Assembly: GCA_964600575.1 (NCBI GenBank)
Contig: CAZRJH010000003.1
Span: 81,640 to 145,639, forward strand
DNA: 64,000 nucleotides
Direction of reading: 5' to 3'
Source: an uncultured Gammaproteobacteria bacterium
GTDB lineage: Bacteria > Patescibacteriota > Microgenomatia > UBA8517
In this document: positions 1-64,000 of the stretch, in pieces
Numbering within the stretch: the stretch's first letter is position 1
How the letters are laid out: each line of letters begins with the position of its first letter
Notes under the pieces: model-generated
Seen by the model: the letters and a program-made list of their open reading frames with translations, nothing else
Databases searched by the model: none
Told to the model about the DNA's origin: nothing
Made by a program: the position numbers and the translations under genes

Positions 1-392
1 ACCAAAATTATCGAAACTTAGATGAATATCTGCAAAGATCAATCAGATACGCAAGCATAGAATCGGTTGAATTGATCAAAAACGGTTACGATTTTTCCTG
101 GAAAGACCTTGTTACAAAGCCCGCCAACGAATTTTTTAGCAGATATTTTTTTGGTTTAGGTTATAAAGACGGTATTCATGGTCTTGCCGTCGGCCTTTTG
201 CAGTCGTTTTCGGAACTTTTAATTTATCTTAAGGTTTGGGAAAACAAAAAGTTTATTGAAAACGAAGTCAGCTTAAGGGAGGTTAATCATGTAATTTCAA
301 AAAATATAAAAGATCTTAAATACTGGCAGCATGAATCAAATTTTAAAGAAACGGGAAATATTATGGACTTCATAAAAAAGAAAATAAGATGA
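1..392 (+). CDS. GT2-family glycosyltransferase, WaaE/KdtX-like; 5'-truncated, only the C-terminal part lies in the window
   Basis: The reading frame is open from base 3 with no upstream stop, so the gene starts before the window; the TTG at 72 is an artefact of the ORF caller. The C-terminal sequence '...GLGYKDGIHGLAVGLLQSFSELLIYLKVWE' matches the C-termini of the paralogs at 1309..2031 and 19143..20012 and the canonical WaaE-type GT2 tail. Confidence 0.55.
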   Translation, partial: QNYRNLDEYLQRSIRYASIESVELIKNGYDFSWKDLVTKPANEFFSRYFFGLGYKDGIHGLAVGLLQSFSELLIYLKVWENKKFIENEVSLREVNHVISKNIKDLKYWQHESNFKETGNIMDFIKKKIR

Positions 393-1330
393 AAAAAAGA
401 ATTAAAGTATCAATAATCATTTTAACCTGGAATGCTTGCAAAATGACTTTGGAACAACTTAAAGATGCCTCCAAATTAGATACAAGCGGACTAGATGTCG
501 AAATGATAATCGTTGATAACGGCTCGATAGATGAAACTCAAGAAAAACTTTCGGAATATAAAATGCCCAATATGTCGTATAAGTTTATAGAAACCGGTAA
601 AAACCTCGGATTTGCGGGCGGAAATAATTTTGGTATAAAAGATGCCTTAGGCAGAGGATCAGATTATATGATCTTAATGAACAACGACCTAATTCTTTCT
701 AAAAACATAATTAAGAGTTTGGTGGATTTAGCGGAGTCGGATGTAAACATAGGACTAATAGCTCCAAAGATGTATTTTGCAAAAGGATACGAATTCCATA
801 AGAACAGATATAACCCAAAAGATTTAGGCAACGTAATCTGGTATGCCGGCGGAATCATTGACAGGGATAACGTTTACTCCGAACACAGGGGTGTAGACGA
901 GGTGGATAAGGGTCAATACGACAAGATTCAAGAAACAGACTTCGCCAACGGTGCTTGTGTCCTGGTGTCCAGAAAACTAGTAGAAAAGATTGGAGTGATT
1001 GATGAAACATTCTTTTTGTATTGGGAGGATGCCGATTATTCGGAAAGTGCCAGAATAGCAGGTTTTAAAGTTATTTATACTCCCGATACGTGGTTGTGGC
1101 ACATGGTTTCTGCAAGCACGGGTAGTAGCGGTAGTCCTTCAAACGACTATTTTTTAACCAGGAATAGGCTAATATTCGGATTAAGATACTCACCCTTAAG
1201 GACTAAGTTTGCCTTGTTCCGCGATAGTATTAGGCTGCTTTTTACGGGAAGGCATTGGCAAAAATTGGGAGTTGTCGATTTTTACTTGGGCAACTGGGGC
1301 CCGGGTAGGTGGCTCAAAAGAAAAAAATGA
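389..1330 (+). CDS. GT2-family glycosyltransferase (rhamnosyltransferase-like GT-A)
   Basis: N-terminal 'VSIIILTWN' and 'IIVDNGS.DET', the D-x-D-like 'MNNDL', 'GACVLVSRKL' and 'FFLYWEDADYS' are the classic GT2 signature. The ATGA overlap with the upstream gene at 389-392 suggests translational coupling. Confidence 0.75.
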   Translation: MKKRIKVSIIILTWNACKMTLEQLKDASKLDTSGLDVEMIIVDNGSIDETQEKLSEYKMPNMSYKFIETGKNLGFAGGNNFGIKDALGRGSDYMILMNNDLILSKNIIKSLVDLAESDVNIGLIAPKMYFAKGYEFHKNRYNPKDLGNVIWYAGGIIDRDNVYSEHRGVDEVDKGQYDKIQETDFANGACVLVSRKLVEKIGVIDETFFLYWEDADYSESARIAGFKVIYTPDTWLWHMVSASTGSSGSPSNDYFLTRNRLIFGLRYSPLRTKFALFRDSIRLLFTGRHWQKLGVVDFYLGNWGPGRWLKRKK

Positions 1331-2031
1331 GTAAAATTAGCGCAATCCTTCTTGTCGGAGGCGACTACAACGAGAAGTTATACAAAAAATGTTTGGAGTC
1401 CGTTACTTTTTGTGATGAGGTAATCAAAGTTCCCACTAAAGATATACCGGGAAGTTTTTCTGAGTGGCGCAATTGGGGTGCCGATAAAGCCAGGGGTGAT
1501 TGGCTTTTGTATGTTGATATCGACGAGGAGGTTACTCCGGAGTTAAAAAAAGAAATATTGGACTCGGTGGAAAGTGATGAATTTTCGGCATACGCATTTC
1601 CCAGGAAAAATATACTTTTGGGCAAAAATTTAACCCGAGGAGGTTGGTATCCGGACTACGTTCTCCGTCTGATTAAAAAGGAAAAGTTGAAAGGTTGGAG
1701 CGGAAGGTTACATGAGCAGCCCAAAGTAGAAGGTAGTATTTCCCATCTTAAAAACACATTGACACATGTAAGTCATAGAAGTATTTCGGAAATGATTAAA
1801 AAAACCAATCAGTGGTCCCGGCCCGAAGCACAGCTGCTCTTTGAATCGGGGCATCCCCCCATGAATATTTTCCGTTTTTTTACGGCGGGTTTTAGGGAAT
1901 TTTGGAAAAGAGGAATTATTTTGGGCGGCCTTTTAGACGGCACAATCGGCGCTGTCGAAGTTTTTTATCAGACTTTTAGTCGTCTTGTAACTTATACAAA
2001 ACTTTGGGAAATGCAAATCAACAAAAAATGA
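1309..2031 (+). CDS. GT2-family glycosyltransferase, WaaE/KdtX-like (paralog of 19143..20012 and 44324..45160)
   Basis: 'GDWLLYVDIDEEVTPELKKEI', 'GGWYPDYVLRLIKK' and the C-terminal '...FYQTFSRLVTYTKLWE' align motif-for-motif with the ORF at 19143. An alternative start is at 1327 (MSKISA). Confidence 0.6.
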   Translation: MAQKKKMSKISAILLVGGDYNEKLYKKCLESVTFCDEVIKVPTKDIPGSFSEWRNWGADKARGDWLLYVDIDEEVTPELKKEILDSVESDEFSAYAFPRKNILLGKNLTRGGWYPDYVLRLIKKEKLKGWSGRLHEQPKVEGSISHLKNTLTHVSHRSISEMIKKTNQWSRPEAQLLFESGHPPMNIFRFFTAGFREFWKRGIILGGLLDGTIGAVEVFYQTFSRLVTYTKLWEMQINKK

Positions 2032-3050
2032 GAGCTGCAATATTTAATCCTTACTTTGACACCTTGGGTGGTGGGGAGCGTTATACTGCCGAGGTTGCTC
2101 GTACGCTGTTAAAAAACGGCTACGAGGTAGATATAGAGTGGAACAACGAATCTTTGATCAAAAATATTATGCTTCGTTTTGGGATTAACATACAAGGAGC
2201 CAGAGTTGTCGCCGATATAGGAAGGGGAGATGGTTACGATTTAACTTTTTGGGTTTCCGACGGTAGCGTCCCTACGCTAAAATCAAGAAAAAACATTCTT
2301 CATTTCCAAGTTCCTTTTCAAAAAGTGTCCGGGTCAAGTCTGGTTAACAGAATGAAGATGTATCGAATCGATCATGTGGTATGTAACTCCTATTTTACAA
2401 AGGAGGTTATTGATAAAGAGTTTTCGGTTAAAAGCGTTGTGGTTTACCCCCCTGTAGAGGTCGATAAATTTTTATCAAAAAGAAAAGAAAACACAATATT
2501 GTATGTAGGCAGATTCTCAAAACTTAAACAGTCCAAAAGGCAGGATGTTCTGGTAGAAGCTTTTAAAGAATTATATGATTCGGGGCTTAGAGATTGGAAA
2601 ATGGTTTTGGCGGGAGGGTCGGAGGTTGGAGATTCGGACTTTTCGGATTTTCTAAAAAAACAGTCCCAGGGATATCCGATACGCTTTGTTAAAAGCCCTA
2701 ACTTTAAAGAAATTACAAATTTATTCGGAGTCTCCAAGATTTTTTGGTCTGCCTCGGGTTTTGGAGTGGAGGAGGGTGTAAGCCCCGATCTGGTTGAGCA
2801 TTTTGGCATAACTGTAGTAGAGGCGATGGCAAGCGGAGGTGTTCCTTTTGTTTATAACGCAGGCGGTCACAAAGAAATAATAGACGAAGGAGTTAACGGT
2901 TTTTTGTGGAATACTACGGATGAATTAAAAAACAAAACACAAATATTTATAAAAGAAAACAAATTTAACTTGTTGTCCAAAGAAGCTAAAGCCAAAAGTG
3001 TTAAATTTTCCGCGGAAGAGTTCGAAAAGGCCTTTTTAGAGCTTGTTTAA
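2028..3050 (+). CDS. GT4-family (GT-B) glycosyltransferase
   Basis: The C-terminal 'VVEAMASGGVPFVYNAGGHKEIIDEGVNGFLW' is the GT4 E-x7-E region. The start is taken at ATG 2028 (MRAAIFNPYF), giving an ATGA overlap with the upstream stop. Confidence 0.75.
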   Translation: MRAAIFNPYFDTLGGGERYTAEVARTLLKNGYEVDIEWNNESLIKNIMLRFGINIQGARVVADIGRGDGYDLTFWVSDGSVPTLKSRKNILHFQVPFQKVSGSSLVNRMKMYRIDHVVCNSYFTKEVIDKEFSVKSVVVYPPVEVDKFLSKRKENTILYVGRFSKLKQSKRQDVLVEAFKELYDSGLRDWKMVLAGGSEVGDSDFSDFLKKQSQGYPIRFVKSPNFKEITNLFGVSKIFWSASGFGVEEGVSPDLVEHFGITVVEAMASGGVPFVYNAGGHKEIIDEGVNGFLWNTTDELKNKTQIFIKENKFNLLSKEAKAKSVKFSAEEFEKAFLELV

Positions 3051-3080
3051 CTACTGGCGTTGTTGGGTTATACTGCAAAC

Positions 3081-3980
3081 ATGTCAAAAAAGTACAAAGT
3101 CTCAATTATTATTCCAAATTTGAACGGGGAAAAACTTATGGAAAAGAATCTGCCTTTTTTTATGAAAGCCTGGGCCAATAAAGAAAACTCAATCTTGGAA
3201 ATGATAATAGTAGATGACGGAAGTTGGGATGGAAGTGTAAATTTTTTAAAAAACAATTATCCAAAAATTAGAGTAATTAAACACAAAACCAATAGAGGTT
3301 TTTCCGCGGCCGTAAACACTGGAGCCCGTGCTGCAAAGGGAGATTTATTACTACTTATCAATACTGATGTTATTCCTCAAGACAACTTTCTTGAAAGTGC
3401 CACCAAACTTTTCGATGATGCAAAGGTGTTTGCCGTTTCGCTTCATGAAAAAAATTACGGTCCGGCAAAAGGTAGTTTTTCGGAGGGTTACATTCAGTTG
3501 GCAATGGGTTTAGAAACAAAAGAAATTCAGCAAAGTTTTTATGTCAGCGGCGGGAGCGGTCTTTTTAGAAGGGAATATTGGATGGAGATGGGGGGTATGG
3601 ATGAAAAACTTTTGTCACCGTTTTATTGGGAGGACATAGACATTTGTTATCGTGCATCCAAACGCGGTTATATTAATTTGTGGTCACCCGACGGCAAAGT
3701 AGTTCACAATCACGAATCTACAATTAGTAAGTTGTCAAAAACTTATGTTCAAAGAGTCAGAGAAAGAAATCAACTTCTCGTTATTTGGAAAAACATACAC
3801 AGCATTAATTTGATGCGAAAACATGTAATGGGAGTCTTTAAAAGACTGGTATTGCACCCGGGCTATATCCGGATAGTGATATTTGCACTTACTCGTCTCC
3901 CTGCCGCACTAAAGGCAAGGAAAAAGGAAATTAAAGAAAGCAAACTCTCAGATGAGCTAATATTATCAAGGTTCAACTAA
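3081..3980 (+). CDS. GT2-family glycosyltransferase
   Basis: 'KVSIIIPNLNGEK', 'MIIVDDGSWDGS', 'INTDVIP' and 'FYWEDIDICYRA' are GT2 motifs. The start is at ATG 3081 (MSKKYKVS). Confidence 0.75.
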   Translation: MSKKYKVSIIIPNLNGEKLMEKNLPFFMKAWANKENSILEMIIVDDGSWDGSVNFLKNNYPKIRVIKHKTNRGFSAAVNTGARAAKGDLLLLINTDVIPQDNFLESATKLFDDAKVFAVSLHEKNYGPAKGSFSEGYIQLAMGLETKEIQQSFYVSGGSGLFRREYWMEMGGMDEKLLSPFYWEDIDICYRASKRGYINLWSPDGKVVHNHESTISKLSKTYVQRVRERNQLLVIWKNIHSINLMRKHVMGVFKRLVLHPGYIRIVIFALTRLPAALKARKKEIKESKLSDELILSRFN

Positions 3981-4820
3981 ATGACATTTGATTTATCAAT
4001 TGTAATAGTAAATTTAAACACCAAAGATCTCACTTTGGGTTGCCTCGAATCAATCAAAAAATATTCCAGCGAAGCAAAAATTGAGGTACTTCTAACAGAC
4101 AACGGGTCAAACGACGGTTCCGTTTCGGCATTCCAACAACTTAAAAAACAAGATTTCTGGAGAGAGAGACTAACTTTAATTTTAAACGACAGTAATACGG
4201 GTTACGCAAAAGCAAACAATCAGGGTTATAAAAAAGCAAAAGGAAAATATATTTTTCTTTTAAATAACGACACTGTTCTTCATAAAAACGCTCTCAAAAA
4301 TTTACTGAAGTTTGCCGAAAAAACCGAGGACGCAGGTGTTGTGGGGTCAAGACTTTTGAATATCGACGGCTCGCTTCAGATGTCTTGTTATCATTTTCCA
4401 ACTTTATCTAATGCCATAAAAGAATATTGGTTTGGTAAAAAAGGGCTCTTTGAGAAGTTTGCCCCCCAAGGGAACAGGCCTGTTTCTGTAGATTCGGTCG
4501 TAGGTGCTGCATTTTTGATAACACCAAAAGCTCAAAAACTTGTAGGCATGCTCGATGAGAGATATTTCGCATATTTCGAGGATATCGATTACTGCAGGCA
4601 AACTTGGAAAAAAGGACTTAGAGTTTACTATTTACCCAACTCCGTAATTACTCATTATCACGGGGCCACTTTTAAAAAGTTAGCAAACGAAGCCGAACGA
4701 TGGAAGAAGCTGATTCCTTCCAGTAAGGTTTATCACGGGTTTTTTATGCACTATATTATTAACTCTGTTTTGTGGGTGGGGCAAAAATGGCAAAAAGTTA
4801 TATCTAAATTCTCTCCATAA
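3981..4820 (+). CDS. GT2-family glycosyltransferase
   Basis: 'LSIVIVNLNTKD', 'LLTDNGSNDGS', 'GYAKANNQG', 'LLNNDTV' and 'FAYFEDIDYCRQ' are GT2 motifs. It abuts the upstream gene. Confidence 0.75.
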   Translation: MTFDLSIVIVNLNTKDLTLGCLESIKKYSSEAKIEVLLTDNGSNDGSVSAFQQLKKQDFWRERLTLILNDSNTGYAKANNQGYKKAKGKYIFLLNNDTVLHKNALKNLLKFAEKTEDAGVVGSRLLNIDGSLQMSCYHFPTLSNAIKEYWFGKKGLFEKFAPQGNRPVSVDSVVGAAFLITPKAQKLVGMLDERYFAYFEDIDYCRQTWKKGLRVYYLPNSVITHYHGATFKKLANEAERWKKLIPSSKVYHGFFMHYIINSVLWVGQKWQKVISKFSP

Positions 4821-6489
4821 ATATATATTCCTCGCTTCCGTCTTTTCGTTTGATCTTTTCGGTAACTTTAGCAGGCAGGCCTGCTTTTATCTGGCTGTCG
4901 TATGCGCAATTGTACGAAACTATTACGAGCAATTTTTTGTCGGAATATTTTGTAAACGCATATTCAGACGGGCATTTATCTTCGGTAAAAACAATGTTTT
5001 GCCAAACTCTTTCGTTGGTGGTTTTTTTATATGTTGATTTATTAAACAATCCCGGCTCTAGTTTGTTGAAAAACGCGTACCAAGGATAGGGGCTGTCGGG
5101 AAAATTTGTAACAACTATTTTGTCATAAGCATCTTTCTTTTCATTTACTTTTTGAACCAAGTCCATCATTCCGGAATTTCTAAATGTAGGGCTATCTACA
5201 AACAGATTCTTGTAAAAAGGTTTGTGATAAAAAGAGTGGCTGTAATACATATGCAAAAAATAAACCAGAAAAACAGCAGTTACAGTAAATAATGAAAAAA
5301 ATACCCACCCTCTTATTTTTTTGTTCAGATTTGTCAAAAAAATTAAACCTTGGGCCTCAATCATTACCAAAAAAGCGGTCATGATAAAGGCCCTGTGTAG
5401 ATTTGGCGAGTCCTCTGCTGTAATAGCTGCCGGTATGGGGGAGAGTAACAAAAATAGCAAAGGCAAAAATGAATTTTTACCTTTTGCTATCTGAGCTAAC
5501 CCTAAAATTAAAAGTAAAATTTCGGCGTAATTAAGAAGTCCTACTCCGGGTGTTGCGTATCTATAGGGTCTGGCATCATAGCCTATTAAAAAACCGGAAC
5601 TAAAATAATTTCCGTAAGACATTGCAACCGCCTTTAAATAAACTGTAACCTTGTTGTCAAAAACTTTAGATGTTAATTTTGGATTTGCGTTTTCATCCCG
5701 AATTCTCTGTAATTCATACGCGGAGTCAATGCTTTTAAGTACAGATACCTGGCTTAATCTGGAAAATCCTCCCGAGGTAGAACTAAAAAATGCCGTAATA
5801 ACAAACACCAAAACTGCAGTAATAATAAATCTTTTAATTAAACCTTTTTTAACAAGTATCTTGTAAAAAAACAAAATGAAACTTACATAAAAAAACGGAG
5901 CCAAAAGTCTCATTGAGTGGTAGAACATGTTTGCCACAAAAATCGAAAACACCGAAAATATTAGATATCTGATTTTTGTCTTTTCCAAAGACAAGAGTAA
6001 TAAATACATAGACAAGACTCCAAAAAAAAGTGATATAGCCGCCTCGCTAGTTGCACGGGAAACTTCGATATGCCATGCTGACACCGCCATAAATATTGCG
6101 GCAAAATTACCCGGTGTTAAACCTAATATTTTTCTATTTTTCTTTTCCAGTTTGTCTAAAAACAGTGAAACTATAATTACGGTTAATGCACCAAAAAAAG
6201 CAGACATAAACCTTGTTGCAAAAATAGTGTTTCCAAATAACAAAACAGAAGGGATCGCTGCTAAAAAAATTCCGGTAGGACGATAATCTCCGAATGAGTC
6301 GTAATAAAGCCCCGGCTTTTGGTTGTGGTCGTCTAAACCGCTTTTGATTATAGAGTAAGCGTTCCAGCCGACTTTGGCTTCATCAACATGGAAACCCCAC
6401 GGGAAATCGGATAGGTAAGCAAGTCTTAAAAGTAGGGCAAAAATAAATATCCAAAATAAGGGTTTTTTGAGTATTTTTTTAATATTCAC
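4804..6489 (-). CDS. GT-C membrane glycosyltransferase, PMT/ArnT-like (GT39/GT83-like); paralog 1 of 7
   Basis: The 561-aa polytopic protein has an N-terminal TM followed by 'HVDEAKVGWNAYSIIKSGLDDHNQKPGLYYDSFGDY', the loop-1 D-E motif characteristic of Dol-P/undecaprenyl-P-sugar-dependent PMT_2/ArnT enzymes. There are many hydrophobic segments and a soluble C-terminal domain. Confidence 0.7.
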   Translation of the reverse strand: MNIKKILKKPLFWIFIFALLLRLAYLSDFPWGFHVDEAKVGWNAYSIIKSGLDDHNQKPGLYYDSFGDYRPTGIFLAAIPSVLLFGNTIFATRFMSAFFGALTVIIVSLFLDKLEKKNRKILGLTPGNFAAIFMAVSAWHIEVSRATSEAAISLFFGVLSMYLLLLSLEKTKIRYLIFSVFSIFVANMFYHSMRLLAPFFYVSFILFFYKILVKKGLIKRFIITAVLVFVITAFFSSTSGGFSRLSQVSVLKSIDSAYELQRIRDENANPKLTSKVFDNKVTVYLKAVAMSYGNYFSSGFLIGYDARPYRYATPGVGLLNYAEILLLILGLAQIAKGKNSFLPLLFLLLSPIPAAITAEDSPNLHRAFIMTAFLVMIEAQGLIFLTNLNKKIRGWVFFSLFTVTAVFLVYFLHMYYSHSFYHKPFYKNLFVDSPTFRNSGMMDLVQKVNEKKDAYDKIVVTNFPDSPYPWYAFFNKLEPGLFNKSTYKKTTNERVWQNIVFTEDKCPSEYAFTKYSDKKLLVIVSYNCAYDSQIKAGLPAKVTEKIKRKDGSEEYIFMERI

Positions 6490-6536
6490 TTTTTGCAGGT
6501 TTGATTTAGCAAGTGGAGTATACAGGAAGGTCTAAA

Positions 6537-6546
6537 ATGATACAAT
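6537..6546 (+). promoter_or_regulatory. Candidate extended -10 promoter element (ATGATACAAT) for the PMT-like gene at 6554
   Basis: The TGn-TACAAT hexamer ends 7 nt before the ATG, implying a leaderless or near-leaderless transcript. It lies in the 64-bp divergent intergenic region 6490..6553. Confidence 0.3.
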
Positions 6547-6553
6547 TCTAATT

Positions 6554-8269
6554 ATGTCGGGCAAGATTAAGAAATATTTTTTAGTCATCATTCTCTTGCT
6601 GGCGTCTTTTTTAAGATTTAATAATCTTTCTTCAAATCCCCCTTCTATGTTTGGTGACGAACTCGACCTGGGATATCATGCTTATTCAATTTTAAAAACA
6701 GGACGGGATTATCAGGGGAACTTTGCTCCTATCAACTTTCATTCGCTGGCGGAATGGCGAACCCCGTTGTATCTTTACTCTGCGGTTCCAAGTGTTTTTA
6801 TCTTTGGCATATCAGCATTGGGTGTAAGGTTGCCCGCGGCTATTTTTGGAGTCCTTGGAGTGTGGGCTATATATCTTCTTTGTAAAAAGTTATTCGATTC
6901 CAAAAACGCTGGGATGATTGCCGCCTTTCTCTTAGCCGTTTCTCCTTGGCATATTCAGTATTCCAGAGCAGGTTTCGAAGTAACGGAAATGCTTTTTTTC
7001 CTTACAATCGGAGTATATTTTTATCTAAAGTCGTTCGATAACTCTAAGTATTTATGGTTGTCTGTTTTGTTTTTGGTTACAACCGCATGGGTTTATTCCA
7101 CAGCCAAACTTTTTACCCCATTTTTTATTTTGTTTCTGTTTGTCATCAATCATAAGGATATACTCAAATTTCCCAAAAACGATTTATTTAAAACTTTGAT
7201 CGTCGGTGCGGTTGTCGGTCTACCGCTCGTTTACGGAATATTTTTCGGGGGAGGGTCTCAGCGATTTAATTATATTAGTGTTTTTGCAGACCCCACAACC
7301 GAACCGGAAATAGGCAGCTCAAGAAGCATAGACTCTTTTGCTAGGGGAGAAACAGGGCTTGCCTTAAAACCCAAATTAATCGATAGGGTAATTCACAATA
7401 AATTTACATACTGGAGTAGTCAGATAATCACGAATTATTTCAAATCTTTTTCGACCCAATTCTTGTTTATAAAAGGCGACCCAAACCCCAGGCAGTCAGT
7501 TGGAGTGGGTGAGCTGTACAAGATAGAAATACTATCCCTAATTTTAGGTATAGTATTTTTCCTAACATCAAAGATTAACGGCAAATTAAAAATATTATTA
7601 TTATTTTGGTTGACGCTTTCACCATTACCCGCGGCTTTAACCAAAGACGGGGGTGATCATGCTACAAGGCTGATACTTATGCTTATTCCACTTACGGCAC
7701 TTTCGGCTTATGGATGGTTCTCTTTGTATTCCAACCTTTCAGGTGTTTTCAAAATAATTTTCGTACCTGTTTTGATAGTTGCCTATATTTTTAGCTTTTT
7801 CTTATATCTACATGAATATTTTGTTCATTATCCGTACTCGAGTGAAAGATGGTGGCATTATGGTTGGGGGCAGGCTCTAGCAGAAGTTAAAAAGATAGAT
7901 TCAAATTATGACAAGGTAATTATTTCTATGGCAGGCGAACCAGCTTGGATATTTTTTGCCGCATATTACCAATACGACCCTGTTAAATGGCAGAACGACT
8001 ATCCAATAGGAAAAGATGTTGAGTTAAAAGGTTTCGGCAATGTCTCCCATATAAATAAATATTATTTTGGAAGTCCTCAGAGTGATGTGCAAATCTACGG
8101 ACTTTCAAAAGTGATAGACGGTAAAACAATTTACCTGGCCAACGCTAAAGAAGTGGGTGAGAACTTAATAATAAATCCCGACAAAACCCCTTCGGGCCTC
8201 CGTTTGATAAAAGCAATTCCGTTTTTAACGGGTGAGCCGGCTTTCTACCTTTTTGACATAAAAAATTGA
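6554..8269 (+). CDS. GT-C membrane glycosyltransferase, PMT/ArnT-like; paralog 2
   Basis: 'FGDELDLGYHAYSILKTGRDYQGNFAPINFHSLAEW' is the same N-terminal D-E loop motif. The protein is 571 aa and polytopic. Confidence 0.7.
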   Translation: MSGKIKKYFLVIILLLASFLRFNNLSSNPPSMFGDELDLGYHAYSILKTGRDYQGNFAPINFHSLAEWRTPLYLYSAVPSVFIFGISALGVRLPAAIFGVLGVWAIYLLCKKLFDSKNAGMIAAFLLAVSPWHIQYSRAGFEVTEMLFFLTIGVYFYLKSFDNSKYLWLSVLFLVTTAWVYSTAKLFTPFFILFLFVINHKDILKFPKNDLFKTLIVGAVVGLPLVYGIFFGGGSQRFNYISVFADPTTEPEIGSSRSIDSFARGETGLALKPKLIDRVIHNKFTYWSSQIITNYFKSFSTQFLFIKGDPNPRQSVGVGELYKIEILSLILGIVFFLTSKINGKLKILLLFWLTLSPLPAALTKDGGDHATRLILMLIPLTALSAYGWFSLYSNLSGVFKIIFVPVLIVAYIFSFFLYLHEYFVHYPYSSERWWHYGWGQALAEVKKIDSNYDKVIISMAGEPAWIFFAAYYQYDPVKWQNDYPIGKDVELKGFGNVSHINKYYFGSPQSDVQIYGLSKVIDGKTIYLANAKEVGENLIINPDKTPSGLRLIKAIPFLTGEPAFYLFDIKN

Positions 8270-8293
8270 AATTATATGCCATCAATAATGTAA

Positions 8294-8320
8294 TTTTTCG
8301 TTGCCTCGCAACGTAAAAGA
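8294..8320. terminator. Candidate bidirectional intrinsic terminator between convergent genes
   Basis: The inverted repeat CGTTGC-ctc-GCAACG (8299..8313) is flanked by TTTTT (8294..8298) on one side and TAAAAGA on the other. It lies in the 51-bp gap between the 3' ends of 6554..8269 (+) and 8321..10006 (-). Confidence 0.45.
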
Positions 8321-10006
8321 TTAAATAGTCTTTCTTTTACTCATTACCGCCTCCCATTCCGGATTAGTTTTAACAATTCTGTAAGCGACCGTTCCGTCGG
8401 GGTATCTTATTTCTTTTATTAATTCTAGTTTATGAACTTTTATTTGATCCAAAGATATACCCAGCTCATCGGCGACCAAATACTCATCTTTGGTTAGGTC
8501 GGTCTTCCATTCAATTGGCCTTGTAACAAAACGACCTATGTGTTTTTGGGTGTTTCGTTTTAAATTCGTATAATATTCCGAATTTTCTACCTCAAAATTT
8601 TCTTTTTGATAAAGTTCGGGCGGATATTTTAAATAGAAAGCAATTTGTAAGTCGGGGTCGCTTCTGGCGTTATCAACAACTACGGGCAAATCGTCTTTGA
8701 TTTCCGAGATCGTTTTTACTACCTCCTGCCAACCCCAGTCCCAATATCTGGCCCTATAAAATTCGTTCAGAATAATTACCGAGCTGTAAAGTTTGAATAA
8801 CGATAAAACAAAAAGTCCGGCCAAAATAGAGCAAAAAAATATTTTTTGTAAGTTATTTTTAGTTAGTTTATAAACACCCAATATGCCGTAAGCAATAATA
8901 ATTAATTGGGGAACAACCAAAGGAAGTGCTCTAATTGTAGTATAAGGGTCGCGTGTTACGGCCGCTGGTATCGGGGAAACAAATAGTACTAAAAGTACTA
9001 AAAATTTAAAATCTGATGCTTTCTCTCTGATAATTCTCCAAAGCCCGTAAATATAAAAAGGAAACTGCCACAAAAAGAATGTAGAAAGCTCAGGGAAAGA
9101 ACTTCTCGGGCCGTAATCTCCAAGAACAAACATAAATCTAGGTGACAAATAAGAAAAATATAAACCCAAAAACTCCCTTGTAGACAAAAACCAGGAGCCG
9201 TTCACAAGCGGCCCTAATACCCCTTTATAAAAATCCAGAAATCCGTCCGGCATCTGTCTGGAATGCGAAAAAATATTTAACCCGCTTGCTCTGGCCAAAA
9301 AACCCGGTGTCCCCATAACGTTAATTGTCGGAAGACTAACTACAAATCCTATTAGCAGACCCCATACAAAATAAACAACTCTGTCTTTGTTAAGAATTAT
9401 TTTTTTGTATCTTATTAAAAGTAAAAGCATAGTAAGTGGAGTGATTATTCTTTGAGAGTGGTAAGCCGGGATAGCTATTGCAAATAAAAACGCGGACAAC
9501 AGAAGAAATTTTGGTTTTTCCAGGCTTTTGTAAAAAGTTAAGATTCCGCTTAAATAAAAAAACAATGCGACATTGCACTCAAAGTTGGTCCTCCCAAAAA
9601 GTATATGCCACGGAGATATTGCTAAAAGAAAAATACTAATAAGGGATAGCCCTACCGATCCCGTGAGTCTTTTTATTAACAAATAAAGGATGGGGAGGGT
9701 GGCTATGCTAAAAATAAAAGACGGAAGTCTTACTGTAAATGGGCTGAGTCCAAATACGGGTATCAATGGGGTAATTAAATATATGTAAACTGGAGTTTTA
9801 AAGTCGGTTAAAGATCTAAAAACTACAGGGAGTTCTTTACCAAATTCATCTTTCCCCGTTTTTAATATTGAATAAGCACTGTAACCCTGGCCAGCCTCGT
9901 CAACATAAAAGCCTTTAGGGGCATCTCCAAGCATAAATAACCGGGTTAGTACGGCAAGCGCAAGTGCGCAAACAATTAACAAGTGCTTAGAATAAGTTTT
10001 CAACAT
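8321..10006 (-). CDS. GT-C membrane glycosyltransferase, PMT/ArnT-like; paralog 3
   Basis: 'FYVDEAGQGYSAYSILKTGKDEFGKELPVVFRSLTDF' is the D-E loop motif. The protein is 561 aa and polytopic. Confidence 0.7.
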   Translation of the reverse strand: MLKTYSKHLLIVCALALAVLTRLFMLGDAPKGFYVDEAGQGYSAYSILKTGKDEFGKELPVVFRSLTDFKTPVYIYLITPLIPVFGLSPFTVRLPSFIFSIATLPILYLLIKRLTGSVGLSLISIFLLAISPWHILFGRTNFECNVALFFYLSGILTFYKSLEKPKFLLLSAFLFAIAIPAYHSQRIITPLTMLLLLIRYKKIILNKDRVVYFVWGLLIGFVVSLPTINVMGTPGFLARASGLNIFSHSRQMPDGFLDFYKGVLGPLVNGSWFLSTREFLGLYFSYLSPRFMFVLGDYGPRSSFPELSTFFLWQFPFYIYGLWRIIREKASDFKFLVLLVLFVSPIPAAVTRDPYTTIRALPLVVPQLIIIAYGILGVYKLTKNNLQKIFFCSILAGLFVLSLFKLYSSVIILNEFYRARYWDWGWQEVVKTISEIKDDLPVVVDNARSDPDLQIAFYLKYPPELYQKENFEVENSEYYTNLKRNTQKHIGRFVTRPIEWKTDLTKDEYLVADELGISLDQIKVHKLELIKEIRYPDGTVAYRIVKTNPEWEAVMSKRKTI

Positions 10007-10808
10007 AGCTTCTTAAAAATTCCGGGATTGAAAAGATAATAAGAACATAGGCAAACATTTTGTATAACTTGTTGTTAAGAACCTCTAGTGTATTTATGCC
10101 GTGATAGATAATAAGGCTTATGGGCAGATAAAGGATAAAATCGTTTCGATCAAAATTTTTCAAAATCATTAGGCAGATTATCGAAGATGTAAATAAAGTA
10201 AGAGTAAAGTTTTTTTGGCGAAAATTTTTAAGATAGTAAACGCCTATAAAAAAGAACACAAGTGAAACAAACGGGTATTTGTACAAATTTTGATTATCTA
10301 CACTGATCGGTCTGGGGTGCAAGGCAAAAAAGTAATTGTTTGGATCGGTCAATGTAAAAAAGTTACCGACTGCTTTATCGTAGTAAATCTTACCTTTGTT
10401 TTGAAACACTCTAGCCAGTAGCGGGTTTGGATACAAATGTATATTTCTTATCACCAATTGCTGGGCTTCGTAGTCTTTTGTAAAAATTGTTTGTCCAAAA
10501 AAAGGTTTAAAAAAAGCGACAAATATGGCTAAACTTATAAATAACGGAAGTAATAATTTTAAAGATCTTAGCCTTAAAATTTCTATGCAGAAATAAATAA
10601 CTGGAATCAATGTTAACTTTGGGGAAAATAAACCTATCAAAAGCAAAGGCAGATAATAATAGTCTGATTTTTTGAGATGGAGGACATAAGAAATTCCTGT
10701 CAAAACCAAAGGGACTGTATAGTTGAGAAAATCACCCGGGGTGTTGTTTAAATACAAATTAAGCGGCCATAGTCCAAAGACGGCAATAAGAATAATCTTT
10801 TTGAGCAT
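9987..10808 (-). CDS. Integral membrane protein of unknown function, co-transcribed upstream of PMT-like paralog 3
   Basis: The 273-aa protein is very hydrophobic (about 7-8 predicted TM segments) and has no D-E loop motif. It overlaps the start of 8321..10006 by 20 nt on the same strand. Confidence 0.4.
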   Translation of the reverse strand: MLKKIILIAVFGLWPLNLYLNNTPGDFLNYTVPLVLTGISYVLHLKKSDYYYLPLLLIGLFSPKLTLIPVIYFCIEILRLRSLKLLLPLFISLAIFVAFFKPFFGQTIFTKDYEAQQLVIRNIHLYPNPLLARVFQNKGKIYYDKAVGNFFTLTDPNNYFFALHPRPISVDNQNLYKYPFVSLVFFFIGVYYLKNFRQKNFTLTLFTSSIICLMILKNFDRNDFILYLPISLIIYHGINTLEVLNNKLYKMFAYVLIIFSIPEFLRSYVENLF

Positions 10809-10818
10809 ATATGGCTTG

Positions 10819-10828
10819 ATGATACAAT
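10819..10828 (+). promoter_or_regulatory. Candidate extended -10 promoter element (ATGATACAAT) for the PMT-like gene at 10843
   Basis: The 10-mer is identical to the one at 6537..6546. It lies in the 34-bp divergent gap, and an AGGA sits 5-8 nt upstream of the ATG. Confidence 0.3.
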
Positions 10829-10842
10829 CATATAGGAAAATA

Positions 10843-12495
10843 ATGAAGATTTTAGGTTTAAATTCGGAAAAAACAGTTCTGATACTGATACTTTTGCTTG
10901 CCTTTGTCGTCAGATTTTTTTCTTTAACTAAATTTCCGGTCGGTTTTAATGCAGACGAGGCCTCTTTTGGTTACGATGCTCACTCGATAATTCGCACCGG
11001 TAGAGATCAGTGGGGATCTGTGCCGGTGGTCTTAAAGTCCTTCGGAGATTACAAGTCTCCTGTCTATGCATACATAATCGCTCCTTTTGTTTTTGTGGGC
11101 GGATTAAATAGTTTTGCTGTCAGGCTCCCTAATGTAATTGTGGGAACATTGGCCGTATTTATTTTATATCTATTATTTAGAGAACTTTTTCCCGACAAAA
11201 AAAAGGAAGCGATTGTTTCAGCATTTCTTTTGGCCCTAAGCCCTTGGTCTGTGATGATGAGTAGGGGAGCATTTGAAGCCAATCTTGTTACGCTTTTTAT
11301 CCCCTTAGGTATATACCTTTTTCTTAAATCTCAAAAAAACACCAAATATGCCCTTTACTCATTTTTTATCTTCGGTTTAAGTCTTTTTACTTACCACTCC
11401 GCAAAAATTACTACCCCGCTTACTATTTTGTTCTTGGTAGTAATTTACTTTAAAGATGTTTCCAAAAATCTAAAACATTACATTTTACCTGTCTTTGTTT
11501 TTTCTTTGTTTGTTTTAGCCATGCTCTACACTCTTAAGATTGGAGGAGGGGCCAGAATTTCGGAAAGAAGTATTACAAGAGGTGCTTTGGAAGAGGGTGC
11601 AAAAGCTAAGATTGAATTAATCCAAAACGGCGTCAATCCAAACATCGCCAGATTTTTCCATAATAAATATCAAGTAGTTTTTTCCAGATTCACCTCTAAC
11701 TATTTACAATATTTTTCATATAAATTTTACTTGTCTAAAGGAGCCGGTGAATCTTACTACGGTATGAGACCCGGTATAGGTGTCCTTAGTCTGGTGGAGT
11801 TTATACTTTTTGTTTCTTCTTTAGTGTATTTTTACAAATTTGGCATCAAGGGAGGGGTGCTTTTTGTATTTCTCTGGCTATTAATCTCACCTCTCCCCGC
11901 CGCTTTGTCCACGGGTGTCGGGTATTCCGGTCATAGAGCCGAAACAATGATCCCCGTCCTACAAATTGTACAAGGGCTGGGACTAGCAGGTATTGCAAGC
12001 TTACTAAAAAAGACAAAAGTAAACTATGTTTCCGGGTTATATCTGGCGGTCTTTTTATCTAGTCTTGTTTTCTTTTCGATCTTCTGGAAAAGTTACACAA
12101 CCAATATTCCTTCGTCTTCGTTTAAAGAAATGCTATACGGTAATTTAGAGGTCTTTGATTGGCTTAACAACAATAAAGGAGACAAACAGGTATTCGTGAG
12201 TCGTAGCCTTAGCGAACCGCAAATATTTATCGGATTTTTGGGAATGGAACCTACGATATATCAAAACTATTCAAAAAGTTGGGATTTAAAGTCGGCGAAT
12301 GTGATGTGGGTAGATCAGCTCCCAGAATATGGCATCGAAAATTATAAAATAAAATCTATCGATTGGAAAAATGATACCAAGAACAAGAATATAATGATTG
12401 TAGCTAAAGCAGACGAGTTTCCCAAAGATGTTTTGCCCGATAAAATTTTTAGCTATCCCGACGGAACGGCCAATGTTTTTGTTAAAAAGTATTGA
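10843..12495 (+). CDS. GT-C membrane glycosyltransferase, PMT/ArnT-like; paralog 4
   Basis: The start is taken at ATG 10843 (MKILGLNSEK), because the ORF-track start 10723 would overlap the divergent gene. 'FNADEASFGYDAHSIIRTGRDQWGSVPVVLKSFGDY' is the D-E loop motif. Confidence 0.7.
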   Translation: MKILGLNSEKTVLILILLLAFVVRFFSLTKFPVGFNADEASFGYDAHSIIRTGRDQWGSVPVVLKSFGDYKSPVYAYIIAPFVFVGGLNSFAVRLPNVIVGTLAVFILYLLFRELFPDKKKEAIVSAFLLALSPWSVMMSRGAFEANLVTLFIPLGIYLFLKSQKNTKYALYSFFIFGLSLFTYHSAKITTPLTILFLVVIYFKDVSKNLKHYILPVFVFSLFVLAMLYTLKIGGGARISERSITRGALEEGAKAKIELIQNGVNPNIARFFHNKYQVVFSRFTSNYLQYFSYKFYLSKGAGESYYGMRPGIGVLSLVEFILFVSSLVYFYKFGIKGGVLFVFLWLLISPLPAALSTGVGYSGHRAETMIPVLQIVQGLGLAGIASLLKKTKVNYVSGLYLAVFLSSLVFFSIFWKSYTTNIPSSSFKEMLYGNLEVFDWLNNNKGDKQVFVSRSLSEPQIFIGFLGMEPTIYQNYSKSWDLKSANVMWVDQLPEYGIENYKIKSIDWKNDTKNKNIMIVAKADEFPKDVLPDKIFSYPDGTANVFVKKY

Positions 12496-12503
12496 ACACC
12501 CAT

Positions 12504-14168
12504 ATGTTAAAGGTGATTAAAGAATTTAAATACAAGCACATTATTTTGCTTCTAATCCTTAGTATTTTCACTTTTTGGAGAATGCTTAAGCCGGGTATGT
12601 ACTCCACCCAGGATTTCCATTTATTTAGACTTTACGAGTTTGATAAATGTGTAAAAAGTCTAGAAATACCTTGCAGATGGGCACCCGATGCTGGCCTTGG
12701 TTACGGTCAGCCGATTTTTAACTACTACGGTCAGTTTGCATACGCTTTAGGTGAAATATTCAATTTGGCTGGTTTTGGAACAATTAATTCTATGAAATTA
12801 CTTTTTATTCTTTCTTTAGCAGGCTCCGCTATTTTTATGTTTTACTTAGCCAAAAGAGTTTGGAAAAACGATATGGTTGCCTTACTTTCCTCTGTTTTAT
12901 ATCTTTTTGCCCCGTATCGATCGGTGGATGTTTGGGTTAGGGGAGCGCTTCCGGAATCATTTGCATTTGTATTTTACCCGCTGATTTTTTTGACGATTTT
13001 TAACTACTTCGAAACAAAAAAGAATCTGCATTTGTACTATTTTAGCCTTACACTTTTTTTGTTAATCATCACTCACAATTTGTCTGTCATTCTGTTTTTG
13101 CCGGCTTTAATAATGTGGAGTTTGGTTATCGCATTAAGAAAGGGTTATAAAAAGTCCGACATTTTAAGGCTGTGCACAGCCTCTTTGCTTTCTTTGCTGT
13201 TGTCATCTTTTTATTTGTTACCCTTAGTTTTTGAATCTAGATTTGTCAATTTAGCCTCTACTACACAAGGGTATTTTGACTTTCATAACCATTTTGCCAC
13301 ACTTAAACAACTATTCTTATCTAATTATTGGGGTTACGGGGCTTCTAATTGGGGTGACGGCGACGGTTTAAGTATGGCCGTTGGATATTTTCAGTGGATT
13401 TTGCCTTTGATTCTGATTCCTTTGGCTTTATTTAATAATAAATTTGTAAAAGCCGGTAAAGATAAATATTTATTTTTTTCTTTGGTGGCCACAGGAATAT
13501 TTTATTTATTGTTGACACATAATAAATCAACTTTTATTTGGGAAAAACTTCCATTTATGGCGTTTATACAATTTCCCTGGAGATTTCTGGGTCCTGCAAT
13601 CTTTTGTCTTTCCCTGGCGGTTGGTGTTGTAGGAAATATCTTTTCTAAGAAAACCTATTTGATTTTGGCTATCGTGCCGGTTGTTGTGGCTGTCAATTTC
13701 GGTTTTTTTAGAGAAGATATTTGGTATAAAGTTAAAGATAGTCATTATACGACTGGAGAAGAATGGATACGCCAACGGTCGGCATCCATAGGGGATTATC
13801 TGCCTGTAGGTGCGGCCCTTCCGCTAAACCCACCCGAGGCTTTTATGGGTAATTTTAGATATGAAGAAATGAAGTCGAACTACTATCTTTACAATATAGA
13901 AATCCAAGGCGGAGACTCGGGGAGTGTTACTCTCCCGGTCACTTATTTTCCGGGTTGGACAGGTAAAATTAACGGTAGTGCTGTCGGTGTAAATCCCGAT
14001 AAGGAAACAGGCAACATTAGCCTTAATCTCCCAAAAGGGCTAAATAAAGTAGAGCTGTTTTTTACGAACACTCCCGTAAGATGGATTGGCAACTTTATGT
14101 CTTTGTTTGCTTTTGTTTATCTCGGCTCAGTACTCTGGAAAGAAAAATATGGAAATAAAAATAGTTAA
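12504..14168 (+). CDS. Polytopic membrane protein, GT-C-like but atypical (no D-E loop motif; YfhO-like C-terminal beta-rich domain)
   Basis: About 12 hydrophobic segments are followed by a C-terminal '...TYFPGWTGKINGSAVGVNPDKETGNISLNLPKGLNKVELFF' domain reminiscent of YfhO-type and other GT-C C-termini. It sits inside the PMT-like array. The start is placed at ATG 12504; the family assignment is uncertain. Confidence 0.4.
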   Translation: MLKVIKEFKYKHIILLLILSIFTFWRMLKPGMYSTQDFHLFRLYEFDKCVKSLEIPCRWAPDAGLGYGQPIFNYYGQFAYALGEIFNLAGFGTINSMKLLFILSLAGSAIFMFYLAKRVWKNDMVALLSSVLYLFAPYRSVDVWVRGALPESFAFVFYPLIFLTIFNYFETKKNLHLYYFSLTLFLLIITHNLSVILFLPALIMWSLVIALRKGYKKSDILRLCTASLLSLLLSSFYLLPLVFESRFVNLASTTQGYFDFHNHFATLKQLFLSNYWGYGASNWGDGDGLSMAVGYFQWILPLILIPLALFNNKFVKAGKDKYLFFSLVATGIFYLLLTHNKSTFIWEKLPFMAFIQFPWRFLGPAIFCLSLAVGVVGNIFSKKTYLILAIVPVVVAVNFGFFREDIWYKVKDSHYTTGEEWIRQRSASIGDYLPVGAALPLNPPEAFMGNFRYEEMKSNYYLYNIEIQGGDSGSVTLPVTYFPGWTGKINGSAVGVNPDKETGNISLNLPKGLNKVELFFTNTPVRWIGNFMSLFAFVYLGSVLWKEKYGNKNS

Positions 14169-15855
14169 ATACTTGTTTTTGGTTATTTTAATCGGGACGT
14201 GTTTACGATTTGCCTATTTAACATATGTTCCTGCTTCTTTGAATTGGGACGAAGTTAGTCACGGTTATAATGCATACTCTTTGCTTAAAACAGGAAAAGA
14301 TCAATGGGGTCAACCTTGGCCGATATTTAACTTTAGAGCCTACGGCGACTACCCTACTGTACTTAACTTATATCTGACAATACCCTTTATATACTTGTTG
14401 GGATTAACCGATTTTGCCGTAAGAGCGCCTCATGCGATATTAGGGATACTTACTATACTTATGGCTTATTTTGCAGGAATCGGTCTAACTAAAAGGAGGA
14501 GTGTTGGGCTTGTAAGCGCATTTTTGGTTGCTTTTGGTCCCTGGTACATTTTTACTTCCAGATTTGTTCTTCAATCAAATCTTTCAGTTTTTCTTATAGC
14601 TTCAGCATTGGCGGCCTTTTTTAACAGAGATAAGCATAAGTATTTATTGCCACTTTCGTTTTTTCTTATTTTTTTGACGCTTTTTTCGTATCACACAACC
14701 AGAATATTTTCTCCGCTTGTAGTTTTGGCTTACATGGCAGTATATTCCAACGAAATATTAGATAGAGTTAGACAAAAAAAACTAATGTTTGCTTCGACAG
14801 TTGGAACAATCCTGGTATTTTTTATAACGGCCGGATACATATTGGGAACAAGTGATGCAAAAGCCAGAGGTTCGGTGCTTTTTATACTTGACCAGGGAGC
14901 GGTGAACAAAATTGAGAGCCTCCGAAACTCATCAAAATTTTCTCCTTTGGTAACAAAACTAATTTACAACAGACCGGTCTATTTTGTCGAGAGATTTGCT
15001 CAGAATTATGCAACTTATTTTTCTCCAGGGTTTTTATTTTTTAGCGGAGGGACACAATACCAGTTTAGCCTTCCAGGCCACGGTCTAATCCTTCTAGTCA
15101 ACCTGCCGTTTTTTTACTACGGTTTATATTTGTTAATCAGAAAAGCGTTTGATAATAAAGATTTTCTGATGGTGCTTTTAATGATTATTCTTTATCCGAT
15201 ACCGGCAAGTCTAACTAATGAGTCTTTTGCGGTTTTGCGTGCAACCACCTTACTTCCACTGTCAGAAATAGTAATCGCCTTGGCAATATTTACCTTTTAT
15301 CAAAAGTTACCGATAAAAATTAAACCTTACTTTGCGACTACTTACCTGGTTATAGTTTACTTCTTGTTGGAAGGTTTTTTGTTAAATTATTTTACTTCGT
15401 ATCGAACAAATTATTCTTGGAGCTGGCAGTATGGTTATTCAGAGGTGTCGGAGTATGTTAAATCCAACTACGATAAATATGACAAGATAGTGGTAACAAA
15501 AAAATACGGCGAGCCGCATGAATTTTTGCTGTTTAATCTAAAATGGGATCCGGATAGGTACCAAAATGACAAAACAGCTATCAGGTTCTTTCAGTCGGGG
15601 TGGTATTGGGTGGACAGCTTCGACAAATTCTACTTTGTTAACGATTGGCAGGTTGTAGACGAGTCTAAGGCAAATAAACATTTTATTTTAGAAAGCAAAA
15701 ACATAGTTGAGTGCATAGATGTTAAGTGTCTTTTGGTAACATCACCCGACAACGCCCCTTCAGGCTGGAGTAAAATAAAAGATATTAAATTCTTGGACGG
15801 TAAAACCGCCTTTAGTTTTTATGACAACAGTCGCTATGGCAATAAGAGCAAATAA
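14149..15855 (+). CDS. GT-C membrane glycosyltransferase, PMT/ArnT-like; paralog 5
   Basis: The start is at ATG 14149 (MEIKIVKYLF). 'LNWDEVSHGYNAYSLLKTGKDQWGQPWPIFNFRAYGDY' is the D-E loop motif. It overlaps the upstream gene by 20 nt. Confidence 0.7.
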   Translation: MEIKIVKYLFLVILIGTCLRFAYLTYVPASLNWDEVSHGYNAYSLLKTGKDQWGQPWPIFNFRAYGDYPTVLNLYLTIPFIYLLGLTDFAVRAPHAILGILTILMAYFAGIGLTKRRSVGLVSAFLVAFGPWYIFTSRFVLQSNLSVFLIASALAAFFNRDKHKYLLPLSFFLIFLTLFSYHTTRIFSPLVVLAYMAVYSNEILDRVRQKKLMFASTVGTILVFFITAGYILGTSDAKARGSVLFILDQGAVNKIESLRNSSKFSPLVTKLIYNRPVYFVERFAQNYATYFSPGFLFFSGGTQYQFSLPGHGLILLVNLPFFYYGLYLLIRKAFDNKDFLMVLLMIILYPIPASLTNESFAVLRATTLLPLSEIVIALAIFTFYQKLPIKIKPYFATTYLVIVYFLLEGFLLNYFTSYRTNYSWSWQYGYSEVSEYVKSNYDKYDKIVVTKKYGEPHEFLLFNLKWDPDRYQNDKTAIRFFQSGWYWVDSFDKFYFVNDWQVVDESKANKHFILESKNIVECIDVKCLLVTSPDNAPSGWSKIKDIKFLDGKTAFSFYDNSRYGNKSK

Positions 15856-17491
15856 ATATATTCTCGCAGTTATTGTACTTTTTGCAGCAGTATTTCGTTT
15901 GTGGAACTTGGGGTCCATCCCCCCCGGGCTAACACCGGACGAAGCCGCACTCGGTTACAACGCATACTCAATATTGCAAACAGGCAATGATGAGTATGGT
16001 GAAGTACTCCCTTTAATATTTAAGTCATTTGGAGACTATAAACCGGGTTTTTATGTATATACGGCCATACCTTTTGTCGCGATCTTGGGTTTATCCGAGT
16101 TCTCGGTTAGGTTGCCTTCTGTTGTTGCGGGTTTATTTACGGTTATTTCGATTTATCTAATTCTTAAAATTCTCTTTAAAAACGAACAAATAGGATTAGC
16201 AGGAGCATTTGCTGCAGCGGTTAATCCTTGGTTGATTTATTTTTCCAGAGGAGCTTGGGAGGCAAATTTATCTTTGGCGTTTACTCTTTTAGGAATTTTA
16301 TTCTTTCTTAAATCATTGGAAAAAGAAAAGAGTTTGCTCATAAGTGCCGCTTTTTTTGGTTTAACACTTATCACATACCAAGGGGCTAAAATCTCGACTT
16401 TGATTGTTGTTCTTATTCTTGCGGTTCTTTATAAATCAGAAATTTTAAAATTCAGAAAAGTAAATATCTTCTTATCACTTTTGATAGGTATTGTTTTTCT
16501 TATACCCGTTATATTCACTTTTTTAAACGGGCAAACATTTAGATTAAATATTTACAGTATATTTTCTTACAGAAGACCTGACACTGAGATTCAAAACATC
16601 AAAAATCAGGAGTTGTCTAATACGGAACTTAACTTTTTAGTATTTCACACGGAAAAAGTTAATTATGTTAGGGCTATTTTGGGTAGATATTTTAACAATT
16701 TTTCGGGTAGGTTTTTGTTTTTTGACGGTGATTGGGCAAATCCTGTTTCTACGCCGCCCTACCAGGGAGTACTACTCCTTTCGGATTTAATTTTATTACC
16801 TATCGGTTTTTACTTTTTACTAAAAAGCAAGGAAAATAAATCCAAGAACTTCATTTTTTTGTGGTTACTTATGGCTCCGATATCGGTGGCTCTTTCCAGA
16901 GACGAACTTAATGCGGTTAGAGATCTAAATTTAGCCGTTCCTCTTGTTGTGGTGTCGTCCTTTGGTGTTTACGGTTTACTTTCGAACAAAATAAAAAAAG
17001 TAAACCTATTTGGTGCTGTTTTGTGTGTTTTATCTATAGGGAGTGCTTTCTTATATTTTGCGGACGCTTATTACATTCACACACCGGCTCATAATTCTCA
17101 ATATTTTAGATATGGATATAAACAGGTTTTTGAGTTTGTAGAGCCTATCAGAGAAAAGTATAGCAAAGTAGTTTTTGAACAATCATTCAACCAACCTTAT
17201 ATTTATTACTTGTTTTATGGCTCTAAAGACCCCGGCATTTATCAGACCCAAGAAAAACTATCAGATAGCGAGTTTAAGGGGGATGTGGGGTATATCACAT
17301 CTCTTGATAATATAAGTTTCGAACGATTGGATTGGCAGGTCATTAAAAATAGCCATAATGTGTTAGTCGTTGCAGCACACACATCCGTTCCGCCCGAAGT
17401 TTTTGCCTACAAGGATAAATATGTTTTGCTAAATCAAATAAAATATCTTAACGGAAGAGATGTGGCTTTCGACATTTTCGAAATAAAATGA
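15821..17491 (+). CDS. GT-C membrane glycosyltransferase, PMT/ArnT-like; paralog 6
   Basis: 'LTPDEAALGYNAYSILQTGNDEYGEVLPLIFKSFGDY' is the D-E loop motif. An alternative start is at 15836 (MAIRAN). Confidence 0.7.
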   Translation: MTTVAMAIRANKYILAVIVLFAAVFRLWNLGSIPPGLTPDEAALGYNAYSILQTGNDEYGEVLPLIFKSFGDYKPGFYVYTAIPFVAILGLSEFSVRLPSVVAGLFTVISIYLILKILFKNEQIGLAGAFAAAVNPWLIYFSRGAWEANLSLAFTLLGILFFLKSLEKEKSLLISAAFFGLTLITYQGAKISTLIVVLILAVLYKSEILKFRKVNIFLSLLIGIVFLIPVIFTFLNGQTFRLNIYSIFSYRRPDTEIQNIKNQELSNTELNFLVFHTEKVNYVRAILGRYFNNFSGRFLFFDGDWANPVSTPPYQGVLLLSDLILLPIGFYFLLKSKENKSKNFIFLWLLMAPISVALSRDELNAVRDLNLAVPLVVVSSFGVYGLLSNKIKKVNLFGAVLCVLSIGSAFLYFADAYYIHTPAHNSQYFRYGYKQVFEFVEPIREKYSKVVFEQSFNQPYIYYLFYGSKDPGIYQTQEKLSDSEFKGDVGYITSLDNISFERLDWQVIKNSHNVLVVAAHTSVPPEVFAYKDKYVLLNQIKYLNGRDVAFDIFEIK

Positions 17492-19140
17492 AAAAAATAT
17501 CTTTTGAATTAAAAGTTTTGACTTTAGTCTTAGCTTTGGCGTTCATTCTGCGCTTTTTTAACTTGTCAAATTATCCCGCATTTAACGCCGACGAAGCGGC
17601 GATCGGCTACAACGCTTATTCATTAATACTTACCGGATTAGATGAACACGGACATACCTGGCCAGTCCATTTCCAGTCTTTTAATGATTGGAAACCTGGT
17701 ATGTATTTCTACCTTGTTATTCCTTTTGTTAAATTATTGGGGTTAAACGAACTTGCGGTCAGAATCCCGAACGCGGCTCTGGGAGTACTAACAGTTTATT
17801 TTGTGTATTTATTGTCTAATTTAATTTTTGACGCAAGAAAAATAAATTTAGGCAAATATACAGTTGAAATAGGGTTTGTGTCATCTTTGTTTCTTGCAAT
17901 ATCTCCTTGGCATATTCACTTTTCAAGGGGTGGTTGGGAAGTTGGTACTGCTACTTTTTTTATGACTTCTGGTTTTTATTATTTCCTCCGATCGGTAAAA
18001 AATAATCTTTCGTTAAAACCAATGCTTGTTTCAGTGTTTTTGCTGGTTATGTCGTTTTACACATATCATGCAGCAAGAGTTATTGTTCCCCTGCTTACAG
18101 TCGTAGGTATTTTGATATACAAAAACGATATTTTTTCAAAAATAAATATTAAAAATATTGTTTATGTTATTCTGTTCGGATTTGTCCTTATTCTCCCTTT
18201 AACAAAAGATTTAATATCGGGCGATGCCTTGTCCAGAGCAGCGGGGGTGGGTCTTTTTGCCGACAAAGGACCCATCAACAGAATTAACGAGCAGCGCGGA
18301 GAACATCAAAATGTTTCGGGGATCTTTACTAGGGTAGAACATAACAAAGCTGTAAATTATGCCTTGGCTTTTCTGCGAAACTGGTCAATGCATTATCAGG
18401 GGGAATTTTTGTTTATGACGGGGGACGGCATTCAAAGAAACAAGGTACCCGAAACAGGACAAATGTATCTTGCGGATATTGTTTTTCTGGCATTGGGTTT
18501 GATATTGCTAACCACTTTGCTTAAGAAAGAGACAGTGTTTTTGCTTTCGTGGCTTATCATTGCTCCAGTAGCCGCCGCCCTCACTTTTCAGGCGCCACAT
18601 GCACTTAGAGCAGAAAATATGGTTATTCCATTGGTTTTAATTAGCTCCTTGGGCTTTTTTAGTTTGTTAGAAAAGAAAAACAGATATTTTATTATCCTGA
18701 CTTCAATTTTTCTTGTGTGGTGTTTTGTCAGATATTTGCATATGTATTATATTCACATGAGTAAAGACTTTCCTTATTCTTCTCAATATGGGCTAAAGGA
18801 ATTATCGGAATATATAATTACAAATCAAGATAAATATAAAGACATAGTGGTTACGGATAGATATGATCAGCCTTATATTCTTTTTCTTTTTTATTCAAAA
18901 TATACTCCAAAGCTTTTTCAATTCAAACATTCGCTTAGTTCGAGAGATGACTTTGGCTTTTCTACCGTAAGAGATTTTGATAAATATCACTTTGTAAGTA
19001 TCGATTTTGAGTCGATTAAAAATAACTACCCGCAAAGCTTGATAGTCGGTACAAAGGATGAAATTCCTAAAGAGGCAAATGTTATTAAGAAAATCTACGG
19101 TACAAACGGTTTTGAATATTTTAATTTAGTAGCAAACTAA
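17488..19140 (+). CDS. GT-C membrane glycosyltransferase, PMT/ArnT-like; paralog 7
   Basis: 'FNADEAAIGYNAYSLILTGLDEHGHTWPVHFQSFNDW' is the D-E loop motif. There is an ATGA overlap with the upstream gene. Confidence 0.7.
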   Translation: MKKISFELKVLTLVLALAFILRFFNLSNYPAFNADEAAIGYNAYSLILTGLDEHGHTWPVHFQSFNDWKPGMYFYLVIPFVKLLGLNELAVRIPNAALGVLTVYFVYLLSNLIFDARKINLGKYTVEIGFVSSLFLAISPWHIHFSRGGWEVGTATFFMTSGFYYFLRSVKNNLSLKPMLVSVFLLVMSFYTYHAARVIVPLLTVVGILIYKNDIFSKINIKNIVYVILFGFVLILPLTKDLISGDALSRAAGVGLFADKGPINRINEQRGEHQNVSGIFTRVEHNKAVNYALAFLRNWSMHYQGEFLFMTGDGIQRNKVPETGQMYLADIVFLALGLILLTTLLKKETVFLLSWLIIAPVAAALTFQAPHALRAENMVIPLVLISSLGFFSLLEKKNRYFIILTSIFLVWCFVRYLHMYYIHMSKDFPYSSQYGLKELSEYIITNQDKYKDIVVTDRYDQPYILFLFYSKYTPKLFQFKHSLSSRDDFGFSTVRDFDKYHFVSIDFESIKNNYPQSLIVGTKDEIPKEANVIKKIYGTNGFEYFNLVAN

Positions 19141-19142
19141 CA

Positions 19143-20012
19143 ATGAAAAAACTGTCGGTAGTTTTGGCAACAAGAAACGAAGAGCAAAATATAGCCCGAT
19201 GCCTTGGCGCAATAGCGAATATTGCGGACGAAATAATAATCGTAGACGAACATTCAACAGACAAAACCAGAGAGATTGCTAAAAAATACGGCGCAAAAGT
19301 CTTTTTGGAGGAACACCACGACATATTTCACATAACAAAGCAAAAGGCTTTAGATAAAGCGTCGGGTGAGTGGGTTCTACAATTAGATGCGGATGAGGTG
19401 GTGACACCGGAGCTTGCAGCAGAAATTAAAAAAATAATCTCGGCAGAAGCTTCTACTCTCGCATCTCTGGAAATATCAGACAACAAAAAAGCAAGGCTTT
19501 TTAAGAAGCACCAGGAATCTGTTTTTAAAAGAGACGGCACTGCAAGTAACACTGATGGAGAAGTAAACGGTTTTTTTATTGCTAGGGAAAACATATTTTT
19601 AGGTAAACCCTTAATACATGCAGGTGTTTATCCCGATGGGGTTGTAAGGCTGGTTAGAAACGGTTATGCGAGTTTTCCGCAAAAAAGCGTACATGAACAA
19701 ATATCAGTCAAGGGTCAGATAAAATGGCTGGAAAACGACTTGGAACATTATGATTCACCGACCTTTTTTAGATATATCGAAAGAGCAAATCGCTATACGG
19801 ATCTAACCGCCGCGGAAATGCAAAAGATTAATGTTTCCAAAAACACCTTTAGTTTTATTAAGTACGCAATTTTTAAGCCTATACAAATTTTTGCCAGTCT
19901 TTACTTGTTTCATAGAGGTTTTTTGGATGGACCGCCCGGATTTATTTGGTCTGTTTTTTCGGGTTTACATTTTCCTTTAGCTTACTTTAAATATATTACG
20001 AACGAAACTTAG
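19143..20012 (+). CDS. GT2-family glycosyltransferase, WaaE/KdtX-like
   Basis: 'LSVVLATRNEEQNIARCL', 'IIIVDEHSTDKT', 'GEWVLQLDADEVVTPELAAEI', 'GVYPDGVVRL' and the C-terminal 'FHRGFLDGPPGFIWSVFSG' show the same architecture as 1309..2031. Confidence 0.65.
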   Translation: MKKLSVVLATRNEEQNIARCLGAIANIADEIIIVDEHSTDKTREIAKKYGAKVFLEEHHDIFHITKQKALDKASGEWVLQLDADEVVTPELAAEIKKIISAEASTLASLEISDNKKARLFKKHQESVFKRDGTASNTDGEVNGFFIARENIFLGKPLIHAGVYPDGVVRLVRNGYASFPQKSVHEQISVKGQIKWLENDLEHYDSPTFFRYIERANRYTDLTAAEMQKINVSKNTFSFIKYAIFKPIQIFASLYLFHRGFLDGPPGFIWSVFSGLHFPLAYFKYITNET

Positions 20013-20020
20013 AGCAATAA

Positions 20021-21061
20021 ATGCCAAATATCGATAAATATAAAATTGCAGTTGACGGAGGTCCCCTTAAAAGTGGAGACTCGATTCGAGGGATTGGTGT
20101 TTACACATCCGAACTTACTAAAAAGCTAGGAATAAACACCGTTGATGTTTTTTTGGAAGACCTTTCAAGATATCAAATAGTCCACTTTACTAGATTTAAC
20201 CCTTTTTTTAGAGCTTTTCCGTCAAAAAAACCGCAAGGGGTTAAGTTTGTACTTACTTTATACGACTTAATACCTTTAATTTACCCTGAAATATATAAAC
20301 CGGGCCTTAAAGGATCTATGAATTGGCAGATTAACAAATACAATATCGTTAGAAATTGCGATGCAGTAATAACAATTTCCGAAACTTCTAAAAAGGATAT
20401 CTGTAGGTTCACGGGAGTGGATCCAAATAAAGTTTTTGTCACTCATCTTGCCCCTAGATCAATTTTTAAAAAGATGAAAATAGACGATACCACCAAAAGC
20501 CATATCCTTAAGAAATACGGATTGCCTGATAAGTTTGTTCTCTATGTTGGGGATGTCAACTTTAACAAGAATATTCCGACTTTGGTTTCGGCATGTAATA
20601 AATACGGCGTTAAATTGGCGATAGCGGGAAAGCAGGTAAAAGAAATAGAAAATATGGATTTAAATCACCCCGAGCTTGCACATCTTAAAAACATCGCTTG
20701 GAAAGATGTTGCACGCTTGGGTTTTGTCGAAGACTCCGAGTTAAGCCTTCTATACAATCTGGCCTATGCTTACATTCAACCTTCTCTCTACGAAGGTTTT
20801 GGCCTTCCGGTCTTGGAAGCAATGGCCTGCGGCTGCCCTGTCGTCTCAAGCCGAACCCAAACGCTGGTAGAAATTTCCGGCGACACTTGTTTGTACGCGG
20901 ACCCGGATAGCGTAGAAGAATTTGCAAAATGCCTTAAAGCCTTGGAAGTCAAACAAACGAGAGATAAAGTTGTTAAACAACAAAGTTCCTGGCTAACTAA
21001 ATTTAATTGGCAAAAAACGGCGGCAGACACACTTAATGTATATGAAAAACTTCTTAGATAA
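20021..21061 (+). CDS. GT4-family glycosyltransferase (mannosyltransferase-like)
   Basis: 'YEGFGLPVLEAMACGCPVVSS' is the GT4 catalytic-region motif. It is a paralog of 51026..52123 and 52125..53240. Confidence 0.75.
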   Translation: MPNIDKYKIAVDGGPLKSGDSIRGIGVYTSELTKKLGINTVDVFLEDLSRYQIVHFTRFNPFFRAFPSKKPQGVKFVLTLYDLIPLIYPEIYKPGLKGSMNWQINKYNIVRNCDAVITISETSKKDICRFTGVDPNKVFVTHLAPRSIFKKMKIDDTTKSHILKKYGLPDKFVLYVGDVNFNKNIPTLVSACNKYGVKLAIAGKQVKEIENMDLNHPELAHLKNIAWKDVARLGFVEDSELSLLYNLAYAYIQPSLYEGFGLPVLEAMACGCPVVSSRTQTLVEISGDTCLYADPDSVEEFAKCLKALEVKQTRDKVVKQQSSWLTKFNWQKTAADTLNVYEKLLR

Positions 21062-22181
21062 GTTCGTTTTGTCAAAAATACTTTATTGGTTTATTTTTTT
21101 GCTTGTTATCCTTTTGTTTTCGGTTAATTTTGTAAAGCCGCAAAGAATTTTGTTAGGCGGCGGTTATGATAATTACATCAAAAACCCGTACTTGTTTGCT
21201 TTTGGCAACTTTGACGGCGAACATTATGCCTCTATCGCTAAAAGGGGTTATGTTTTGGGAGAGCGTGCTTTTTTCCCACTGTATCCCGGAATTTTGTATA
21301 TTTCTTCTAAAGTGTTTGGATCCGTCGATGCCTCGGTGTATTTTTCGGGGATTGTTGTCTCTTTGGTAAGTTTCTGTATTGGCCTAATCGGTCTTTATAG
21401 ATTAGTTAAAGAAGAGTTTGATGTCGGTATCGCAAAGCTTGTTGTTGTTTTGACTCTAGTCTTTCCCACATCTTTCTTTTTTGCCTCTGTTTACACGGAA
21501 GGTTTGTTTTTTGCGCTTTTGGTCTGGTCTTTTTACTTTGCGCGAAAAGGACAATTCATAAAAGCGTCAATTGTTGCCGCCTTTTTAACGGCAACCAGGT
21601 TCGTGGGGGTAATAATTATTCCTATAATAATCTGGGAGTGGTACCAAAAGTATTCAAACAAGAAACAAAAAACTCTTCCATGGTTTTTGGTTTTACCACC
21701 TCTTGGCCTTTTGGTTTACATGGTCTATTTAAACAACTCCGTAGGAGACCCTTTTGCTTTTTATAACAACATGTCTATATTCGGGGAACAAAGGTCATCT
21801 CACCCAATACTTCTTCCTCAAGTTATATACAGATATATTTTTAAAATTTTACCTTCTATAAATTTAAATTATTTTCCGGTGTTGTTTGTAACATTCCTTG
21901 AGTTTTTTATTGGCATAGGCTATTTATTTTTGACGGTATTTTCATTTTTTAAGTTGCCATTTTCTTATTCCGTACTTCTCGCGGCGGGGTATGTTATTCC
22001 TACTTTATCGGGTAGCTTTTCTTCTATGCCGAGGTATGTTTTGGTGCTTTTCCCCGCCTATATAATGACGGCGGTATGGCTTAGGAGCAATAAGAAATTG
22101 ACTTTTGCTTTTATATCTATATGCACTATACTTCTAATAATTTCCTTCACTCTTTTTAGTAGGGGGTATTGGATTTCCTAG
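21036..22181 (+). CDS. PIG-V/Gpi18-like (GT76-like) integral membrane mannosyltransferase
   Basis: 'FGNFDGEHYASIAKRGYVLGERAFFPLYPGIL' closely resembles the Mannosyl_trans2 signature (FDS.HFL.IAE.GY...E...AFFPL.P) of GPI mannosyltransferase II. The 381-aa protein has about 9 TM segments. Confidence 0.55.
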   Translation: MYMKNFLDKFVLSKILYWFIFLLVILLFSVNFVKPQRILLGGGYDNYIKNPYLFAFGNFDGEHYASIAKRGYVLGERAFFPLYPGILYISSKVFGSVDASVYFSGIVVSLVSFCIGLIGLYRLVKEEFDVGIAKLVVVLTLVFPTSFFFASVYTEGLFFALLVWSFYFARKGQFIKASIVAAFLTATRFVGVIIIPIIIWEWYQKYSNKKQKTLPWFLVLPPLGLLVYMVYLNNSVGDPFAFYNNMSIFGEQRSSHPILLPQVIYRYIFKILPSINLNYFPVLFVTFLEFFIGIGYLFLTVFSFFKLPFSYSVLLAAGYVIPTLSGSFSSMPRYVLVLFPAYIMTAVWLRSNKKLTFAFISICTILLIISFTLFSRGYWIS

Positions 22182-22186
22182 CTCAT

Positions 22187-23125
22187 ATGTCTAATAAATT
22201 TTGGAGTGATAAAAAAGTTTTAGTTACAGGGGGCAACGGCTTTTTGGGAACAAAACTGGTTAAAAAACTTAAGGACCTGGGGGTTAAAAAAGTTATTGTT
22301 CCGGGTTTTAAAGATTTTGATCTAAGACAATATGACAACTGTCTAAAAGTTTCCAAAGGGGTTGATGTTGTCATACATTTGGCGGCAAATGTCGGTGGCA
22401 TAGGCTATAACAGAGAGTTTCCCGGGACGCTTTTTGACGATAATATTTTAATGGGCACTCACATGATGATGGCTTCAAGAATAAACAAAGTTAAAAAGTA
22501 TGTAGCATTAGGCACTATTTGTGCATATCCAAAATTTACAAAAGTCCCATTCAAGGAAGAATATCTTTGGGACGGATACCCCGAAGAAACAAATGCCCCT
22601 TACGGGCTGGCGAAAAAGATGCAACTGGTTCAAGCCCAAGCATATCGTCAACAATACGGATTTAATGCTATTTTTCTGCTTCCTGTTAACTTGTACGGCC
22701 CGGGAGATAACTTTAGCCCAAAGTCATCTCATGTAATCCCCGCCCTTATCAAAAAGTTTGTTGAAGCTGAAAAAGATAATAAAAAAGAGGTTGAGATATG
22801 GGGAACAGGTCGGGCTTCCAGAGAGTTTTTATATGTGGACGACGCTGCGGAGGCCATAATATTGGCTGCAGAAAAATATAACAAAGCCGATCCTGTTAAT
22901 CTTGGTTCAGGTTTCGAAATAACAATAAAAGAGCTTGCTCAAAAGATTAAACGAATGACCGGTTTTGAGGGTAAGCTTATTTGGGATAAGACGAAACCTG
23001 ACGGTCAACCAAGAAGAATGTTGGATGTGTCAAAGGCAAAAAAAGAATTTGGATTTTTAGCTAAAACCGGATTTGAAGATGGTCTTGAGGAAACAATTTC
23101 CTGGTATCTTCAAAAGAATAAATGA
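22187..23125 (+). CDS. fcl: GDP-L-fucose synthase-like NAD(P)-dependent epimerase/reductase (GDP-4-keto-6-deoxymannose 3,5-epimerase/4-reductase family)
   Basis: The Rossmann N-terminus 'KVLVTGGNGFLGTKLVKKL' is followed by 'VIHLAANVGGIGYN' and 'ETNAPYGLAKKMQLVQAQAYRQQYGFNAIFLLPVNLYGPGDNF', which is the YxxxK plus substrate region typical of Fcl/WcaG. The start is at ATG 22187. Confidence 0.65.
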   Translation: MSNKFWSDKKVLVTGGNGFLGTKLVKKLKDLGVKKVIVPGFKDFDLRQYDNCLKVSKGVDVVIHLAANVGGIGYNREFPGTLFDDNILMGTHMMMASRINKVKKYVALGTICAYPKFTKVPFKEEYLWDGYPEETNAPYGLAKKMQLVQAQAYRQQYGFNAIFLLPVNLYGPGDNFSPKSSHVIPALIKKFVEAEKDNKKEVEIWGTGRASREFLYVDDAAEAIILAAEKYNKADPVNLGSGFEITIKELAQKIKRMTGFEGKLIWDKTKPDGQPRRMLDVSKAKKEFGFLAKTGFEDGLEETISWYLQKNK

Positions 23126-23781
23126 CAAAGACTGTGGTAATTGTCCCGTTTTATAACGAATCAAAGTCAATTGAGGGTGTTTTGCGAGGCATAGTGAAGT
23201 TGGGATACAAGGTGGTTGCTGTAGATGACGGCTCAAAAGACGGCGGCTTGACCGAGAAAATAAAAAATGTAACCCAATTACGACACAAAGTGAACTTGGG
23301 CAAAGGGGCTGCAATGAAGACTGGTGTTAAATGGGCTACGGATAACGGATATGACTTCTTTATTTTTATGGACGCTGACGATCAGCACGATCCGGAGGAT
23401 CTTAAAAACTTTTACAAACAAATTAGTTCCGGTAGGTACGATATAATTTTCGGATCTAGGAACATGAACTTCGCTGTACCTTTGGTTCGTTTTTTTGGAA
23501 ATAAACTAGCTTCAGCTGTAATATCTCTTCTTTTCGGTATTTACGTATCGGATGGTTTGTGCGGTTTCAGAGCTTTAACAAAAAAGGCGTTTCAAAAAAT
23601 CGAATGGGAATCAACGGGATACGGGGTAGAGTTGGAAATGGTAATCAGAACCGGTAAAAACAAGCTTCGCTATAAGGAAGTACCGGTGAAAACTAAGTAC
23701 CTCGACTCAGTCAAAGGCGTAACTGTCCTTGATGCTTTTGGAATTTTTTGGGAAGTTATTAAATGGAAAATAACTATCTGA
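23122..23781 (+). CDS. Polyprenol-phosphate sugar synthase, Dpm1/Ppm1/GtrB-like GT2
   Basis: The short (219 aa) GT2 has 'VVIVPFYNESKSI', 'VVAVDDGSKDG', 'VNLGKGAAMKTG', 'IFMDADDQHDPEDL' and 'IIFGSRN', the Dpm1-type motif set (DAD...H, then GSR). Confidence 0.65.
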   Translation: MTKTVVIVPFYNESKSIEGVLRGIVKLGYKVVAVDDGSKDGGLTEKIKNVTQLRHKVNLGKGAAMKTGVKWATDNGYDFFIFMDADDQHDPEDLKNFYKQISSGRYDIIFGSRNMNFAVPLVRFFGNKLASAVISLLFGIYVSDGLCGFRALTKKAFQKIEWESTGYGVELEMVIRTGKNKLRYKEVPVKTKYLDSVKGVTVLDAFGIFWEVIKWKITI

Positions 23782-23820
23782 CTTTAGCTATGATAGTGTA
23801 GAATATGCGTAGTTCTGTAT

Positions 23821-24153
23821 ATGATAATAGGAATACAAATAATAGGCATACTTTTCAGTTTTTCGATGGTTTATTTTGCCGTTCTCCACTACAAACGCTC
23901 AGAAATATCTAAAACCGAAATATTCACATGGCTTTTGATATGGTCGTTTGCGATAGTTGTTATTATATTCCCCGAAATATTAAGAGGTTTCTCGAACGCA
24001 TTTTTGGTAACCAGGGTTTTCGACCTTATGGTTATCGGCGGATTTGTCGTAAGTTTATCCTTAGTTGCAACTTCTTACGTTAAAACAAAAAAATTGGAAA
24101 AGAAAATTGAAGATTGGGTTAGAAAAGACGCTCTCAGTTCTAGGAAAAAGTGA
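23821..24153 (+). CDS. Small 3-4-TM membrane protein; possible GtrA/DUF2304-like partner of the adjacent Dpm1-like synthase
   Basis: The 110-aa protein has three clear hydrophobic helices and a basic C-terminus. Its position immediately downstream of the Dpm1-like GT2 mirrors GtrB-GtrA and Ppm1-accessory arrangements. Confidence 0.35.
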   Translation: MIIGIQIIGILFSFSMVYFAVLHYKRSEISKTEIFTWLLIWSFAIVVIIFPEILRGFSNAFLVTRVFDLMVIGGFVVSLSLVATSYVKTKKLEKKIEDWVRKDALSSRKK

Positions 24154-24929
24154 AATCGATTATGCCCAACCCTAAGATTTCGATCGTAATACCTTCACTT
24201 AATAAAGGGGAATATATAAAAAGGACACTAGATTCAATCTTTTCGCAAAGTTACAAAAATTTCGAGGTTATAGTAATGGATGGTGGGTCAACAGATCAAA
24301 CTCTCAAAATACTTAAAAAATTCACATCAAAATACCCCAACAAGATATCTGTTGAGTCAAAAAAAGACGAAGGACAAGCTGCGGCAGTGAATTCAGGCAT
24401 TAAAAAAAGCAGTGGCGATGTTGTCGCCTATATAAATGCTGACGATTATTATTTGGGAGAGGTTTTTTCTAAGATTGCTAAAGTCTATAAAGCGGCTGTA
24501 AATTGGTATGTCGGTGATGGTGTTGTGGTTAGTCAAGAAGGAGTGGAAATCTTTAAATTTGTAAGCTTTTACAAAAAGATACTCAAAAAGATTAATAGTT
24601 ACAAACTATTACTTGTAGTAAATTACATTGTTCAGCCTTCCGTTTTTCTATCAAGACGAGCATACGACGAATTTGGTCCTTTCAGCGGAAGTAAAAAATT
24701 CATAACCGAATACGAGATGTGGCTAAAGCTGGGAAAGATCGGTATGCCTAATTTGATCGATGAAGATGTTTCAGCATTTAGGATGTATCCTCAGACAATA
24801 ACAGGATCAAGTTCGGCTATATTACTACAAGAAGACGAGAGAATAGTAAAAAAGTATACAAAAAATAAGATCTATATTTTCTTGCACAGACTCAATAATT
24901 TAGCAAGGAAAATTGTTCAATCTTTGTAG
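24150..24929 (+). CDS. GT2-family glycosyltransferase
   Basis: 'ISIVIPSLNKGEYI', 'VIVMDGGSTDQT' and 'YINADDYY' are GT2 motifs. Confidence 0.7.
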   Translation: MKSIMPNPKISIVIPSLNKGEYIKRTLDSIFSQSYKNFEVIVMDGGSTDQTLKILKKFTSKYPNKISVESKKDEGQAAAVNSGIKKSSGDVVAYINADDYYLGEVFSKIAKVYKAAVNWYVGDGVVVSQEGVEIFKFVSFYKKILKKINSYKLLLVVNYIVQPSVFLSRRAYDEFGPFSGSKKFITEYEMWLKLGKIGMPNLIDEDVSAFRMYPQTITGSSSAILLQEDERIVKKYTKNKIYIFLHRLNNLARKIVQSL

Positions 24930-26387
24930 ATGAAAAATTTTTTTAATAAAAACAAATTTTTAATATTCATCTGCCTTTTGGGCTTCGTGTTATATTTTCC
25001 GTCACTTTTTGGATTTTACACTAACGATGATTTCTATCACCTAAAGTTGGCAAACGCAAAAACTGTAGGAGATTTTTTTAACTTCTTTAATCTTTTTAAA
25101 AGCGCCGGAGGACAGCTCTTGTATAGGCCGCTGACCACCCATGTCTTTTATTTCCTAGGCTGGTCTTTATTTGACCTAAACCCGTTGTGGCTTCACGTTG
25201 TTTCGTTTGTTATGTATTTTTTTACAATTTTTATTGTTCAAAGGATTTCTTTTGAAATCACACAAGACAACAAGAGGTCGATTTTGGTAGCATTCCTTTA
25301 CGGTGTTTCGGCAAGCCATTTTGGCCATTTATATTATTTGGCAACAGAAATTATTTTGGCGGTTTTTTTCTTTCCTGCCGTTTATTTTTTTATTAGGTAT
25401 ATAAAAAGCGGGAAGATTCTTTTCTACTTTTATACATTTGTATTCTTTGTGTTTGGGTTAATGGCTAAGGAAAACTCAATTGTTTTGCTTGGAGTATATC
25501 CGTTGTCTTTCGCTTTATTAAAATACAAAAAAATCTCGGTTGTTGATGCAAAATTATTTGTAAAGATTTATATTCCGTTTATTTTGATTTCAATGGTTTA
25601 TTTATATTTACATTTTTCAAAATACGGTGTTGTAAGTGGAGACACTTATTCATTTAACTTTTCACCTTTAAGAGCTGTCAATACCATTGCTTGGTATCTT
25701 TTTTGGTCATTCAACATTCCGGAAATGTTTTTGGATTTTATTGGTCCGGGTTTAAAAGTTAATCAAAACCTAACTCTGTTCTGGGGAGGATATGTCTATC
25801 CAATTGTCACACTGTTTATCTCACAGATTGTTATTCTTTCTGTGATTTTTTACAGAAGGATAAAAAATATTACCAATAATGTAACCATTTATTTGTTTTC
25901 TGTTGTCTGGTTTGTTTTTACCCTAGCTCCAATATTGTTTCTACCGGAACATAAGTTTAGTTTTTATTTAACTCTACCGCTTTTTGGGGTGGCATTGTTT
26001 ATTTCGGAAGTTATTTATAAACAAAATAAAAAGATGATAGTGCTATTCTTGTTGCTGTGGGTTTTCACATCAGTTTTGACGCTCAAGCTAACGTTTGTGA
26101 CCAACTGGATAACCCAAGGCCAAGCTATTTCTAAAAGGGTTGATTTATTTTTTAAGGAAAATTCTCAAAAATTCATAAATAAACAAATATATTTTATAGA
26201 TACGGATAAAGATGACAGCTTGCCTTGGTCTCCAACCGAAACTGTCAAGACGGCACTTTCGGATAAAAACTATTTCGACGTGTTTCACCCGGATATTTCT
26301 GAGAATATACATTATTGGGGATACGAAACCTTACCTGAAGAAAAAGATATTTATGTAATCAACTCCAGAATTTTTCTGGGTTATTGA
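24930..26387 (+). CDS. Polytopic GT-C-like membrane protein (PMT_2/DUF2723-like)
   Basis: The 485-aa protein has more than 10 TM segments. The N-terminal loop 'FYTNDDFYHLKLA' contains an acidic pair (a D-D variant of the GT-C loop-1 motif), and there is a short C-terminal soluble domain. Confidence 0.45.
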   Translation: MKNFFNKNKFLIFICLLGFVLYFPSLFGFYTNDDFYHLKLANAKTVGDFFNFFNLFKSAGGQLLYRPLTTHVFYFLGWSLFDLNPLWLHVVSFVMYFFTIFIVQRISFEITQDNKRSILVAFLYGVSASHFGHLYYLATEIILAVFFFPAVYFFIRYIKSGKILFYFYTFVFFVFGLMAKENSIVLLGVYPLSFALLKYKKISVVDAKLFVKIYIPFILISMVYLYLHFSKYGVVSGDTYSFNFSPLRAVNTIAWYLFWSFNIPEMFLDFIGPGLKVNQNLTLFWGGYVYPIVTLFISQIVILSVIFYRRIKNITNNVTIYLFSVVWFVFTLAPILFLPEHKFSFYLTLPLFGVALFISEVIYKQNKKMIVLFLLLWVFTSVLTLKLTFVTNWITQGQAISKRVDLFFKENSQKFINKQIYFIDTDKDDSLPWSPTETVKTALSDKNYFDVFHPDISENIHYWGYETLPEEKDIYVINSRIFLGY

Positions 26388-26397
26388 ATCAAATAAG

Positions 26398-27051
26398 ATG
26401 TCGAAAATTGCAGAACATTTTGACAATATTGCCAAAGATTATGACAGTTACAAGAAAAATAATAGTTTTTACTATTCAAACCTTAAGAATCTTTTGGCAA
26501 GATTAATACCAAAAAATTCAAAAGTTATGGAAATAGGTTGTGGAACGGGTGATATCTTAGCTCATCTTGAACCAAAAAGTGGTTATGGAGTCGACATCAG
26601 TCGTAATATGGTTAGGCTTGCCAAAAGCAAATACAAGCAATTAGATAACTTAACATTCTCAACAACATACCCTGACGGACTTTATGATTACGTTTTTATG
26701 GCCGACGTTGTGGAGCATTTAGATAATCCATTGCGCGTGTTTGAAGCAGCGTATAAACATCTGAGAAAGAAAGGCATTTTTGTGATTACTATGGCAAATC
26801 CGATATGGGAGCCGCTTTTAATGTTTTGGGAAAAAATGGGTTGGAAAATGCCCGAAGGCTATCACAAGCGTCTTGGTTACAAAGAAATAGTGAAGATGGT
26901 GAGAACGACCGGAAAATACAAAACTCGACATATTTACGAACTACTTATTCCTGTCAACATATTTTTCCTCACAAAATTTGTTAACAAATTTTTATTCAAA
27001 TATTTTGAAAGATTTTCTTTTATAGAGTGTCTGATTTTCACCAAACTTTAA
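26398..27051 (+). CDS. Class I SAM-dependent methyltransferase
   Basis: Motif I 'VMEIGCGTGDIL' and the post-I acidic residue 'GVDIS' are present, as is motif II/III 'DYVFMADVVEHLDNP'. Confidence 0.7.
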   Translation: MSKIAEHFDNIAKDYDSYKKNNSFYYSNLKNLLARLIPKNSKVMEIGCGTGDILAHLEPKSGYGVDISRNMVRLAKSKYKQLDNLTFSTTYPDGLYDYVFMADVVEHLDNPLRVFEAAYKHLRKKGIFVITMANPIWEPLLMFWEKMGWKMPEGYHKRLGYKEIVKMVRTTGKYKTRHIYELLIPVNIFFLTKFVNKFLFKYFERFSFIECLIFTKL

Positions 27052-28162
27052 ACTCCAAAAAAGCTCTAAATACCATTTTTATGAGTAGTAAACCGTGGTA
27101 AAACCTGTTTATGTTCGTTGAACCGTAAATGCGCTCTTTGTATCTAACTGGAACCTCCACAATTTTCAGTCTTCGCTTTACTGCAGTAAATATTAAAGCA
27201 AAATCGCCAAATGGGTCAGTTTCAAGATACTTTAAGTAGTCTTTCTTATATTTTATAAAATCTTTTCTGAATAATGCCTTAGTGCCGCATAAAGTATCCT
27301 TAAATCTGGTTTCAAAAATTCGACTGAATATTTTCCCAAAAAACATATTTGCGATTTTATTCAAAGTCCGCATGGCATCGACCTCCATGGGATATACAAG
27401 TCTGCACCCGTTTGCAAATTCGGCCTTTCCAGAAGCCAATAAGTTATAAAATTTCACTAAATCTTTTGAGCTAACAGTCATGTCAGCATCGTAGATTATT
27501 AATATATCTCCCGTTGCTTTTTCAAAACCCAGCCTAACGGCGTCAGACTTGCCGACACCCTTTTGTATATAGGCTTTTACATTTCGATATTTTTTTACAA
27601 TTTTTTGGATTTCTTTCCAGGTTCCGTCACTTGAGTGGCCCTCTACAAATATTATCTCTTGTTTTCTTCCGAACTTGGGAATACTTTTGATAATCTTGGG
27701 GATATTTCCAGCCTCGTTTTTTGCAGGAATAATAATTGTGGAGGTTAGCTTTTTAATTGTCGGTTGGTTTATAGGTTCAGCGGTTGTAAGATAAGTTGTT
27801 CCAAAAAACACTCTTTTTGTATTTGTAACCTTGTATCCTGATAAAAAAAGCATATTTTCCACGTCATCGGGGTCTGCCCAGTTTCTTAAATTTTTATTTT
27901 TCCTGATTCTGGCAAAATCGGCCAATTTAAAAAAAATTTCCAATAAATGGTTTGGATATATAACAAGTATTTTGGACTTGTTTCCGTTTCTGGAAGATCT
28001 CACTTTGGTGAAAAAACTTTGTATATCATGAGCGTTGGAAACGGTATCGACAAAAACTTTACCTTCAAATTTGCGAGACTCCAAATCGATGCCTTTGTGA
28101 TATGCTTGCCTTGGTTTGTTGGTTATAATGCGATAGAATTCGAGCAACTTGTTTTTTTGCAT
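27038..28162 (-). CDS. GT2-family glycosyltransferase (Dpm1/GtrB-like core) with a ~135-aa N-terminal extension
   Basis: 'IIIPAKNEAGNI', 'IIFVEGHSSDGT', 'GKSDAVRLG' and 'IIYDADMTV' are GT2/Dpm1-like motifs. The N-terminal 130 aa have no motif I recognise. Confidence 0.6.
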   Translation of the reverse strand: MQKNKLLEFYRIITNKPRQAYHKGIDLESRKFEGKVFVDTVSNAHDIQSFFTKVRSSRNGNKSKILVIYPNHLLEIFFKLADFARIRKNKNLRNWADPDDVENMLFLSGYKVTNTKRVFFGTTYLTTAEPINQPTIKKLTSTIIIPAKNEAGNIPKIIKSIPKFGRKQEIIFVEGHSSDGTWKEIQKIVKKYRNVKAYIQKGVGKSDAVRLGFEKATGDILIIYDADMTVSSKDLVKFYNLLASGKAEFANGCRLVYPMEVDAMRTLNKIANMFFGKIFSRIFETRFKDTLCGTKALFRKDFIKYKKDYLKYLETDPFGDFALIFTAVKRRLKIVEVPVRYKERIYGSTNINRFYHGLLLIKMVFRAFLEFKVW

Positions 28163-28210
28163 TGGTTAACACGATATTATAATCGAAGAGGTTAAAATCA
28201 CAATTAATTT

Positions 28211-29221
28211 ATGAAAAAAATTTCTAAAGCTGTTTATTTGCTTTTCCCTTTTTTCTCGGTATTGTCCTTGGCTGCGCTTTTTATAGAAAGCGTAACTTAT
28301 TCTGGTTTTTTTGCTAAATATGTTTTGTTGGATGCAAAGCTGATAATGATTTTTGACATAGCTTTGGGTCTCTTCTTGGTTATGGGTAAAAATGGTTTCG
28401 ATGTTCAAAAATCCAGTGTATACAACGGTTTACACAGCCTTGTTTTTCATCTTAGTTACTTGTTCTCACCAGTTCTAGTCCTTTTTTATTACTTGATGGT
28501 CTCTGTTGAGACTACAAACTATCCAAATTTTGTTTTCTCAAGCTACCATATTATCCCTGACAATTTTATGTATTTGGTTTTTTTGGATGTATACCTGGTG
28601 GTACTTGGTGTTTTGGTCGAAAAACCTCATTTGAAGGCACTTTTACCTAAGTTTTATAACTCAATTAATGACGACCGCGAGGACAAACTGATAAACTCTT
28701 CAAGAGTATTGCTTGGTCTCCAATCTTTGATTGTAATATTTGTTTTAAGTAATTTTGCCAAAACATCGCGTGAAATTCTAAAAAGTAATATTTTTATTTT
28801 TCATAATTTGAATTATTCATATGACCAAAAAATGACTTCAAGTTGGAACGATTTTTACAGGTTCATGTTTTTAGTTAAAAAAGTAACCCCCGAAAACTCA
28901 GTAATAGCGATACCGCCTTCCGTGAGACCTTGGTTATCTGAGGGAAATAGCGTTTTGGTCCGGTATTTTCTCTATCCTAGAAAGTTGATCTCGCCGGATG
29001 AACCAAAAACACAAAATCTAACCCCTCAATATTATTTATTGGCAAAAGGGTTGTGGAAGGCAAGCAACCCCGAAGATTACGGCTGGCCAAAAATTAGAAT
29101 TGATTCAGAAGAGATTTTCTATTTTGATTTAGCATCGGGTAAAGTAGTCGCTAAGAAATCGGGTTATAATCCGGAAGACCTAGCTAATAAGGATGCTTGG
29201 GGTGTAATAAAAACTAAATAA
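28211..29221 (+). CDS. Integral membrane protein of unknown function
   Basis: The 336-aa protein has an N-terminal signal/TM segment and about 6 hydrophobic segments in its N-terminal half, with a soluble C-terminal domain. It has no recognisable catalytic motif. Confidence 0.35.
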   Translation: MKKISKAVYLLFPFFSVLSLAALFIESVTYSGFFAKYVLLDAKLIMIFDIALGLFLVMGKNGFDVQKSSVYNGLHSLVFHLSYLFSPVLVLFYYLMVSVETTNYPNFVFSSYHIIPDNFMYLVFLDVYLVVLGVLVEKPHLKALLPKFYNSINDDREDKLINSSRVLLGLQSLIVIFVLSNFAKTSREILKSNIFIFHNLNYSYDQKMTSSWNDFYRFMFLVKKVTPENSVIAIPPSVRPWLSEGNSVLVRYFLYPRKLISPDEPKTQNLTPQYYLLAKGLWKASNPEDYGWPKIRIDSEEIFYFDLASGKVVAKKSGYNPEDLANKDAWGVIKTK

Positions 29222-29224
29222 CCA

Positions 29225-30568
29225 ATGTTTACCTCATTTATAACTATATTCATTTTTGCACTGATAACTTTGTTTGGTTATTTTGTTGTCAACATAATCC
29301 AGGGGCGTAATTTACAGTTTTTAGAAAAGTTAGCATTGGGTTTTCTTGTTGGTATCGGTTTTCATACGCTTGTACTATTTATCTTAAACATATTTGGATA
29401 CAAGTTTTCTCCTGGCAACGCCTTTTTTGTTTTGACCATGGAAGTGGTGTTTGCAATATTTTTGAATTTATTAAGTTCGAAGTTTAGAGTTAACGGAAAT
29501 AAAAAGAATACTAAATTAGACGACAAACTCGATTTGTTAGAAAAGCTTGGTTTCTCTTTGCTTGCGATCCTTTTTATGTCTTCGTTAGCTCACAACCTTT
29601 ATTGGCCCATCGCCGACTGGGACGCACTTACGTTGTATGATTTTCGGGCGAGGGTGTTTGCAGAAACAGGATTCATGGATCAAGTATTATCGATTCATAG
29701 GTATTATTTGGGGTATCCGTTGTTTACCTCGATAACTCACACCGTTGTATATTTATATGGTTCCACAAACGCTCATTTTGTTTATTCACTTTTCTACGGC
29801 TCTTTCATCCTTCTATTTTTTAAAAGGCTTTCTGTTGTTGTTCAAAGAAAAAAAGCACTATTCTTTGCATTGGCTTTGGCGCTGACGGGTGAAATATATT
29901 CTCATTCCACATTGGCATACACAAATTTGCCATACACCATTTATTATTCGTTAGGTTTAATTTATCTTTTTTCTTGGCTTAGAACTAAATCGATTGGCGA
30001 TCTAATAACTTCGGCCTTGTTAGTGGGGCTTAGCAGTTGGGTAAGAAGCTCGGAGCCATTTTGGGTCGCTCCCGTTATAGTGGTGGCATTGGTAACTTTC
30101 GTTGAACGTAGTTGGGGTAAGGGTTTATTTTATGCATTGGCTGTGTTGGGTTTCAAAGCTCCGTGGAACGCTTTTCTGAGAAGCTTTTATCCCGACACGA
30201 CATCTTCTTGGGTTGTGCAGCAAAAGGTTGATTTATATTTATTATTTTACAGGTTTATTGAGGTCGCCACTTATGTTGCTAAAAATGTTATCAAAAAAGA
30301 AATGCTGCTGTATGCCATGTTTGCTCTAAGTTTGTTTTTGATAAAGAAGAAAGAAAAATCTACAAAAATATTTGCCAGTATTATTATTTTAAACATGTTA
30401 ATAGTTTTTGGTGGAATATATGTATATAGCTTCGTCTATGCTAAATGGGTTTTGGTAGGGGACTCTGTTTCTAGAATGTCGATGATTTTTATACCTTTAG
30501 TTATTTTCTTTCTTGCACTTTTTTTCAACGATGAAAACCCTGCTAAGGCCAGGTCTAAAAAGAAATGA
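29225..30568 (+). CDS. Polytopic membrane protein, possible GT-C-fold glycosyltransferase
   Basis: The 447-aa protein has more than 10 TM helices. The periplasmic-loop segment 'WPIADWDALTLYDFRARVFAE' carries acidic and aromatic residues. The family is uncertain. Confidence 0.35.
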   Translation: MFTSFITIFIFALITLFGYFVVNIIQGRNLQFLEKLALGFLVGIGFHTLVLFILNIFGYKFSPGNAFFVLTMEVVFAIFLNLLSSKFRVNGNKKNTKLDDKLDLLEKLGFSLLAILFMSSLAHNLYWPIADWDALTLYDFRARVFAETGFMDQVLSIHRYYLGYPLFTSITHTVVYLYGSTNAHFVYSLFYGSFILLFFKRLSVVVQRKKALFFALALALTGEIYSHSTLAYTNLPYTIYYSLGLIYLFSWLRTKSIGDLITSALLVGLSSWVRSSEPFWVAPVIVVALVTFVERSWGKGLFYALAVLGFKAPWNAFLRSFYPDTTSSWVVQQKVDLYLLFYRFIEVATYVAKNVIKKEMLLYAMFALSLFLIKKKEKSTKIFASIIILNMLIVFGGIYVYSFVYAKWVLVGDSVSRMSMIFIPLVIFFLALFFNDENPAKARSKKK

Positions 30569-31647
30569 CAAACATACTTTTTGTGGGTTTTGGATTATCG
30601 AAATCAAGGCACGAAGCCGTTTCTAAAAACACGATTTCTTTAATAAAAATTTTAGGCACCAGCTCTAAAGCAAGTATTTACAACATCGGTTATTCTAGAG
30701 GAAAGAAGTCGGGTATCTTAACAATGTTCGCGGCCGTTTTAAACTATAAAAAAATTAGGTCTGACATTGTCAAAATCTCAAAGAGGAGGAAGATTACGCA
30801 CTTATACGATACATTTGTGATGCCGGGGGCTTCGCTCATATTTACACTTCCGCTTAAGCATGAACTACCAAATATCTCTTTTATAAAAGAGATTCATAAT
30901 AACTACGGGTTTTCCAAGAGTCGCGAACCGGAAAGTCTTATAAGGTTTTTTTTAAATACAAGATGGCAGCTAAAGAAAATAATAAGCGGTTTCGATAAGA
31001 TAGTTGCAAGGAATTTATACTTGGCAAAAAAACATCGGGGTATATATCTGCCTCCGTTGATAAATATTTTTCCTCATAAAAGACGAAGTTCGAACAGAAA
31101 AAAGCTTAGATTTTGTTACCTAGGACATTCTATGAAAAAGAAAGGCCTGGACGAACTATTGAGGTTGTTGTCGATTTTGCCGAAGTCTTTAATAAGTGAG
31201 GTCGTTTTTACTTTTGCTTTGAGTCCTATAGGAAAACCCGAATTTTTTAGGAAAAAAATAGAAGAGATATCAATTAAAAAAAATATCAGTTCTGTCTGTG
31301 TAACACATGTTAAACCTGAAGTTTTTTTTAGGCAGCAGGATGTTTTGTGCCTACCGCTAAGAGATGAGTTTGGCTCTGCCGGAGGTTTCAATACGGCACT
31401 TGAAGCAATGGAGGCTGGTTGTTTGGTTTTAACTACCTCGACAAAAATATCAAAATCAATAATTCAAAACAATAAAAACGGGTTCTTAGTTAAAAAAGGG
31501 GATGCCGTTTCAATTCTTAAAGTATTGAAAAAAATCGTAAGGAAACAAATCTCGATTTCACGGATTACAGAAAAGGCCAGGGCTGATATAATTGGAAACC
31601 ATTCAATGGAAGAGGTAAGAAAAGTATTATTAAATATTTATGAGTAA
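30565..31647 (+). CDS. GT4-family glycosyltransferase
   Basis: 'FGSAGGFNTALEAMEAGCLVLTTS' and 'NGFLVKKGD' are the GT4 E-x7-E region. Confidence 0.65.
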   Translation: MTNILFVGFGLSKSRHEAVSKNTISLIKILGTSSKASIYNIGYSRGKKSGILTMFAAVLNYKKIRSDIVKISKRRKITHLYDTFVMPGASLIFTLPLKHELPNISFIKEIHNNYGFSKSREPESLIRFFLNTRWQLKKIISGFDKIVARNLYLAKKHRGIYLPPLINIFPHKRRSSNRKKLRFCYLGHSMKKKGLDELLRLLSILPKSLISEVVFTFALSPIGKPEFFRKKIEEISIKKNISSVCVTHVKPEVFFRQQDVLCLPLRDEFGSAGGFNTALEAMEAGCLVLTTSTKISKSIIQNNKNGFLVKKGDAVSILKVLKKIVRKQISISRITEKARADIIGNHSMEEVRKVLLNIYE

Positions 31648-32380
31648 GGCAGATTTAATAGAAATAAAAAAACACTATTCAGAAGGTGGTGTCGTAAAAG
31701 AATACAATCGAATTAGATTTGGAGGGATCGGCGGCAGATATATAAATGACAATGAGATTTCTCCAAACATAACTTTACTGAAATCTACCTTCAAAAATCC
31801 GAGCAAAATTAAAGTTTTGGATATTGGAGCAGGCAGGGGCCGTCTTTCACATCCGGTAAAAAAGTTGGGGTTTGACGTTTATTGTCTGGATTCCAGCAAG
31901 GAGATGGTTAAGGTGTTAAGAAAGGTAATTTCTAGGAAAAACATATTTATTCAATCTGCCTTCGAGAGGATAAAATCTCAAGATAAATTTAACGTTGTTA
32001 CAGCGATGAGATTTTTTGACCACTTCAAGCTTTCGGATCAAAAAAAGATTTTGCTAAACGTAAAGAAAAATATTTCAAAAAACGGTTATGTATTGTTCTC
32101 TGCACTTAATGCCCAAGGAATGGAAAGCCTGGTGTCCAGCTTGTTTTATTTCGGTAAAGTTAATTTTTATTATCCTCATAGCGATTACGAAAAGATGTTC
32201 AAAGACTGCGGTTTTAAAGTTGTGGCAAGAGAGGATAAGTTCTTTTTTCCCAGAGGAGTATTTTTACGTCTGCAAAATATATCATTTCTTGTTAAACCTG
32301 TAATATTCTTGGATATACTTCTTAGCAAGGTGTTTAAGTCGAGTTGTTCTTATTTTGTTTACCTTCTCCAAATCAAATGA
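31640..32380 (+). CDS. Class I SAM-dependent methyltransferase
   Basis: Motif I 'VLDIGAGRGRLS' and the post-I acidic residue 'CLDSS' are present. Confidence 0.65.
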   Translation: MSKADLIEIKKHYSEGGVVKEYNRIRFGGIGGRYINDNEISPNITLLKSTFKNPSKIKVLDIGAGRGRLSHPVKKLGFDVYCLDSSKEMVKVLRKVISRKNIFIQSAFERIKSQDKFNVVTAMRFFDHFKLSDQKKILLNVKKNISKNGYVLFSALNAQGMESLVSSLFYFGKVNFYYPHSDYEKMFKDCGFKVVAREDKFFFPRGVFLRLQNISFLVKPVIFLDILLSKVFKSSCSYFVYLLQIK

Positions 32381-33441
32381 TCTGTATTTTCCTAGGAACA
32401 AGACCTGAGATCATTAAACTTTCACCTGTTATCAAATTGCTTATTGGTACAAACAAGAAGTTTAAAATTATTCATACCAATCAGCACTTTTCATCAAACA
32501 TGGATAGTGATTTCTTTAGATCTTTGGAAATTCCCAAGCCCGATTTTAATTTAAAAGTAAAAGAACGCACTAATAGTGCGATGGTGTCGGAAATTATTTT
32601 TAAAAGCGTAAAGGTTTTGGAAAAAATTAAACCCGATGTTGTTTTGGTTCAAGGTGATACCAACAGTGTTTTAGGCGGAGCCATATCATCAGTCAAATTG
32701 AGAATTCCTGTAGGACATGTGGAGGCAGGACTTAGGAGCTATGACGACTCCATGCCGGAGGAATTCAACAGAAGATTGACGGATCATGTGTCTTCCTTTT
32801 TATTTTGTCCGACTCGACAGCAGAAAAACATTCTATTAAAAGAGGGGATTTCGAAGCATAAAATCTTTATCACCGGCAACACAATTGTTGATGCAGTTAA
32901 AAATAACTTGGAGTTGGTAAGAGAAAATAGAACAGTGTTATCAAAATATTTACTTCTTACAGTTCATAGACCTTCAAATGTTGACGACAAAGCTACATTT
33001 ATGAAGATTATTCGTGGTATCGAAGTTCTGTCAAAAAAACTTAAAATGAACGTGGTATTTCCGGTTCACCCCAGAACTAAAAAGAAGTTGTCTGATTTTA
33101 AAATAAAATTAAATAAAGATGTTTTTAAAACTCTAGAACCTGTGGGTTATCTTGAGATGTTAAATTATCAAAAAGATGCACAAATTATATTAACGGATTC
33201 GGGTGGCGTGCAGGAGGAAGCCTGCATACTCAACGTACCGTGTGTAACTATAAGGGATAATACGGAAAGGCCCGAGACAGTTGGTGTCGGTGCAAACATG
33301 CTTGCCGGTACCAACACTGACAGTATTGTTAAAAGTTCTCTACAAATGTTCAAAGCTGTACGTGGTTGGAGCAACCCTTATGGAGACGGCACATCGGCAA
33401 AAAAAATACTGAACATTTTAGACCAAAACCACCTTCTATGA
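32377..33441 (+). CDS. wecB: UDP-N-acetylglucosamine 2-epimerase (non-hydrolysing), WecB/MnaA family
   Basis: 'FLGTRPEIIKLSPVI', 'IHTNQHF', 'VLVQGDTNSVLGGAISS', 'PVGHVEAGLRSYD..MPEEFNRRLTDH', 'TVHRPSNVDD', 'PVHPRT' and 'ILTDSGGVQEEACILNVPCVTIRDNTERPETV' are the canonical epimerase_2 motifs. The start at ATG 32377 gives an ATGA overlap with the upstream methyltransferase. Confidence 0.85.
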   Translation: MICIFLGTRPEIIKLSPVIKLLIGTNKKFKIIHTNQHFSSNMDSDFFRSLEIPKPDFNLKVKERTNSAMVSEIIFKSVKVLEKIKPDVVLVQGDTNSVLGGAISSVKLRIPVGHVEAGLRSYDDSMPEEFNRRLTDHVSSFLFCPTRQQKNILLKEGISKHKIFITGNTIVDAVKNNLELVRENRTVLSKYLLLTVHRPSNVDDKATFMKIIRGIEVLSKKLKMNVVFPVHPRTKKKLSDFKIKLNKDVFKTLEPVGYLEMLNYQKDAQIILTDSGGVQEEACILNVPCVTIRDNTERPETVGVGANMLAGTNTDSIVKSSLQMFKAVRGWSNPYGDGTSAKKILNILDQNHLL

Positions 33442-34607
33442 ACATTTTGTTTGTTGTAGATTATTATCAGCCGGAGATCGGATACGGTTCTTATTATATA
33501 CCAAGGGAGCTTGCCAAAAGCGGGCATAAAGTGACAATCCTTACCTCAAACTATTATTACCCATTTCCAAACTACAACGAGACGGCCGGTAAAATACTGG
33601 GACCCAGGAGGTTAAAACCAGGCACAAACCTCTCTAACGGGGTTAGGGTGGTGCGCCAGCATATGTGGTTCGAGATTTTTACTAGGGCCTTTTTTGGCGG
33701 TCATTTACAGGCGCTCCGTCGCTATAAGCCAAGTATTGTAATAGTAGACAAAACTGCGGGGTATAGTCAGGTTCTTATGTGCTTATTTAAACATGCCTAC
33801 AATTACAGACTTATTTCGATCGATGCCCACCTGCCCTCCGGTTTTGTTGCTGAAGGAAATTTGTTAGCAAAAAACCTTTTCTACTGGTTTTTCCGGTTTT
33901 TTTTCTCGGGAATTGTAAACAAAAACGTAGACAAGTTCATTGCAGTTCAGGAGGAAACAAAATCTATCATGAAAAAATATTATGGTATAAAAGGCAAGAT
34001 AGTTGACATTCCCCTAGGTACGGATATTGATGTTTTCCGTTTTAGTAAAAAGCAAAGATTAAAAGTTAGGAAAGACTTTGGGATTGGCGCCGGCGATTTT
34101 GTTGTTATATACACGGGTAAAATAATAGTCGAAAAGGGTGTTCATCTACTTTTTGAAGCAATGGATAAACTTTGCAAGAATAATAAAAACCTTAAACTTT
34201 TGCTTGTCGGTAGCGGAACAAAGGAGTATTTAGATAGTTGTTATTCAAAAATAAGTCCTAAATACAAAAAAAACATCATAGAAGCCGGATTCGTTGTAGC
34301 CAGAGACTTACCAAAATTTTATTCCGCATCGGATTTGGCGGTATGGCCCTTGCAGGAGTCTATGTCAATGAACGATGCCGCGGCTTGCTGTTTGCCATTC
34401 ATAGCAAACAACAAAATTGGTGCCAAATTTAGAATCAAAAACGACAATGCACTTCTTTATAAGAAAGGAAATAGTGACGATCTTGCCGAAAAAATCGGCT
34501 ATCTGTATCGAAATAAAACTTTGGCAAAAGAAATGGGCAACAGGGGAAGACACTTGATGGAGAAAGATCTTAGTTGGAAAAAAATTGCCGCGAGGTATAT
34601 ATCATGA
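33438..34607 (+). CDS. GT4-family glycosyltransferase
   Basis: The start is at ATG 33438 (MNILFVVDYY), giving an ATGA overlap with wecB. It has a GT-B N-terminal domain and a C-terminal 'SMSMNDAAACCLPFIANNKIG' region. Confidence 0.6.
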   Translation: MNILFVVDYYQPEIGYGSYYIPRELAKSGHKVTILTSNYYYPFPNYNETAGKILGPRRLKPGTNLSNGVRVVRQHMWFEIFTRAFFGGHLQALRRYKPSIVIVDKTAGYSQVLMCLFKHAYNYRLISIDAHLPSGFVAEGNLLAKNLFYWFFRFFFSGIVNKNVDKFIAVQEETKSIMKKYYGIKGKIVDIPLGTDIDVFRFSKKQRLKVRKDFGIGAGDFVVIYTGKIIVEKGVHLLFEAMDKLCKNNKNLKLLLVGSGTKEYLDSCYSKISPKYKKNIIEAGFVVARDLPKFYSASDLAVWPLQESMSMNDAAACCLPFIANNKIGAKFRIKNDNALLYKKGNSDDLAEKIGYLYRNKTLAKEMGNRGRHLMEKDLSWKKIAARYIS

Positions 34608-35746
34608 GAATAATAAAAATTGTCTTAAGGGATTTCCTAGGATTAAAGTTTAAGGTTTTTAAAAACATTCGTCATATAAAAAGTGCTGTTTCTTGGGTTA
34701 AGGAAGCCCAGTTGGTTACAGGAACGGGTGGTGTCTCTGCATGGTACAGATTTGATAAAGGTTGGGGCGAACCTTTTATAGAGACCACCGGTTATCTCAT
34801 TACTACAATGCTTGAAACTTTTTCCTTACTTAATATTAAATCCTGCCGACAAATGGCTTATTCGATGGCGGACTTCGTTGTCAAAATGCAATTACCGAGT
34901 GGAGGATTCAGAACATATATCACAAACGACAACCCTACAATATTTAACACAGCCCAAGATTTATCTGGTTTGTGTGATATATACAAATATTCCAAATTAA
35001 AGCGTTATTACTCATCCGCAAAACTAGCAGCCGATTTCTTGATAAAAAACCAAAATAAAGACGGTTCATGGGTTAAATATTCGTACGACGGAAGGTCACA
35101 CTCTTACGATAGCAAGGTCGGCCATGCCCTACTCAAATTTTATCAAATATCAAAGAAAACCAAATACAAGAAGGCTGCAGTCTTGTGTTTACATAAGGTG
35201 CTAAAATACCAAGACAACAACGGTTGGTTCAAAAATGCCGAATTACCCGGATTTGTAAACCCGCCCACTCATACAATAGCTTATGTTATAGAAGGCCTGC
35301 TGGATTCCGGAATATTACTAAAAAACAAAAATTTTATTAAGGCGGCAAGTAGGGCAGCTGACAAATTAATGCAATATTTTGAAAATAACAAATTCATGCC
35401 GGCTACTTTTAATAACATTTGGGAATCTTACGACAAATATTCTTGTCTTACCGGAAACGCTCAGATTTCGGTTGTGTGGTCGAAGCTTTACAAGATAACG
35501 AACAATAAAAAGTACTTGATAAATACAATAGAAATTAATAACTACTTAAAATCTTTACAAGATTGTAGTAGCAAGAGCAAGAATATACTGGGGGGAATTA
35601 AGGGTAGTCACCCTGTATACGGTGATTTGTTTAAAAACAAAGGTTATTGTAGATTTGCGTTTATTAATTGGGGAGCGAAATATTTTATAGATGCGTTGTT
35701 AATGGAGGAGTCAATTACAAAAGCAAAGGAGGTTTTATATGTTTAA
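34604..35746 (+). CDS. Prenyltransferase/squalene-cyclase-like alpha/alpha-toroid repeat protein (unknown function)
   Basis: There are three evenly spaced Q-x2-3-(D/N)-G-(S/G)-(W/F) repeats ('QLPSGGF', 'QNKDGSW', 'QDNNGWF'), the PF00432/SQHop_cyclase-type repeat. The protein is soluble and has no TM segments. The start at ATG 34604 gives an ATGA overlap. Confidence 0.5.
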   Translation: MRIIKIVLRDFLGLKFKVFKNIRHIKSAVSWVKEAQLVTGTGGVSAWYRFDKGWGEPFIETTGYLITTMLETFSLLNIKSCRQMAYSMADFVVKMQLPSGGFRTYITNDNPTIFNTAQDLSGLCDIYKYSKLKRYYSSAKLAADFLIKNQNKDGSWVKYSYDGRSHSYDSKVGHALLKFYQISKKTKYKKAAVLCLHKVLKYQDNNGWFKNAELPGFVNPPTHTIAYVIEGLLDSGILLKNKNFIKAASRAADKLMQYFENNKFMPATFNNIWESYDKYSCLTGNAQISVVWSKLYKITNNKKYLINTIEINNYLKSLQDCSSKSKNILGGIKGSHPVYGDLFKNKGYCRFAFINWGAKYFIDALLMEESITKAKEVLYV

Positions 35747-36593
35747 TCAGATTTCCGCTTTGTGGGATGTCTTAAATCACCCTTTAAATAAGCAAAACAG
35801 ATTAAGGGCATTTTTTAGGATTATTTGGTGGAAATTAAACCAAATCATTCTAAAAATCCCGGCTATTGTTGAAATGGAAAAAGGAGTTGTTTGCGTATGC
35901 TATCCGGATAGCTCTTATAGCGGGTTGGTTGTTTACAAACGTTTGCCGGAATACAACGAAATGAAGTACGTCTACAGTAATCTGAAAGAAGGCGAAATAT
36001 TTATTGATATTGGTGCCAATATTGGTGCGGTAAGTTTACTAGCCGCCTCAAAAGTTGGCTCAAAGGGTATTGTTTATGCATTCGAACCCGACAAAAACGT
36101 ATTGCCGAGATTGTATGAAAATATAAATCTAAACAACTTTCATAATGTTGAAGTAATTAATAGTGCGGTTTCAGATAAAATTTCCAAATTAAAGTTCGTT
36201 AACGAGGGTCTTTCTGAGGTCAGCCATTTGGCTTATACCGATAAACAAAAGAACGGCAAATCTAATTTGATATCATCAACCACCCTAGATAGATTCTTAA
36301 AACAAAGAAAAATTAAAAAGATTAAGATGGTGAAAGTAGATGTTGAGGGTGCGGAAATGAAAGTTCTAAAAGGGGCTAGGAATGCGCTTTTGTCAACTAA
36401 GCTTCTGTTGATAGAAATAAATAAAAATTCAATCAAGTACGGATATACTTTCAGCCAATCGTTAAATTTTATAAAGAATCTAGGTTTCTACACCTATATA
36501 TTTGAGGCGTCCGGAAAACTTACCAAAATTGACGATCCTGTAGCGTTCGATAAATCGATAAACATTCTGGCTATAAATCAAAAATGGAAATGA
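35739..36593 (+). CDS. FkbM-family SAM-dependent methyltransferase
   Basis: 'GEIFIDIGANIGAVSL', 'VYAFEPDKNVLPRLYEN', 'ISKLKF' and 'VKVDVEGAEMKVLKGA' are the FkbM-domain motifs. Confidence 0.75.
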   Translation: MFNQISALWDVLNHPLNKQNRLRAFFRIIWWKLNQIILKIPAIVEMEKGVVCVCYPDSSYSGLVVYKRLPEYNEMKYVYSNLKEGEIFIDIGANIGAVSLLAASKVGSKGIVYAFEPDKNVLPRLYENINLNNFHNVEVINSAVSDKISKLKFVNEGLSEVSHLAYTDKQKNGKSNLISSTTLDRFLKQRKIKKIKMVKVDVEGAEMKVLKGARNALLSTKLLLIEINKNSIKYGYTFSQSLNFIKNLGFYTYIFEASGKLTKIDDPVAFDKSINILAINQKWK

Positions 36594-37315
36594 AAAATGT
36601 CAGGTTAACACATCCGACCTACAAAATAATGACCTCCTTTTTGGACGAATATCTAAAAGATAAAAAAAGGGTATCATTATTAGATTACGGATGTGGTAGC
36701 GGTTATTTGCTTGAGCTATTGCCGAAACGTAAGATAGCAAAATATACCGGTTACGAGACCTCGGCCAACGCTATTAGTACGGCACGGAAAAATTACGAGA
36801 AATTAAAAAATGTAAGATTTGTTAAAGTCGACGTGCAAAAACCGTTACGTTTTAATCAGAGTAAAGTCGATATTGTTATTGCAATTGGCGTTTTGCAATA
36901 CATGTCGCAGGAACAGGTGGCTAACTTTATCGTACAAGTTTCTAATATTTTAAAAAAGGGCGGCATTCTCCTTATCAGTACGGTTACTGATCATTTAGCA
37001 TATAGATTTTTCAACTTGTACGGCTTGTTTTTACCTAACAGGTTTCTTAACAAAAAGAAAACGGTGTCAGGGATTACTAAACGTGGACTTATAATTGAAA
37101 AAGTCTTTGAAAAAGGATTATTTTTTGGACCGCTTTTTTATCACAATTTGGTTTTAGCTTTTGATTTTGTTGACAAAGTACTTTTTAGGACCAAAGGTAC
37201 ATTAGGGCCATTTGGAAAAACATCCAGAAAAGCAGCTTATTTTGTTGCAGAAGCGGAATATTTACTACCATTTAATGTCGGTTATACAATGTATATAAAG
37301 GCACATAAGAAATGA
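36584..37315 (+). CDS. Class I SAM-dependent methyltransferase
   Basis: Motif I 'LLDYGCGSGYLL', the post-I acidic residue 'GYETS', and motif II/III 'VDIVIAIGVLQYM' are present. Confidence 0.65.
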   Translation: MEMKNVRLTHPTYKIMTSFLDEYLKDKKRVSLLDYGCGSGYLLELLPKRKIAKYTGYETSANAISTARKNYEKLKNVRFVKVDVQKPLRFNQSKVDIVIAIGVLQYMSQEQVANFIVQVSNILKKGGILLISTVTDHLAYRFFNLYGLFLPNRFLNKKKTVSGITKRGLIIEKVFEKGLFFGPLFYHNLVLAFDFVDKVLFRTKGTLGPFGKTSRKAAYFVAEAEYLLPFNVGYTMYIKAHKK

Positions 37316-38976
37316 AAAAAATAGTTAATATTCTGTTCGCTTCCGGTTTCTTTTTGTTCTTGTTTGCCTTGATTTTGTCATTGGTGACCTATAAATTTTC
37401 GGGGAATAAATATCTGTCCTTTTCGGACTCGGCAAAGTTCGCAGATGTTGCTAGAAGTATAAGCACAGGGGAGGGGTACTATTCAAATTTTAAATTTTTC
37501 AGCTGGTTGTCGTTGTCCGATTTAAAAAATGATATTTCCGACGCCTCGGGGATATTGCCTTTGTATCCTTTGGTTTTGTCTGTCTTCTTCAGGTTTGCCG
37601 GTGTCTCTGATTTCGTAGTAATGACATGCTCGGCTATTTTCTTTGGATTTACGGTTTGGATAACTTATCATCTTGCCCTAAAGATGTTTGGCAAGACGGT
37701 CGGAATTTTCTCCGCTCTTGCAGTAGCTGTTGATAAAAGCATGCTTTATTATTCAACAAGCGGTGCATCGGAAACTCTTTTTATATTTCTAATACTTTTA
37801 ACACTCTACTTTTTCGGTAACGAAAGCCGGCACGGCAGGTACTTAGGCTTTTTGGGTTTGATTTTTTTGTATTTTACTAAGTTTCAGTCGTTGATATACA
37901 TATTTCCGCTAATCATTTTTTATTGCCTAAATAAATTTGAGATTAAAAAAGCGTTAGTTGTTTTTCTTGGAATGGTTATTTTACTTTTTACTTTGGATAA
38001 GATTTATTTTAGTTTTGTAAAGACTCCACTTTTTCTATATTCAATCAGTACACAGACCAAGAGTGCTGTTTTAAATTACACCTCCGGTTCCGGATCAGCG
38101 TCGGGTTTTTTGCGAGGTGTACAAACAAGTTTGGATTTGACAGAAGTATTCAAGAAAGTGTTTTACAATCTTTATAATTTTTATAAATTATTACCCGACA
38201 TTCTCAATCCCTATATATTTTCATTTTTCCTTGTAGGGTTGTTCGTTTTTAAAGGAGGTGGCAGGACTTTTATCTTTAAGCTAACAGCATTTTTTATGGT
38301 CTCACTCACTTTTCTGGTAGCCGCCTCAAGTATACCTTTCTTTAGATATATCCACCCTATTATACCCTTGGTCTACATTATTGGAGTTGCTACTTTAAAC
38401 GACTTTGTAAGTTTAATTAATTTTCCTTTGGGTGGAAAGTTTATAAAGCAAAACAAACCAACACAAGATTTATACAGGTTGTTTTTGTTATCAATACTAC
38501 TGGCTTACTTTGCTCTTGGCCAGACAGTAGGCTCGATATTTTTAGACACCAGATTTGCCAAAGGGGTCTACAATTTTGATAAGCCCCCGGTTTATGTTCA
38601 ACTCTCAAACGTTTTGAAAGAAAAATTAAAAAAGGATGACATTGTAATAACCAATCTTGATACCTGGGGCAGCTGGTACGGTAAAACCAAAACTGTTTGG
38701 TATCCTTACTACCCAAAAATGCTTATTGATAGGCAAACTAACACAATCCCATTTGATGCGATATATTTGACTAGTTATAAGATGAATGATGAAAATTACT
38801 ATATGGCGGAGGAGTGGAGACAAATATTTAACAACCCGGATGATAAAAGTAAATGGACTTGTGAAGGTTGCGACATTATTGCTAAAGAATTTGAGATAAA
38901 AGGTAAATATTTATTCGAAGGCAACTCAAATTACGAGAATGAGGTGGCAAGATCTTTGCTTCTTGTGAGAAAATAA
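37312..38976 (+). CDS. GT-C membrane glycosyltransferase, ArnT/PMT_2-like
   Basis: The 554-aa polytopic protein has an N-terminal loop 'SFSDSAKFADVARSISTGEGYY' (D/E pair) followed by more than 10 TM helices and a C-terminal soluble domain. Confidence 0.55.
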   Translation: MKKIVNILFASGFFLFLFALILSLVTYKFSGNKYLSFSDSAKFADVARSISTGEGYYSNFKFFSWLSLSDLKNDISDASGILPLYPLVLSVFFRFAGVSDFVVMTCSAIFFGFTVWITYHLALKMFGKTVGIFSALAVAVDKSMLYYSTSGASETLFIFLILLTLYFFGNESRHGRYLGFLGLIFLYFTKFQSLIYIFPLIIFYCLNKFEIKKALVVFLGMVILLFTLDKIYFSFVKTPLFLYSISTQTKSAVLNYTSGSGSASGFLRGVQTSLDLTEVFKKVFYNLYNFYKLLPDILNPYIFSFFLVGLFVFKGGGRTFIFKLTAFFMVSLTFLVAASSIPFFRYIHPIIPLVYIIGVATLNDFVSLINFPLGGKFIKQNKPTQDLYRLFLLSILLAYFALGQTVGSIFLDTRFAKGVYNFDKPPVYVQLSNVLKEKLKKDDIVITNLDTWGSWYGKTKTVWYPYYPKMLIDRQTNTIPFDAIYLTSYKMNDENYYMAEEWRQIFNNPDDKSKWTCEGCDIIAKEFEIKGKYLFEGNSNYENEVARSLLLVRK

Positions 38977-38981
38977 AATGG

Positions 38982-41069
38982 ATGAAAGTTGTAATAATCC
39001 AAAGCCTACTTTCCCCGTATAGGTATCCGCTTTTCGATGTTCTTTCTTATGTTTACGATCTTAGCGTTTGGTTTATGGGACGTCGTGTTAAGAATAGGGT
39101 GTGGAATATTTCAGATATAAAATACCACCTTTTTAAATATAGGTTTTTATCGGGGGTTACTTTGAATATTGGTATTGAAGATAATTATCCGTTTTGGATA
39201 AATCTCACAACTCCAATAGAGATTTACAAAACAAAGCCGCAAGTTGTAGTAATTTTTGGATGGGACTCTCTAACCTCGTTTTTAGTTGTTTACTTTAGGT
39301 TCATGTACCCCTCAACAAAAATCATAATTTTTTCTGAAAGTACAAAGTACGAACTAAGTTGGAGAAGAGATATAACTAAGCCGTTGGTAAGAAGTATGTT
39401 AAGTAGGGTTGATTTTTGTCTAGCGGCAGGAGATAGAGCATCTTCCTATCTGGAAACATTGGGAGTTGCGGGTAATAAAATTGCAATTGCCCCAACAACA
39501 AACGATGTTGATAAGTATGTTTACCTTACAGACAAATACAAAAAGCAAAGGGAAGCGCTTAGGAATGCGATGGGGTACAACGAAAACGATGTCGTTGTTA
39601 TGTTTTATGGACAGTTAATAAAACGAAAAGGCGTCGATCTTCTTGTGGAAGCCTATTCTCGATTGACCCAAACATGCGGCTACTTAAAGTTGCTTATAAT
39701 AGGCGACGGAAAATTATTACCCGACTTAATAAAAAAAGTATCCGACCTCAATTTATCCGATGTGACAATTCTTCCAAACCCGGGAGATCATGCCATTTGT
39801 AAGTATTATGCATCTGCAGATATATTTGTTTTACCTTCCAGGAATGACACTTGGGGGTTAGTGGTCAACGAAGCTATGTGTTCTGGTTTGCCTGTTATTG
39901 TTTCTGACAAAGTGGGTTCCGGAAGCGAGTTGGTTAAAGAGGGTGAAAATGGTTTTGTTTTTAAGTCTGATGATGTTGACGATTTGGTTAGAGTAGTTAA
40001 TAAATTAGCGGAAGACGAAGGATTGCGTCGTAAATTTGGAAAAGCCTCCTCAAAAATAATTCAAAACTTTAGACCGGAAAACACACTCAAAGGGTATGTA
40101 GAGGCGATAGGTAGGACTATAGATTTGGCTTTGGGTCCTTCCACTTACAGAAATATAAAATTTTTAAAAGATAAAAAAGCAGATTTTGCTTCCGTAATAA
40201 TTCCCGTATTTAATGACCCGGCGGGGCTTGAAGCTACGTTAAGTTCTTTGTTTGTAAGTGGTGTTGAAAAGAGGGCGGAGATAATTGTGGCTAACGATGG
40301 TGGCTATGAAACGGTTTCGAATGTTTGCGGCAAATACAAAGTTTTTGAAGTAAAAACCAAATACCGAAAAGGGTCTTATAACGCCAGAAATTTGGCAGTT
40401 TCATCTTCCTGTGGTGAAAAAATACTATTTGTAGATGCCGGAACGGCGGTTGGAAAAAATTGGTTTGACGCCGCGGTTTCAACTTTGAAAGACTGTGATT
40501 ACGTTGGAGGACCAATTAATGTAACTGGTGGTGGGGGTTTTTTGAATGTGTTCGAAAGAGAAAGAGAATTTCCTGTAAGAGAGTTTATGGAAGACATGAA
40601 CTTTGCGCCTACTACTAACCTTGGAATCACAAGGCAACTTATAGAAACAGTAGGGGGGTTTGATGCCAGGCTCGAATCTTCGGGGGACTATGAGTTTGGA
40701 AACAGGGTATTTTTGAAGGCTGGTTATACCCAAATTTTTAACGAAAAAATGGTAGTTTATCATCACCCGCGAAACTTCAAAGATATGTTAATAAAACAAA
40801 AAAGACTTGCAAAAGGTTTTGTAGATCTTGGGCGGTATTATCCGGATCGCTTTGTCGGTATAAAAAAAAGTTTGATTGTTTCGTTAATAAAGGCGGTAAT
40901 CCCGCCTTTCTGGCTTTTTTTTAAGAATTCTTGGAGAAAGTTAAGTTTTTCGGATAAGATTCCTGTTTTTCTGTTTAGTTATATATTTTCGTTCATCCAG
41001 CACGTGTTTTTTGCGGGATACATATTTAAATCGATTATTAAACCCCGTGTGAAAGTTCACGCTCAGTGA
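38982..41069 (+). CDS. Bifunctional glycosyltransferase: N-terminal GT4 (GT-B) fused to C-terminal GT2 (GT-A)
   Basis: Residues about 1-380 carry 'TWGLVVNEAMCSGLPVIVSDKVGSGSELVKEGENGFVF' (GT4). Residues about 395-690 carry 'ASVIIPVFNDPAGL', 'IIVANDGG' and 'FVDAGT' (GT2). The C-terminal tail is hydrophobic. Confidence 0.65.
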   Translation: MKVVIIQSLLSPYRYPLFDVLSYVYDLSVWFMGRRVKNRVWNISDIKYHLFKYRFLSGVTLNIGIEDNYPFWINLTTPIEIYKTKPQVVVIFGWDSLTSFLVVYFRFMYPSTKIIIFSESTKYELSWRRDITKPLVRSMLSRVDFCLAAGDRASSYLETLGVAGNKIAIAPTTNDVDKYVYLTDKYKKQREALRNAMGYNENDVVVMFYGQLIKRKGVDLLVEAYSRLTQTCGYLKLLIIGDGKLLPDLIKKVSDLNLSDVTILPNPGDHAICKYYASADIFVLPSRNDTWGLVVNEAMCSGLPVIVSDKVGSGSELVKEGENGFVFKSDDVDDLVRVVNKLAEDEGLRRKFGKASSKIIQNFRPENTLKGYVEAIGRTIDLALGPSTYRNIKFLKDKKADFASVIIPVFNDPAGLEATLSSLFVSGVEKRAEIIVANDGGYETVSNVCGKYKVFEVKTKYRKGSYNARNLAVSSSCGEKILFVDAGTAVGKNWFDAAVSTLKDCDYVGGPINVTGGGGFLNVFEREREFPVREFMEDMNFAPTTNLGITRQLIETVGGFDARLESSGDYEFGNRVFLKAGYTQIFNEKMVVYHHPRNFKDMLIKQKRLAKGFVDLGRYYPDRFVGIKKSLIVSLIKAVIPPFWLFFKNSWRKLSFSDKIPVFLFSYIFSFIQHVFFAGYIFKSIIKPRVKVHAQ

Positions 41070-42024
41070 TTTTGTCGTATATTAGGTTGGGATAAAACAA
41101 TGCGGTTAGTCCCCCAATGCCTATGATAAATACATTGATCAGCCCGATTAGCATTCCCGGGAGGACATGTTTAATGTTGGTATATTTTTCCGACATTAAA
41201 ATTAAACCGTTAGTAAACATTCTAAAAATTTTCCAGGGTATTAAAAAGAGTAAGTTGGCAAATCTTCTTAAAAAGGACCTCGACTCATAGATCGCCATAT
41301 TTTGTGTCACACCAAAATCTGCCATCCTAACAAAGTCGGCGCCATAGGCAAGCATTCTGAACAACCAATCGGTCAAGTTGCCGGGAGGTGCGTGATAACC
41401 TCTGGTATGTGGAGATCTTACAATCTCAAATCCGGAGTGTTTAAGAATCTTTTCCCATAGAGGTATTTTGTTTCTATAAAGGGCAACATCTTTTGGAATC
41501 GGGTATTTCAAAAGATCAGACCTATAAATTGCGAAGTTGTTTAATGGAAAATAATATGTTGGTACAGGGCTGGTGACCTTATCCGATAGAAGTTGAACCA
41601 TCCAGGTCATGTTTAGTGATGCTTTATAAGCCGAGTTGGTTTCGAGTCTGGTGTCACCTGAAACTATTAACTTTTCTTTAGTCTTTTCAAACGGTTTTAG
41701 GATGTTTTCCAACCATTCTTTTTGGTATCTCATGTCTGAGTCTGCAAAAACAACGATGTCGCTTTTTGCAATCTCGGCACCTAACATTTTTGACCCTGTG
41801 TAATCTATGTTTTTGTCAGTTTTTGAAATTTTGATAAAAGGATATTTACCTTTAAGATATTCTTGGACTTCTGTAGAAACATGACTGGCTACAATAAGAT
41901 AAACACCTTCTGATTCTTTGATCGGTAATGTTTGTTTCTCAATAGAGTCTAAGCTGGCTTCAAGATCCTCGAGATCTGCCATACCTAGATTTTCGGTTTC
42001 CAAAACTATACAAAAGTTGCGCAT
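41038..42024 (-). CDS. GT-A-fold glycosyltransferase-like protein (GT2-related)
   Basis: 'IVVFADSDMRYQKEWLENIL' is a DxD-containing core resembling the WaaE-like paralogs. The 328-aa protein has a hydrophobic C-terminal tail. Confidence 0.45.
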   Translation of the reverse strand: MRNFCIVLETENLGMADLEDLEASLDSIEKQTLPIKESEGVYLIVASHVSTEVQEYLKGKYPFIKISKTDKNIDYTGSKMLGAEIAKSDIVVFADSDMRYQKEWLENILKPFEKTKEKLIVSGDTRLETNSAYKASLNMTWMVQLLSDKVTSPVPTYYFPLNNFAIYRSDLLKYPIPKDVALYRNKIPLWEKILKHSGFEIVRSPHTRGYHAPPGNLTDWLFRMLAYGADFVRMADFGVTQNMAIYESRSFLRRFANLLFLIPWKIFRMFTNGLILMSEKYTNIKHVLPGMLIGLINVFIIGIGGLTALFYPNLIYDKITERELSHGV

Positions 42025-42064
42025 CTAAATAATGATATTACACATTAAATAATGTTCAAGGACC

Positions 42065-42868
42065 ATGCTTGCAGGCAAAACATTTGATGATAAAATGCCA
42101 AATGGATTGGGGGCCACTATGGTTTTGTCAGAAGCAGAACTTATAAAAAATTTAAAAATAAGAAAAAAAGACAAGGTGTTGGATTTGGGCGGAAGCATGA
42201 AACAGCACAAATTGATTGAGGTAGACACATTGGCGGATATTATTCGTCCCGAAGAAGCTCCCTATGGAAAATCAAAGCTTCTTGCTAAAAAATTTGTTAA
42301 AGTCGACTTTACTAAAAATAAACTACCCTTCAGAGACAAGCAGTTTGATGTTGTTTTGTGCACACATGTTCTTGAGGATCTTCCCTCGCCGTTTTTGTTG
42401 TTGTCCGAAATGGAAAGAGTTGCAAAGAGGGGATTTATAGCTACGCCGGAGATGGGAAGGGATTTGGTTTTTTCCCATTTTAATTTGACAGATTGGGGAA
42501 CCGGTTCAAGGCGCGTACCTGGATGGTCACATCATAAGTGGTTGTTTTATTCACCAAACAGTAGAAAACACAAAAACTCCTTTGTAATTTTACCGAAAAA
42601 TTATGGAGTATTATATTCTTCAATGTTCCATTTTGTTAATTGGAGCGGAAACGAGGAATTTAGATATTATTGGAAGAAAAAAATAAATTTTAGAGTTGTT
42701 GACGATTTAGATTTACATAAATTAATAACGGAATACAAAAAATATGTGTCAAAAAACAAAAAAATGCTGACAAAGGGCGCCCCGCTTGTCTATTTGGATA
42801 GCCCTTTTTATATACTAAAGGAATTGATTAAAAAAATATTCAAAAGAGGAAAAAGTTTTAACAGATAG
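42065..42868 (+). CDS. Class I SAM-dependent methyltransferase (Methyltransf_11-like)
   Basis: 'VLDLGGSMKQ' and 'FDVVLCTHVLEDLPSPFLLLSEMERVAKRG' are methyltransferase motifs I and II/III. Confidence 0.55.
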   Translation: MLAGKTFDDKMPNGLGATMVLSEAELIKNLKIRKKDKVLDLGGSMKQHKLIEVDTLADIIRPEEAPYGKSKLLAKKFVKVDFTKNKLPFRDKQFDVVLCTHVLEDLPSPFLLLSEMERVAKRGFIATPEMGRDLVFSHFNLTDWGTGSRRVPGWSHHKWLFYSPNSRKHKNSFVILPKNYGVLYSSMFHFVNWSGNEEFRYYWKKKINFRVVDDLDLHKLITEYKKYVSKNKKMLTKGAPLVYLDSPFYILKELIKKIFKRGKSFNR

Positions 42869-42940
42869 GGTTCCCATATATCTGTAAAACTTATTGAAGG
42901 TTCTGTTGGAATACACATACCGTTATATTTAAGTTAAAAT

Positions 42941-44236
42941 TTGATTGTGAGAAAATATTACAACAAGGCCAAGAGTCTTCTTGTGTCTTCAACTGCAAAA
43001 GATACATACATATCGTTTATCGGAAGTTTGTTTTCAGCATTTTGGGGTTTTGTGTTTACTTTAATTATCGCCAGACAGCTAAGCGTTTCCGATTTCGGTA
43101 TTTTTTCTGCCGTTTTGAATCTTGTTGTAATACTGTCATCACTCGCGGATGTTGGTATATCAACAGGCTCAATTAAATTTGTTGCAGAAAATTTTGCTAG
43201 AGGAGATGTCAAAAAAGCTGACACTTATACCAAGGCCTCATATGTTGTAAGGGTATGGATAGTCTTAGCCCTTGCCTTGTTGGTTATTCTTTTTTCGGGT
43301 CATGTTTCAAAATTTCTACTCGCGACCTCCGACTCGTATGCGGCAATTTGGGCGGCGGTTCTGTCTGTATTTATATTTCCTGTAATGTTTTTTCCAAACA
43401 TACTTCAGGCAAAAAGACAATTTTTGGAGTCTGTTGTACTGGATAATTCGTTTTACATTGGAAGGCTCTTGTTGGCGTTGGTTTTTTTGTTTTTTGGTGT
43501 TTTGAATATGCAAAACACATATCTCACTTTCGGTTTTGGTTTTTTGATTTCACTTCTTTTAACATACAAATATATAGGTAAAGATTTTTTGTACACACAA
43601 CCTTCAGGTGAGAATTACAAGTCTTTGATGAACTTTTCTTGGTGGATTGCTGTGAATAGAGTAATATCGTCAATATCCGGAAGGTTGGATATTCAGATGT
43701 TAGCCGCCATGGCAGGAGCCACGGCAACAGGTCTCTATTCTATACCGTCAAGATTGGCCTCGTTTGTAATAGTGCTGGCCGGTAGCTACTCCTCAGTCTT
43801 GGCTCCAAGAATGTCCTCGTTTGACAACAAACAAAAAGAATGGTCGTACGTCCTCAAGTCAACCTTGGCGCTGATCCCAATATCTCTTGGTATTGTTTTG
43901 TGGGCAGTGTTTGCAAAGGAATTCACACTTTTGTTGTTTGGTGAAAAGTACGTTAGCTCGGCGCCAATTTTAAAAACGCTCCTTATTGCCCAGATACCAT
44001 TTTTATTTACAGTTCCTCCGGTTACTGCCATTGTCTACTCAATGAAAAAGACGGTTTATATCGGGATGTTCTCTTTTTTCCAAATAGCCGCAATTTTTCT
44101 TTTGAATTTTTTGTTTATACCCAAATATGGCCCAATCGGACCGACGTTTACCTTTGGTGTAGTAAACATGATCTTAGCCATATATACTTGGGCCATAACC
44201 GCACGATATTATGCAAAGGAGTTACATAGTTTTTAG
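42941..44236 (+). CDS. Wzx-type oligosaccharide flippase (MOP/PST family polysaccharide biosynthesis protein)
   Basis: The 431-aa protein has 12-14 TM helices. The N-terminal 'FIGSLFSAFWGFVFTLIIARQLSVSDFGIFSA' is the typical PST-family start, and the C-terminal half repeats the pattern. Confidence 0.65.
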   Translation: MIVRKYYNKAKSLLVSSTAKDTYISFIGSLFSAFWGFVFTLIIARQLSVSDFGIFSAVLNLVVILSSLADVGISTGSIKFVAENFARGDVKKADTYTKASYVVRVWIVLALALLVILFSGHVSKFLLATSDSYAAIWAAVLSVFIFPVMFFPNILQAKRQFLESVVLDNSFYIGRLLLALVFLFFGVLNMQNTYLTFGFGFLISLLLTYKYIGKDFLYTQPSGENYKSLMNFSWWIAVNRVISSISGRLDIQMLAAMAGATATGLYSIPSRLASFVIVLAGSYSSVLAPRMSSFDNKQKEWSYVLKSTLALIPISLGIVLWAVFAKEFTLLLFGEKYVSSAPILKTLLIAQIPFLFTVPPVTAIVYSMKKTVYIGMFSFFQIAAIFLLNFLFIPKYGPIGPTFTFGVVNMILAIYTWAITARYYAKELHSF

Positions 44237-44323
44237 AATTTATTTTGAATAAGCGAAAACTAATAATTCTGATTTTGCAAAAACCCCGTAGTTGAAACTT
44301 CTAAAAAAAGTTAAAATAAGTAA

Positions 44324-45160
44324 ATGAGAGTTTGGGGCCACACCTTGATAAAAAATGAAGGTAGATGGCTGTGGTTCTCCGTAACTTCTGTAATCGATTA
44401 TCTGGATAAACTGCTCATTTGGGATACCGGCAGCAGTGACGATACGGAGTTAATAATAAACAAACTTATCGATAAATATCCCCAAAAAATAAACTACAAA
44501 AAAAGGTTGTTAAAAAGTCCACAAGACTTCTCCAAAATTAGACAGGAAATGTTGGACGAAACCGACGCGGATTGGTTTGGGGTGATAGATGGTGATGAGA
44601 TATGGTGGAAAGACTCTATCTCCAAAGCTATTGAGTCAATTAATAAAAACAAAGATTTTGAGTCGATTGTTGTTCCAACTGTGAACTTGGTGGGAGATAT
44701 ATATCATTATCAAGAAAAACACTCCGGAAACTACAGGCTCGCAGGCAGGGTCGGTCACTATAATTTAAGGTTTATTAACAGGAAAATTCCGGGATTGTCT
44801 TCCTTTGGTGGTCATGGACAGTGGGGTTGGGTGGATGGTTACGGAAAAATGATTCAAGACAGGGACCCAAAAAAAATACTTTTTGTAGACGCACCTTATA
44901 TACATGCAACAAACATCCAACGATCTTCTGTTAACTCTGGGGACATGGAAGTTATTAAACGCAAAAACAAAATCAAGTATGACCTTGGCATAAACTTTCC
45001 TTTGGACTACTTCTATCCCGAGTCGTTATTTCAAGAAAGGCCTGATTTTATCGAAAGTCCATGGAGGACTAGAAATAGCAGCTTTGTTGCAAGAGCTGTT
45101 ATAGAAACCCCGCTTAAAAAAATCAAAAGAAGATATTGGTTTAAAAGAGTAGGATACTAA
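44324..45160 (+). CDS. GT2-family glycosyltransferase, WaaE/KdtX-like (4th paralog)
   Basis: 'HTLIKNEGRWL', 'LLIWDTGSSDDTELI' and 'ADWFGVIDGDEIWWKDSISKAIESI' parallel 'LATRNEEQNIARCL', 'IIIVDEHSTDKTREI' and 'GEWVLQLDADEVV' of 19143..20012. Confidence 0.5.
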   Translation: MRVWGHTLIKNEGRWLWFSVTSVIDYLDKLLIWDTGSSDDTELIINKLIDKYPQKINYKKRLLKSPQDFSKIRQEMLDETDADWFGVIDGDEIWWKDSISKAIESINKNKDFESIVVPTVNLVGDIYHYQEKHSGNYRLAGRVGHYNLRFINRKIPGLSSFGGHGQWGWVDGYGKMIQDRDPKKILFVDAPYIHATNIQRSSVNSGDMEVIKRKNKIKYDLGINFPLDYFYPESLFQERPDFIESPWRTRNSSFVARAVIETPLKKIKRRYWFKRVGY

Positions 45161-45163
45161 ACG

Positions 45164-46531
45164 ATGATAATAATTTCTGTACTGGCGTTGCACATAGTAG
45201 GGCTTATCAACTTAAAATTCACTGCTTGGCCCGAAATGCTTCTGTGGCCTTACCTTATGATTAAAGGTTGGCTTCCTTATCAGGATATTGCTATTGCTCA
45301 TACACCCAACTTAATCTTTGCACTTAAATATTTCATGGGCTTTTTTGGTGTCGGTATCTTACAACTTAAATTATTTACCTGGTTACTTATAATTTTGACG
45401 GATGTCATATTCTTTTTTGTAATAAGAAAACTTTTTATTTTAAGGGGTTTTTACGATAAGACTAAACCTAAAAACGACTTCAATAAAAAGGTAACAATAT
45501 CCCTGTTGGCCTTTATATTTTGGCAAATGTATTTTGATGGTAATGGTTTGTGGTTCGAAATAGCAGTTTTGCCTTTATCGATAATCCTTTTTTATTTGTT
45601 TTATAAAAAGAAATTTTTCTTAAGCGGATTGGTTTTTGCTTTTGCATTTTTTACAAAACAGACTGCTGTTTGGTTTTTGCTTCCTGTTATCTATCAAATC
45701 TTTTTCTTCGAAAAAAACAAAAAGGAAATATTGATAAAGTTTATTTTAGGTGTGGGATCCGTTTCTCTGATTTTACTATTGGCTTTTTGGATTGTTGGAA
45801 TTCTTCCCTCGTTTTATAGGTGGGCGATAAACTTTGGTATTTTTACGCTTCCTAGATCACAAGGACAAATTCAGTTTCCAGCACTCCGACCTCTGTTTGT
45901 AGCACTATTTCCGTTTTTGGTTTTTTTACCGGGACTTTTCAAAAAAGATAAAAAAATTATTAATCTTTTAGTTTGGGCTTTTGCAGGCGGGTTTGCTGCA
46001 TATCCAAGATTCGAGTTTTTCCACATTCAAACAGCAATTCCTTTTTTGGCGATCGCCACATCAATCTTTTTTGTTGATGCGGTAAAATTCCGATATCAAA
46101 ATTTGTTCAACGGTTTTTATTTAGCCGCCTGTTTACTTTTATTTTCCGGATTTTTTATAAGAAATATTTCCGAAGGGACCAGATTTTATGATACGGATGT
46201 AAAAGAGTTGCAGGAGTTTATAGTAAAAAACACAGTACAAGGTCAAAAGATATTTATAATGAATTACTGGGATAATTTGTATCCACTAACGGATACGTTA
46301 CCTGCAACTCGGCCTTGGATTCCCCAGCTGGGATGGTATGTTGAACAACCAGGGGTTCAAGAGAAAATGGTTGAAGAGCTAAAAAGAGAACAACCCGAAC
46401 TTGTAATATTAAATCCATACACCGAGTCCGGTCTTTCATCGTATGTTCCCAGAAAAATATACGATTTTGTAACAACAAACTATAAATTTAAACAAAAAAA
46501 AGCCGGGATGGACGTTCTAATATTGCGATGA
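45164..46531 (+). CDS. Polytopic membrane protein, GT-C-like
   Basis: The 455-aa protein has more than 10 TM helices, and the first loop has 'LPYQDIAIAHTP'. It has a C-terminal soluble domain of about 120 aa. Confidence 0.4.
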   Translation: MIIISVLALHIVGLINLKFTAWPEMLLWPYLMIKGWLPYQDIAIAHTPNLIFALKYFMGFFGVGILQLKLFTWLLIILTDVIFFFVIRKLFILRGFYDKTKPKNDFNKKVTISLLAFIFWQMYFDGNGLWFEIAVLPLSIILFYLFYKKKFFLSGLVFAFAFFTKQTAVWFLLPVIYQIFFFEKNKKEILIKFILGVGSVSLILLLAFWIVGILPSFYRWAINFGIFTLPRSQGQIQFPALRPLFVALFPFLVFLPGLFKKDKKIINLLVWAFAGGFAAYPRFEFFHIQTAIPFLAIATSIFFVDAVKFRYQNLFNGFYLAACLLLFSGFFIRNISEGTRFYDTDVKELQEFIVKNTVQGQKIFIMNYWDNLYPLTDTLPATRPWIPQLGWYVEQPGVQEKMVEELKREQPELVILNPYTESGLSSYVPRKIYDFVTTNYKFKQKKAGMDVLILR

Positions 46532-47790
46532 AAAATTTATTTAGCAACAAGCTCCACCTGTTTATTTTTATAGCGATAACTATTCTTTCGATTTATTCAC
46601 ATTTTAAAAATTATACTAATTTAGTTAACTTCAACTTAGACCCGCCTACTCATCTAACCGATGCTAAAAATATAGTTGAGTCGGGAAAGATTAATCTTGT
46701 CGGCCCCATGATAACTAGCAAAGAAGTCTTTGGAAGAAAGATTTTTTTGGGTCCATTTTATTATTACCTCTTGCAAGCTGCAGGGATAGTTACAAGATGG
46801 GATGTCATTATGATAAGTGTTTTTTTTACAATGATTTGGCCAGTCACTTTAGCAATTTTGTTTTTTTGGATAAGCGGTTTATTTGGGCCTTTAATTGCCC
46901 TCCCGATTTACGCAATCAGTTCCTTTATTCCTGAATTTATTGTATTTTCCCGACAGATTTGGAATTTGCAGCTGATACCTTTGTTTTCACTTTTGTTTTT
47001 GATTTTTGTTTTTCGTAGAAAAAATATTTATGACTACTTTTGGGCCGGTTTATTTTGGGGGCTATCATTTAATGTTCACTATGCCTCAATACTTTTTTTG
47101 CCCATCGCCGTTTACTTTTTTGCAAAAGACATTAAATCTAAAAGCAACTTTGTTAACAATTGGGCAACGGTTGCTTTCGGTTTGGCTTTGGCGGAGTTAC
47201 CCCTGATCATTTTTGAACTAAGGCACAATTTTTACAATCTACAAACAATTATTTTTCAATTAAAATACGGGGAATTATCCGCAGGCTATAAATTCAATCT
47301 TTGGTATTATTATGTACTTCCACTCTTCCCGCTCGCTTTTTACTTGATTGCTTCAAAGCTTGGCAATGTGAGAAACAAGAAACACCTTAAATACTTTCTA
47401 TTGTTGACTTGGCTACTTGCCGGTTTACTTTTTGTTAGCTCGGTAAACAGTCCGGGCCAGAGGCCTTTGCACCCGCCAGGGTGGACAGTAAATAGACAAA
47501 AGGAAATTGCCGATATAATAGTAAGTGAGAAGGAGAGGAATTTTGAGGTAGCCCAGACTATAAGTTCGGATACAAGATCGATGGAGCTCAGATGGTGGCT
47601 TAGACAAAAGGGAGTATTGCCGATGAGTGTGGAAGACTATCCCAAGGCAAGTGTGTTGTATTTGGTTTCAACCAAAGATAGACCGCCGGAAACAGAAGGT
47701 GTGTGGGAGGTGTCTTCCATAAGGCCCTTTAAAGTGGTTTACGAGAAAGATTTTGGCGACGGGATCGTGTTTTACAAACTTAAAAAATAA
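46528..47790 (+). CDS. Polytopic membrane protein, GT-C-like
   Basis: The 420-aa protein has about 10 TM helices followed by a C-terminal soluble domain. There is an ATGA overlap with the upstream gene. Confidence 0.4.
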   Translation: MKNLFSNKLHLFIFIAITILSIYSHFKNYTNLVNFNLDPPTHLTDAKNIVESGKINLVGPMITSKEVFGRKIFLGPFYYYLLQAAGIVTRWDVIMISVFFTMIWPVTLAILFFWISGLFGPLIALPIYAISSFIPEFIVFSRQIWNLQLIPLFSLLFLIFVFRRKNIYDYFWAGLFWGLSFNVHYASILFLPIAVYFFAKDIKSKSNFVNNWATVAFGLALAELPLIIFELRHNFYNLQTIIFQLKYGELSAGYKFNLWYYYVLPLFPLAFYLIASKLGNVRNKKHLKYFLLLTWLLAGLLFVSSVNSPGQRPLHPPGWTVNRQKEIADIIVSEKERNFEVAQTISSDTRSMELRWWLRQKGVLPMSVEDYPKASVLYLVSTKDRPPETEGVWEVSSIRPFKVVYEKDFGDGIVFYKLKK

Positions 47791-47815
47791 GAACTGTTTT
47801 TACAAGTCTAAAATT

Positions 47816-48832
47816 ATGAGAATACTTTTTATAAACATATATCAAACACTTGTGTCACGAGGTGCGGAAACTTTTGTGAGAGAACTTTCGCAAAGATTGT
47901 CCGGTGAAGTAGATATTATTTCGGGTAGTAAGCTACCTCCAAATAGATCCTCATTTCTGTGGCGTTTTTTTGTTGACCCAAACGGACTGGCTATTGCTTG
48001 GTTTACTCTTAGAAATATAACAAAAATAGTAAAGGGTAAATACGACATAATTATTCCGCTAAACGGTGGCTGGCAATCTGTGATTGTTAGGATTGTTAGT
48101 TTTGTTACGGGTTCAAAAATGGTTATTTCGGGTCAATCCGGAAACGGCTGGGATGACAGAGTTAATATATGTTCACTCCCTGATTGTTTTATTGCCCTAA
48201 CAGAATATTCAAAGTCTTGGGCAAGAGGTTTAAATAAATTAACACGAGTAGAAAAAATTGCCAACGGGGTGGATCTTAAAAAGTTTACACCCAACGGAGA
48301 TGTTTTTAGGAGCGGCCTCAAAAAACCGGTTGTTCTGGCTGTTGGGGCCTTTACATTGCAGAAAAATTTAGAGGCCGTAATAGAGGCAGTATCACTGCTC
48401 AATAATGTAAATCTCTTATTGGTTGGAGGAAATGGAGATCAAAAAGATTTTTTACAAAGCCTTGGTGTAAATAAGTTGGGGAATCGTTTTAAAATCTTAA
48501 CGGTTCCATATAATGACATGCCCAAAGTTTACCGATCTGCCGATGTTTTTACACTTGTATCTGAGTCGTCGGAAGCATTTGGTAATGTCTATGTAGAGGC
48601 CTTGGCTACCGGTTTACCTGTTATTGCCACAGACGACCCTCAAAGAAGAGAGGTTGTAGGAGATGCAGGCATCTTTGTCGATCCTAAAGATATAACAAAA
48701 TACTCCAAAGCTCTGGAAAGAGCACTGACTTCAAAGAGCAGGCAAAAATCGATAACACAAGCAGAAAATTTTTCCTGGGATAATATTGCAAAGAGATATG
48801 ATGATCTTTTTACTAAATTAATATCAAAATGA
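47816..48832 (+). CDS. GT4-family glycosyltransferase
   Basis: The start is at ATG 47816 (MRILFINI). 'SESSEAFGNVYVEALATGLPVIATDD' is the GT4 catalytic region. Confidence 0.7.
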   Translation: MRILFINIYQTLVSRGAETFVRELSQRLSGEVDIISGSKLPPNRSSFLWRFFVDPNGLAIAWFTLRNITKIVKGKYDIIIPLNGGWQSVIVRIVSFVTGSKMVISGQSGNGWDDRVNICSLPDCFIALTEYSKSWARGLNKLTRVEKIANGVDLKKFTPNGDVFRSGLKKPVVLAVGAFTLQKNLEAVIEAVSLLNNVNLLLVGGNGDQKDFLQSLGVNKLGNRFKILTVPYNDMPKVYRSADVFTLVSESSEAFGNVYVEALATGLPVIATDDPQRREVVGDAGIFVDPKDITKYSKALERALTSKSRQKSITQAENFSWDNIAKRYDDLFTKLISK

Positions 48833-49662
48833 TATCCGTAATCATACCCACGTACAACGAAGAAAAAGATCTAAAAAATTGTATTTTGTCGTTGGGGGAG
48901 CAAACACATAGAGATTTCGAGATACTTGTAGTTGATGACGGCTCTACCGATTCAACACCCGATATGATGAATAATTTGGCCCAAACTCTCCCAGGCGTTA
49001 CTTTTTTAAAACAAAATCACAAAGGTCCTGGAGCTGCCCGTAATTTTGGCGCAGCGAGGGCAAAAGGTGAAATACTGGTTTTTGTTGACGCGGATATGAC
49101 TTTTGATAAAGATTTCCTTAAGAATCTTATCAAACCTATTGGTCCAGAAATCCCGGGAACATTTAGTAAGGATGAATATGTGTCCAACTGGGATAATGTT
49201 TGGTCAAGGTGTTGGAATCTAAACGAAGGTTGGGCTGCAAAAAGGAGGCATCCGGCGACTTACCCCGACCAACAACCGGTTTTTAGGGCGATTTTAAAAA
49301 AAGAGTTTGATAAAGTTGGCGGATTCACACCGGGAGGATATGACGACGATTGGAGTTTGTCTAAGAAGTTGGGATATATGGCCGTTTCCGCACAAGATGC
49401 CCTTTTTTATCATAAAAATCCCTCAGATCTTAAAGAGATATTTAATCATGCCAAATGGGTTGCCAAAAGAAAATATAAATTCGGAAATTTCGGTTTGGTC
49501 ATCGGCCTCGTAAGAGTGTCTTTTCTGATGTCGCTACTTATCGGGTTTTACAAGTCCATAAGGGCAGGAGTGCCTGCCTTTGTGGTTTTTAAAATTGTTT
49601 ACGACCTGGGGCAGTTTGTCGGGATTCTGGATTTTTTGTTTTCTAAAAACGGTTCTAAGTAA
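48829..49662 (+). CDS. GT2-family glycosyltransferase with C-terminal TM anchor
   Basis: 'ISVIIPTYNEEKDL', 'ILVVDDGSTDST' and 'LVFVDADMTF' are GT2 motifs. The C-terminal stretch 'FGLVIGLVRVSFLMSLLIGF' is hydrophobic. Confidence 0.75.
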   Translation: MISVIIPTYNEEKDLKNCILSLGEQTHRDFEILVVDDGSTDSTPDMMNNLAQTLPGVTFLKQNHKGPGAARNFGAARAKGEILVFVDADMTFDKDFLKNLIKPIGPEIPGTFSKDEYVSNWDNVWSRCWNLNEGWAAKRRHPATYPDQQPVFRAILKKEFDKVGGFTPGGYDDDWSLSKKLGYMAVSAQDALFYHKNPSDLKEIFNHAKWVAKRKYKFGNFGLVIGLVRVSFLMSLLIGFYKSIRAGVPAFVVFKIVYDLGQFVGILDFLFSKNGSK

Positions 49663-49679
49663 GTCTGAGCAAATTAAAA

Positions 49680-51008
49680 ATGAATATACTTGCTATTTTA
49701 ATATTCGGTTTAGTTTTGAGAATGATAAGTCTAAATCAATCGTTGTGGTTAGATGAGGCAACGACCTCTCTGGTATCAAACATGTCTCTAAGCGATATTT
49801 TTACAAAATTTCTTCCGGGGGACTTTCATCCGCCTTTGTATTATCTTTTGATGAAGATTTGTGTTTTATTTTTTGGAGGTTCCGAAATATCCCTCAGAAT
49901 CCCCTCGGTTATTTTTGGATTAGGAACAATTTTTTTGGTTTACAAAATAGCAAGCCATTATTTTGATGATTTGACTGGCAAAGTAGCAGCTTTTTTAACT
50001 GCAACATCGGGTCTTTTAATTTATTATTCTCAGGAAGCCAGAATGTATAGTCTTGCAGCTTTTCTGGTCGCGCTTTGTTTTTATTTGTTAAGTAAAAGGC
50101 TATATTTGTTGTTTGGAATATTTCTGATGTTACTTGGAGCCAACGACTACGTTTCATTATTGATTGTACCTGTTTTTTGGGTGATTTCTTTAAAAGATAG
50201 ATCTAAATTTTACAAATCTTTGCTTCCGCTTGGTGTCTTTTTTGTATTTTGGTCGACGACCTTTTTAAGACAGCTAGGGTATGGATTAGATGTTGCCGGT
50301 ACTGCTTGGGGGCGAATATTGGGGCCCTCGACACTTAAAAATATATTACTGATCCCCGTTAAATTCGTTTTTGGAAGAATAGGGTTTTCGGACCAGTTGG
50401 TTTATACACTCATTGTTGCCACTACATTTGTTTTTATTATTGCAATTTTCTATAGATCCAAACCTGCCAGGTCTTCCAAAATCTTTTGGCTTTGGCTAAT
50501 TTTACCTACAGTGTTAGGGATAATAGTTAGTTTAAAAATTCCGACCCTAAGCTATTTTAGATTTATTTTTACACTTCCCTCAATGTACATACTTATTGCA
50601 AGCGCCTTGGTTAATTCGGGTAACATTAAAAAACTGGGACTGGTACTTATGATTTGTTTGAACATTGCAACCTCACTTACATATCTTTTTAATTCCAGGT
50701 TTCAAAGAGAGGACTGGAGAAGCGCCGTTAAATACATAGAAAATCTAAAATCGGATAAGTCGATTACAATTTTTGTTTCTAAATCTAATTGGGAGGCTTA
50801 CAGATATTATGCTCCTGATGCTAAAATTGGAAGTTCCGAATCATTAAACAAAGATTATGATCAAATATTTTTGATGAGATATGTTCAAGATATTTTTGAT
50901 CCGGAGGACACTGTTGCCAAAAGGGTTTTGGAGTTGGGTTATAAATACGAGAATACAATAGACTTTAATGGCGTTGTTGCCTACAGGTATACAGGCCAAA
51001 AGCAATAA
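49680..51008 (+). CDS. GT-C membrane glycosyltransferase, PMT/ArnT-like (shorter paralog)
   Basis: 'SLWLDEATTSLVSNMSLSDIF' is the D-E loop motif right after TM1. The protein is 442 aa and polytopic. Confidence 0.6.
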   Translation: MNILAILIFGLVLRMISLNQSLWLDEATTSLVSNMSLSDIFTKFLPGDFHPPLYYLLMKICVLFFGGSEISLRIPSVIFGLGTIFLVYKIASHYFDDLTGKVAAFLTATSGLLIYYSQEARMYSLAAFLVALCFYLLSKRLYLLFGIFLMLLGANDYVSLLIVPVFWVISLKDRSKFYKSLLPLGVFFVFWSTTFLRQLGYGLDVAGTAWGRILGPSTLKNILLIPVKFVFGRIGFSDQLVYTLIVATTFVFIIAIFYRSKPARSSKIFWLWLILPTVLGIIVSLKIPTLSYFRFIFTLPSMYILIASALVNSGNIKKLGLVLMICLNIATSLTYLFNSRFQREDWRSAVKYIENLKSDKSITIFVSKSNWEAYRYYAPDAKIGSSESLNKDYDQIFLMRYVQDIFDPEDTVAKRVLELGYKYENTIDFNGVVAYRYTGQKQ

Positions 51009-51025
51009 AGCCATGCTAAAAATAT

Positions 51026-52123
51026 ATGAAAATTGCAATTGATATATCACAAATTGTTTACGGAACGGGTGTGTCTTTTTATACCCAAAACCTTGTTTCT
51101 AATTTATTATCCTTGGATAACCAAAATGAATATTTGCTTTTTGCAGGAGCTTTAAGGCAAATTGGAGAGATAAATAACTTTGTAAAAACCCTAAACGGCA
51201 AGTTTTCGGTTAAGACTCTACCTCTGCCGCCGGTTTTATCCGAGTTAATATGGAACAGATATCACCGCATACCTTTAGAGAAAATTATCGGCAATTTTGA
51301 CTTGTTACATACTTCGGATTGGACTGAGCCTTTTACAAACTTTAATAAAGTTACTACCGTTCACGATTTAGCCCCTGTTTTGTATCCGGGATTATTCCCC
51401 AGAGACTCGGTTAGAAATATCGTTCGAGTTCATACCAAAAAATTAGAATTGGTTAAAAAAGAATCCAAGTTCATAATTACCCCTTCCTTGGCAACCAAGA
51501 ATGACTTGGTTGGTTTGGGTTTTGAATTGGATCGAGTCAGGGTTATTCCTGAAGCCGTCGGCTCTAATTTTGCAAAGGTCGAAGACTCAAGGGTAGAGGA
51601 GCTTAAAAGAAATTACAAAATATCCGGAAGTTATGTTCTGGCAGTCGGAATTAACGCCAGAAAAAACACAAAAAGAATAATCGAGGCTTTTAATAGAGTA
51701 ATGGCCGGTAAAGACTTAAAGTTGGTGATAATCGGGAATGATAAATATTCGGAAATAAAAGATCAAAGAAATGTAAGAGTAACAGGCTATGTTCCAAACA
51801 ATTTGCTCCCAGTGCTTTACTCAGGGGCTTCGGCTTTACTTTACCCGTCATTCTACGAAGGCTTTGGGCTACCTATTTTGGAAGCTTTCGCTTGTGGTTG
51901 TCCGGTAGTTACATCAAATCTGTCATCCATGAAAGAGGTTGCGGGGGGTGCGGCGTGTTTAGTTGATCCCGATTCTGTGGACTCCATAGTCGAAGGGTTA
52001 GAAAAAGTGTTAAGGGGTCCTAAGGCGTTTACGGATGGAGGTTATAAACGTGCTGCCGAATTTTCATGGATGGACACGGCAAAAAAGACATTGGAAATTT
52101 ACAAAGAAGCTGTTAAAAAATAA
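51026..52123 (+). CDS. GT4-family glycosyltransferase (mannosyltransferase-like)
   Basis: 'YEGFGLPILEAFACGCPVVTSN' is the GT4 motif. It is a paralog of 20021..21061. Confidence 0.75.
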   Translation: MKIAIDISQIVYGTGVSFYTQNLVSNLLSLDNQNEYLLFAGALRQIGEINNFVKTLNGKFSVKTLPLPPVLSELIWNRYHRIPLEKIIGNFDLLHTSDWTEPFTNFNKVTTVHDLAPVLYPGLFPRDSVRNIVRVHTKKLELVKKESKFIITPSLATKNDLVGLGFELDRVRVIPEAVGSNFAKVEDSRVEELKRNYKISGSYVLAVGINARKNTKRIIEAFNRVMAGKDLKLVIIGNDKYSEIKDQRNVRVTGYVPNNLLPVLYSGASALLYPSFYEGFGLPILEAFACGCPVVTSNLSSMKEVAGGAACLVDPDSVDSIVEGLEKVLRGPKAFTDGGYKRAAEFSWMDTAKKTLEIYKEAVKK

Positions 52124-52124
52124 T

Positions 52125-53240
52125 ATGATTATTGGAATCGACGGAAACGAAGCTAATGTAGAAAATCGTGTCGGAATTAATGTTTACGGTTACGAACTGC
52201 TCTGGGGACTCTACCGACTACAGGAAGAGTGGAAAAATGATCTTGAGCTCATAGTTTATCTTAAAAACGACCCAATCGCCGATCTACCGAAAGAAACACA
52301 AAAGTTTAGATACAAAGTTATAAGGGGTGGGGGTAACTGGATATTTAAAAATCTTACTCCCGAACTGATGTTTTCAAAACCCAAGCCCGACTTGTTTTTC
52401 TCTCCAGGTCATTATGTTCCTGTTTTTGCGACGCAGACTAAGGTTTGTTCAATTATGGACCTGGGTTACCTCGAATTCTCGGGACAATTTAGAAAAAAAG
52501 ACTTTTGGCAGTTAAAGCTATGGAGTGCTATTAGTATATATGTATCAAAAGCGGTCATTGCGATATCAAACAGTACAAAACAAGACATTGTACGACATTA
52601 CCCGACAGTTGAATCAAAAGTTTACATTACACATTTGGGTTATGATAGCTCTAAGTTCAACCCCGACATAAGTCCAAATGATGTGCGACGTGTCAAAAAT
52701 AAGTACTCCATAGTTGATGACTATGTGTTATACATTGGCACTCTCAAGCCTAGTAAAAATGTTAAATCACTAATTCAGGCTGTTTGTCAAATAAAAAATG
52801 CAAAATTGGTGATAGCCGGTAAAAAAGGATGGTTGTTTAACGATATATACGACGAAGTAAAAAAGTTAAATGCCGAGGATAAAATAATATTCACCGATTT
52901 TGTGGAAGAGGGTGATAAACCGGGTTTAATAAAAGGTGCAAAAGTTTTGGCAATGCCATCATACTGGGAAGGTTTTGGCTTGGACGCTTTGAACGCAATG
53001 GCAAGTGGTGTCCCAGTTGTTGTGTCGGACAGAGGCTCATTACCCGAAGTAGTGGGCCAGGCTGGGGTCTTGGTGGACCCGGCGGATGTAAACAGTATAA
53101 GAGAAGGTCTGGAAAAAATACTATTTATGAACCCGAAACGCTATAATGATCAAAAGAAACTGGTTATCAAGCAGGCTAAAAAGTTTTCTTGGGAAGAAAC
53201 CAGCAAAAAAACTTTAGAGATAATAAAAAAATATGCTTAG
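52125..53240 (+). CDS. GT4-family glycosyltransferase (mannosyltransferase-like)
   Basis: The start is at ATG 52125 ([10 protein letters not shown]). '[31 protein letters not shown]' is the GT4 motif. Confidence 0.75.
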
Positions 53241-53829
53241 AGATAAAAACGGTAAAACTTTGGGGGCGACAGAGGTTGCTCAAAAAGGAATTACTCGTAT
53301 TTACAACTATTTAACGGATTTTGAGCTAATGGTGCTTAGAATCGTCGGTGGCGTTCCGTTTCATTCTTTTCGTAATCTCTTTTATAAAATAGCAGGTGTG
53401 CGCATGGGTAAAGGGTCGGCAATTCATATGTGGGCCAACTTCTTTGAGCCTTCGAATATTTCAATAGGCAGCGATACTATTATAGGGGACCATGTCTTTT
53501 TGGACGGTCGAGCGAAGCTTGTAATCGGAAATCATGTAGATATTGCTTCGCAAGTACTTATTTACAATTCCGAACACGATATAAATAGTTCTGATTTTTC
53601 GGCGGTAAATGCCCAAGTTGTAATTGAGGATTATGTATTCATAGGGCCAAGGTCGGTCATTCTACCAGGGGTTAAGCTTGGAAAGGGATCTGTCGTTGCT
53701 GCGGGTGCCGTGGTTACTAAAGATGTTCCCGATTTTGCTATTGTAGGAGGAGTTCCTGCAAAAATAATCGGAGAGAGAACAAACAGGCACCCATCTTACA
53801 AACTAGGCCGTGCCAGACTTTTCCAATAA
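53233..53829 (+). CDS. Hexapeptide-repeat (left-handed beta-helix) sugar O-acetyltransferase
   Basis: Tandem [LIV]-G-x4 hexapeptides are present: '[17 protein letters not shown]', '[11 protein letters not shown]', '[33 protein letters not shown]' and '[14 protein letters not shown]'. Confidence 0.75.
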
Positions 53830-54366
53830 ATGAGAAAATTCTTAAAGTTGGTTTTTTTCTCCCTTTTTGCTTTACTCCTTTTTTATCTAATATTCCCTAG
53901 TCCCGAGTTTCCAAAGCCTTTGCCTGATTCTATTCAATCACACGAACCCGCCGACATCGAAACGCCTTTTAGGAGGGCATATTTTACTAACTACGGAAGA
54001 CAGGAGGTTGTAGATTGGTATACTTCGGAGTTCAATAAGCCTACAATTTTCAATATAAAGTTTAGTTCGATAAGACTAAATTACGGTCCGGAAGAAGCGG
54101 GTACTATTATAAGAGATCAAACAAGGAGTACTTTCTTGGAAGAAGTCGCCCACCCGTTAAGAGAAAGTATTTATATTAATGGTTTCGAGCCTAAAGATCC
54201 CAAAGACGAAATATTCATTGAAAATCGGCATTGGAAACAAAAGATAATAGTTAGACATGTACAAAGTTCGGCTTTGGCTCGTTTGTTGGTGTTTGCCGGA
54301 TTAGTTGTTTCAACCATTCTGATTGAACAGGCTGTAACCGGTTTGGTGAAAAAAGGTAAAAAATGA
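53830..54366 (+). CDS. Hypothetical bitopic membrane protein (N- and C-terminal TM helices)
   Basis: The 178-aa protein has hydrophobic stretches at both ends. It has no recognisable catalytic motif. Confidence 0.3.
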   Translation: MRKFLKLVFFSLFALLLFYLIFPSPEFPKPLPDSIQSHEPADIETPFRRAYFTNYGRQEVVDWYTSEFNKPTIFNIKFSSIRLNYGPEEAGTIIRDQTRSTFLEEVAHPLRESIYINGFEPKDPKDEIFIENRHWKQKIIVRHVQSSALARLLVFAGLVVSTILIEQAVTGLVKKGKK

Positions 54367-54383
54367 TTTGATATAATTTCAAT

Positions 54384-55310
54384 ATGAAAAATCCCGACAT
54401 TTCGATCGTAATAGTTTCCACAAATATAGAGGACTTACTGAGAAAGTGTTTAAAGTCCTTGGTTCCCGCACTCAAAAGCATTAGTTCGGAGGTCATCGTT
54501 GTAGATAACGCCTCAAAAGACAAAACTCCGGATATGGTTGCAAAGGAGTTTCCCTGGGTAAAGCTCATAAGAAAACACGAGAATAGAGGTTTTGGAGCCA
54601 ATAATAATTTTGGAATGAAGGTTGCTAAAGGTCGGTATGTGCTTTTATTAAATTCCGATACCGAAATAATTGATAAAAATATTTTTAAAGAAATGATTGA
54701 ATGGATGGACTCCCATGCCGATGTGGGTGTTACAACTTCCGCATTGGTAAACCCTGATAGAAAGACCTACCAAGGTTCCGGCGGTTCTTTCCCGGATCTT
54801 CTTCGTGTTTTTGCTTGGATGTTTTTTATAGACGATATTCCCGGGCTTGATAACTTAATTAAGCCGTATCATCCGCTTCACGGTTTTTCTCCGTTAAATA
54901 CCAATGAGGATTATTTCAAAAAAGAGCACGAACAAGATTGGTTAACGGGCGCCTTTTATATGATGAGAAAAACGGCAATGGACGAGTCGGGGTTGTTTGA
55001 CGAAGACTTCTTTTTATATGTAGAAGAAGTCGAACTTTCCTATAGATTCAAAAAGAACGGTTGGAGATTGTGGTATTTGCCAAAGTGGAAGATTGTACAT
55101 TACGGAATGGTGACAAACGGAAGCGAAAAAGCGATGATTTTTGAAATGCAGAACATAAAGCTGCTTTACAAAAAACATATGCCGGGATGGCAGTTACCAA
55201 TACTTACTTTGATTCTCAAACTAGGGGCTCTTATCAGAATTGCGATTTTTGGAATTCTTAGCGGTCCCAAAGTCGCAAAAATATATGCAAAAGCGTTCAT
55301 GGCTATTTGA
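54384..55310 (+). CDS. GT2-family glycosyltransferase
   Basis: 'ISIVIVSTNIEDLL', 'VIVVDNASKDKT', 'GFGANNNFG', 'LLLNSDTEI' and 'FFLYVEEVELSYR' are GT2 motifs. Confidence 0.75.
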   Translation: MKNPDISIVIVSTNIEDLLRKCLKSLVPALKSISSEVIVVDNASKDKTPDMVAKEFPWVKLIRKHENRGFGANNNFGMKVAKGRYVLLLNSDTEIIDKNIFKEMIEWMDSHADVGVTTSALVNPDRKTYQGSGGSFPDLLRVFAWMFFIDDIPGLDNLIKPYHPLHGFSPLNTNEDYFKKEHEQDWLTGAFYMMRKTAMDESGLFDEDFFLYVEEVELSYRFKKNGWRLWYLPKWKIVHYGMVTNGSEKAMIFEMQNIKLLYKKHMPGWQLPILTLILKLGALIRIAIFGILSGPKVAKIYAKAFMAI

Positions 55311-56679
55311 GAAAGCGGCCAAATATCTGTTGGCTGCCGTTTTGGTGATAGTTCCACTTTTCCCTAAATTTCCTTTAATCACCGTAGGCGGGACATATGT
55401 TGCTGTAAGGTTCGAAGATTTATTAATTCTAGTCTTGGGGATTTTGGTTGGAATCAACTTTGTTTTAAATATTAAAACTTACCTCAAGCAAAAACTGTTC
55501 TTTGCCATAGCCGTTTTCTTTTTTGTAGGAATGTTGTCAACCGTAAGTGCCGCTTTTTTAACCCAAACAATTTCTCTCAAAATTGGACTTCTCCATTTAT
55601 TTAGAAGACTTGAGTATTTAATACCTTTTTTTGCTGTTTTAACTCTCTTACCAAAACAAAAAGCAAGCGAATATTTTAACTTTTATCTAAAGATTTTGGT
55701 AATAGTTACAGCTGTCGCCTTTGTTTACGGTTTTGGCCAAAGATACTTTCGTTTTCCGATAATAATTACACAAAACGAGGAATACTCAAAAGGTGTGGCA
55801 TTGTTTTGGACACCCGGTAGTCATATCAACTCTACTTTTGCTGGGCATTATGACGAGGCTGCCGTTATGGTTCTTCTTTTGTCTATTTTTCTTGCGCTAT
55901 ATCCGTCAGTTAAGGAATTTTGGTCCAAACTTAGCTTGGCCTGCGCATCATTAATGGGAATTTGGCTTCTGGTAAATTCTCTTTCCAGAATTGCGCAGGT
56001 TTCTTATCTTGTTGCAGTCAGCGTCCCTTTGATACTGTCAAAAAAGTTTAAATTTTTGGGTTTTGTGGCATTTGTAAGCCTTTTAATAATAGGATCTTCG
56101 TCTGGTCTGGCCGGCCGATTTTCAAGAATAATAGAAGTTTTTTACAAAAAAATATCGATCGGAAGCCCGATCAGCTATATTAATCAGGCCTTTATTGTTA
56201 ACGCCGCCGATACAACACTTCCCTTAAAAAGAGATAGTGCAACTCCCACGCCCACTCCCGTTCCGGTATTTGAAGACAGATCAACTTCTATAAGGCTGAA
56301 TGTCGAGTGGCCGAGAGCAATACGGGCTTTTAATAAAAACATATTTTTAGGAACAGGTTACTCTTCTATAAATCTGGCCACTGACAACGACTACCTGCGT
56401 CTCCTTGGGGAAACCGGTATTTTTGGCTTTACTTCGTTTTGGATTATTATTTTCTATCTTGGTTCGGAATTTTTTGAATTCTATAAAAATAGAGCCAAAT
56501 TCGAAGAGAATAAGCGAATGTTTATATTTGCCGTTATCGGGGGCGCTTTGGGAACATTCTTGAGCGTTTTATTTCTTGACCTTTTTGAAGCTTCTAAATT
56601 TGCATTGTTATTCTGGTTTTTGATTGGTTTCTCAATATACTTAAAGCGGTCAGTGCTTTCCGATTATGAAAACATATAA
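55285..56679 (+). CDS. O-antigen ligase/polymerase-like membrane protein (Wzy/WaaL superfamily)
   Basis: There are about 10-12 TM helices and a large external loop (residues about 300-360 with 'TPTPTPVP'). The N-terminus 'KAAKYLLAAVLVIVPLFPKFP' and the segment 'NSLSRIAQVSYLVAV' are as in Wzy_C-type proteins. The start is taken at ATG 55285, downstream of the overlap with the previous gene. Confidence 0.5.
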   Translation: MQKRSWLFEKAAKYLLAAVLVIVPLFPKFPLITVGGTYVAVRFEDLLILVLGILVGINFVLNIKTYLKQKLFFAIAVFFFVGMLSTVSAAFLTQTISLKIGLLHLFRRLEYLIPFFAVLTLLPKQKASEYFNFYLKILVIVTAVAFVYGFGQRYFRFPIIITQNEEYSKGVALFWTPGSHINSTFAGHYDEAAVMVLLLSIFLALYPSVKEFWSKLSLACASLMGIWLLVNSLSRIAQVSYLVAVSVPLILSKKFKFLGFVAFVSLLIIGSSSGLAGRFSRIIEVFYKKISIGSPISYINQAFIVNAADTTLPLKRDSATPTPTPVPVFEDRSTSIRLNVEWPRAIRAFNKNIFLGTGYSSINLATDNDYLRLLGETGIFGFTSFWIIIFYLGSEFFEFYKNRAKFEENKRMFIFAVIGGALGTFLSVLFLDLFEASKFALLFWFLIGFSIYLKRSVLSDYENI

Positions 56680-58147
56680 CAAATTATTAAAATTCATTAA
56701 TACGGGTTTTTTTGAATACGCACTACTTTTTATTGTTTTGATTTTCGGTTTTGCAATAAGGCTTTACAAGGTAGATAACCCCATAGCCGATTGGCACTCC
56801 TGGAGACAGGCGGACACTGCAAGTGTCACAAGGTCTTTTATAAAAGAAGGAATCAGCTTTTTGTATCCAACTTACCATGATATCTCAAGTATCCAAACGG
56901 GTATATTTAACCCTAACGGATACAGAATGGTCGAGTTACCAATTTATAACGCCGCACATGCAGTTCTTGCTAAAAATTTACCTTTTTTGAGTTTGGAGAT
57001 TTGGGGTAGAGTTTTGACTATAACAATTGCGGTGATAACGGCACTTTTTTTGTATTTAATAGGAAAAAGACTTTTAAACAAATGGGGCGGACTTCTAGCG
57101 TGTTTTTTCTATCTTTTTATACCTTTTAACATTTATTTTACAAGGGTAATACTTCCGGATCCGTTGGGAGTGATGTTCGGAGTGGTTTCCGTTTGGGCTT
57201 TTTTGGTCTACACACAAAGTCTTAAAACTTTATTTTTCTACACATCGGCGGTATTTATGTCGTTTACTTTTTTGATTAAGCCCTACCTGGCTTTTTATAT
57301 GTTTCCGATTTTTTATTTAACTTTCCAAAAATTCGGTTTTAAACAAATATTTAAAGATAAAAAACTTTTGAACAAATTTATTATTTATGCATTGATTTCT
57401 CTTGTTCCGTTTTTGGTTTATAGGGCTTGGGAGGCAAGGTTCCCTGAAGGAATCCCTTTTTATAAATGGGCGTTTAATGGTAACGGAATAAGATTCAAAC
57501 CTTCATTTTGGTATTGGATTTTTGGTCAGAGGCTATCTCATTTGATTTTGGGAGGGCTGGGTATAATTCCGTTTGTATTTGGAGTTTTTAACACCAAAGT
57601 AAAAAACCAATTTATCAGTTATTTTCTTTTGGGAGCGTTTGTTTATATAACTTTGGTTGCCAATGCCAATGTAATGCATGACTATTATCAAATTCCCGTA
57701 ATTCCCGTTATCGCACTGGCACTTGCTTCGGGTTCAATTTATTTGTGGGAGGGTGGCGGGTTCAATAAAATTCTTACCAGGTTAACACTTTTAATATCAA
57801 TCGGAGTTATGTTGATAACCGGATGGAGTCTGATAAAAGACAATTACAATGTTAATCATCCCGAGATTATTGCTGCAGGCAATAGAGTAGACAAAATTAC
57901 CCCCAAAGACGCCTTAATACTGGCACCATACAATGGTGACACAGCCTTTTTATATCAGACAAAAAGAAACGGATGGCCGGCGGTTGATGATTCAATAGAG
58001 AATATTATTAAAAAAGGAGCTTCGTTTTACGCATCGGTGGACTTGGGTAGTCCGGACACTAGATTGGTTGAGTCGGAATATAAGACTTTGGAAAAGACTG
58101 ATAAATTTATAATAATCGATCTTCGTGCACCCTTAAAAACAAAATGA
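56666..58147 (+). CDS. GT-C membrane glycosyltransferase, ArnT/PMT_2-like
   Basis: 'DWHSWRQADTASVTRSF' (R-x-x-D-T loop) and 'YRMVELPIYNAAHAVLAK' are typical of undecaprenyl-phosphate-sugar-dependent GT-C transferases. The protein is 493 aa and polytopic. Confidence 0.6.
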   Translation: MKTYNKLLKFINTGFFEYALLFIVLIFGFAIRLYKVDNPIADWHSWRQADTASVTRSFIKEGISFLYPTYHDISSIQTGIFNPNGYRMVELPIYNAAHAVLAKNLPFLSLEIWGRVLTITIAVITALFLYLIGKRLLNKWGGLLACFFYLFIPFNIYFTRVILPDPLGVMFGVVSVWAFLVYTQSLKTLFFYTSAVFMSFTFLIKPYLAFYMFPIFYLTFQKFGFKQIFKDKKLLNKFIIYALISLVPFLVYRAWEARFPEGIPFYKWAFNGNGIRFKPSFWYWIFGQRLSHLILGGLGIIPFVFGVFNTKVKNQFISYFLLGAFVYITLVANANVMHDYYQIPVIPVIALALASGSIYLWEGGGFNKILTRLTLLISIGVMLITGWSLIKDNYNVNHPEIIAAGNRVDKITPKDALILAPYNGDTAFLYQTKRNGWPAVDDSIENIIKKGASFYASVDLGSPDTRLVESEYKTLEKTDKFIIIDLRAPLKTK

Positions 58148-59343
58148 AAATTTTAATGCTTACTCCTTACTTACCGTTCCCTGATTCCTCGGGCGGTCAG
58201 ATCCGTTCGTATAATTTAATTAAATATTTAAGTAAAAAACACGACATCACACTTTTTTCTCTTATCAAAGACGATTCGGAAAAACGGTTTGTTTCGGAAC
58301 TTGAGAAATATTGTAAAAAGGTAAAAGTTTTTAAAAGATCCAAATCTCCTTGGACTCTTCGTAACATCCTTTTAACCGGATTTGGGCCTTACCCGTTTCT
58401 TGTTATAAGAAATCTCTCACCCAGAGAAAGATTTGCCGTTATTAAAGAAATAGAAGACGAAAAGTACGATCTTATTCACGCCGAGACTTTTTATGTAATG
58501 CCTCATATTCCTAAAACAAAAATACCCATACTTTTAGTGGAACAGACAATCGAGTATTTAGTTTACAAGCATTATGTGGAAGGTTTAAAAAATATCTTTC
58601 TGAGACTTTTGCTTTCGATAGATGTTGCAAAACTTCGTTTCTGGGAAACTTCATTTTGGAAAAAAGCCGACGGAGTTGTTGCCGTTTCCGAAGCAGACAA
58701 AAACGAAATGCTTAAACTGGCACCCGATTTGGACGTAGGTCTGGTTCCCAATGGCGTAAACTTGGATTTTTTCCAGGTTAAAGGCAGTTGGACTGCAAAA
58801 AATCCAAAAATACTGTTCGTCGCAAATTTTAAGTGGCTACAAAATGTAGAGGCTGCGGAGCTACTTTTGGATCATGTTTTCCCTGCTGTCAAAAAGAAAA
58901 ATCCCAGCGTTAAAGTTTGGGTAGTCGGGCAATACATTCCCGAGCATATTTTAAAAAGGAAAAGTAAGGATATCATCGTAGATAATCTTAAAGAAGATGA
59001 CCAGGAGGGTATTAGAAAAGCATACTACGAAGCTTCAGCTTTTGTGTCACCTCTAAAAGGTCCGGGAGGTACGCGTTTAAAGCATTTTGCTGCAATGGCG
59101 GCAAAGCTACCCTTGATAACGACTTCCGTGGGGGCTGAGGGTTTAGGAGCAACTCATTCCCACAACATTATTATTCAGGATGAACCGATGTCTTTGGCAG
59201 AAGCAACCTTGGAAATAATTGGAGACTCAAAAAAAGCAAAAATAATTGCAGATAATGCAAGAAAGCTGGTTGAAGAAAAATATAGTTGGTATAAAATGAG
59301 CGAGTACCTCGACTCAATATACGTTGAAAACGCAAAAAAATGA
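58144..59343 (+). CDS. GT4-family glycosyltransferase
   Basis: The N-terminal 'KILMLTPYLPFPDSSGGQIRSYNLIKYL' is a GT4_N motif. The C-terminus 'RLKHFAAMAAKLPLITTSVGAEG' completes the GT-B domain. Confidence 0.7.
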   Translation: MKILMLTPYLPFPDSSGGQIRSYNLIKYLSKKHDITLFSLIKDDSEKRFVSELEKYCKKVKVFKRSKSPWTLRNILLTGFGPYPFLVIRNLSPRERFAVIKEIEDEKYDLIHAETFYVMPHIPKTKIPILLVEQTIEYLVYKHYVEGLKNIFLRLLLSIDVAKLRFWETSFWKKADGVVAVSEADKNEMLKLAPDLDVGLVPNGVNLDFFQVKGSWTAKNPKILFVANFKWLQNVEAAELLLDHVFPAVKKKNPSVKVWVVGQYIPEHILKRKSKDIIVDNLKEDDQEGIRKAYYEASAFVSPLKGPGGTRLKHFAAMAAKLPLITTSVGAEGLGATHSHNIIIQDEPMSLAEATLEIIGDSKKAKIIADNARKLVEEKYSWYKMSEYLDSIYVENAKK

Positions 59344-60221
59344 AAAGACCCGAACTGTCGGTAATAATTCTTAATTACAACACAAAAGAACTCTTGGAGG
59401 ATTGTTTGAATTCAATCAAAAGAATCATAAAAGAGGTTAAAATGGAAATAATTGTTTCGGACAATAGTTCGACCGACGGAAGTCCGGATATGGTTAGAAA
59501 AAAGTTCCCGTGGGTTAAACTTATAGAGGGTCCAAACGAAGGTTTTTCCAGAGGAAACAACAGAGCAAGACCGCTGGCTAGGGGAGATATGATATTGTTC
59601 TTGAATCCCGACACGGTTGTGCATCCGGGCGTATTTTCTAAGAATGTAGCTTACTTAAAAAAACACTCTGAAGTTGGAGCCCTCACTTGCAAATTGGTTT
59701 TGCCGGACGGTTCAATGGATAAAGATGTAAGAAGAAGATTTCCTACCCCGAGAGTTTCCTTTAATAGATTAATTTTGGGTAAAACCAGAGAGTATTATTA
59801 CGAAGACATACCGAACACAAAAACCCACGAGGTGGATGCCATACAGGGCGCTTTTTTCCTGTCGTGGAAGAGAATTTTGGATAAAGTGGGATGGTTCGAC
59901 CCGGAATACTTTTTCGACGGCGAAGATGTGGATTTGTGTTATCAAATACACAAAGAAGGTTATAAACTAGTCTATTATCCGGAAACCTACATTACACATT
60001 TAAAAGGAGTAACAAAAGGTAAAGTAAAAAAATGGAAATTTAAAACCACTCCCGAACACAGAAAAAAACTTAGACTTGCAGGGGTTGCCTCAATGGAAAG
60101 ATTTTTTAGAAAGAACCTTTGGGATAGATACCCGATCTGGTTCGACTATTTTGTCCTTTTTGGAATAAATGTTTTCAAAGTAATCCGTTATGTTAAAGTC
60201 GCACTTCTTTCTTCTTACTAA
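59340..60221 (+). CDS. GT2-family glycosyltransferase
   Basis: 'LSVIILNYNTKELL', 'IIVSDNSSTDGS', 'GFSRGNN', 'LFLNPDTVV' and 'YFFDGEDVDLCYQ' are GT2 motifs. Confidence 0.75.
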   Translation: MKRPELSVIILNYNTKELLEDCLNSIKRIIKEVKMEIIVSDNSSTDGSPDMVRKKFPWVKLIEGPNEGFSRGNNRARPLARGDMILFLNPDTVVHPGVFSKNVAYLKKHSEVGALTCKLVLPDGSMDKDVRRRFPTPRVSFNRLILGKTREYYYEDIPNTKTHEVDAIQGAFFLSWKRILDKVGWFDPEYFFDGEDVDLCYQIHKEGYKLVYYPETYITHLKGVTKGKVKKWKFKTTPEHRKKLRLAGVASMERFFRKNLWDRYPIWFDYFVLFGINVFKVIRYVKVALLSSY

Positions 60222-61375
60222 TGAAAATACTAATTGACGGACGTTTATACGGCTTGGAAAATGCCGGTTTAGGAAGATATATCATGAGTTTGGTAACCGA
60301 ACTTTCAAAGATTGACAACAAAAACCGCTACATCCTTTTATTAACAAAAAAATATGCGTCAAAAGTAGTTCTTCCCGAAAACTGGAAGATTGTAACCGCC
60401 AACTTTAGACACTACAGTTTCTTTGAACAATTTTTTTTACCCAAGATTATCAAAGAAGAAAAACCGGATATTACACATTTCCCGCATTTTAATGTTCCTA
60501 TTTTTTTTAAAGGTAATTTCGTGGTAACGGTCCACGATCTTTTGATGCACAAGCAAACGGGACTGGCGGCAACCACCTTAATTCCACCTATGTATTTTCT
60601 TAAAAGAACCGCTTACAAATCCGTTTTTAGATACGCGGTTATGCGGTCAAAAAGGATAATAGTTCCCAGTATAGCTGTACAAGAAGAAGTTCAAAAATAT
60701 TACGGAATCGATGATAAAAAAATTGATGTTGTTTATGAAGGTTTCGAAGAAAAAAATATTGAAAAAAAGATTGTTTTTGATCCCAAAAAATACGGTTTAG
60801 GAAGCTTATACATTTCTTATGTCGGAAACGCATACCCTCATAAAAATCTAAAGAGATTAATAGAAGCAGTTGTTTTGTACAATGAAAATTCGGGTAGAAA
60901 TCTAACATTGGCACTAGCTTCGGCAAGAAACCAATTTACCAAACGGTTAGAAAAGACCATTGTCGAGTTGGGTGCACAGAAATATGTAAAAATGGTGGGT
61001 TTTGTGCCCGACGAACAGCTTCCTGACTTTTTAAGAAAATCTGTCGGTCTTTTTACCCCGTCTTTGTCGGAGGGTTTTGGACTTCCAGGCCTCGAGGCGA
61101 TGAGTTTTGGAACTTTTGTTGCGGCGTCGGAAATACCCGTCTACAAAGAGATTTACAAAGATAACGCACTCTATTTTAACCCGTTCGATTTTACATCAAT
61201 CGAGAATGCCATATCGCGTGTTGTAAATATGAACCAAAAAGATAAAATAGACCGAATCAAAAAATCGGAAGAATTTATAAAAAGATATTCGTGGAAAAAA
61301 GCTGCCCAGGAAACACTTTTAGTTTATGAAAAAGCGTACGGCAACAGTTTACCGCAAAGTAGAAACCAAACTTAA
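60221..61375 (+). CDS. GT4-family glycosyltransferase
   Basis: 'SEGFGLPGLEAMSFGTFVAASEIPVYKEIY' is the GT4 motif. Confidence 0.75.
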   Translation: MKILIDGRLYGLENAGLGRYIMSLVTELSKIDNKNRYILLLTKKYASKVVLPENWKIVTANFRHYSFFEQFFLPKIIKEEKPDITHFPHFNVPIFFKGNFVVTVHDLLMHKQTGLAATTLIPPMYFLKRTAYKSVFRYAVMRSKRIIVPSIAVQEEVQKYYGIDDKKIDVVYEGFEEKNIEKKIVFDPKKYGLGSLYISYVGNAYPHKNLKRLIEAVVLYNENSGRNLTLALASARNQFTKRLEKTIVELGAQKYVKMVGFVPDEQLPDFLRKSVGLFTPSLSEGFGLPGLEAMSFGTFVAASEIPVYKEIYKDNALYFNPFDFTSIENAISRVVNMNQKDKIDRIKKSEEFIKRYSWKKAAQETLLVYEKAYGNSLPQSRNQT

Positions 61376-62447
61376 TAAGCTTAAAATTGCTTTGGTTTAC
61401 GATAGGGTAAATAAATGGGGAGGTGCCGAACGTGTCCTTTTGGCTCTCCACCAAATCTTTCCTGAAGCTCCGCTTTTTACTTCGGTTTACGATAAAAATA
61501 AAGCAAAATGGGCCGGGGTGTTTCCTAAAATATACACAAGTTTTTTGCAAAACATACCGTTTGCAAAAGGTAACCACGAGTTTTTGGCCCCCCTAATGGC
61601 TCTTGCTTTTGAGTCGTTCGATTTTTCCAGCTACGATTTGGTTATAAGTGTTACAAGTGAGTTCTCCAAATCCATAAGGACGGGGGTAAACACAAAACAT
61701 ATCTGCTATTGTTTAACCCCGACGAGATATTTATGGAGCGGTTACAATACATATTTCAAAAGCAAATCCTTTTTGAGTTTATTTGGAAGGATTTTGGTCC
61801 CTTATCTTAGAAGACTAGACAAAACTCTCGCCCAAAGGCCGGATAAAATAATTGCTATTTCTTCGGAGGTTTCCAAAAGAATCAAAAAATATTACGGAAG
61901 AAATGCAAAGATAGTTTTTCCACCTGTTAACATTCCAAAATACAAAACCGGGTCCCACAAAAGAAAACATTTTTTAGTTGTTAGTAGATTGGTAAGTTAC
62001 AAAAGAGTTGATTTGGCTATCAAAGTTTTTAACAAGATAAAACATAGACTTCTGATTGTTGGAACGGGTAGAGAATATAGTAATCTTAAAAAAATATCCA
62101 AAAGTAATATTAAGTTTTTGGGCAATGTTAGCGAAAACAGATTACGAAAAATTTATTCCGAATCTCTGGGTTTTATAATGCCGCAGGAAGAGGATTTTGG
62201 AATTGCGGCAATAGAAGCCCAGTCCTTTGGGGTACCCGTTTTAGCTTTTGATAAAGGCGGTTCGAAAGATACAGTTTTGCACAAAAAGACCGGGATATTA
62301 TTTTCCCGTCAAAATATAGATTCTTTACATAAGGCAATAAAAATTTTTGAAAAAACAAATTTCAACAAAAAGTATATTAAAAGTCATGCCGCAGGTTTTT
62401 CTACAATAAAATTCCAAAAAGCGTTTACTAAGGTAGCTTTTGAATAG
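61326..62447 (+). CDS. GT4-family glycosyltransferase
   Basis: The N-terminal 'KIALVYDRVNKWGGAERVLLAL' is a GT4_N motif, and the C-terminal 'QEEDFGIAAIEAQSFGVPVLAFDKGGSKD' is the GT4 catalytic region. The start is uncertain: ATG 61326 overlaps the upstream gene by 50 nt. Confidence 0.7.
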   Translation: MKKRTATVYRKVETKLNKLKIALVYDRVNKWGGAERVLLALHQIFPEAPLFTSVYDKNKAKWAGVFPKIYTSFLQNIPFAKGNHEFLAPLMALAFESFDFSSYDLVISVTSEFSKSIRTGVNTKHICYCLTPTRYLWSGYNTYFKSKSFLSLFGRILVPYLRRLDKTLAQRPDKIIAISSEVSKRIKKYYGRNAKIVFPPVNIPKYKTGSHKRKHFLVVSRLVSYKRVDLAIKVFNKIKHRLLIVGTGREYSNLKKISKSNIKFLGNVSENRLRKIYSESLGFIMPQEEDFGIAAIEAQSFGVPVLAFDKGGSKDTVLHKKTGILFSRQNIDSLHKAIKIFEKTNFNKKYIKSHAAGFSTIKFQKAFTKVAFE

Positions 62448-62473
62448 CCTTCTTTGTTGTTTGTCATTTTTTA

Positions 62474-62486
62474 AACAGGTGTTAAA
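62474..62486 (+). promoter_or_regulatory. Candidate extended -10 (TGTTAAAAT) upstream of manC
   Basis: It lies in the 47-bp intergenic region 62448..62494. TGn-TAAAAT is 8 nt upstream of the ATG. Confidence 0.25.
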
Positions 62487-62494
62487 ATAAACCC

Positions 62495-63613
62495 ATGGAT
62501 GAAAACGGATTCCAAAAACATCTTTACGCTCTTGTCTTAGCAGGAGGCGGAGGAACCAGATTGTGGCCAAAAAGTCGCAACGACACCCCAAAACAATTTC
62601 TAAAACTTTTTAAGGATCAGACTCTTACACAAATTACAATCCAGAGACTCAGGAAAATTATCCCTTTGGAAAAAATATTTATAGTTACCGTCTCCGAGGC
62701 ATACAGGGACGAAATTAAAGCAGAGATACCTGACTTTATAGACGAAAACATAATAGTAGAACCGGTGAGAAGAGAAACAGGGCCTGCTTATGCCCTAGGT
62801 GCACTTCATATTCACGAAAAAGACAACGACGCAGTCATTATTACGGAAGCGGCAGATAGGTTGGTTAGACCTATTCCACTTTACCTAGATACTTTGACAA
62901 CAGCGGCAAAAGTAGCATACGAACAAAAAGTTATGATTGCTATGGGAATCGAACCGCGCTATCCCCACCCCGGCTTGGGGCATATTAAAAAGGGCAAAAA
63001 GAAAGACACAATAAACGGTTTAGACTTTTATGAACTTGCAGACTTTGTAGAAAAACCTCCCATAGAAGTTGCCAAAGAATATACGGAGTCGGGTCAATAT
63101 TTGTGGAACGCCGGGCAATATGTTTGGAGGGCAGATACACTTCTTAATTCCTATAAGGTTAACGCTTCGGAAATTTATGACATTTTGGAAAACATACGAC
63201 CCCATGTTTTCCATCAGGACGAACGGGTTTTACTTAAAGCACAATATGAAAAGATGCCTTCGATTGCTGTTGATTATGCAATTTCCGAGAAAGATAAGAA
63301 TTTTCTGGCCGCAGCAGCAGATTTCTATTGGACAGATATCGGCGATTGGAAAGAAGTTTGGGGAAATTTGCCTAAGGATTCAGGTGGGAATGTCATAATT
63401 TCGGGTAGTGGTGGCAATACCGAGGTAATAAATGTTGATACAACAGACTCGCTTATCCATACGGACGGTAGGCTTATAGCAATTGTTGATGTGGACAATA
63501 TTGTGGTTGTAGACACAAATGACGCGCTTCTTATCACCACAAAAAGCCGTGCTCAGAGCGTAAAGAAAGTTGTGGAAAGACTTAAAGAAGAAGGTAAGGA
63601 TGAATTGCTCTGA
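62495..63613 (+). CDS. manC: Mannose-1-phosphate guanylyltransferase (GDP-mannose pyrophosphorylase), nucleotidyltransferase only
   Basis: 'LYALVLAGGGGTRLWPKSRNDTPKQFLKL' is the NTP_transferase G-rich loop typical of ManC/CpsB. 'IVEPVRRETGPAYALGA' is also present. At 372 aa there is no C-terminal phosphomannose isomerase domain. Confidence 0.75.
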   Translation: MDENGFQKHLYALVLAGGGGTRLWPKSRNDTPKQFLKLFKDQTLTQITIQRLRKIIPLEKIFIVTVSEAYRDEIKAEIPDFIDENIIVEPVRRETGPAYALGALHIHEKDNDAVIITEAADRLVRPIPLYLDTLTTAAKVAYEQKVMIAMGIEPRYPHPGLGHIKKGKKKDTINGLDFYELADFVEKPPIEVAKEYTESGQYLWNAGQYVWRADTLLNSYKVNASEIYDILENIRPHVFHQDERVLLKAQYEKMPSIAVDYAISEKDKNFLAAAADFYWTDIGDWKEVWGNLPKDSGGNVIISGSGGNTEVINVDTTDSLIHTDGRLIAIVDVDNIVVVDTNDALLITTKSRAQSVKKVVERLKEEGKDELL

Positions 63614-63632
63614 TGTCTAATTTTTAAGAGTT

Positions 63633-64000
63633 ATGTACTATGATGCAATAAAAAGAATCGTCGATATTTGTATGTCGGTAGTTCTTATAATATTGTTCGC
63701 TCCGATAATGCTGGTTACTGCACTTGTTATAAAATTTACTTCTCCCGGACCAGTGCTTGTAGAAAGAGGAAACAAAACAGCCCAAAGAGTAGGTAAAGAC
63801 GGTAGGATTTTTTATCATTACAAATTTAGATCGATGATAGTTGATGCTTACCGACTTCTTAAAACAGACCCTAAATTTAAAAAGCTTTATCGGGAGTACA
63901 AGGAGTCCAGTTTTAAACTTCATAAAGACCCGAGAGTCACAAAGTTTGGAAAATTTATTCGTAAATATTCAATCGATGAAATGCCTCAGCTTTTTAATGT
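63633..64000 (+). CDS. Monotopic phosphoglycosyl transferase (bacterial sugar transferase, PglC/WbaP C-terminal-domain family); 3'-truncated by the window end
   Basis: The translation 'MYYDAIKRIVDICMSVVLIILFAPIMLVTALVIKFTSPGPVLVERGNKTAQRVGKDGRIFYHYKFRSMIVDAY...RVTKFGKFIRKYSIDEMPQLFNV' has the KR-x-D/re-entrant helix, 'SPGPV', 'YKFRSM' and 'DE(M/L)PQL(F/I)NV' signatures of the Bac_transf family. It is absent from the supplied ORF track because no stop codon falls in the window. Confidence 0.8.
   Translation, partial: MYYDAIKRIVDICMSVVLIILFAPIMLVTALVIKFTSPGPVLVERGNKTAQRVGKDGRIFYHYKFRSMIVDAYRLLKTDPKFKKLYREYKESSFKLHKDPRVTKFGKFIRKYSIDEMPQLFN

Follow-up and report, generated by a model that had tools for sequence, protein, structure and literature searches.

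Part of this locus has described precedents in GacJ and Rv3632, small membrane proteins of one family that stimulate GacI and PpgS, respectively (10.1101/180810); the logic of three-component systems has also been set out (PMC11127046). A pair with this precedent, known here from its sequence, lies within the 64-kb stretch of DNA that was analysed (the window). It comprises a small GT2 of the polyprenyl-phosphate sugar synthase type (DPM1/GtrB/PpgS/AglJ-like; 23122..23781, +; PF00535 85 bits) and, 39 nt downstream, a DUF2304 small membrane protein of the GacJ/Rv3632 family (23821..24153, +; PF10066 69 bits, cutoff 25.5). Another GT2 of this type, with a 140-aa N-terminal extension, occupies 27038..28162 (-; PF00535 81 bits; NCBIfam AglJ 101 bits, below cutoff), so that the locus holds two DPM1/GtrB-type GT2s in the window and three upstream of it (-18346, -15529 and -10842), one paired with DUF2304 and one fused to a GtrA domain. 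Their best NCBIfam matches are AglJ, PpgS, ArnC, PgfS and a Dol-P-hexose transferase (for 23122, AglJ at 96 bits and PpgS at 94 bits), all under the equivalog cutoffs.

The window makes up the middle three quarters of a cell-envelope glycan biosynthesis locus of about 85 kb, which overruns it at both ends and is bounded at window -18346 and +66391 (TrmD to RecO, 84.7 kb). The original prediction of a 64-kb glycosylation mega-locus thus holds for content throughout the window and falls short on size. Our overall reading, a vertically inherited Woesebacterium envelope-glycan locus of ~85 kb working by a proposed lipid-linked and GT-C route, has a probability of roughly 60%. Altogether, 58 open reading frames touch the window, 53 of them on the plus strand, with a coding fraction of 0.99, and domain, profile and fold searches assign a family to 53 of the 58; the other five are 9987, 28211, 34604 and 53830, together with 45164, where the assignment is a probable one. 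Pfam identifies 15 GT2 domains (PF00535; 13 complete genes, the C-terminal half of a fusion at 38982-41069, and the truncated first gene, counted from its full-length product), 11 GT4 domains (PF00534/PF13692; 10 genes and the N-terminal half of the fusion) and five SAM methyltransferases. With 16 GT-C enzymes, these are the very numbers predicted, and the domain searches named beforehand as the test of the glycosyltransferase assignments support them. Other Pfam families in the window are Wzx, Wzy_C, WecB, an SDR epimerase/reductase, a hexapeptide acetyltransferase and ManC, and a Bac_transf phosphoglycosyl transferase begins near the right edge, at 63633. As anticipated, tRNA and Rfam searches of the window returned nothing, and no mobile-element or housekeeping genes are among its genes. 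The scale and GT-C density of the locus are unusual, and every part is of a known kind.

In the parts compared, which fall in window 1-42517 and 60490-64000, an independent Logan assembly shows 100% identity, and GC content is even, which together argue that the locus is not chimeric; between 42.5 and 60.5 kb the independent assemblies are broken up. The gene order also recurs in relatives, from about -19 to +30 kb and from +53 to +66 kb, at 45-75% amino-acid identity. All eight relatives examined keep synteny for the left core and window genes 1-5; 12 of 12 metagenome relatives do so for the 54-66 kb region, and GCA_040961635.1 and GCA_041485065.1 for the 6.5-30 kb region, with one-to-one orthologs at 41-75% compared with ~30% between paralogs. 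Woesebacteria RBG_13_46_13 carries both end markers on a single contig, with 89.7 kb between them. The locus, which we read as chromosomal and vertically inherited, is a trait conserved across the lineage and not an island peculiar to one strain. The host is a Woesebacterium (Microgenomates, CPR/Patescibacteria): homologue names are Woesebacteria and Microgenomates, in line with the suspected CPR/Patescibacteria origin.

GT2 and GT4 genes run through the whole window. At the left end, the 3' part of a GT2 (1..392, +; 298 aa at full length, start at window -504; PF00535 on the full-length product) shows 28-29% identity to the GT2s at 19143 and 1327. It is followed, after an ATGA overlap at 389, by a GT2 with an ortholog in every relative examined (389..1330, +; PF00535 67 bits), a weaker GT2 (1327..2031, +; PF00535 26 bits, just over the gathering score; 29% identity to the first), a GT4 (2028..3050, +; PF00534 77.7 bits), a GT2 (3060..3980, +; PF00535 82 bits) and a rhamnosyltransferase-like GT2 (3981..4820, +; PF00535 89.5 bits; NCBIfam TIGR01556 56 bits, below cutoff). 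Further GT2 genes, with PF00535 scores, are 19143..20012 (+; 72.5 bits), 24162..24929 (+; 106 bits), 41038..42024 (-; 40.6 bits), 44324..45160 (+; 44 bits), 48829..49662 (+; 122 bits) and 59340..60221 (+; 72 bits), as well as 54384..55310 (+; 78.8 bits), placed by synteny as the first gene of a conserved right-hand module. The remaining GT4 genes, with PF00534 scores, are 20021..21061 (81.5 bits), 30565..31647 (60.8 bits), 33438..34607 (73.6 bits), 47753..48832 (96 bits), 51026..52123 (91.5 bits), 52035..53240 (114 bits), 60221..61375 (84.6 bits) and 61326..62447 (98 bits), all on the plus strand, together with 58144..59343 (+; PF13692 64.5 bits, PF13439 53 bits). The fused gene at 38982..41069 (+) joins an N-terminal GT4 (PF00534 129 bits, residues 190-357) to a C-terminal GT2 (PF00535 43.5 bits, residues 404-528).

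GT-C enzymes number 16 in the window and about 23 in the whole locus. Twelve of the 16 match PMT_2, PMT or PTPS_related at E<=1e-3, nine reaching the gathering score, and other evidence adds four (21036-22181, 24930-26387, 29225-30568 and 45164-46531). Seven of the 16 are tandem paralogs, and a loop-1 Asp-Glu motif is invariant across all seven and 32 homologues. They are 4804..6489 (-; PMT_2 23.5 bits, below gathering; DE motif kept; 27-31% identity to the other paralogs across ~490 aa), 6554..8269 (+; PMT_2 44 bits, PMT 32.8 bits; ortholog 52%), 8321..10006 (-; PMT_2 40 bits; ortholog 60%), 10819..12495 (+; frame open from 10723; PMT_2 53 bits; ortholog 50%), 14086..15855 (+; PF02366 26.5 bits; orthologs 56-57%), 15821..17491 (+; PMT_2 50 bits) and 17488..19140 (+; PMT_2 24.6 bits, below gathering; orthologs 55-57%; 31% identity to 15821 over 548 aa). 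Since six of the seven have their own ortholog, this array is old and stable. Among them lie a PTPS_related/YfhO-like GT-C (12492..14168, +; PF10131 26.9 bits; 33% identity to an upstream paralog at -7529) and a 273-aa membrane protein, GT-C-like and without the N-terminal catalytic loop (9987..10808, -). The latter has no match in Pfam or NCBIfam, gives an hhalign match of 84% to paralog-family columns 132-398, and has a 49% ortholog at the same position in a relative.

Structural models generated by AlphaFold2 place two proteins, 15821 and 21036, in this fold: all significant Foldseek PDB matches (E<=0.05) are GT-C-fold, almost all of them glycosyltransferases. For 15821 (pLDDT 88, pTM 0.90), these matches are AglB, STT3, ArnT, ALG9/12, PglB, Pmt4, Emb and AftB, all GT-C enzymes. 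The second (21036..22181, +; 381 aa; pLDDT 92) is Gpi18/PIG-V-like (GT76/GT87-like); it has no Pfam match itself, and its homologues match PF04188, PF13231 or PF09594, with the JGI name 'Gpi18-like mannosyltransferase'. Three further additions are more divergent. The protein at 24930..26387 (+; 485 aa, ~9 TM) gives PMT_2 at E=0.0016, hhalign matches of 96-97% to two GT-C families and orthologs at 42-44%. For 29225..30568 (+; 447 aa, ~9 TM; 881 homologue clusters), 25 of 40 homologues match PMT_2 (best E=3e-7), and a weak profile match to the paralog family (57% probability) puts the invariant D133/D139 opposite its DE-loop region. The protein at 45164..46531 (+; 455 aa, ~8 TM) has no Pfam match and is a probable GT-C by an hhalign match of 88% to the paralog family, spanning 299 columns. 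The others are 37312..38976 (+; PMT_2 39 bits; hhalign 96%), 46528..47790 (+; PMT_2 22 bits, below gathering; hhalign 97-100% to GT-C families), 49680..51008 (+; PMT_2 33 bits) and 56666..58147 (+; PMT_2 42.7 bits; ~50% orthologs in 12 of 12 relatives).

Genes for sugar supply, modification and export accompany these enzymes. Precursor genes encode a GDP-L-fucose-synthase-like NDP-sugar epimerase/reductase (22169..23125, +; PF01370 183 bits; NCBIfam Fcl 294 bits, below the 500 cutoff), the non-hydrolysing UDP-GlcNAc 2-epimerase WecB (32377..33441, +; PF02350 353 bits; TIGR00236 382 bits, above the 210 cutoff) and a ManC-like mannose-1-phosphate guanylyltransferase without the isomerase domain (62495..63613, +; PF00483 109 bits, PF22640 58.6 bits; TIGR01479 276 bits, under the bifunctional cutoff); no GDP-mannose 4,6-dehydratase to feed the Fcl-like enzyme is seen in the locus. 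The SAM methyltransferases are 26398..27051 (+; PF13489 70.5 bits), 31640..32380 (+; PF13489 64.5 bits), 36584..37315 (+; PF13847 67 bits), 42065..42868 (+; PF08241 38 bits) and the FkbM-family 35739..36593 (+; PF05050 77.5 bits; TIGR01444 115 bits, above cutoff). A WcaF-like hexapeptide-repeat sugar O-acetyltransferase (53233..53829, +; PF00132 54.5 bits; NCBIfam WcaF family 92 bits, below cutoff) keeps beside it a 178-aa protein (53830..54366, +; orthologs 48-55%) with no Pfam or NCBIfam match.

The predicted flippase, ligase or polymerase, monotopic phosphoglycosyl transferase and Dpm1-like synthase are all present, the last by the sub-cutoff AglJ/PpgS matches. They comprise a Wzx/MOP-family flippase (42941..44236, +; PF01943 88.9 bits), a Wzy-type polymerase/O-antigen-ligase-like protein (55240..56679, +; Wzy_C, PF04932 39.3 bits, cutoff 31.7; 37-48% orthologs in 11 of 12 relatives examined) and the 5' part of a small monotopic phosphoglycosyl transferase (63633..64000, +; 216 aa, ending at window 64283; PF02397 on the full-length product; TIGR03025 263 bits and WbaP 248 bits across the catalytic domain). 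Only this one phosphoglycosyl transferase was found, against apparently several pathways, and the locus has no recognisable chain-length regulator (Wzz/PCP), DUF4012 being a candidate by position only. Two proteins stand apart: a 336-aa membrane protein (28211..29221, +; ~5 TM) with no match in Pfam, NCBIfam or hhalign, and a soluble alpha/alpha-toroid-like protein (34604..35746, +) with no PDB sequence match and weak matches only (Pec_lyase 30.8 bits, prenyltransferase and squalene-cyclase repeats).

Operon signals in the sequence support the view that long, tightly coupled operons organise the locus. The window contains 14 ATGA stop/start overlaps; 12 of the 14 sites originally listed are genuine, 3981 being a TAA-ATG abutment and 24150 a GTGA, and those at 1327 and 23122 had been overlooked. 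Promoter-like elements near start codons, also predicted, prove significant: for 8 of the 86 genes the hexamer of the extended -10 (TGNTANNNT) falls at -12, versus 0.10 expected per offset. These leaderless-type promoters are located at unit starts, as TGCTACAAT 6 nt 5' of the ATG of the first GT2 gene (window -504), TGATACAAT 7 nt 5' of the ATG at 6554 (a GT-C paralog), TGATATAAT 6 nt 5' of that of the GT2 54384..55310, and TGTTAAAAT 6 nt 5' of that of the ManC-like gene.

The sequence analysis establishes which families and folds the genes belong to, how they are ordered and conserved, and which operon signals they carry; the donors, step order, acceptor and attachment in the following route are proposals. 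GDP-mannose (ManC), UDP-ManNAc (WecB) and a GDP-6-deoxyhexose (Fcl-like reductase) would be made locally. With polyprenyl phosphate as the carrier, the phosphoglycosyl transferase would initiate the glycan; GT2 and GT4 enzymes in the cytoplasm would lengthen it, and the methyltransferases and acetyltransferase would modify it. Then, Wzx would flip the lipid-linked glycan, and the Wzy-like protein would polymerise or ligate it. In parallel, the small DPM1/GtrB-type GT2s may load single sugars onto polyprenyl phosphate, and once flipped, these could serve the GT-C enzymes (16 in the window) on the membrane's outer face in adding branches or whole segments. A LytR-CpsA-Psr enzyme encoded 5 kb downstream would probably attach the product to the wall.

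With this many enzymes, two Wzx genes and three modules conserved separately, the locus seems to make either more than one glycan or a single, very large structure that does not repeat. Sequence does not decide the acceptor, and for that reason the original proposal, either a complex methylated glycan of the cell surface or a protein-glycosylation system yet to be characterised, is pitched correctly. On an assumed genome size of ~0.7-1 Mb, based on the largest contigs of relatives, Woesebacteria, groundwater bacteria with tiny genomes, appear to devote about one tenth of the genome to this uncharacterised surface glycan.

The window belongs to a glycan locus that extends from -18346 (negative coordinates lie upstream of the window) to +66391, a span of 84.7 kb that encodes about 23 GT-C-like proteins and five candidate synthases of polyprenyl-phosphate sugars. 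The original prediction of a 64-kb glycosylation locus was correct in kind and too modest in size, as the locus runs past both window ends. After removal of five short nested ORFs and addition of two genes cut by the window ends, the 62 ORFs of at least 100 aa yield 58 genes, 53 of them on the plus strand, and coding sequence fills 99% of the window. Pfam scans of all ORFs reproduce the predicted 15 GT2, 11 GT4 and 5 methyltransferases. Of the GT2 domains (PF00535), 13 belong to complete genes, one forms the C-terminal half of the 38982-41069 fusion and one comes from the first gene, truncated at its 5' end, whose full-length product carries PF00535; the GT4 total (PF00534/PF13692/PF13439) combines 10 genes with the N-terminal half of the same fusion. 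The SAM-dependent methyltransferases start at 26398, 31640, 35739 (FkbM), 36584 and 42065. In all, the window encodes about 42 glycosyltransferase domains, and the extended locus more than 55.

Further genes are of kinds seen in Wzx/Wzy polysaccharide loci. These include a Wzx protein (42941; PF01943, 88.9 bits), a Wzy_C protein (55240; PF04932, 39.3 bits, above the 31.7 cutoff), WecB (32377; TIGR00236, 382 bits, above cutoff), a GDP-fucose-synthase-like SDR (22169), a WcaF-like acetyltransferase (53233), a ManC-type guanylyltransferase (62495) and a small Bac_transf phosphoglycosyl transferase of 216 aa that starts at 63633 (TIGR03025, 263 bits over the catalytic domain). Pfam, NCBIfam, permissive Pfam and hhalign find no family for two proteins, 28211-29221 (336 aa, about five TM segments) and 53830-54366 (178 aa); the latter is kept beside the acetyltransferase in relatives at 48-55% identity. 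A soluble protein at 34604-35746, ATGA-coupled and placed between a GT4 and the FkbM methyltransferase, shows weak similarity only, to pectate-lyase, prenyltransferase, squalene-cyclase and LanM alpha/alpha-toroid proteins, and a sequence search of the PDB gives it no significant match.

Upstream of the window, TrmD on the opposite strand is followed by a GT2 fused to a GtrA_DPMS_TM domain (-18346), a DUF35 gene, a Gpi18-like GT-C (-16758) and a block of GT2, GT-C, DHH phosphoesterase, GT-C and GT2; then come a GT39-like GT-C, a PTPS_related GT-C, two GT-C-like genes, a second Wzx and a methyltransferase. The DHH/DHHA1 phosphoesterase (-13305..-12316; 5783-6772 in L008, a part of the extended region) sits between two GT-C genes, overlaps the upstream one by ATGA and stays in that place in almost every relative examined. 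Its conserved place suggests that it acts in the glycan pathway, processing lipid phosphates or sugar phosphates for instance, and not in nucleic-acid metabolism. On the downstream side, the phosphoglycosyl transferase precedes a DUF4012 protein of 683 aa, and after this come RecO, housekeeping genes, LytR-CpsA-Psr (LCP) and GlyRS. The DUF4012 protein (64340-66391) has one N-terminal TM segment, overlaps RecO (66391-66936; the two genes span 3851-6447 in L001, another part of the extended region) by 1 nt and has no NCBIfam or PDB match; its position makes it a candidate chain-length or export factor.

GT-C enzymes are numerous in the locus, and the 16 predicted for the window are all found, 12 by Pfam match and four as Pfam-negative proteins resolved as divergent members. 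The 12 polytopic proteins match PMT_2, PMT or PTPS_related: nine genes (6554, 8321, 10723, 12492, 14086, 15821, 37312, 49680 and 56666) reach the gathering score, and three (4804, 17488 and 46528) fall 2-4 bits below it. The other four, at 21036, 24930, 29225 and 45164, are placed only through homologues or profiles. Homologues of 21036 carry PF04188 (Gpi18/PIG-V), PF13231 or PF09594, and its AF2 model (pLDDT 92) has significant fold matches to GT-C-fold proteins only. For 24930, hhalign gives 96-97% probability to GT-C, and for 45164 it gives 88%. PMT_2 is matched by 25 of 40 homologues of 29225, whose invariant Asp-rich loop aligns to the DE loop of the paralogs with a weak profile match (57%) and no direct hhalign support. 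When NCBIfam and permissive Pfam were run on the seven proteins lacking hits, nothing emerged except weak PMT_2 matches for 24930 and 29225. All four are taken as divergent GT-C enzymes, 45164 as a probable one.

Seven of these genes form a tandem family between 4804 and 19140, with 12492 left out. Each product has 8-10 hydrophobic segments, compared with the 7-13 TM helices expected of a GT-C membrane domain, and D40-E41 in the first outside loop is invariant in the seven paralogs and 32 homologues (39 sequences). Sequence searches of the PDB returned nothing significant for the seven-paralog profile (best E=0.018 and 0.14) or for the Gpi18-like family, so a fold search was needed for both. 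The AF2 model of 15821 (15821..17491; pLDDT 88, pTM 0.90) combines a helical membrane domain with a beta-rich C-terminal domain, and its Foldseek PDB matches at E<=0.05 are all GT-C: AglB, STT3, ArnT, PglB, ALG9/12, Pmt4, DPY19, Emb, AftB and PimE. TM-scores are 0.45-0.56 at 10-16% identity (AglB, E=3e-7; ArnT, TM 0.52-0.55), with ALG12 at TM 0.56-0.63. The seven proteins are genuine GT-C enzymes, distant from all that have been characterised.

One unlikely reading is that the locus serves mainly protein glycosylation, with GT39/PMT-like GT-Cs moving sugars from polyprenyl-phosphate donors to Ser/Thr of S-layer, pilin or other surface proteins and the paralogs differing in site or sugar specificity; actinobacterial Pmt, streptococcal Pgf and GtrB/PgtC2 are precedents. 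PMT_2 and PMT are the best Pfam matches, homologues are named 'glycosyltransferase family 39', the invariant DE motif is typical of PMTs, and OSTs are top fold matches. Upstream, PgfS is the best NCBIfam match of two GT2s, and the Wzx reaches 118 bits with an 'O-glycosylation flippase' model; GT-C protein O-glycosylation is documented in Gram-positives (PMC12041528). However, the Wzy-type polymerase, the phosphoglycosyl transferase, 26 GT-A/GT-B domains and the nearby LCP ligase point to a polymer, and no WWDYG-type OST motif or peptide-binding domain is identified. The OST, ArnT, ALG and Emb fold matches, moreover, are equally distant (TM 0.45-0.56, 10-16% identity).

The tandem array is old. 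Its paralogs share 27-34% identity, whereas six of the seven each have an individual ortholog in relatives at 50-60%, a difference indicating that the array is ancient and stable and ruling out recent tandem duplication. On the minus strand, 9987-10808 encodes a 273-aa membrane protein that matches the central part of the GT-C paralogs (hhalign 84%) and has no N-terminal DE loop. Its gene runs into the start of the GT-C gene 8321-10006 and occupies the same position in a relative (L025 3405-4241, 49% identity). From its sequence, this protein may be a non-catalytic partner subunit.

GT-C enzymes take lipid-phosphate-linked sugars at the outer face of the membrane (PMC11127046). Their donors would require GT2 synthases of the DPM1/GtrB type. 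The candidates are 23122, 27038 and three upstream genes, whose best NCBIfam matches (AglJ, PpgS, ArnC, PgfS and Dol-P-hexose transferase) are all far below equivalog cutoffs. The 23122-23781 gene is followed 39 nt later by a DUF2304 gene (23821-24153; PF10066, 69 bits; about three hydrophobic segments), and the pair is kept in two relatives. The DUF2304 family includes GacJ and Rv3632, stimulators of GacI and PpgS, respectively (10.1101/180810), and this stimulation has been demonstrated for those two proteins only. GT2 and GT-C genes adjoin or overlap upstream of the window, with 16 GT-Cs inside it. Flippase candidates, identified by domain and family matches, are the GtrA_DPMS_TM domain fused to GT2 at -18346 and the two Wzx/MOP genes.

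The product could also be a membrane-anchored lipoglycan, resembling mycobacterial LM/LAM or Gram-positive lipoglycans and built on scavenged lipid by successive GT-C mannosyl/hexosyl transferases. The Gpi18/PIG-V- and GT87-like GT-Cs at 21036 and -16758, a gene for GDP-mannose supply and the presence of PimE, AftB and Emb among the fold matches are consistent with this, as is the mycobacterial pattern of many GT-Cs in series. Such a product is nevertheless improbable, more so than protein glycosylation: no lipid-priming enzyme of the PimA/PimB type is specifically identified, and the phosphoglycosyl transferase, Wzx and Wzy, with an LCP gene nearby, suggest a polyprenyl-PP-linked intermediate.

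A two-stage model is the most economical account of the phosphoglycosyl transferase, 26 GT-A/GT-B domains, two Wzx proteins, Wzy-like protein, sugar-nucleotide genes, methyl- and acetyltransferases and nearby LCP ligase. In the first stage, one or more polyprenyl-PP-linked glycans would be assembled by a Wzx/Wzy route; in the second, GT-C enzymes would elaborate them extensively outside the cytoplasm. We infer the donors, the sugars, the order of action, the acceptor and the attachment to the wall. The locus has a phosphoglycosyl transferase, a Wzx flippase and a PF04932 protein, for which polymerase and ligase are indistinguishable. No Wzz/PCP chain-length domain occurs among the 86 extended-region proteins, and on that count the locus falls short of the classical Wzx/Wzy scheme. 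A bolder and less likely reading, with a probability of roughly 0.3, is that in Woesebacteria, and perhaps in Microgenomates at large, most of the assembly of the main envelope glycan takes place outside the cytoplasm, on a line of more than 20 ancient, individually conserved GT-Cs fed by several polyprenyl-phosphate sugar synthases, at a cost of about 9% of a sub-megabase genome and as an independent counterpart of mycobacterial arabinogalactan/LAM. On this reading, new CAZy families would be needed for some of the GT-Cs, which are remote from all families that have been solved or curated.

Comparative data place the locus in CPR bacteria. Three different proteins have homologues named Woesebacteria, Patescibacteria or Microgenomates, and a genome scan returned Woesebacteria/Microgenomates MAGs, several of which carry the names of subsurface or groundwater projects, with the best match (69% identity, perfect synteny) labelled 'Gammaproteobacteria'. 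TPA MAG records titled 'uncultured Gammaproteobacteria' or 'Pseudomonadales' (CAZRGC010000001.1, here L010; also L016, L021 and L024) carry this Woesebacteria locus in perfect synteny at up to 89% protein identity, so their taxonomic labels are wrong. An archaeal origin, suggested by the abundance of PMT_2 and by leaderless starts, is ruled out by the Bac_transf phosphoglycosyl transferase, LCP, RecO and TrmD and by close homologues that are all from Patescibacteria. Relatives are represented by near-chromosome-size contigs of 0.69-0.95 Mb; if this genome resembles them, the locus would make up about 9-12% of it.

Gene order is kept at both ends of the locus, and the analysis shows it, as it does the fold and family assignments and the conservation. 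The left 21 kb and the first five window genes are collinear in eight relatives examined, with extra GT-C paralogs gained or lost, and two more genomes share the gene order of window 6.5-30 kb. The right module runs acetyltransferase, 178-aa protein, GT2, Wzy, GT-C, GT4, GT2, GT4, GT4, ManC, phosphoglycosyl transferase, DUF4012, RecO; it is collinear in all 12 metagenome relatives at 45-79% identity, the order phosphoglycosyl transferase-DUF4012-RecO being kept in 12/12. In Woesebacteria RBG_13_46_13, the left (GT39) and right (DUF4012) markers lie on the same strand of one 93-kb contig, 89.7 kb apart, against 75.5 kb in this locus. Three relatives (L021 11409-16492, L023 16723-21450 and L027 13255-18330) have three tandem PTPS_related/YfhO-like GT-C genes where this locus has one (-7529), so lineages differ in GT-C copy number at that point, within constant flanks.

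It is extremely improbable that the window results from an assembly or binning error, or that it is a mobile island gained recently and not a native locus. The closest genome record bears a 'Gammaproteobacteria' label, and independent short-read assemblies are interrupted within window 42.5-60.5 kb. That record, however, has proteins 61-89% identical in perfect synteny and is simply mislabelled. A Logan contig of 67,775 bp, from an independent assembly, carries window 1-42517 at 100% identity in the stretches fetched and reaches about 25 kb further upstream, and a second Logan contig matches 60490-64000 and runs on downstream, the two coming from assemblies of two runs. GC content is uniform at 0.33-0.40 across the window with a steadily positive skew. 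As predicted, the window contains no tRNA (ARAGORN) and no integrase or transposase (Pfam scans of all ORFs), nor any Rfam match at gathering thresholds. The housekeeping flanks (TrmD, RecO and GlyRS) and the gene order are common to many Woesebacteria. A mobile island or chimera is thus ruled out by independent contig identity, even GC, shared flanks and synteny. Over window 42517-60490, the independent short-read assemblies, which come from the same population, consist of 2.7-5.2-kb contigs, compared with a contiguous 67 kb to the left, and a second-run contig over window 60621-63796 differs at 2 of 3176 positions; the breaks at 42.5-60.5 kb may reflect strain-level variation.

Translational coupling is extensive, and 12 of the 14 predicted ATGA overlaps are genuine; the one at 3981 is TAA followed by ATG, and that at 24150 is GTGA with a likelier start at 24162. 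Two more at 1327 and 23122 bring the window total to 14. The promoter-like elements predicted near start codons also hold up. Operon-first genes have an extended -10 (TGnTAnAAT) that ends 6-7 nt before ATG, and the hexamer stands at -12 in 8 of the 86 extended-region genes against 0.10 expected at any one offset. Sites within the window lie at 6538-6556, 54369-54386 and 62480-62497, before genes 6554, 54384 and 62495, and others in the extended region at -18356, -9102, -4524, -519, 66926 and 70644. Across 32 loci of relatives (661 kb), TGnTAnAAT followed 5-8 nt later by an ATG that opens an ORF of at least 100 aa occurs 57 times, and never in a reversed-sequence control. Upstream of the 86 genes, Shine-Dalgarno-like tetramers hardly occur. 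Taken with the closeness of the extended -10 to ATG, this near-absence suggests that the first gene of each operon (6554, 54384 and 62495 in the window) is probably translated from leaderless mRNA. The literature searched holds no description of this pattern in Patescibacteria.

Several known systems resemble parts of the locus. In the three-component systems of Shigella/Salmonella (GtrA-GtrB-GtrC), Bacillus/Listeria (CsbB-GtcA-YfhO) and Citrobacter (GT136), as here, small GT2 polyprenyl-phosphate sugar synthases (candidates in this locus) accompany a flippase and a GT-C with an acidic loop-1 motif, and the GT2 and GT-C genes lie side by side with coupled translation; the flippase here would be the GtrA domain fused to the upstream GT2 or the Wzx genes. 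Those systems, however, use one or rarely a few GT-Cs to add a single side-chain sugar, whereas this locus has 16 in 64 kb, about 23 in 85 kb, and about five candidate donor synthases; its paralogs are mostly ancient and individually conserved, and no equivalog cutoff is reached. Streptococcus pyogenes GacI/GacJ/GacK/GacL and Mycobacterium PpgS/Rv3632/Rv3779 share the GT2 directly followed by DUF2304 (23122 and 23821 here), with a Wzx-family flippase and GT-C in the same locus. Yet the similarity to PpgS is 94 bits against a cutoff of 370, and polyrhamnose or arabinogalactan backbone genes are absent.

Mycobacterial arabinogalactan/LAM synthesis (EmbA/B/C, AftA-D, MptA/B and PimE) likewise employs many GT-Cs on lipid-phosphate sugars to make an envelope glycan outside the cytoplasm, and Emb, Aft and PimE are among the fold matches of the locus GT-Cs. 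Identity is only 10-13%, however, the DPA pathway (DprE1/E2, UbiA-type PRPP transferase) is missing from the locus, and the locus GT-Cs, at about 550 aa, lack the large C-terminal CBMs of Emb. M. tuberculosis scatters about 15-17 GT-C genes over 4.4 Mb; here, a single locus gathers more, in a genome that is probably smaller than 1 Mb. To our knowledge, no other single locus has as many GT-C enzymes.

Wzx/Wzy O-antigen, capsule and EPS loci share the phosphoglycosyl transferase, the GT2/GT4 set, Wzx, Wzy_C and genes for NDP-sugars, acetyltransferases and methyltransferases, and the LCP ligase near the locus would fit a Gram-positive wall polysaccharide. This locus, in contrast, is four to five times larger, has no Wzz/PCP or Wza that could be found and places DUF4012 beside the phosphoglycosyl transferase; such loci are hypervariable, whereas this one is conserved lineage-wide, at least at both ends. 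GT39 protein O-mannosyltransferases (actinobacterial Pmt and eukaryotic PMT1-7) share the PMT/PMT_2 matches, the invariant loop-1 DE, the GT-C fold and the GT39 label of homologues, but the sequence profiles match no solved PMT at E<1, and ArnT, OST and ALG give stronger fold matches than Pmt4 and Pmt1/2 do.

Every component of the locus is thus of a known kind. What is unusual is the 84.7-kb scale, the 16 GT-Cs in 64 kb, the one-to-one conservation of ancient paralogs, the lineage-wide conservation in a reduced genome and the distance of the GT-Cs from studied enzymes. CPR bacteria, with their tiny genomes, are believed to live in attachment to other cells, yet little is known of their surface chemistry. 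In a limited set of papers, which is no proof of novelty, searches for a GT-C or glycosyltransferase cluster in CPR, Patescibacteria, Microgenomates or Woesebacteria turned up no such locus, and 20 glycosyltransferases in a Parcubacterium genome were called abundant (PMC5220378).

For biochemical study, the locus provides a rich set of divergent GT-Cs and GT2/DUF2304 pairs. It also implies heavy dependence on polyprenyl-phosphate carriers in organisms believed to be without lipid synthesis. If expressed, it would define a major lineage-conserved surface glycan, one that might help determine attachment to hosts, susceptibility to phages and the integrity of the envelope. Were that glycan built outside the cytoplasm by serial GT-Cs, as in the bolder reading above, it would be a lineage-defining surface structure and plausibly the interface with hosts or phages.

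Follow-up and report, generated by a model that had tools for sequence, protein, structure and literature searches.

The array and the surrounding island

The 64-kb window, by which we mean the whole stretch of DNA analysed, belongs to a candidate-phyla-radiation (CPR; Microgenomates) bacterium, a group whose envelope is scarcely known, and contains an array of nine adjacent ORFs (Table 1). All nine are present where an earlier note on this DNA had placed them, and they are identical to the gene calls in public records for the same contig. The seven membrane-protein paralogs among them (G1 to G7) were verified as ORFs of 550–571 aa with the start codons of that note, while the upper end of its range (550–590 aa) holds only for the longest ORFs (589–590 aa). 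TM1 of G2 is included only with the 6554 start, and the Logan gene call (540 aa) lacks it. The description of the array as back-to-back is correct as to adjacency, but G1, G3 and S273 are on the minus strand, and the array is therefore no single co-directional run. G6 and G7 share an ATGA overlap.

Table 1. Genes of the array and of the wider island, with their positions in the window
Feature	Position	Strand	Evidence and remarks
G1, GT-C paralog, 561 aa, most divergent of the seven	4804..6489	−	Family profile 623 bits; D-E loop present
G2, GT-C paralog, 571 aa	6554..8269	+	PMT_2 44 bits, PMT 33 bits; orthologs in 42/80 loci
G3, GT-C paralog, 561 aa	8321..10006	−	PMT_2 40 bits
S273, N-terminally truncated family member, 273 aa	9987..10808	−	20-nt overlap with G3
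G4, GT-C paralog, 550 aa	10843..12495	+	PMT_2 53.5 bits; orthologs in 55/80 loci
YfhO/PTPS_related-type GT-C, 554 aa	12504..14168	+	C-terminal beta-sandwich, then terminal TM helix
G5, GT-C paralog, 568 aa, core triad	14149..15855	+	PMT (PF02366) 26.6 bits (threshold 22.7); orthologs in 76/80 loci
G6, GT-C paralog, 556 aa, core triad	15821..17491	+	Modelled protein
G7, GT-C paralog, 550 aa, core triad	17488..19140	+	Family profile 725 bits; PMT_2 24.6 bits, sub-threshold; orthologs in 79/80 loci
GT2a, conserved cytoplasmic GT2, directly 3' of G7	19143..20012	+	Glycos_transf_2 72 bits; 72/80 loci
GT4a, conserved cytoplasmic GT4	20021..21061	+	Glycos_transf_1 81 bits; 65/80 loci
M381, 7-TM, Gpi18/PIG-V-like GT-C	21036..22181	+	Annotation of homologs; 40/80 loci (count limited by 10-kb flanks)
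GDP-L-fucose-synthase-like epimerase/reductase	22169..23125	+	Epimerase 183 bits; NCBIfam Fcl 294 bits, cut-off of 500 not reached
PpgS/GacI/AglJ-like GT2, candidate polyprenyl-phosphate-sugar synthase	23122..23781	+	NCBIfam, all sub-cut-off: AglJ 96, PpgS 94 (profile positions 3–214 of 226), dolichyl-P hexose transferase 56 bits
DUF2304 small membrane protein, GacJ/Rv3632-type partner of the adjoining GT2	23821..24153	+	PF10066 69 bits
M485, further GT-C-like membrane protein	24930..26387	+	HHalign against the family, probability 94%, E 1.7e-7 (HHalign percentages below likewise); PMT_2 19 bits, sub-threshold
Second AglJ/DPM-like GT2, candidate polyprenyl-phosphate-hexose synthase	27038..28162	−	NCBIfam, below cut-offs: AglJ 101, dolichyl-P hexose transferase 47 bits
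Distant PMT_2 GT-C, 554 aa, D-S replacing D-E	37312..38976	+	PMT_2 39 bits; HHalign 97%; 17% identity to G1
Two adjoining GT-C-like membrane proteins	45164..46531, 46528..47790	+	HHalign 95%, 87%; second: PMT_2 22 bits
PMT_2 GT-C, 442 aa, without C-terminal domain	49680..51008	+	PMT_2 33, family profile 39 bits; HHalign 99%
PMT_2 GT-C, 493 aa	56666..58147	+	PMT_2 42.7 bits; HHalign 96%
Mannose-1-phosphate guanylyltransferase, GDP-mannose supply	62495..63613	+	NTP_transferase 109 bits and ManC beta-helix; NCBIfam GMP_PMI 276 bits (cut-off 373)

The GT-C complement of the window extends beyond the array and comes to about 16 genes of this type. The island also holds Wzx, Wzy_C, GT2 and GT4 enzymes, methyltransferases, an acetyltransferase and sugar-supply genes (ManC and Fcl-like), and is of the polysaccharide type; neither a GtrA-type flippase nor an initiating phosphoglycosyltransferase was identified in the 64 kb. 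The M381 protein of the window itself has no Pfam match; many of its homologs (45–55% identity) have a PF04188 (Mannosyl_trans2) or PMT_2 match and go by the name 'Gpi18-like mannosyltransferase'.

For the roughly 16 GT-C genes there are just two candidate donor synthases, and one of them, the PpgS-like GT2, forms with the DUF2304 protein a pair conserved in six loci. GacJ belongs to DUF2304, and PpgS is stimulated by Rv3632 (10.1101/180810); the GacI/GacJ and PpgS/Rv3632 pairs, which the pair in the window matches, supply the GT-C enzymes GacL and Rv3779 (PMC8035078). The PpgS/GacI-like GT2 and the GacJ-type protein beside it in the array operon are likely to constitute a polyprenyl-phosphate-sugar synthase module.

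Family membership, fold and topology

The seven paralogs align over their full length (pairwise identity 24–33%), and each scores 620–730 bits, far above chance, against a profile built from them. PMT_2 (PF13231) was matched above threshold by four of them and PMT (PF02366) by a fifth, with G1 and G7 just under the PMT_2 threshold (23.5 and 24.6 versus 26.1 bits). The seven have no MIR and no PMT_4TMC domain (Pfam) and no match to any ArnT model (NCBIfam), and solved GT-C structures gave no sequence-level match to them. Structural comparison with known GT-C enzymes was favourable, with ArnT and ALG12 as the best matches and AftD, AftA, AftB, EmbA and PimE as further fold matches. The seven proteins have the GT-C fold and belong to the PMT_2/PMT-related family. 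The earlier note had placed them in GT39/GT83; this agrees with a GT-C enzyme having a D-E loop and PMT_2/PMT matches, but strictly they are neither GT39 nor GT83. The D-E loop is found in all seven in a broader form than first described (D-E-[ALV]-x-x-G-[YW]-x-A-[YH]-S-[IL]-[IL]-x-[TS]-G-x-D), and the second motif, F-G-D-Y, is exact in three of the seven (Y-G-D-Y in a fourth), its general form being [FLY]-x-[DE]-[YWF].

TIGR03663 ('flippase activity-associated protein Agl23') is the top NCBIfam match for five of the seven, which would suit non-transferases that handle lipid-linked sugars or are associated with a flippase. We find this hardly credible, as the scores are 31–60 bits against a cut-off of 126 and the invariant acidic EL1 residues are kept along with the full GT-C catalytic architecture. 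No NCBIfam families other than archaeal Agl23 and Leptospira LA_3751/LA_3752 (the latter also adjacent paralogs, like the genes in the window) show any similarity, and membership in either is out (23–60 bits versus cut-offs of 126–200).

The density of K+R is 0.31 in predicted cytoplasmic loops versus 0.10 in predicted outer loops (48 sequences), which places the D-E loop on the outer face, as had been proposed; the topology is based on this charge bias and on homology. Across 324 family members, eight residues (D40, E41, D57, R97, R143, Y186, R241, and R367) are near-invariant, and in the predicted topology each maps to an outer loop or an outer helix end. The catalytic loop EL1 is the best-conserved region between paralogs, and identity within groups exceeds that between groups by a factor of 1.97 in EL4, 1.88 in the C-terminal domain and 1.35 in EL1. 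A conserved EL1 combined with a paralog-specific EL4 and C-terminal outer domain fits a shared chemistry with different acceptors.

S273, described before as a small membrane protein, is indeed embedded in the array, but HHalign identified it as a truncated paralog of the family rather than an unrelated protein (probability 97%, E 3.7e-11, 257 columns, family columns 175–466). It retains the distal TM helices and the motif of EL4 but has neither TM1 nor a D-E loop, and no Pfam model matches it. The other embedded gene had been taken for an eighth, atypical GT-C, and its product matched the YfhO/PTPS_related GT-C.

Orthology and synteny

The order G2-G4-(YfhO-like)-G5-G6-G7-GT2-GT4-(Gpi18-like GT-C) recurs in 80 Microgenomates genomes (Woese-, Shapiro-, Ames-, and Daviesbacteria), across which orthologs are 38–66% identical versus 24–33% for paralogs, with clear margins. 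All seven orthogroups are monophyletic in 93–100% of bootstraps, a test that is partly circular because the orthogroups in the tree were fixed beforehand by BLAST margin. The G5-G6-G7 triad is found at 76–80 of the 80 loci and is translationally coupled, with a median overlap of 4 nt at its junctions and a gap of ≤10 nt between G6 and G7 in 64 of 74 loci. G1, G3 and S273 are patchy (locus counts for G1 and G3 being limited by 10-kb flanks), and additional unassigned paralogs occur in some loci. Locus L003 has a G1 ortholog at the equivalent position (45% identity), and L003, L008 and L010 have minus-strand G3 orthologs (55–71% identity) together with S273, which is conserved at 41–51% identity in four loci, three of them with the minus-strand G3 ortholog.

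The 'seven-fold tandem expansion' of the earlier note is misleading, because the duplications are older than the Microgenomates radiation and each paralog represents a deep orthogroup. The phylogeny thus speaks against local duplication of the array; no recent duplication was seen, DNA-level similarity between the paralogs being confined to motif codons, and there is no compositional anomaly. From these sequence relationships, the array is an ancient operon and not a local expansion. Since five of the seven paralogs (G2, G4, G5, G6, and G7) keep the same order across about 80 related species, a hitherto undescribed assembly line that builds a surface glycan on the outer face is suggested.

The island's wealth of GT2s and GT4s, with methyltransferases and an acetyltransferase besides, is typical of variable surface-glycan loci, and together with the patchy genes and unassigned paralogs it could point to largely interchangeable accessory decoration enzymes, like the serotype-converting Gtr/Csd modules, that would diversify the surface against phage or host recognition. 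One-to-one orthologs of five paralogs in a fixed order in several candidate phyla are, however, the opposite of a variable locus, and neither recent duplication nor compositional anomaly is seen; we disfavour this explanation as very improbable.

The coupled and co-conserved paralogs, above all the triad and G3 with S273, might instead form hetero-oligomeric GT-C complexes, in which some subunits would chiefly bind or position the acceptor and not carry out a separate step each; Pmt heteromeric paralog pairs are a precedent, and the heteromers Pmt1-Pmt2 and EmbA-EmbB have been solved (6p25, 7bvf). The near-universal triad with its 4-nt overlaps and the retention of the catalytically dead S273 beside G3 are in line with such complexes, and a review speculates that recognition of the acceptor by small GT-C enzymes may depend on a second protein (PMC8035078). 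We nevertheless judge them quite unlikely: all seven full-length paralogs retain D40, E41, D57, R143, and the remaining invariant positions, so that none looks like a pseudoenzyme, and sequential enzymes predict the operon coupling equally.

Proposed role and comparison with known systems

We lean, with slightly better than even confidence, toward seven non-redundant GT-Cs that would use polyprenyl-phosphate-sugar donors, each for its own step in assembling or decorating, on the outer face, a surface glycoconjugate conserved in Microgenomates. The glycoconjugate is most probably a glycan anchored to a lipid or to the wall, and not one particular protein. Each paralog is predicted to have about 11 TM helices and a cytoplasmic N-terminus, with the EL1 D-E loop and a C-terminal globular domain outside, and would have its own acceptor or linkage. 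Such differing specificities, proposed in the earlier note, are indirectly supported by the deep orthogroup of each paralog and by the paralog-specific acceptor-side regions; we infer these specificities, as we do the donor type, the kind of acceptor and the action of the enzymes in sequence. A primer would be built in the cytoplasm by GT4a, GT2a and further GT4 and GT2 enzymes of the island, and the PpgS/GacI-like GT2 with its DUF2304 partner and the second AglJ-like GT2 would load monosaccharides onto polyprenyl phosphate. The lipid-linked sugars would then be flipped across the membrane and transferred outside by G2, G4, the YfhO-like enzyme, G5, G6, G7, and the Gpi18-like GT-C.

Many GT-Cs with few shared polyprenyl-phosphate donors, as proposed here, are likewise found in the mycobacterial and corynebacterial set of PimE, MptA/B/C, EmbCAB, and AftA-D. 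The GT-Cs of mycobacterial lipomannan, LAM and arabinogalactan act in sequence outside after cytoplasmic GT4 priming, and embCAB consists of three GT-C paralogs in tandem, which dimerise both with themselves and with one another. The PpgS and DUF2304 (Rv3632) pair of mycobacteria parallels that of the window. Lipid A is implausible as an acceptor, because CPR bacteria are generally reported to lack LPS. ArnT (GT83, Cupriavidus metallidurans, PDB 5EZM/5F15) shows 12% identity and has 13 TM helices versus about 11 predicted in the paralogs of the window.

Alternatively, the paralogs could be Pmt-type protein O-glycosyltransferases, each modifying Ser/Thr in a different group of proteins that are secreted or on the surface (S-layer, pilins, adhesins), with a monosaccharide taken from a polyprenyl-phosphate sugar and added during or after export, a possibility we regard as rather unlikely. 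They share with GT39 Pmt1/2/4 and bacterial Pmt the PMT/PMT_2 signatures, about 11 TM helices and the loop-1 D-E dipeptide, which, following TM1, is the hallmark of PMTs. Bacterial precedents exist: one GT39 enzyme of Caldicellulosiruptor glycosylates secreted cellulases (PMC6151902), and adhesins are modified by two GT-C proteins that are combined with a GT2 in the Pgf system (10.1101/2022.10.10.511621). On the other hand, the paralogs lack MIR in the large outer loop and the PMT_4TMC module and have a C-terminal outer domain instead, their best structural matches (ArnT and ALG12) act on lipid or glycan acceptors, the operon includes GT2, GT4, YfhO-like and Gpi18-like enzymes inside a polysaccharide-type island with Wzx and Wzy_C, and there would be no precedent for five to seven protein O-transferases that are distinct from one another.

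The preferred glycan assembly line would follow the same logic as the CsbB/GtcA/YfhO, GacI/GacJ/GacK/GacL and Csd pairs of Firmicutes (PMC8035078; PMC5836110; 10.1101/180810), in which a polyprenyl-phosphate-sugar synthase of the GT-A type and its DUF2304 helper work with a flippase and an outer PMT_2/YfhO-type GT-C (PMC8035078). These systems are characterised as well, contrary to the view that outer-face GT-C systems are little known outside Actinobacteria (PMC8035078). Their counterparts in the window are the PpgS/GacI-like GT2 beside DUF2304, Wzx, the YfhO-like GT-C and the PMT_2 GT-Cs. In the Firmicutes systems one GT-A is paired with one GT-C, with about three dispersed pairs per genome (PMC8035078), whereas the five to seven GT-C paralogs of the window share a single conserved operon and have no GT-A partner each.

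Layout of the array

The seven GT-C paralogs of the window (G1-G7) are 550-571 aa long, align end to end at pairwise identities of 24-33%, and score 620-730 bits each against a profile built from them. All the ORFs named in the earlier note were recovered, with start codons that are those of the public NCBI and Logan contig gene calls. The start of G2 is placed at 6647 in the Logan call (540 aa), which removes TM1, and at 6554 (571 aa) in the NCBI call and the earlier note; the family alignment supports the latter. After TM1, each of the seven paralogs carries the loop motif D-E-[ALV]-x-x-G-[YW]-x-A-[YH]-S-[IL]-[IL]-x-[TS]-G-x-D, as had been described, while the F-G-D-Y motif ascribed to each of them is exact in only three, the rest following the general form [FLY]-x-[DE]-[YWF]. 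Because two of the paralogs and a 273-aa ORF (S273) lie on the minus strand, the array is not one co-directional run; G4 to G7 and the genes beyond them run in the same direction, with stop and start codons overlapping or abutting. A promoter scan gave 64 predictions against 57.5±7.6 in shuffled sequence, which is not above expectation, so gene overlaps, and not the promoter/terminator scan, were used to define operons. Scans of the window for tRNA and Rfam families gave no matches.

S273, earlier described as a small membrane protein embedded in the array, is itself a family member: it aligns to family columns 175-466 (probability 97%, E 4e-11), a span comprising the middle TM helices, the motif of the large outer loop (EL4), and the distal TM helices, without TM1 and the D-E loop. 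Its overlap with G3 spans 20 nt. Four other genomes retain this ORF, with identities of 41-51%, and in three of them it lies beside a minus-strand G3 ortholog. S273 is a paralog that has been maintained in catalytically truncated form, and it may act as a non-catalytic partner subunit. The YfhO-like protein encoded between G4 and G5, earlier described as an eighth GT-C, does carry a PF09586/PF10131 signature (YfhO/PTPS_related) together with a GT-C fold.

Coordinates of the array, its neighbors, and other features of the window
Feature	Position	Strand	Remarks
G1	4804-6489	minus
G2	6554-8269
G3	8321-10006	minus
S273	9987-10808	minus	truncated paralog
G4	10843-12495
YfhO-like	12504-14168	plus
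G5	14149-15855
G6	15821-17491
G7	17488-19140
GT2	19143-20012		72/80 loci
GT4	20021-21061		65/80 loci
7-TM protein, Gpi18-like	21036-22181		40/80 loci, count bounded by flank length
GDP-fucose-synthase-like reductase	22169-23125	plus	294 bits, cut-off 500
219-aa GT2	23122-23781	plus	best NCBIfam AglJ 96, PpgS 94 bits (nearly full-length), below cut-offs
DUF2304 protein	23821-24153	plus	69 bits; directly after 219-aa GT2
GT-C-like membrane protein	24930-26387
Second AglJ/DPM-like GT2	27038-28162
390-aa protein	34574-35746	plus
GT-C-like membrane protein	37312-38976
695-aa GT4-GT2 fusion	38982-41069	plus
Wzx	42941-44236
GT-C-like membrane protein	45164-46531
GT-C-like membrane protein	46528-47790
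GT-C-like membrane protein	49680-51008
GT-C-like membrane protein	56666-58147
ManC	62495-63613

Family identity and topology

Pfam searches recovered PMT_2 (PF13231; threshold 26.1 bits) in G2 (44.1), G3 (40.2), G4 (53.5), and G6 (50.1 bits), and PMT (PF02366; threshold 22.7 bits) in G5 (26.6 bits), in agreement with the proposed glycosyltransferase identity. G1 (23.5 bits) and G7 (24.6 bits) fall just under the PMT_2 threshold and are full-length homologs of the other paralogs. The proteins have the polytopic fold with the N-terminal TM module common to ArnT, STT3, PMT, and ALG enzymes, their first extracytoplasmic loop keeps an acidic residue of catalytic type, and the AlphaFold2 model of G6 (48 homologs) is confident (pLDDT 89.9, pTM 0.91). 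G1-G7 are GT-C_A-fold enzymes, nearest in shape to ArnT. This likeness is at the fold level only; HMMER searches against solved structures, including the ArnT chains in the PDB, gave no sequence link to a solved GT-C, whether the query was the profile of 48 sequences or the single paralog G2, and relaxing the cut-off to E<=10 brought none.

The earlier placement in GT39/GT83 holds for the PMT/PMT_2 signatures and not for the families themselves: no paralog matched MIR or PMT_4TMC (Pfam, E<=0.01) or an ArnT NCBIfam model (E<=0.01), and G1-G7 are therefore not filed in GT39 or GT83. GT39 membership is ruled out without a MIR or PMT_4TMC module, and a GT83/ArnT role in lipid A modification was likewise not adopted, as no ArnT model matches. 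The Foldseek alignment to Pmt1/2 covers only ~260 N-terminal columns. The NCBIfam matches are solely far sub-threshold ones, to Agl23 and the Leptospira LA_3751/2 family; the Agl23 "flippase-associated" reading was rejected on scores far under the cut-off, and we find it scarcely credible that the paralogs have non-enzymatic, Agl23-like roles. Nor do they belong by sequence to the mycobacterial LM/LAM/AG families (GT87 PimE, MptA/B, GT53 Emb/Aft). Among 1.84 billion representatives, the family profile matched 6,130 clusters (50% identity) at E<=1e-30 and 40,287 at E<=1e-3.

The helices of the G6 model and the hydrophobicity profile predict ~11 TM helices with the N-terminus inside. In G6, the first outer loop (EL1; residues 28-92, with D40 and E41), EL4 (237-315), and the C-terminal alpha/beta domain (421-556) are predicted outside, and the K-rich loops 336-344 and 389-396 inside. 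The K+R density in 48 sequences is 0.31 in cytoplasm-assigned loops vs 0.10 in outside-assigned loops, so that the positive-inside rule is satisfied, and this bias places the D-E loop at the outer face and not in the cytoplasm, as predicted in the earlier note. ArnT and PMT have the same orientation. Among 324 family members, D40, E41, D57, R97, R143, Y186, R241, and R367, along with some Gly and Pro, are near-invariant (98-99% for D40, E41, and D57), and all of these map to predicted outer loops or to the outer ends of helices.

Age and synteny of the operon

Close homologs of the window proteins are labelled Woesebacteria or Patescibacteria, and the source organism is a member of Microgenomates. 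A scan of species-representative genomes gave 374 relatives of G6, from which 80 loci were kept, belonging to Woese-, Shapiro-, Ames-, and Daviesbacteria or to MAGs with evidently wrong bulk labels. All 80 loci have 2-7 family members within ±10 kb (mode 5). When each member was assigned to its best-matching window paralog, one-to-one orthogroups emerged, with 38-66% identity to the ortholog vs 24-33% to the paralogs, in the fixed order G2, (G3), G4, a one-gene gap, G5, G6, G7. The seven groups were monophyletic in 93-100% of 30 bootstraps of an NJ tree, a rough test that is partly circular because the groups had been pre-defined by BLAST margin. Repeats at the DNA level are limited to 40-50-nt patches encoding the conserved motifs. 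The orthogroups, their order, and the shortness of these repeats indicate that the duplications are older than the divergence of these candidate phyla; recent local duplication is out, and what had been described as a tandem expansion is an ancient operon. It is very improbable that the array is a set of variable decoration modules, an explanation which this synteny contradicts.

The core triad G5-G6-G7 is joined by median overlaps of 4 nt at both junctions, and the gap is <=10 nt at 57 of 73 loci for G5/G6 and at 64 of 74 for G6/G7. A metagenome scan with G1 found only 2 relatives and was uninformative as to its conservation. Extra family members with no clear window paralog (26-33% identity, BLAST margin <20 bits) occur in loci L005, L015, L016, L029, L031, L034, L037-L039, L057, and others, so the family exceeds seven orthogroups across Microgenomates. 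MAGs titled "uncultured Gammaproteobacteria bacterium" (SRP..._co/binchicken isolates; L003, L005, L006, L008, L009, and ~30 other loci), and one titled "Clostridia bacterium," bear a Microgenomates-type operon with 40-66% identity and full synteny; these titles almost certainly reflect mislabelling in bulk.

Conserved partners and candidate donor supply

The GT2, GT4, and 7-TM genes 3' of G7 are conserved together with the array. Homologs of the 7-TM protein carry PF04188 (Gpi18/PIG-V mannosyltransferase), which is itself a GT-C, or PMT_2. Downstream of a GDP-fucose-synthase-like reductase, a PpgS/GacI-like GT2 is paired with a DUF2304 protein (23122-24153, plus strand), and this pair recurs in six related loci. 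The window gave no match to a GDP-mannose 4,6-dehydratase. PpgS is the mycobacterial polyprenyl-phospho-GalNAc synthase. GacJ, the activator of the Und-P-GlcNAc synthase GacI, belongs to the DUF2304 family, and so does Rv3632, whose gene is transcribed together with that of PpgS and which stimulates PpgS (10.1101/180810); the products of both pairs are consumed by GT-C enzymes (10.1101/180810; PMC8035078). In streptococci and mycobacteria, a pair of this same make-up produces polyprenyl-phosphate-HexNAc. Measured against multi-component systems of the GtrABC/GacIJKL type, the window has the GT-C, the DUF2304 protein, and a PpgS/AglJ-like GT2 that scores below cut-offs, together with a Wzx; neither a GtrA-family flippase nor a phosphoglycosyltransferase initiator was detected in the window. 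By analogy with this context (the PpgS-like GT2 with DUF2304 and the AglJ-like GT2), a lipid-phosphate-linked sugar is the candidate donor of G1-G7.

Possible functions

Between paralogs, conservation is highest in EL1 (46% identity), and the ratio of identity within to identity between orthogroups is 1.97 for EL4, 1.88 for the C-terminal domain, and 1.35 for EL1, with EL4 and the C-terminal domain conserved inside orthogroups and divergent between them. The best-supported reading, toward which we lean slightly, is that G1-G7 would be non-redundant outer-face transferases with the same chemistry, probably with common donors, and with differing acceptors or linkages. The GT-C set would assemble or decorate a glycan stepwise at the outer face, as suggested by the GT2, GT4, YfhO-like, and Gpi18-like partners, the pairing of PpgS with DUF2304, the presence of Wzx and Wzy_C, and the lipid or glycan acceptors of the best structural matches. 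Mycobacterial LM/LAM/AG assembly and the Firmicute multi-component systems follow this same logic. Pmt-like protein O-glycosylation by the paralogs would accord with the D-E motif and the PMT signatures, and it has precedents in Pgf and C. bescii; we consider it unlikely. Heteromeric GT-C complexes, compatible with either glycan assembly or protein O-glycosylation, seem less probable still.

A tentative and rather doubtful extension of the glycan-assembly reading is that the G2-G4-YfhO-G5-G6-G7-GT2-GT4-Gpi18-like operon is the core for a lineage-defining Microgenomates envelope polymer. The polymer, a lipoglycan or a glycan of the wall, would be polymerised from polyprenyl-phosphate sugars, and branched, wholly at the outer face, and the G5-G6-G7 triad, whose genes are translationally coupled, would form a physical assembly line of heteromeric make-up. 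If true, the operon would encode the first extracytoplasmic GT-C pathway in the lipomannan/arabinan style to come from outside Actinobacteria, and the polymer would be a candidate determinant of how the surface is built and presented in ultra-small, probably host-dependent cells.

Single genes of this kind are not new to public records, where they go by "glycosyltransferase family 39" or "ArnT family." What appears to be new is the system: a syntenic, coupled operon of 5-7 GT-Cs with fixed partners, Microgenomates-wide. Full-text searches for GT-C arrays in CPR/Microgenomates brought up no paper describing them, and the mannosyltransferases named in papers on Saccharibacteria and Peregrinibacteria are all cytoplasmic or of DPM type. 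Among tandem arrays, embCAB comes closest as a precedent, with its three paralogs; in B. subtilis and L. lactis the GT-A/GT-C pairs are dispersed and number three per species, compared with the 5-7 coupled paralogs here. A design known from mycobacteria, in which many GT-Cs draw on few lipid donors, would be extended to a very distant clade. CPR/Patescibacteria are a large share of bacterial diversity and, because almost none are cultured, their envelope chemistry is to our knowledge essentially unknown. Retention of 5-7 GT-Cs in fixed order since before the split of Woese-, Shapiro-, Ames-, and Daviesbacteria argues for a glycoconjugate important for fitness. Orthology also defines targets for heterologous biochemistry and structure (G5, G6, and G7, with invariant D40/E41/R143/R367) and a genomic marker of the lineage.

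The wider glycan island

All 64 kb of the window form a single island of glycan biosynthesis, with ~20 GT2/GT4 genes, six SAM methyltransferases, one hexapeptide acetyltransferase, one UDP-GlcNAc 2-epimerase, Wzx, Wzy_C, ManC, an Fcl-like gene, and ~16 GT-C-type genes in all. The six further GT-C-like membrane proteins gave HHalign probabilities of 87-99% against the family, vs 0.2-0.5% for the Wzx and Wzy_C controls. Glycan assembly occupies at least 64 kb here, which would be several percent of a ~1 Mb CPR genome; related complete genomes are 0.6-0.9 Mb. Among the methyltransferases lies the 390-aa protein, with weak alpha/alpha-toroid matches (Pec_lyase 31 bits; Prenyltrans and SQHop_cyclase_C below threshold) and nothing that obviously ties it to a glycan locus. 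The 695-aa protein is a fusion of GT4 (Glycos_transf_1, 129 bits) and GT2 with one C-terminal TM segment, possibly a bifunctional polymerising transferase.

Follow-up and report, generated by a model that had tools for sequence, protein, structure and literature searches.

A GT-C membrane protein with a PIG-V-like N-terminal half in a dense glycosylation locus of an uncultured Microgenomates bacterium

The 381-aa membrane protein described here, encoded in a 64,000-nucleotide stretch of DNA from an uncultured bacterium (the window), has an N-terminal half which profile alignments place as homologous to eukaryotic GPI mannosyltransferase II (PIG-V/Gpi18; GT76; PF04188), and structure modelling identifies it as a GT-C-fold integral membrane glycosyltransferase whose conserved residues are predicted to lie on the outer face of the membrane. 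Together with the conserved gene order, this leads us to regard the protein as probably a PIG-V-related GT-C member of a glycosylation module that relies on a lipid carrier (polyprenyl-phosphate sugar), acting in the way proposed below. In this way a protein of an uncultured bacterium, nameless in the collection searched, receives a fold together with a probable active site and role.

The family to which the protein belongs is large, comprising approximately 16,000 cluster representatives, and homologues with 47–51% identity are already labelled either 'Gpi18-like mannosyltransferase' (JGI), a name which we take to correspond to COG5542, or 'mannosyltransferase family protein' (NCBI). Similarly, dbCAN GT76 calls occur in bacterial genome papers. 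These bacterial labels rest on homology; literature searches returned no experimental study of any bacterial family member, and the description of bacterial members as sparsely characterised in the earlier note on this DNA was fair. The target is a further member of an already-labelled bacterial family, which makes it a sound but fairly ordinary finding. Fusions are also seen among the relatives, with P0309 joined to a PTPS_related GT-C-like domain and P0353 carrying an N-terminus without a Pfam match; these two cases shed no further light on the target.

Conserved motif block and similarity to PIG-V

The target reading frame starts with an ATG, and a second ATG at 21042 matches the start used by most homologues. 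The segment singled out in the earlier note, FGNFDGEHYASIAKRGYVLGERAFFPLYPGILY, corresponds to residues 56–88 and constitutes the best conserved stretch of the family (approximately 1,000 listed homologues), so that both the reading frame and the motif proved to be real. In an alignment of 53 sequences, N58, D60, G61, Y64, G71, Y72, F80 and P81 were invariant, and E62, which together with D60 and G61 forms an acidic motif of the GT76 type (D/E-x-E) at nt 21213–21221, was at least 90% conserved. The block aligns with W-D-A-E-H-F..I-A-E-H-G-Y..A-F-F-P of authentic PIG-V, pairing D60-G61-E62 with D67-A68-E69, G71-Y72 with G78-Y79, and F80-P81 with F88-P89. In PIG-V, the catalytic D/ExE motif sits between TM1 and TM2 (PMC6056205, Table 1), and we infer that D60-G61-E62 is the putative catalytic motif of the target. 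Beyond the block, P..Y-[ST]-E..F and R..G are also shared with PIG-V, and at least nine family-invariant residues coincide with PIG-V-invariant ones over 150 positions. A chance match of the motif was ruled out by the conservation within the family and by the alignment with PIG-V (BLASTP and hhalign).

The target itself matched no Pfam model, PF04188 (Mannosyl_trans2) included, even at E ≤ 10 (hmmscan), and gave no significant match to any NCBIfam model; the PF04188 search proposed in the earlier note thus came back empty, and by whole-protein score the target falls outside this Pfam family. Ten homologues (approximately 47–54% identical to the target) did pass the PF04188 gathering threshold of 22.4 bits, with scores of 24.6–44.5 bits, though their matches cover only positions ~45–215 of the 443-position profile and not its full length. 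Direct comparisons were consistent with this pattern. BLASTP aligned residues 34–195 of the target with residues 42–210 of Mandrillus PIG-V (162 residues, E 1e-7), and hhalign of the family profile against a profile of 20 named vertebrate PIG-V proteins gave 97% (E 9.8e-11, 143 columns, target residues 57–199), rising to 97.7% (E 1.5e-12, 181 columns, 9–191) for longer, insertion-bearing relatives. The two controls against PMT-like GT-C paralogues gave 0.5% (the family against the paralogues of the same window) and 6.7%, the profile comparison covering PIG-V and these paralogues.

The similarity to PIG-V spans TM1–TM6 and the first outer loop and ends at approximately residue 200, also in the longer, insertion-bearing relatives. 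For the C-terminal half, sliced hhalign gave 0.1%, i.e. no similarity to PIG-V. Homology specific to PIG-V, as judged against the PMT-like paralogues, is accordingly found in the N-terminal half, and full GT76 membership is not established because the similarity stops where it does. Of the earlier description of a PIG-V/Gpi18-like membrane protein, the part that stands is the N-terminal half, while the C-terminal half does not bear it out. The same note had held that its reading would fail if PF04188 gave no match and another family matched better: the former turned out to be true of the target, whereas no other family was found to be better.

Fold and predicted topology

The AlphaFold (AF2) model of the target had a pLDDT of 91.6 and a pTM of 0.91. 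When the model was compared with the PDB using Foldseek, the top 44 matches were all GT-C enzymes (STT3/AglB/PglB, Pmt4, ArnT, ALG3/6/9/12, PIG-M, Emb and AftA) or the GT-C-like PIG-U, followed by noise, with probabilities of 0.94–1.00 and query-normalised TM-scores of 0.33–0.52. The highest target-normalised TM-scores (0.49) were obtained for PIG-M (9wno) and ALG3 (9s6r), and the fold matches showed no preference among GT-C families. With regard to the comparison with GT-C models suggested in the earlier note, the Foldseek matches, the AF2 model and the position of D60 place the target in the GT-C fold superfamily (Pfam clan CL0111). Neither the target nor the profiles of its family and of PIG-V found a meaningful sequence match in the PDB, from which it follows that no GT76 structure has been solved.

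A topology of 11 TM helices with the N-terminus inside, the C-terminus outside, and large loops after TM1 and TM7 was predicted from the AF2 helices and a positive-inside analysis of 53 sequences. The content of Lys and Arg was 0.29 per residue in the inner loops versus 0.065 in the outer loops, and of the 35 invariant residues 25 were located in outer loops and none in inner loops, with D60 placed in outer loop 1. The prediction agrees with the 11-TM, 1-6-4 model of PIG-V (PMC6801728), in which the N-terminus is cytoplasmic and the C-terminus luminal.

Gene neighbourhood and probable donor supply

The features of the locus are collected in Table 1. The neighbours of the target are those given in the earlier note, a GT4 upstream and a GDP-L-fucose-synthase-like SDR downstream, and the GT4 reading frame runs 26 nt past the start of the target. 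Scans for promoters and terminators gave hits at chance level only.

Table 1. Features of the target locus (positions in the window)
Feature	Position	Strand	Basis and remarks
Two PMT-like GT-C paralogues, 556 and 550 aa	15821..19140	+	PMT_2/PMT matches; directly upstream of cassette
GT2, 289 aa	19143..20012	+	Pfam Glycos_transf_2; best PDB relatives GmaR, SunS
GT4 (GT-B fold, nucleotide-sugar-dependent, cytoplasmic)	20021..21061	+	Pfam Glycos_transf_1/Glyco_transf_4; PDB MshA, GlgM
Target GT-C, 381 aa, 11 TM (predicted)	21036..22181	+	ORF, family alignment, AF2, Foldseek, hhalign, topology
Motif block, first extracytoplasmic loop (residues 56–88)	21201..21299	+	Invariant columns and PIG-V alignment
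GDP-L-fucose-synthase-like SDR (Fcl)	22169..23125	+	NCBIfam GDPFucSynFcl E 1.4e-87, 294 bits
Small GT2, 219 aa, putative polyprenyl-phosphate sugar synthase	23122..23781	+	NCBIfam AglJ 2.6e-27, PpgS 6.6e-27 (full length)
DUF2304 small membrane protein (GacJ/Rv3632 family)	23821..24153	+	Pfam DUF2304 E 4.8e-19
GT2, 259 aa, TuaG/EpsE-like	24150..24929	+	Pfam and NCBIfam; kept after DUF2304 in Type B loci
Polytopic membrane protein, 485 aa	24930..26387	+	PMT_2 E 0.0016, below cut-off
ManC	62495-63613		GDP-mannose synthesis

The gene order was compared across 78 Microgenomates loci, with flanks of ±7 kb examined. The most conserved partner was the GT4, which directly preceded the target homologue (position –1) in 73 of 77 related loci and in most cases overlapped or nearly abutted it. 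The 289-aa GT2 was found by tblastn in 62 of 80 loci and occupied position –2 in 38 of 71, the PMT-like GT-C paralogues were on the same strand in 54–55 of 80, and the 485-aa protein was present in only 8 of 80. The Fcl-like SDR was the next gene (position +1) in just 7 of the 75 loci and was rejected as a defining partner, being a variable member of the cassette; the SDR of the window also scores below the NCBIfam GDPFucSynFcl equivalog cut-off of 500 bits, and no GDP-mannose 4,6-dehydratase to partner it was detected among the window ORFs tested, which were part of the total. The use that the earlier note had made of this neighbour as context therefore did not hold up, the conserved partners being the GT4 together with one of two downstream modules.

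In the first of these (Type A, 61 loci), a Wzx-type flippase is combined with a GT2 with best matches of the ArnC/PgfS/PpgS type. The flippase (Wzx/MOP, Polysacc_synt) is the next gene in 54 of 75 loci, usually overlapping the target homologue by 13 or 4 nt. In the second (Type B, 16 loci including this window), a DPMS/PpgS-like GT2 is combined with a DUF2304 protein. The two modules never occurred in one locus (±7 kb), and Type A and Type B loci are interspersed on the family tree. In the window, the small GT2 of this module also matches the NCBIfam dolichyl-phosphate hexose transferase, its best PDB relative being the P. furiosus Dol-P-Man synthase (5mlz, E 1.6e-12), followed by GtrB, and it is likely the source of the lipid-linked donor. 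The DUF2304 protein is probably an activator subunit of the adjoining GT2; of its relatives, GacJ stimulates GacI (bioRxiv 10.1101/180810) and Rv3632 stimulates PpgS (PMC9671496). The 485-aa protein is possibly a second GT-C using the same donor.

Overall, the window contains at least ten GT-C genes, along with several candidates for the donor synthase. A glycosylation island of such unusual density suggests that these reduced-genome organisms have heavily glycosylated surfaces. The earlier impression of a locus rich in Dol-P-Man-type machinery was well founded, as PMT-like GT-C genes and DPM-synthase-like GT2 genes are numerous around the target. Of the window genes scanned, none was assigned to a GPI pathway, and the window yielded no identified genes of a phosphatidylinositol pathway.

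Proposed role and relation to known systems

Judged by genetic linkage, the target is probably part of a three-component polyprenyl-phosphate-sugar module of the Gtr/Arn/GacIJKL/PpgS-Rv3632-Rv3779 type, and a corresponding mechanism can be proposed. On the cytoplasmic face, the small GT2 and the DUF2304 protein would load the sugar of a nucleotide sugar onto polyprenyl phosphate, after which the lipid-linked sugar would be flipped to the outer face. There, the target would move the single sugar to an acceptor, with Asp60 (together with Glu62) serving as catalytic base or metal ligand. The acceptor would probably be a lipid- or membrane-anchored glycan whose synthesis the translationally coupled GT4 and the 289-aa GT2 begin on the cytoplasmic side. 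Both the polyprenyl-phosphate monosaccharide donor and the pairing of the target with the small GT2 are inferred, and the assignment of synthases to GT-C enzymes is ambiguous since the locus holds so many candidates of both kinds. Mannose is a plausible transferred sugar, because ManC makes GDP-mannose and the best solved relative of the small GT2 is a Dol-P-Man synthase.

Alternatively, the target could act en bloc, moving, ligating or polymerising a preassembled polyprenyl-diphosphate oligosaccharide which had been built by the GT4 and GT2s and flipped by Wzx, in the manner of an oligosaccharyltransferase or ligase. The tight linkage of cytoplasmic GT4 and GT2 genes and the frequent presence of Wzx as the next gene are in line with this, and Wzx flippases more often move polyprenyl-diphosphate oligosaccharides, which, with Wzx as the usual neighbour, counts against a monosaccharide donor. 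The oligosaccharyltransferases STT3 and AglB also lead the Foldseek results by E-value, a ranking that carries little weight because the TM-scores are all similar (0.42–0.52). Against this alternative, the soluble C-terminal domain of oligosaccharyltransferases is absent, the 381 residues being almost entirely membrane helices, and WaaL, Wzy or SEDS-type structures were absent among the Foldseek matches, for which reason a Wzy/WaaL-type enzyme was rejected. Moreover, the sole specific sequence kin is PIG-V, a single-mannose transferase, and the exchange of Wzx for a DUF2304 protein with a DPMS-like GT2 points to the supply of a monosaccharide donor. There is also a precedent in GacK, a member of the Wzx family for which flipping of a polyprenyl-phosphate monosaccharide has been proposed (bioRxiv 10.1101/180810). 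En-bloc transfer is thus considered unlikely.

It could also be argued that the target is a generic GT-C enzyme without a special tie to PIG-V, its motif representing a shared GT-C core and its nearest kin being PMT_2/ArnT-like (GT39/GT83) or PimE-like (GT87) enzymes. The missing PF04188 match of the target, the unlike C-terminal half and the even spread of fold matches all fit such a view, as does the number of Pfam matches among the 53 homologues, where PMT_2 (15) exceeded PF04188 (12, E ≤ 0.01) and GT87 (7). The best E-values, however, were those for PF04188 (1.8e-11, compared to 1.1e-7 for PMT_2 and 2.3e-5 for GT87), and this, along with the coinciding invariant residues and the strong hhalign preference for PIG-V over the PMT-like paralogues, renders a generic assignment rather improbable; GT87 may nonetheless be an equally close relative. 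Finally, PIG-U chains among the fold matches (7w72_U, 8imx_U and 7wld_U) and the small size of a target devoid of a soluble domain could indicate a non-catalytic scaffold or substrate-binding subunit aiding neighbouring transferases, comparable to PIG-U in the GPI transamidase. This is very hard to reconcile with the acidic D-x-E motif, which is absent from PIG-U (PMC6056205) yet invariant or nearly so in the target family, and with the clustering of invariant residues in outer loops, as expected of an active site; we give it almost no credence.

Its compact size could make the target a workable bacterial model of PIG-V's catalytic half, which would be of value because no GT76-type structure has been solved and no study of a bacterial member was found. 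PIG-V is a human disease gene, linked to hyperphosphatasia with mental retardation. The pair of GT4 and GT-C with two interchangeable donor-supply modules also constitutes a clear operon pattern in CPR bacteria, whose almost unknown cell surfaces add to its value. In a far-reaching extension, to which we assign a low likelihood, Microgenomates (CPR) would build a membrane-anchored glycolipid much as eukaryotes make GPI and mycobacteria make PIM, by cytoplasmic GT4 action, flipping and PIG-V-type extension on the outside, with Wzx and DUF2304 interchangeable in donor supply. The widespread bacterial family would then be the prokaryotic sister group of GPI mannosyltransferase II, and possibly even the origin of the eukaryotic enzyme.

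Among known systems, the closest enzyme is PIG-V/Gpi18 (GPI alpha-1,6-mannosyltransferase II; CAZy GT76), which depends on Dol-P-Man and acts on Man-GlcN-(acyl)PI. It has in common with the target the GT-C fold, the predicted 11 TM helices in an N-in/C-out arrangement, large first and fourth outer loops and, presumably, a polyprenyl-phosphate sugar donor, and in both proteins outer loop 1 carries the D-x-E-H-[FY]..I-A..G-Y..A-F-F-P block. The two differ in length (381 aa versus ~493 aa for PIG-V) and in origin, since the target is bacterial (Patescibacteria, Microgenomates/Woesebacteria-type), where no GPI pathway is known. Unlike eukaryotic PIG-V, the target belongs to an operon that also encodes a GT4, GT2s and a Wzx or DUF2304 protein, and no Pga1-like partner was identified for it. 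Similar in build are PimE (GT87; Mycobacterium PIM/LM pathway), PIG-M (GT50) and ALG3 (GT58), which are likewise small GT-C mannosyltransferases made up almost wholly of membrane helices. Following GT4 steps in the cytoplasm, they lengthen a glycolipid on the outer or luminal side, as is proposed for the target; the family's matches to PimE-type GT87 were weaker than those to PF04188.

In its organisation, the module resembles GacI-GacJ-GacK-GacL of Streptococcus pyogenes (group A carbohydrate GlcNAc side-chain) and PpgS-Rv3632-Rv3779 (mycobacterial arabinogalactan GalN modification), in which a small GT2 makes the polyprenyl-P-sugar, a DUF2304 protein stimulates this GT2, an optional Wzx flips the product and a GT-C enzyme attaches the sugar to an extracytoplasmic glycan of the envelope (bioRxiv 10.1101/180810; PMC9671496). 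In the window, the pair of GT2 and DUF2304 genes lies two genes downstream of the target, while most relatives have Wzx and GT2 instead. The Gac cluster contains both Wzx and DUF2304, whereas the target loci never contain both and have their GT-C gene coupled to a GT4.

Relationship of the protein to GPI mannosyltransferase II

The earlier note had described a PIG-V/Gpi18-like mannosyltransferase of the GT76 type, and both its ORF (21036..22181, +, encoding 381 aa; the target) and the motif segment it quoted, corresponding to target residues 56–88, were present in the window. When the target protein was scanned alone, no Pfam family matched at E ≤ 0.1 (at E ≤ 10 only DUF5652 appeared, which is meaningless) and no NCBIfam match was obtained; the expected match to PF04188 was absent, and no other family in either collection fitted better. 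Since a single-sequence scan has little power for a divergent polytopic protein, tests were also made at the family level. Scanned singly against Pfam, 53 members of the family formed by the target and its bacterial homologues (the CPR family) yielded PMT_2 in 15 cases, PF04188 in 12 (lowest E-value 1.8e-11), GT87 in seven and ALG10 in one, all belonging to the GT-C superfamily. Ten PF04188-positive homologues scored 24.6–44.5 bits against a cut-off of 22.4, with coverage of only profile positions ~45–215 of 443.

For comparison with authentic PIG-V, a human sequence served solely as bait to retrieve database proteins; those retrieved are named GPI mannosyltransferase 2 and are all PF04188-positive, the best being 97% identical to the bait. 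Residues 34–195 of the target aligned with residues 42–210 of Mandrillus PIG-V in BLASTP (E 1e-7). By hhalign, the CPR family matched 20 vertebrate PIG-V sequences with a probability of 97% (E 9.8e-11, 143 columns), and longer relatives with insertions reached 97.7% (E 1.5e-12, 181 columns, TM1 included), while in the controls seven PMT-like GT-C paralogues of the same window gave 0.5% with the CPR family and 6.7% with PIG-V. Invariant residues of target and PIG-V coincided at D60/D67, G71-Y72/G78-Y79, F80-P81/F88-P89, P144/P159, Y153/Y168, E155/E170, F158/F173, R188/R203 and G191/G206; the D-x-E in the TM1–TM2 loop corresponds to the motif given as catalytic for PIG-V (PMC6056205). The C-terminal half of the target (~200–381) displayed no similarity to PIG-V (0.1%), a weak negative given the vertebrate-only profile. 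The target is a GT-C superfamily member whose N-terminal catalytic half is, judged by sequence comparison, homologous to GT76/PF04188. Over that half the GT76-type proposal is supported, although the target itself stays below the PF04188 threshold.

Eleven TM helices in an N-in/C-out orientation were predicted for the target from helix prediction and a positive-inside count over the 53 sequences (K+R per residue 0.29 in inner and 0.065 in outer loops). The family alignment contains 35 invariant columns, including N58, D60, G61, Y64, G71, Y72, F80 and P81 of the quoted motif; 25 of these residues lie in outer loops and the other ten in TM helices, leaving the inner loops with none. In this topology the conserved polar residues fall at the expected site of GT-C catalysis, and the predicted layout matches the 1-6-4, 11-TM arrangement proposed for PIG-V (PMC6801728).

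Distribution of the family

At E ≤ 0.001, 997 homologues of the target were scored; among those listed, identity was 45–57% over the full length, and the named sources were Patescibacteria/Woesebacteria. In an exhaustive profile search with the family, 15,984 cluster representatives lay at E ≤ 1e-3, of which 2,668 reached E ≤ 1e-30. The species-representative genome set held 377 stretches with a target relative, and in the best 80 every informative title denoted Microgenomates-type Patescibacteria (Woese-, Davies-, Ames-, Blackburn- and Levybacteria). The exact target protein carries no database name, and some homologues bear the JGI name 'Gpi18-like mannosyltransferase' or the NCBI name 'mannosyltransferase family protein'. 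Such 'GT76' and 'Gpi18-like' labels are already routine in bacterial annotation; no experimental study of any bacterial member was found in the literature, in agreement with the earlier description of these proteins as sparsely characterised.

Two family members carry an N-terminal fusion: P0309 (980 aa) is joined to a GT-C-like membrane domain (PTPS_related) such as the one that the window encodes at 12492–14168, and P0353 (606 aa) has an additional 234-aa N-terminal region without Pfam match. These fusions could be genuine or gene-calling artefacts. The same gene cluster (cassette) as in Woesebacteria/Microgenomates MAGs also occurred in numerous MAGs from binchicken/SRP co-assemblies whose records bear the title 'uncultured Gammaproteobacteria bacterium' (loci L007, L009 and L014–L016 among them). 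Their contigs have sizes typical of CPR genomes, and one is a complete 810-kb chromosome (OZ246419.1). On these records, the title looks like a placeholder or mislabel.

Conserved linkage and the surrounding glycosylation island

The target lies within an unbroken + strand gene array from 10723 to 27051, a region where promoter and terminator scans gave signals no better than chance. It overlaps the GT4 gene on its 5' side by 26 nt and the SDR gene on its 3' side by 13 nt, and its second ATG, at 21042, is the start position in most homologues. The gene order is GT2 (289 aa), GT4, target, Fcl-like (GDP-L-fucose-synthase-like) SDR, small GT2, DUF2304, GT2 and a 485-aa membrane protein. The small GT2 was most similar to AglJ, PpgS (full length) and dolichyl-phosphate hexose transferase in NCBIfam, and to P. 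furiosus Dol-P-Man synthase (E 1.6e-12), followed by GtrB, in the PDB. The best solved relatives of the 289-aa GT2 (19143–20012, +), which is conserved 5' of GT4, were GmaR, a Listeria flagellin glycosyltransferase, and the peptide S-glycosyltransferase SunS; this kinship hints faintly that some step of the pathway could have a protein or peptide acceptor.

ORFs were clustered from 78 family-bearing loci (the window segment and 77 of the 80 fetched loci). GT4 occupied position -1 in 73/77 loci, the ORFs mostly overlapping or nearly abutting. Position +1 was a Wzx/MOP flippase (Polysacc_synt) in 54/75, usually with an overlap of 13 or 4 nt, and position +2 a GT2 in 59/72 (NCBIfam best ArnC, PgfS, PpgS); the Fcl-like SDR adjoined the target homologue in only seven loci. 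Two downstream modules were distinguished at positions +1 to +3: Type A, a Wzx-type flippase with a ~270-aa ArnC/PpgS-like GT2 (61 loci by tblastn), and Type B, a ~220-aa DPMS/PpgS-like GT2 with DUF2304 (16 loci, window included). No locus of the 78 carried both, against ~12.5 expected under independence. When the target homologues were placed on a neighbour-joining tree, Type B was scattered over seven distinct groups, and identity between A and B equalled that within types (~43–44%). This interspersion points to recurrent exchange of donor-supply modules that are functionally equivalent.

The whole window (1–64000) is a glycosylation island (table). Eight consecutive polytopic membrane proteins of ~550–590 aa, on both strands, occupy 4804–19140; in Pfam, seven are PMT/PMT_2 (two below the curated cut-off) and one PTPS_related. 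Together with the target and the 485-aa membrane protein, at least ten GT-C-type genes lie within 26 kb in this small-genome CPR bacterium, and related genomes retain two to four such paralogues 5' of the cassette. The 374-aa GT2 is a further candidate for synthesising the lipid-carrier sugars that the many GT-C enzymes would use; its ~140-aa N-terminal extension matches no family. This density of GT-C paralogues and the swapped Wzx/DUF2304 modules beside a fixed GT4–GT-C pair are the most noteworthy by-products of the analysis.

Further features of the glycosylation island
Feature	Position	Strand	Remark
GT2	389-1330		
GT4	2004-3050		
GT2	3060-3980		
ORF, 273 aa	9987-10808	-	no Pfam match at E ≤ 0.01
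Membrane protein, 485 aa	24930-26387		weak PMT_2 match
Methyltransferase	26398-27051		
GT2, 374 aa	27038-28162	-	AglJ/dolichyl-phosphate-hexose-transferase-like
ORF, 336 aa	28211-29221	+	no match in Pfam (E ≤ 0.01) or NCBIfam
ORF, 447 aa	29225-30568	+	no match in Pfam (E ≤ 0.01) or NCBIfam
GT4	30565-31647		
Methyltransferase	31640-32380		
UDP-GlcNAc 2-epimerase	32344-33441		
GT4	33366-34607		
ORF, 390 aa, among glycosyltransferase genes	34574-35746	+	weak alpha/alpha-toroid family matches: Pec_lyase (E 2.3e-7), Prenyltrans and SQHop_cyclase_C (E 2e-4)
GT2	41038-42024	-	
Wzx-like flippase	42941-44236		
GT4	47753-48832		
GT4	51026-52123		
GT2	54384-55310		
GT4	60221-61375		
GT4	61326-62447		
Mannose-1-phosphate guanylyltransferase ManC	62495-63613		

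Proposed role and known systems

The combination of GT2, DUF2304 (with or without Wzx) and GT-C is an established module. In the Gac system, GacI produces GlcNAc-P-undecaprenol and is stimulated by GacJ (DUF2304), GacK (Wzx family) is the proposed flippase for the GacI product, and GacL, a GT-C enzyme, adds the sugar to polyrhamnose; the mycobacterial equivalent comprises PpgS, Rv3632 and Rv3779. By analogy with these precedents, the target most likely fills the GT-C position in a module of this kind. One sugar unit, for which mannose is a plausible candidate, would be drawn from a polyprenyl-phosphate carrier and attached, at the outer face, to an acceptor that the coupled GT4 begins to build.

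The main rival explanation, that the target transfers a Wzx-flipped oligosaccharide en bloc, is weakened by the finding that a DUF2304-type donor-synthase module can stand in for Wzx, and by the kinship of the target with a single-mannose transferase. The target also lacks any soluble domain and gave no WaaL/Wzy-type fold match, both of which argue against an en-bloc transferase. The target probably acts in a manner similar to PIG-V and PimE, which extend a glycolipid, or alternatively to GacL and Rv3779, which decorate a wall polymer.
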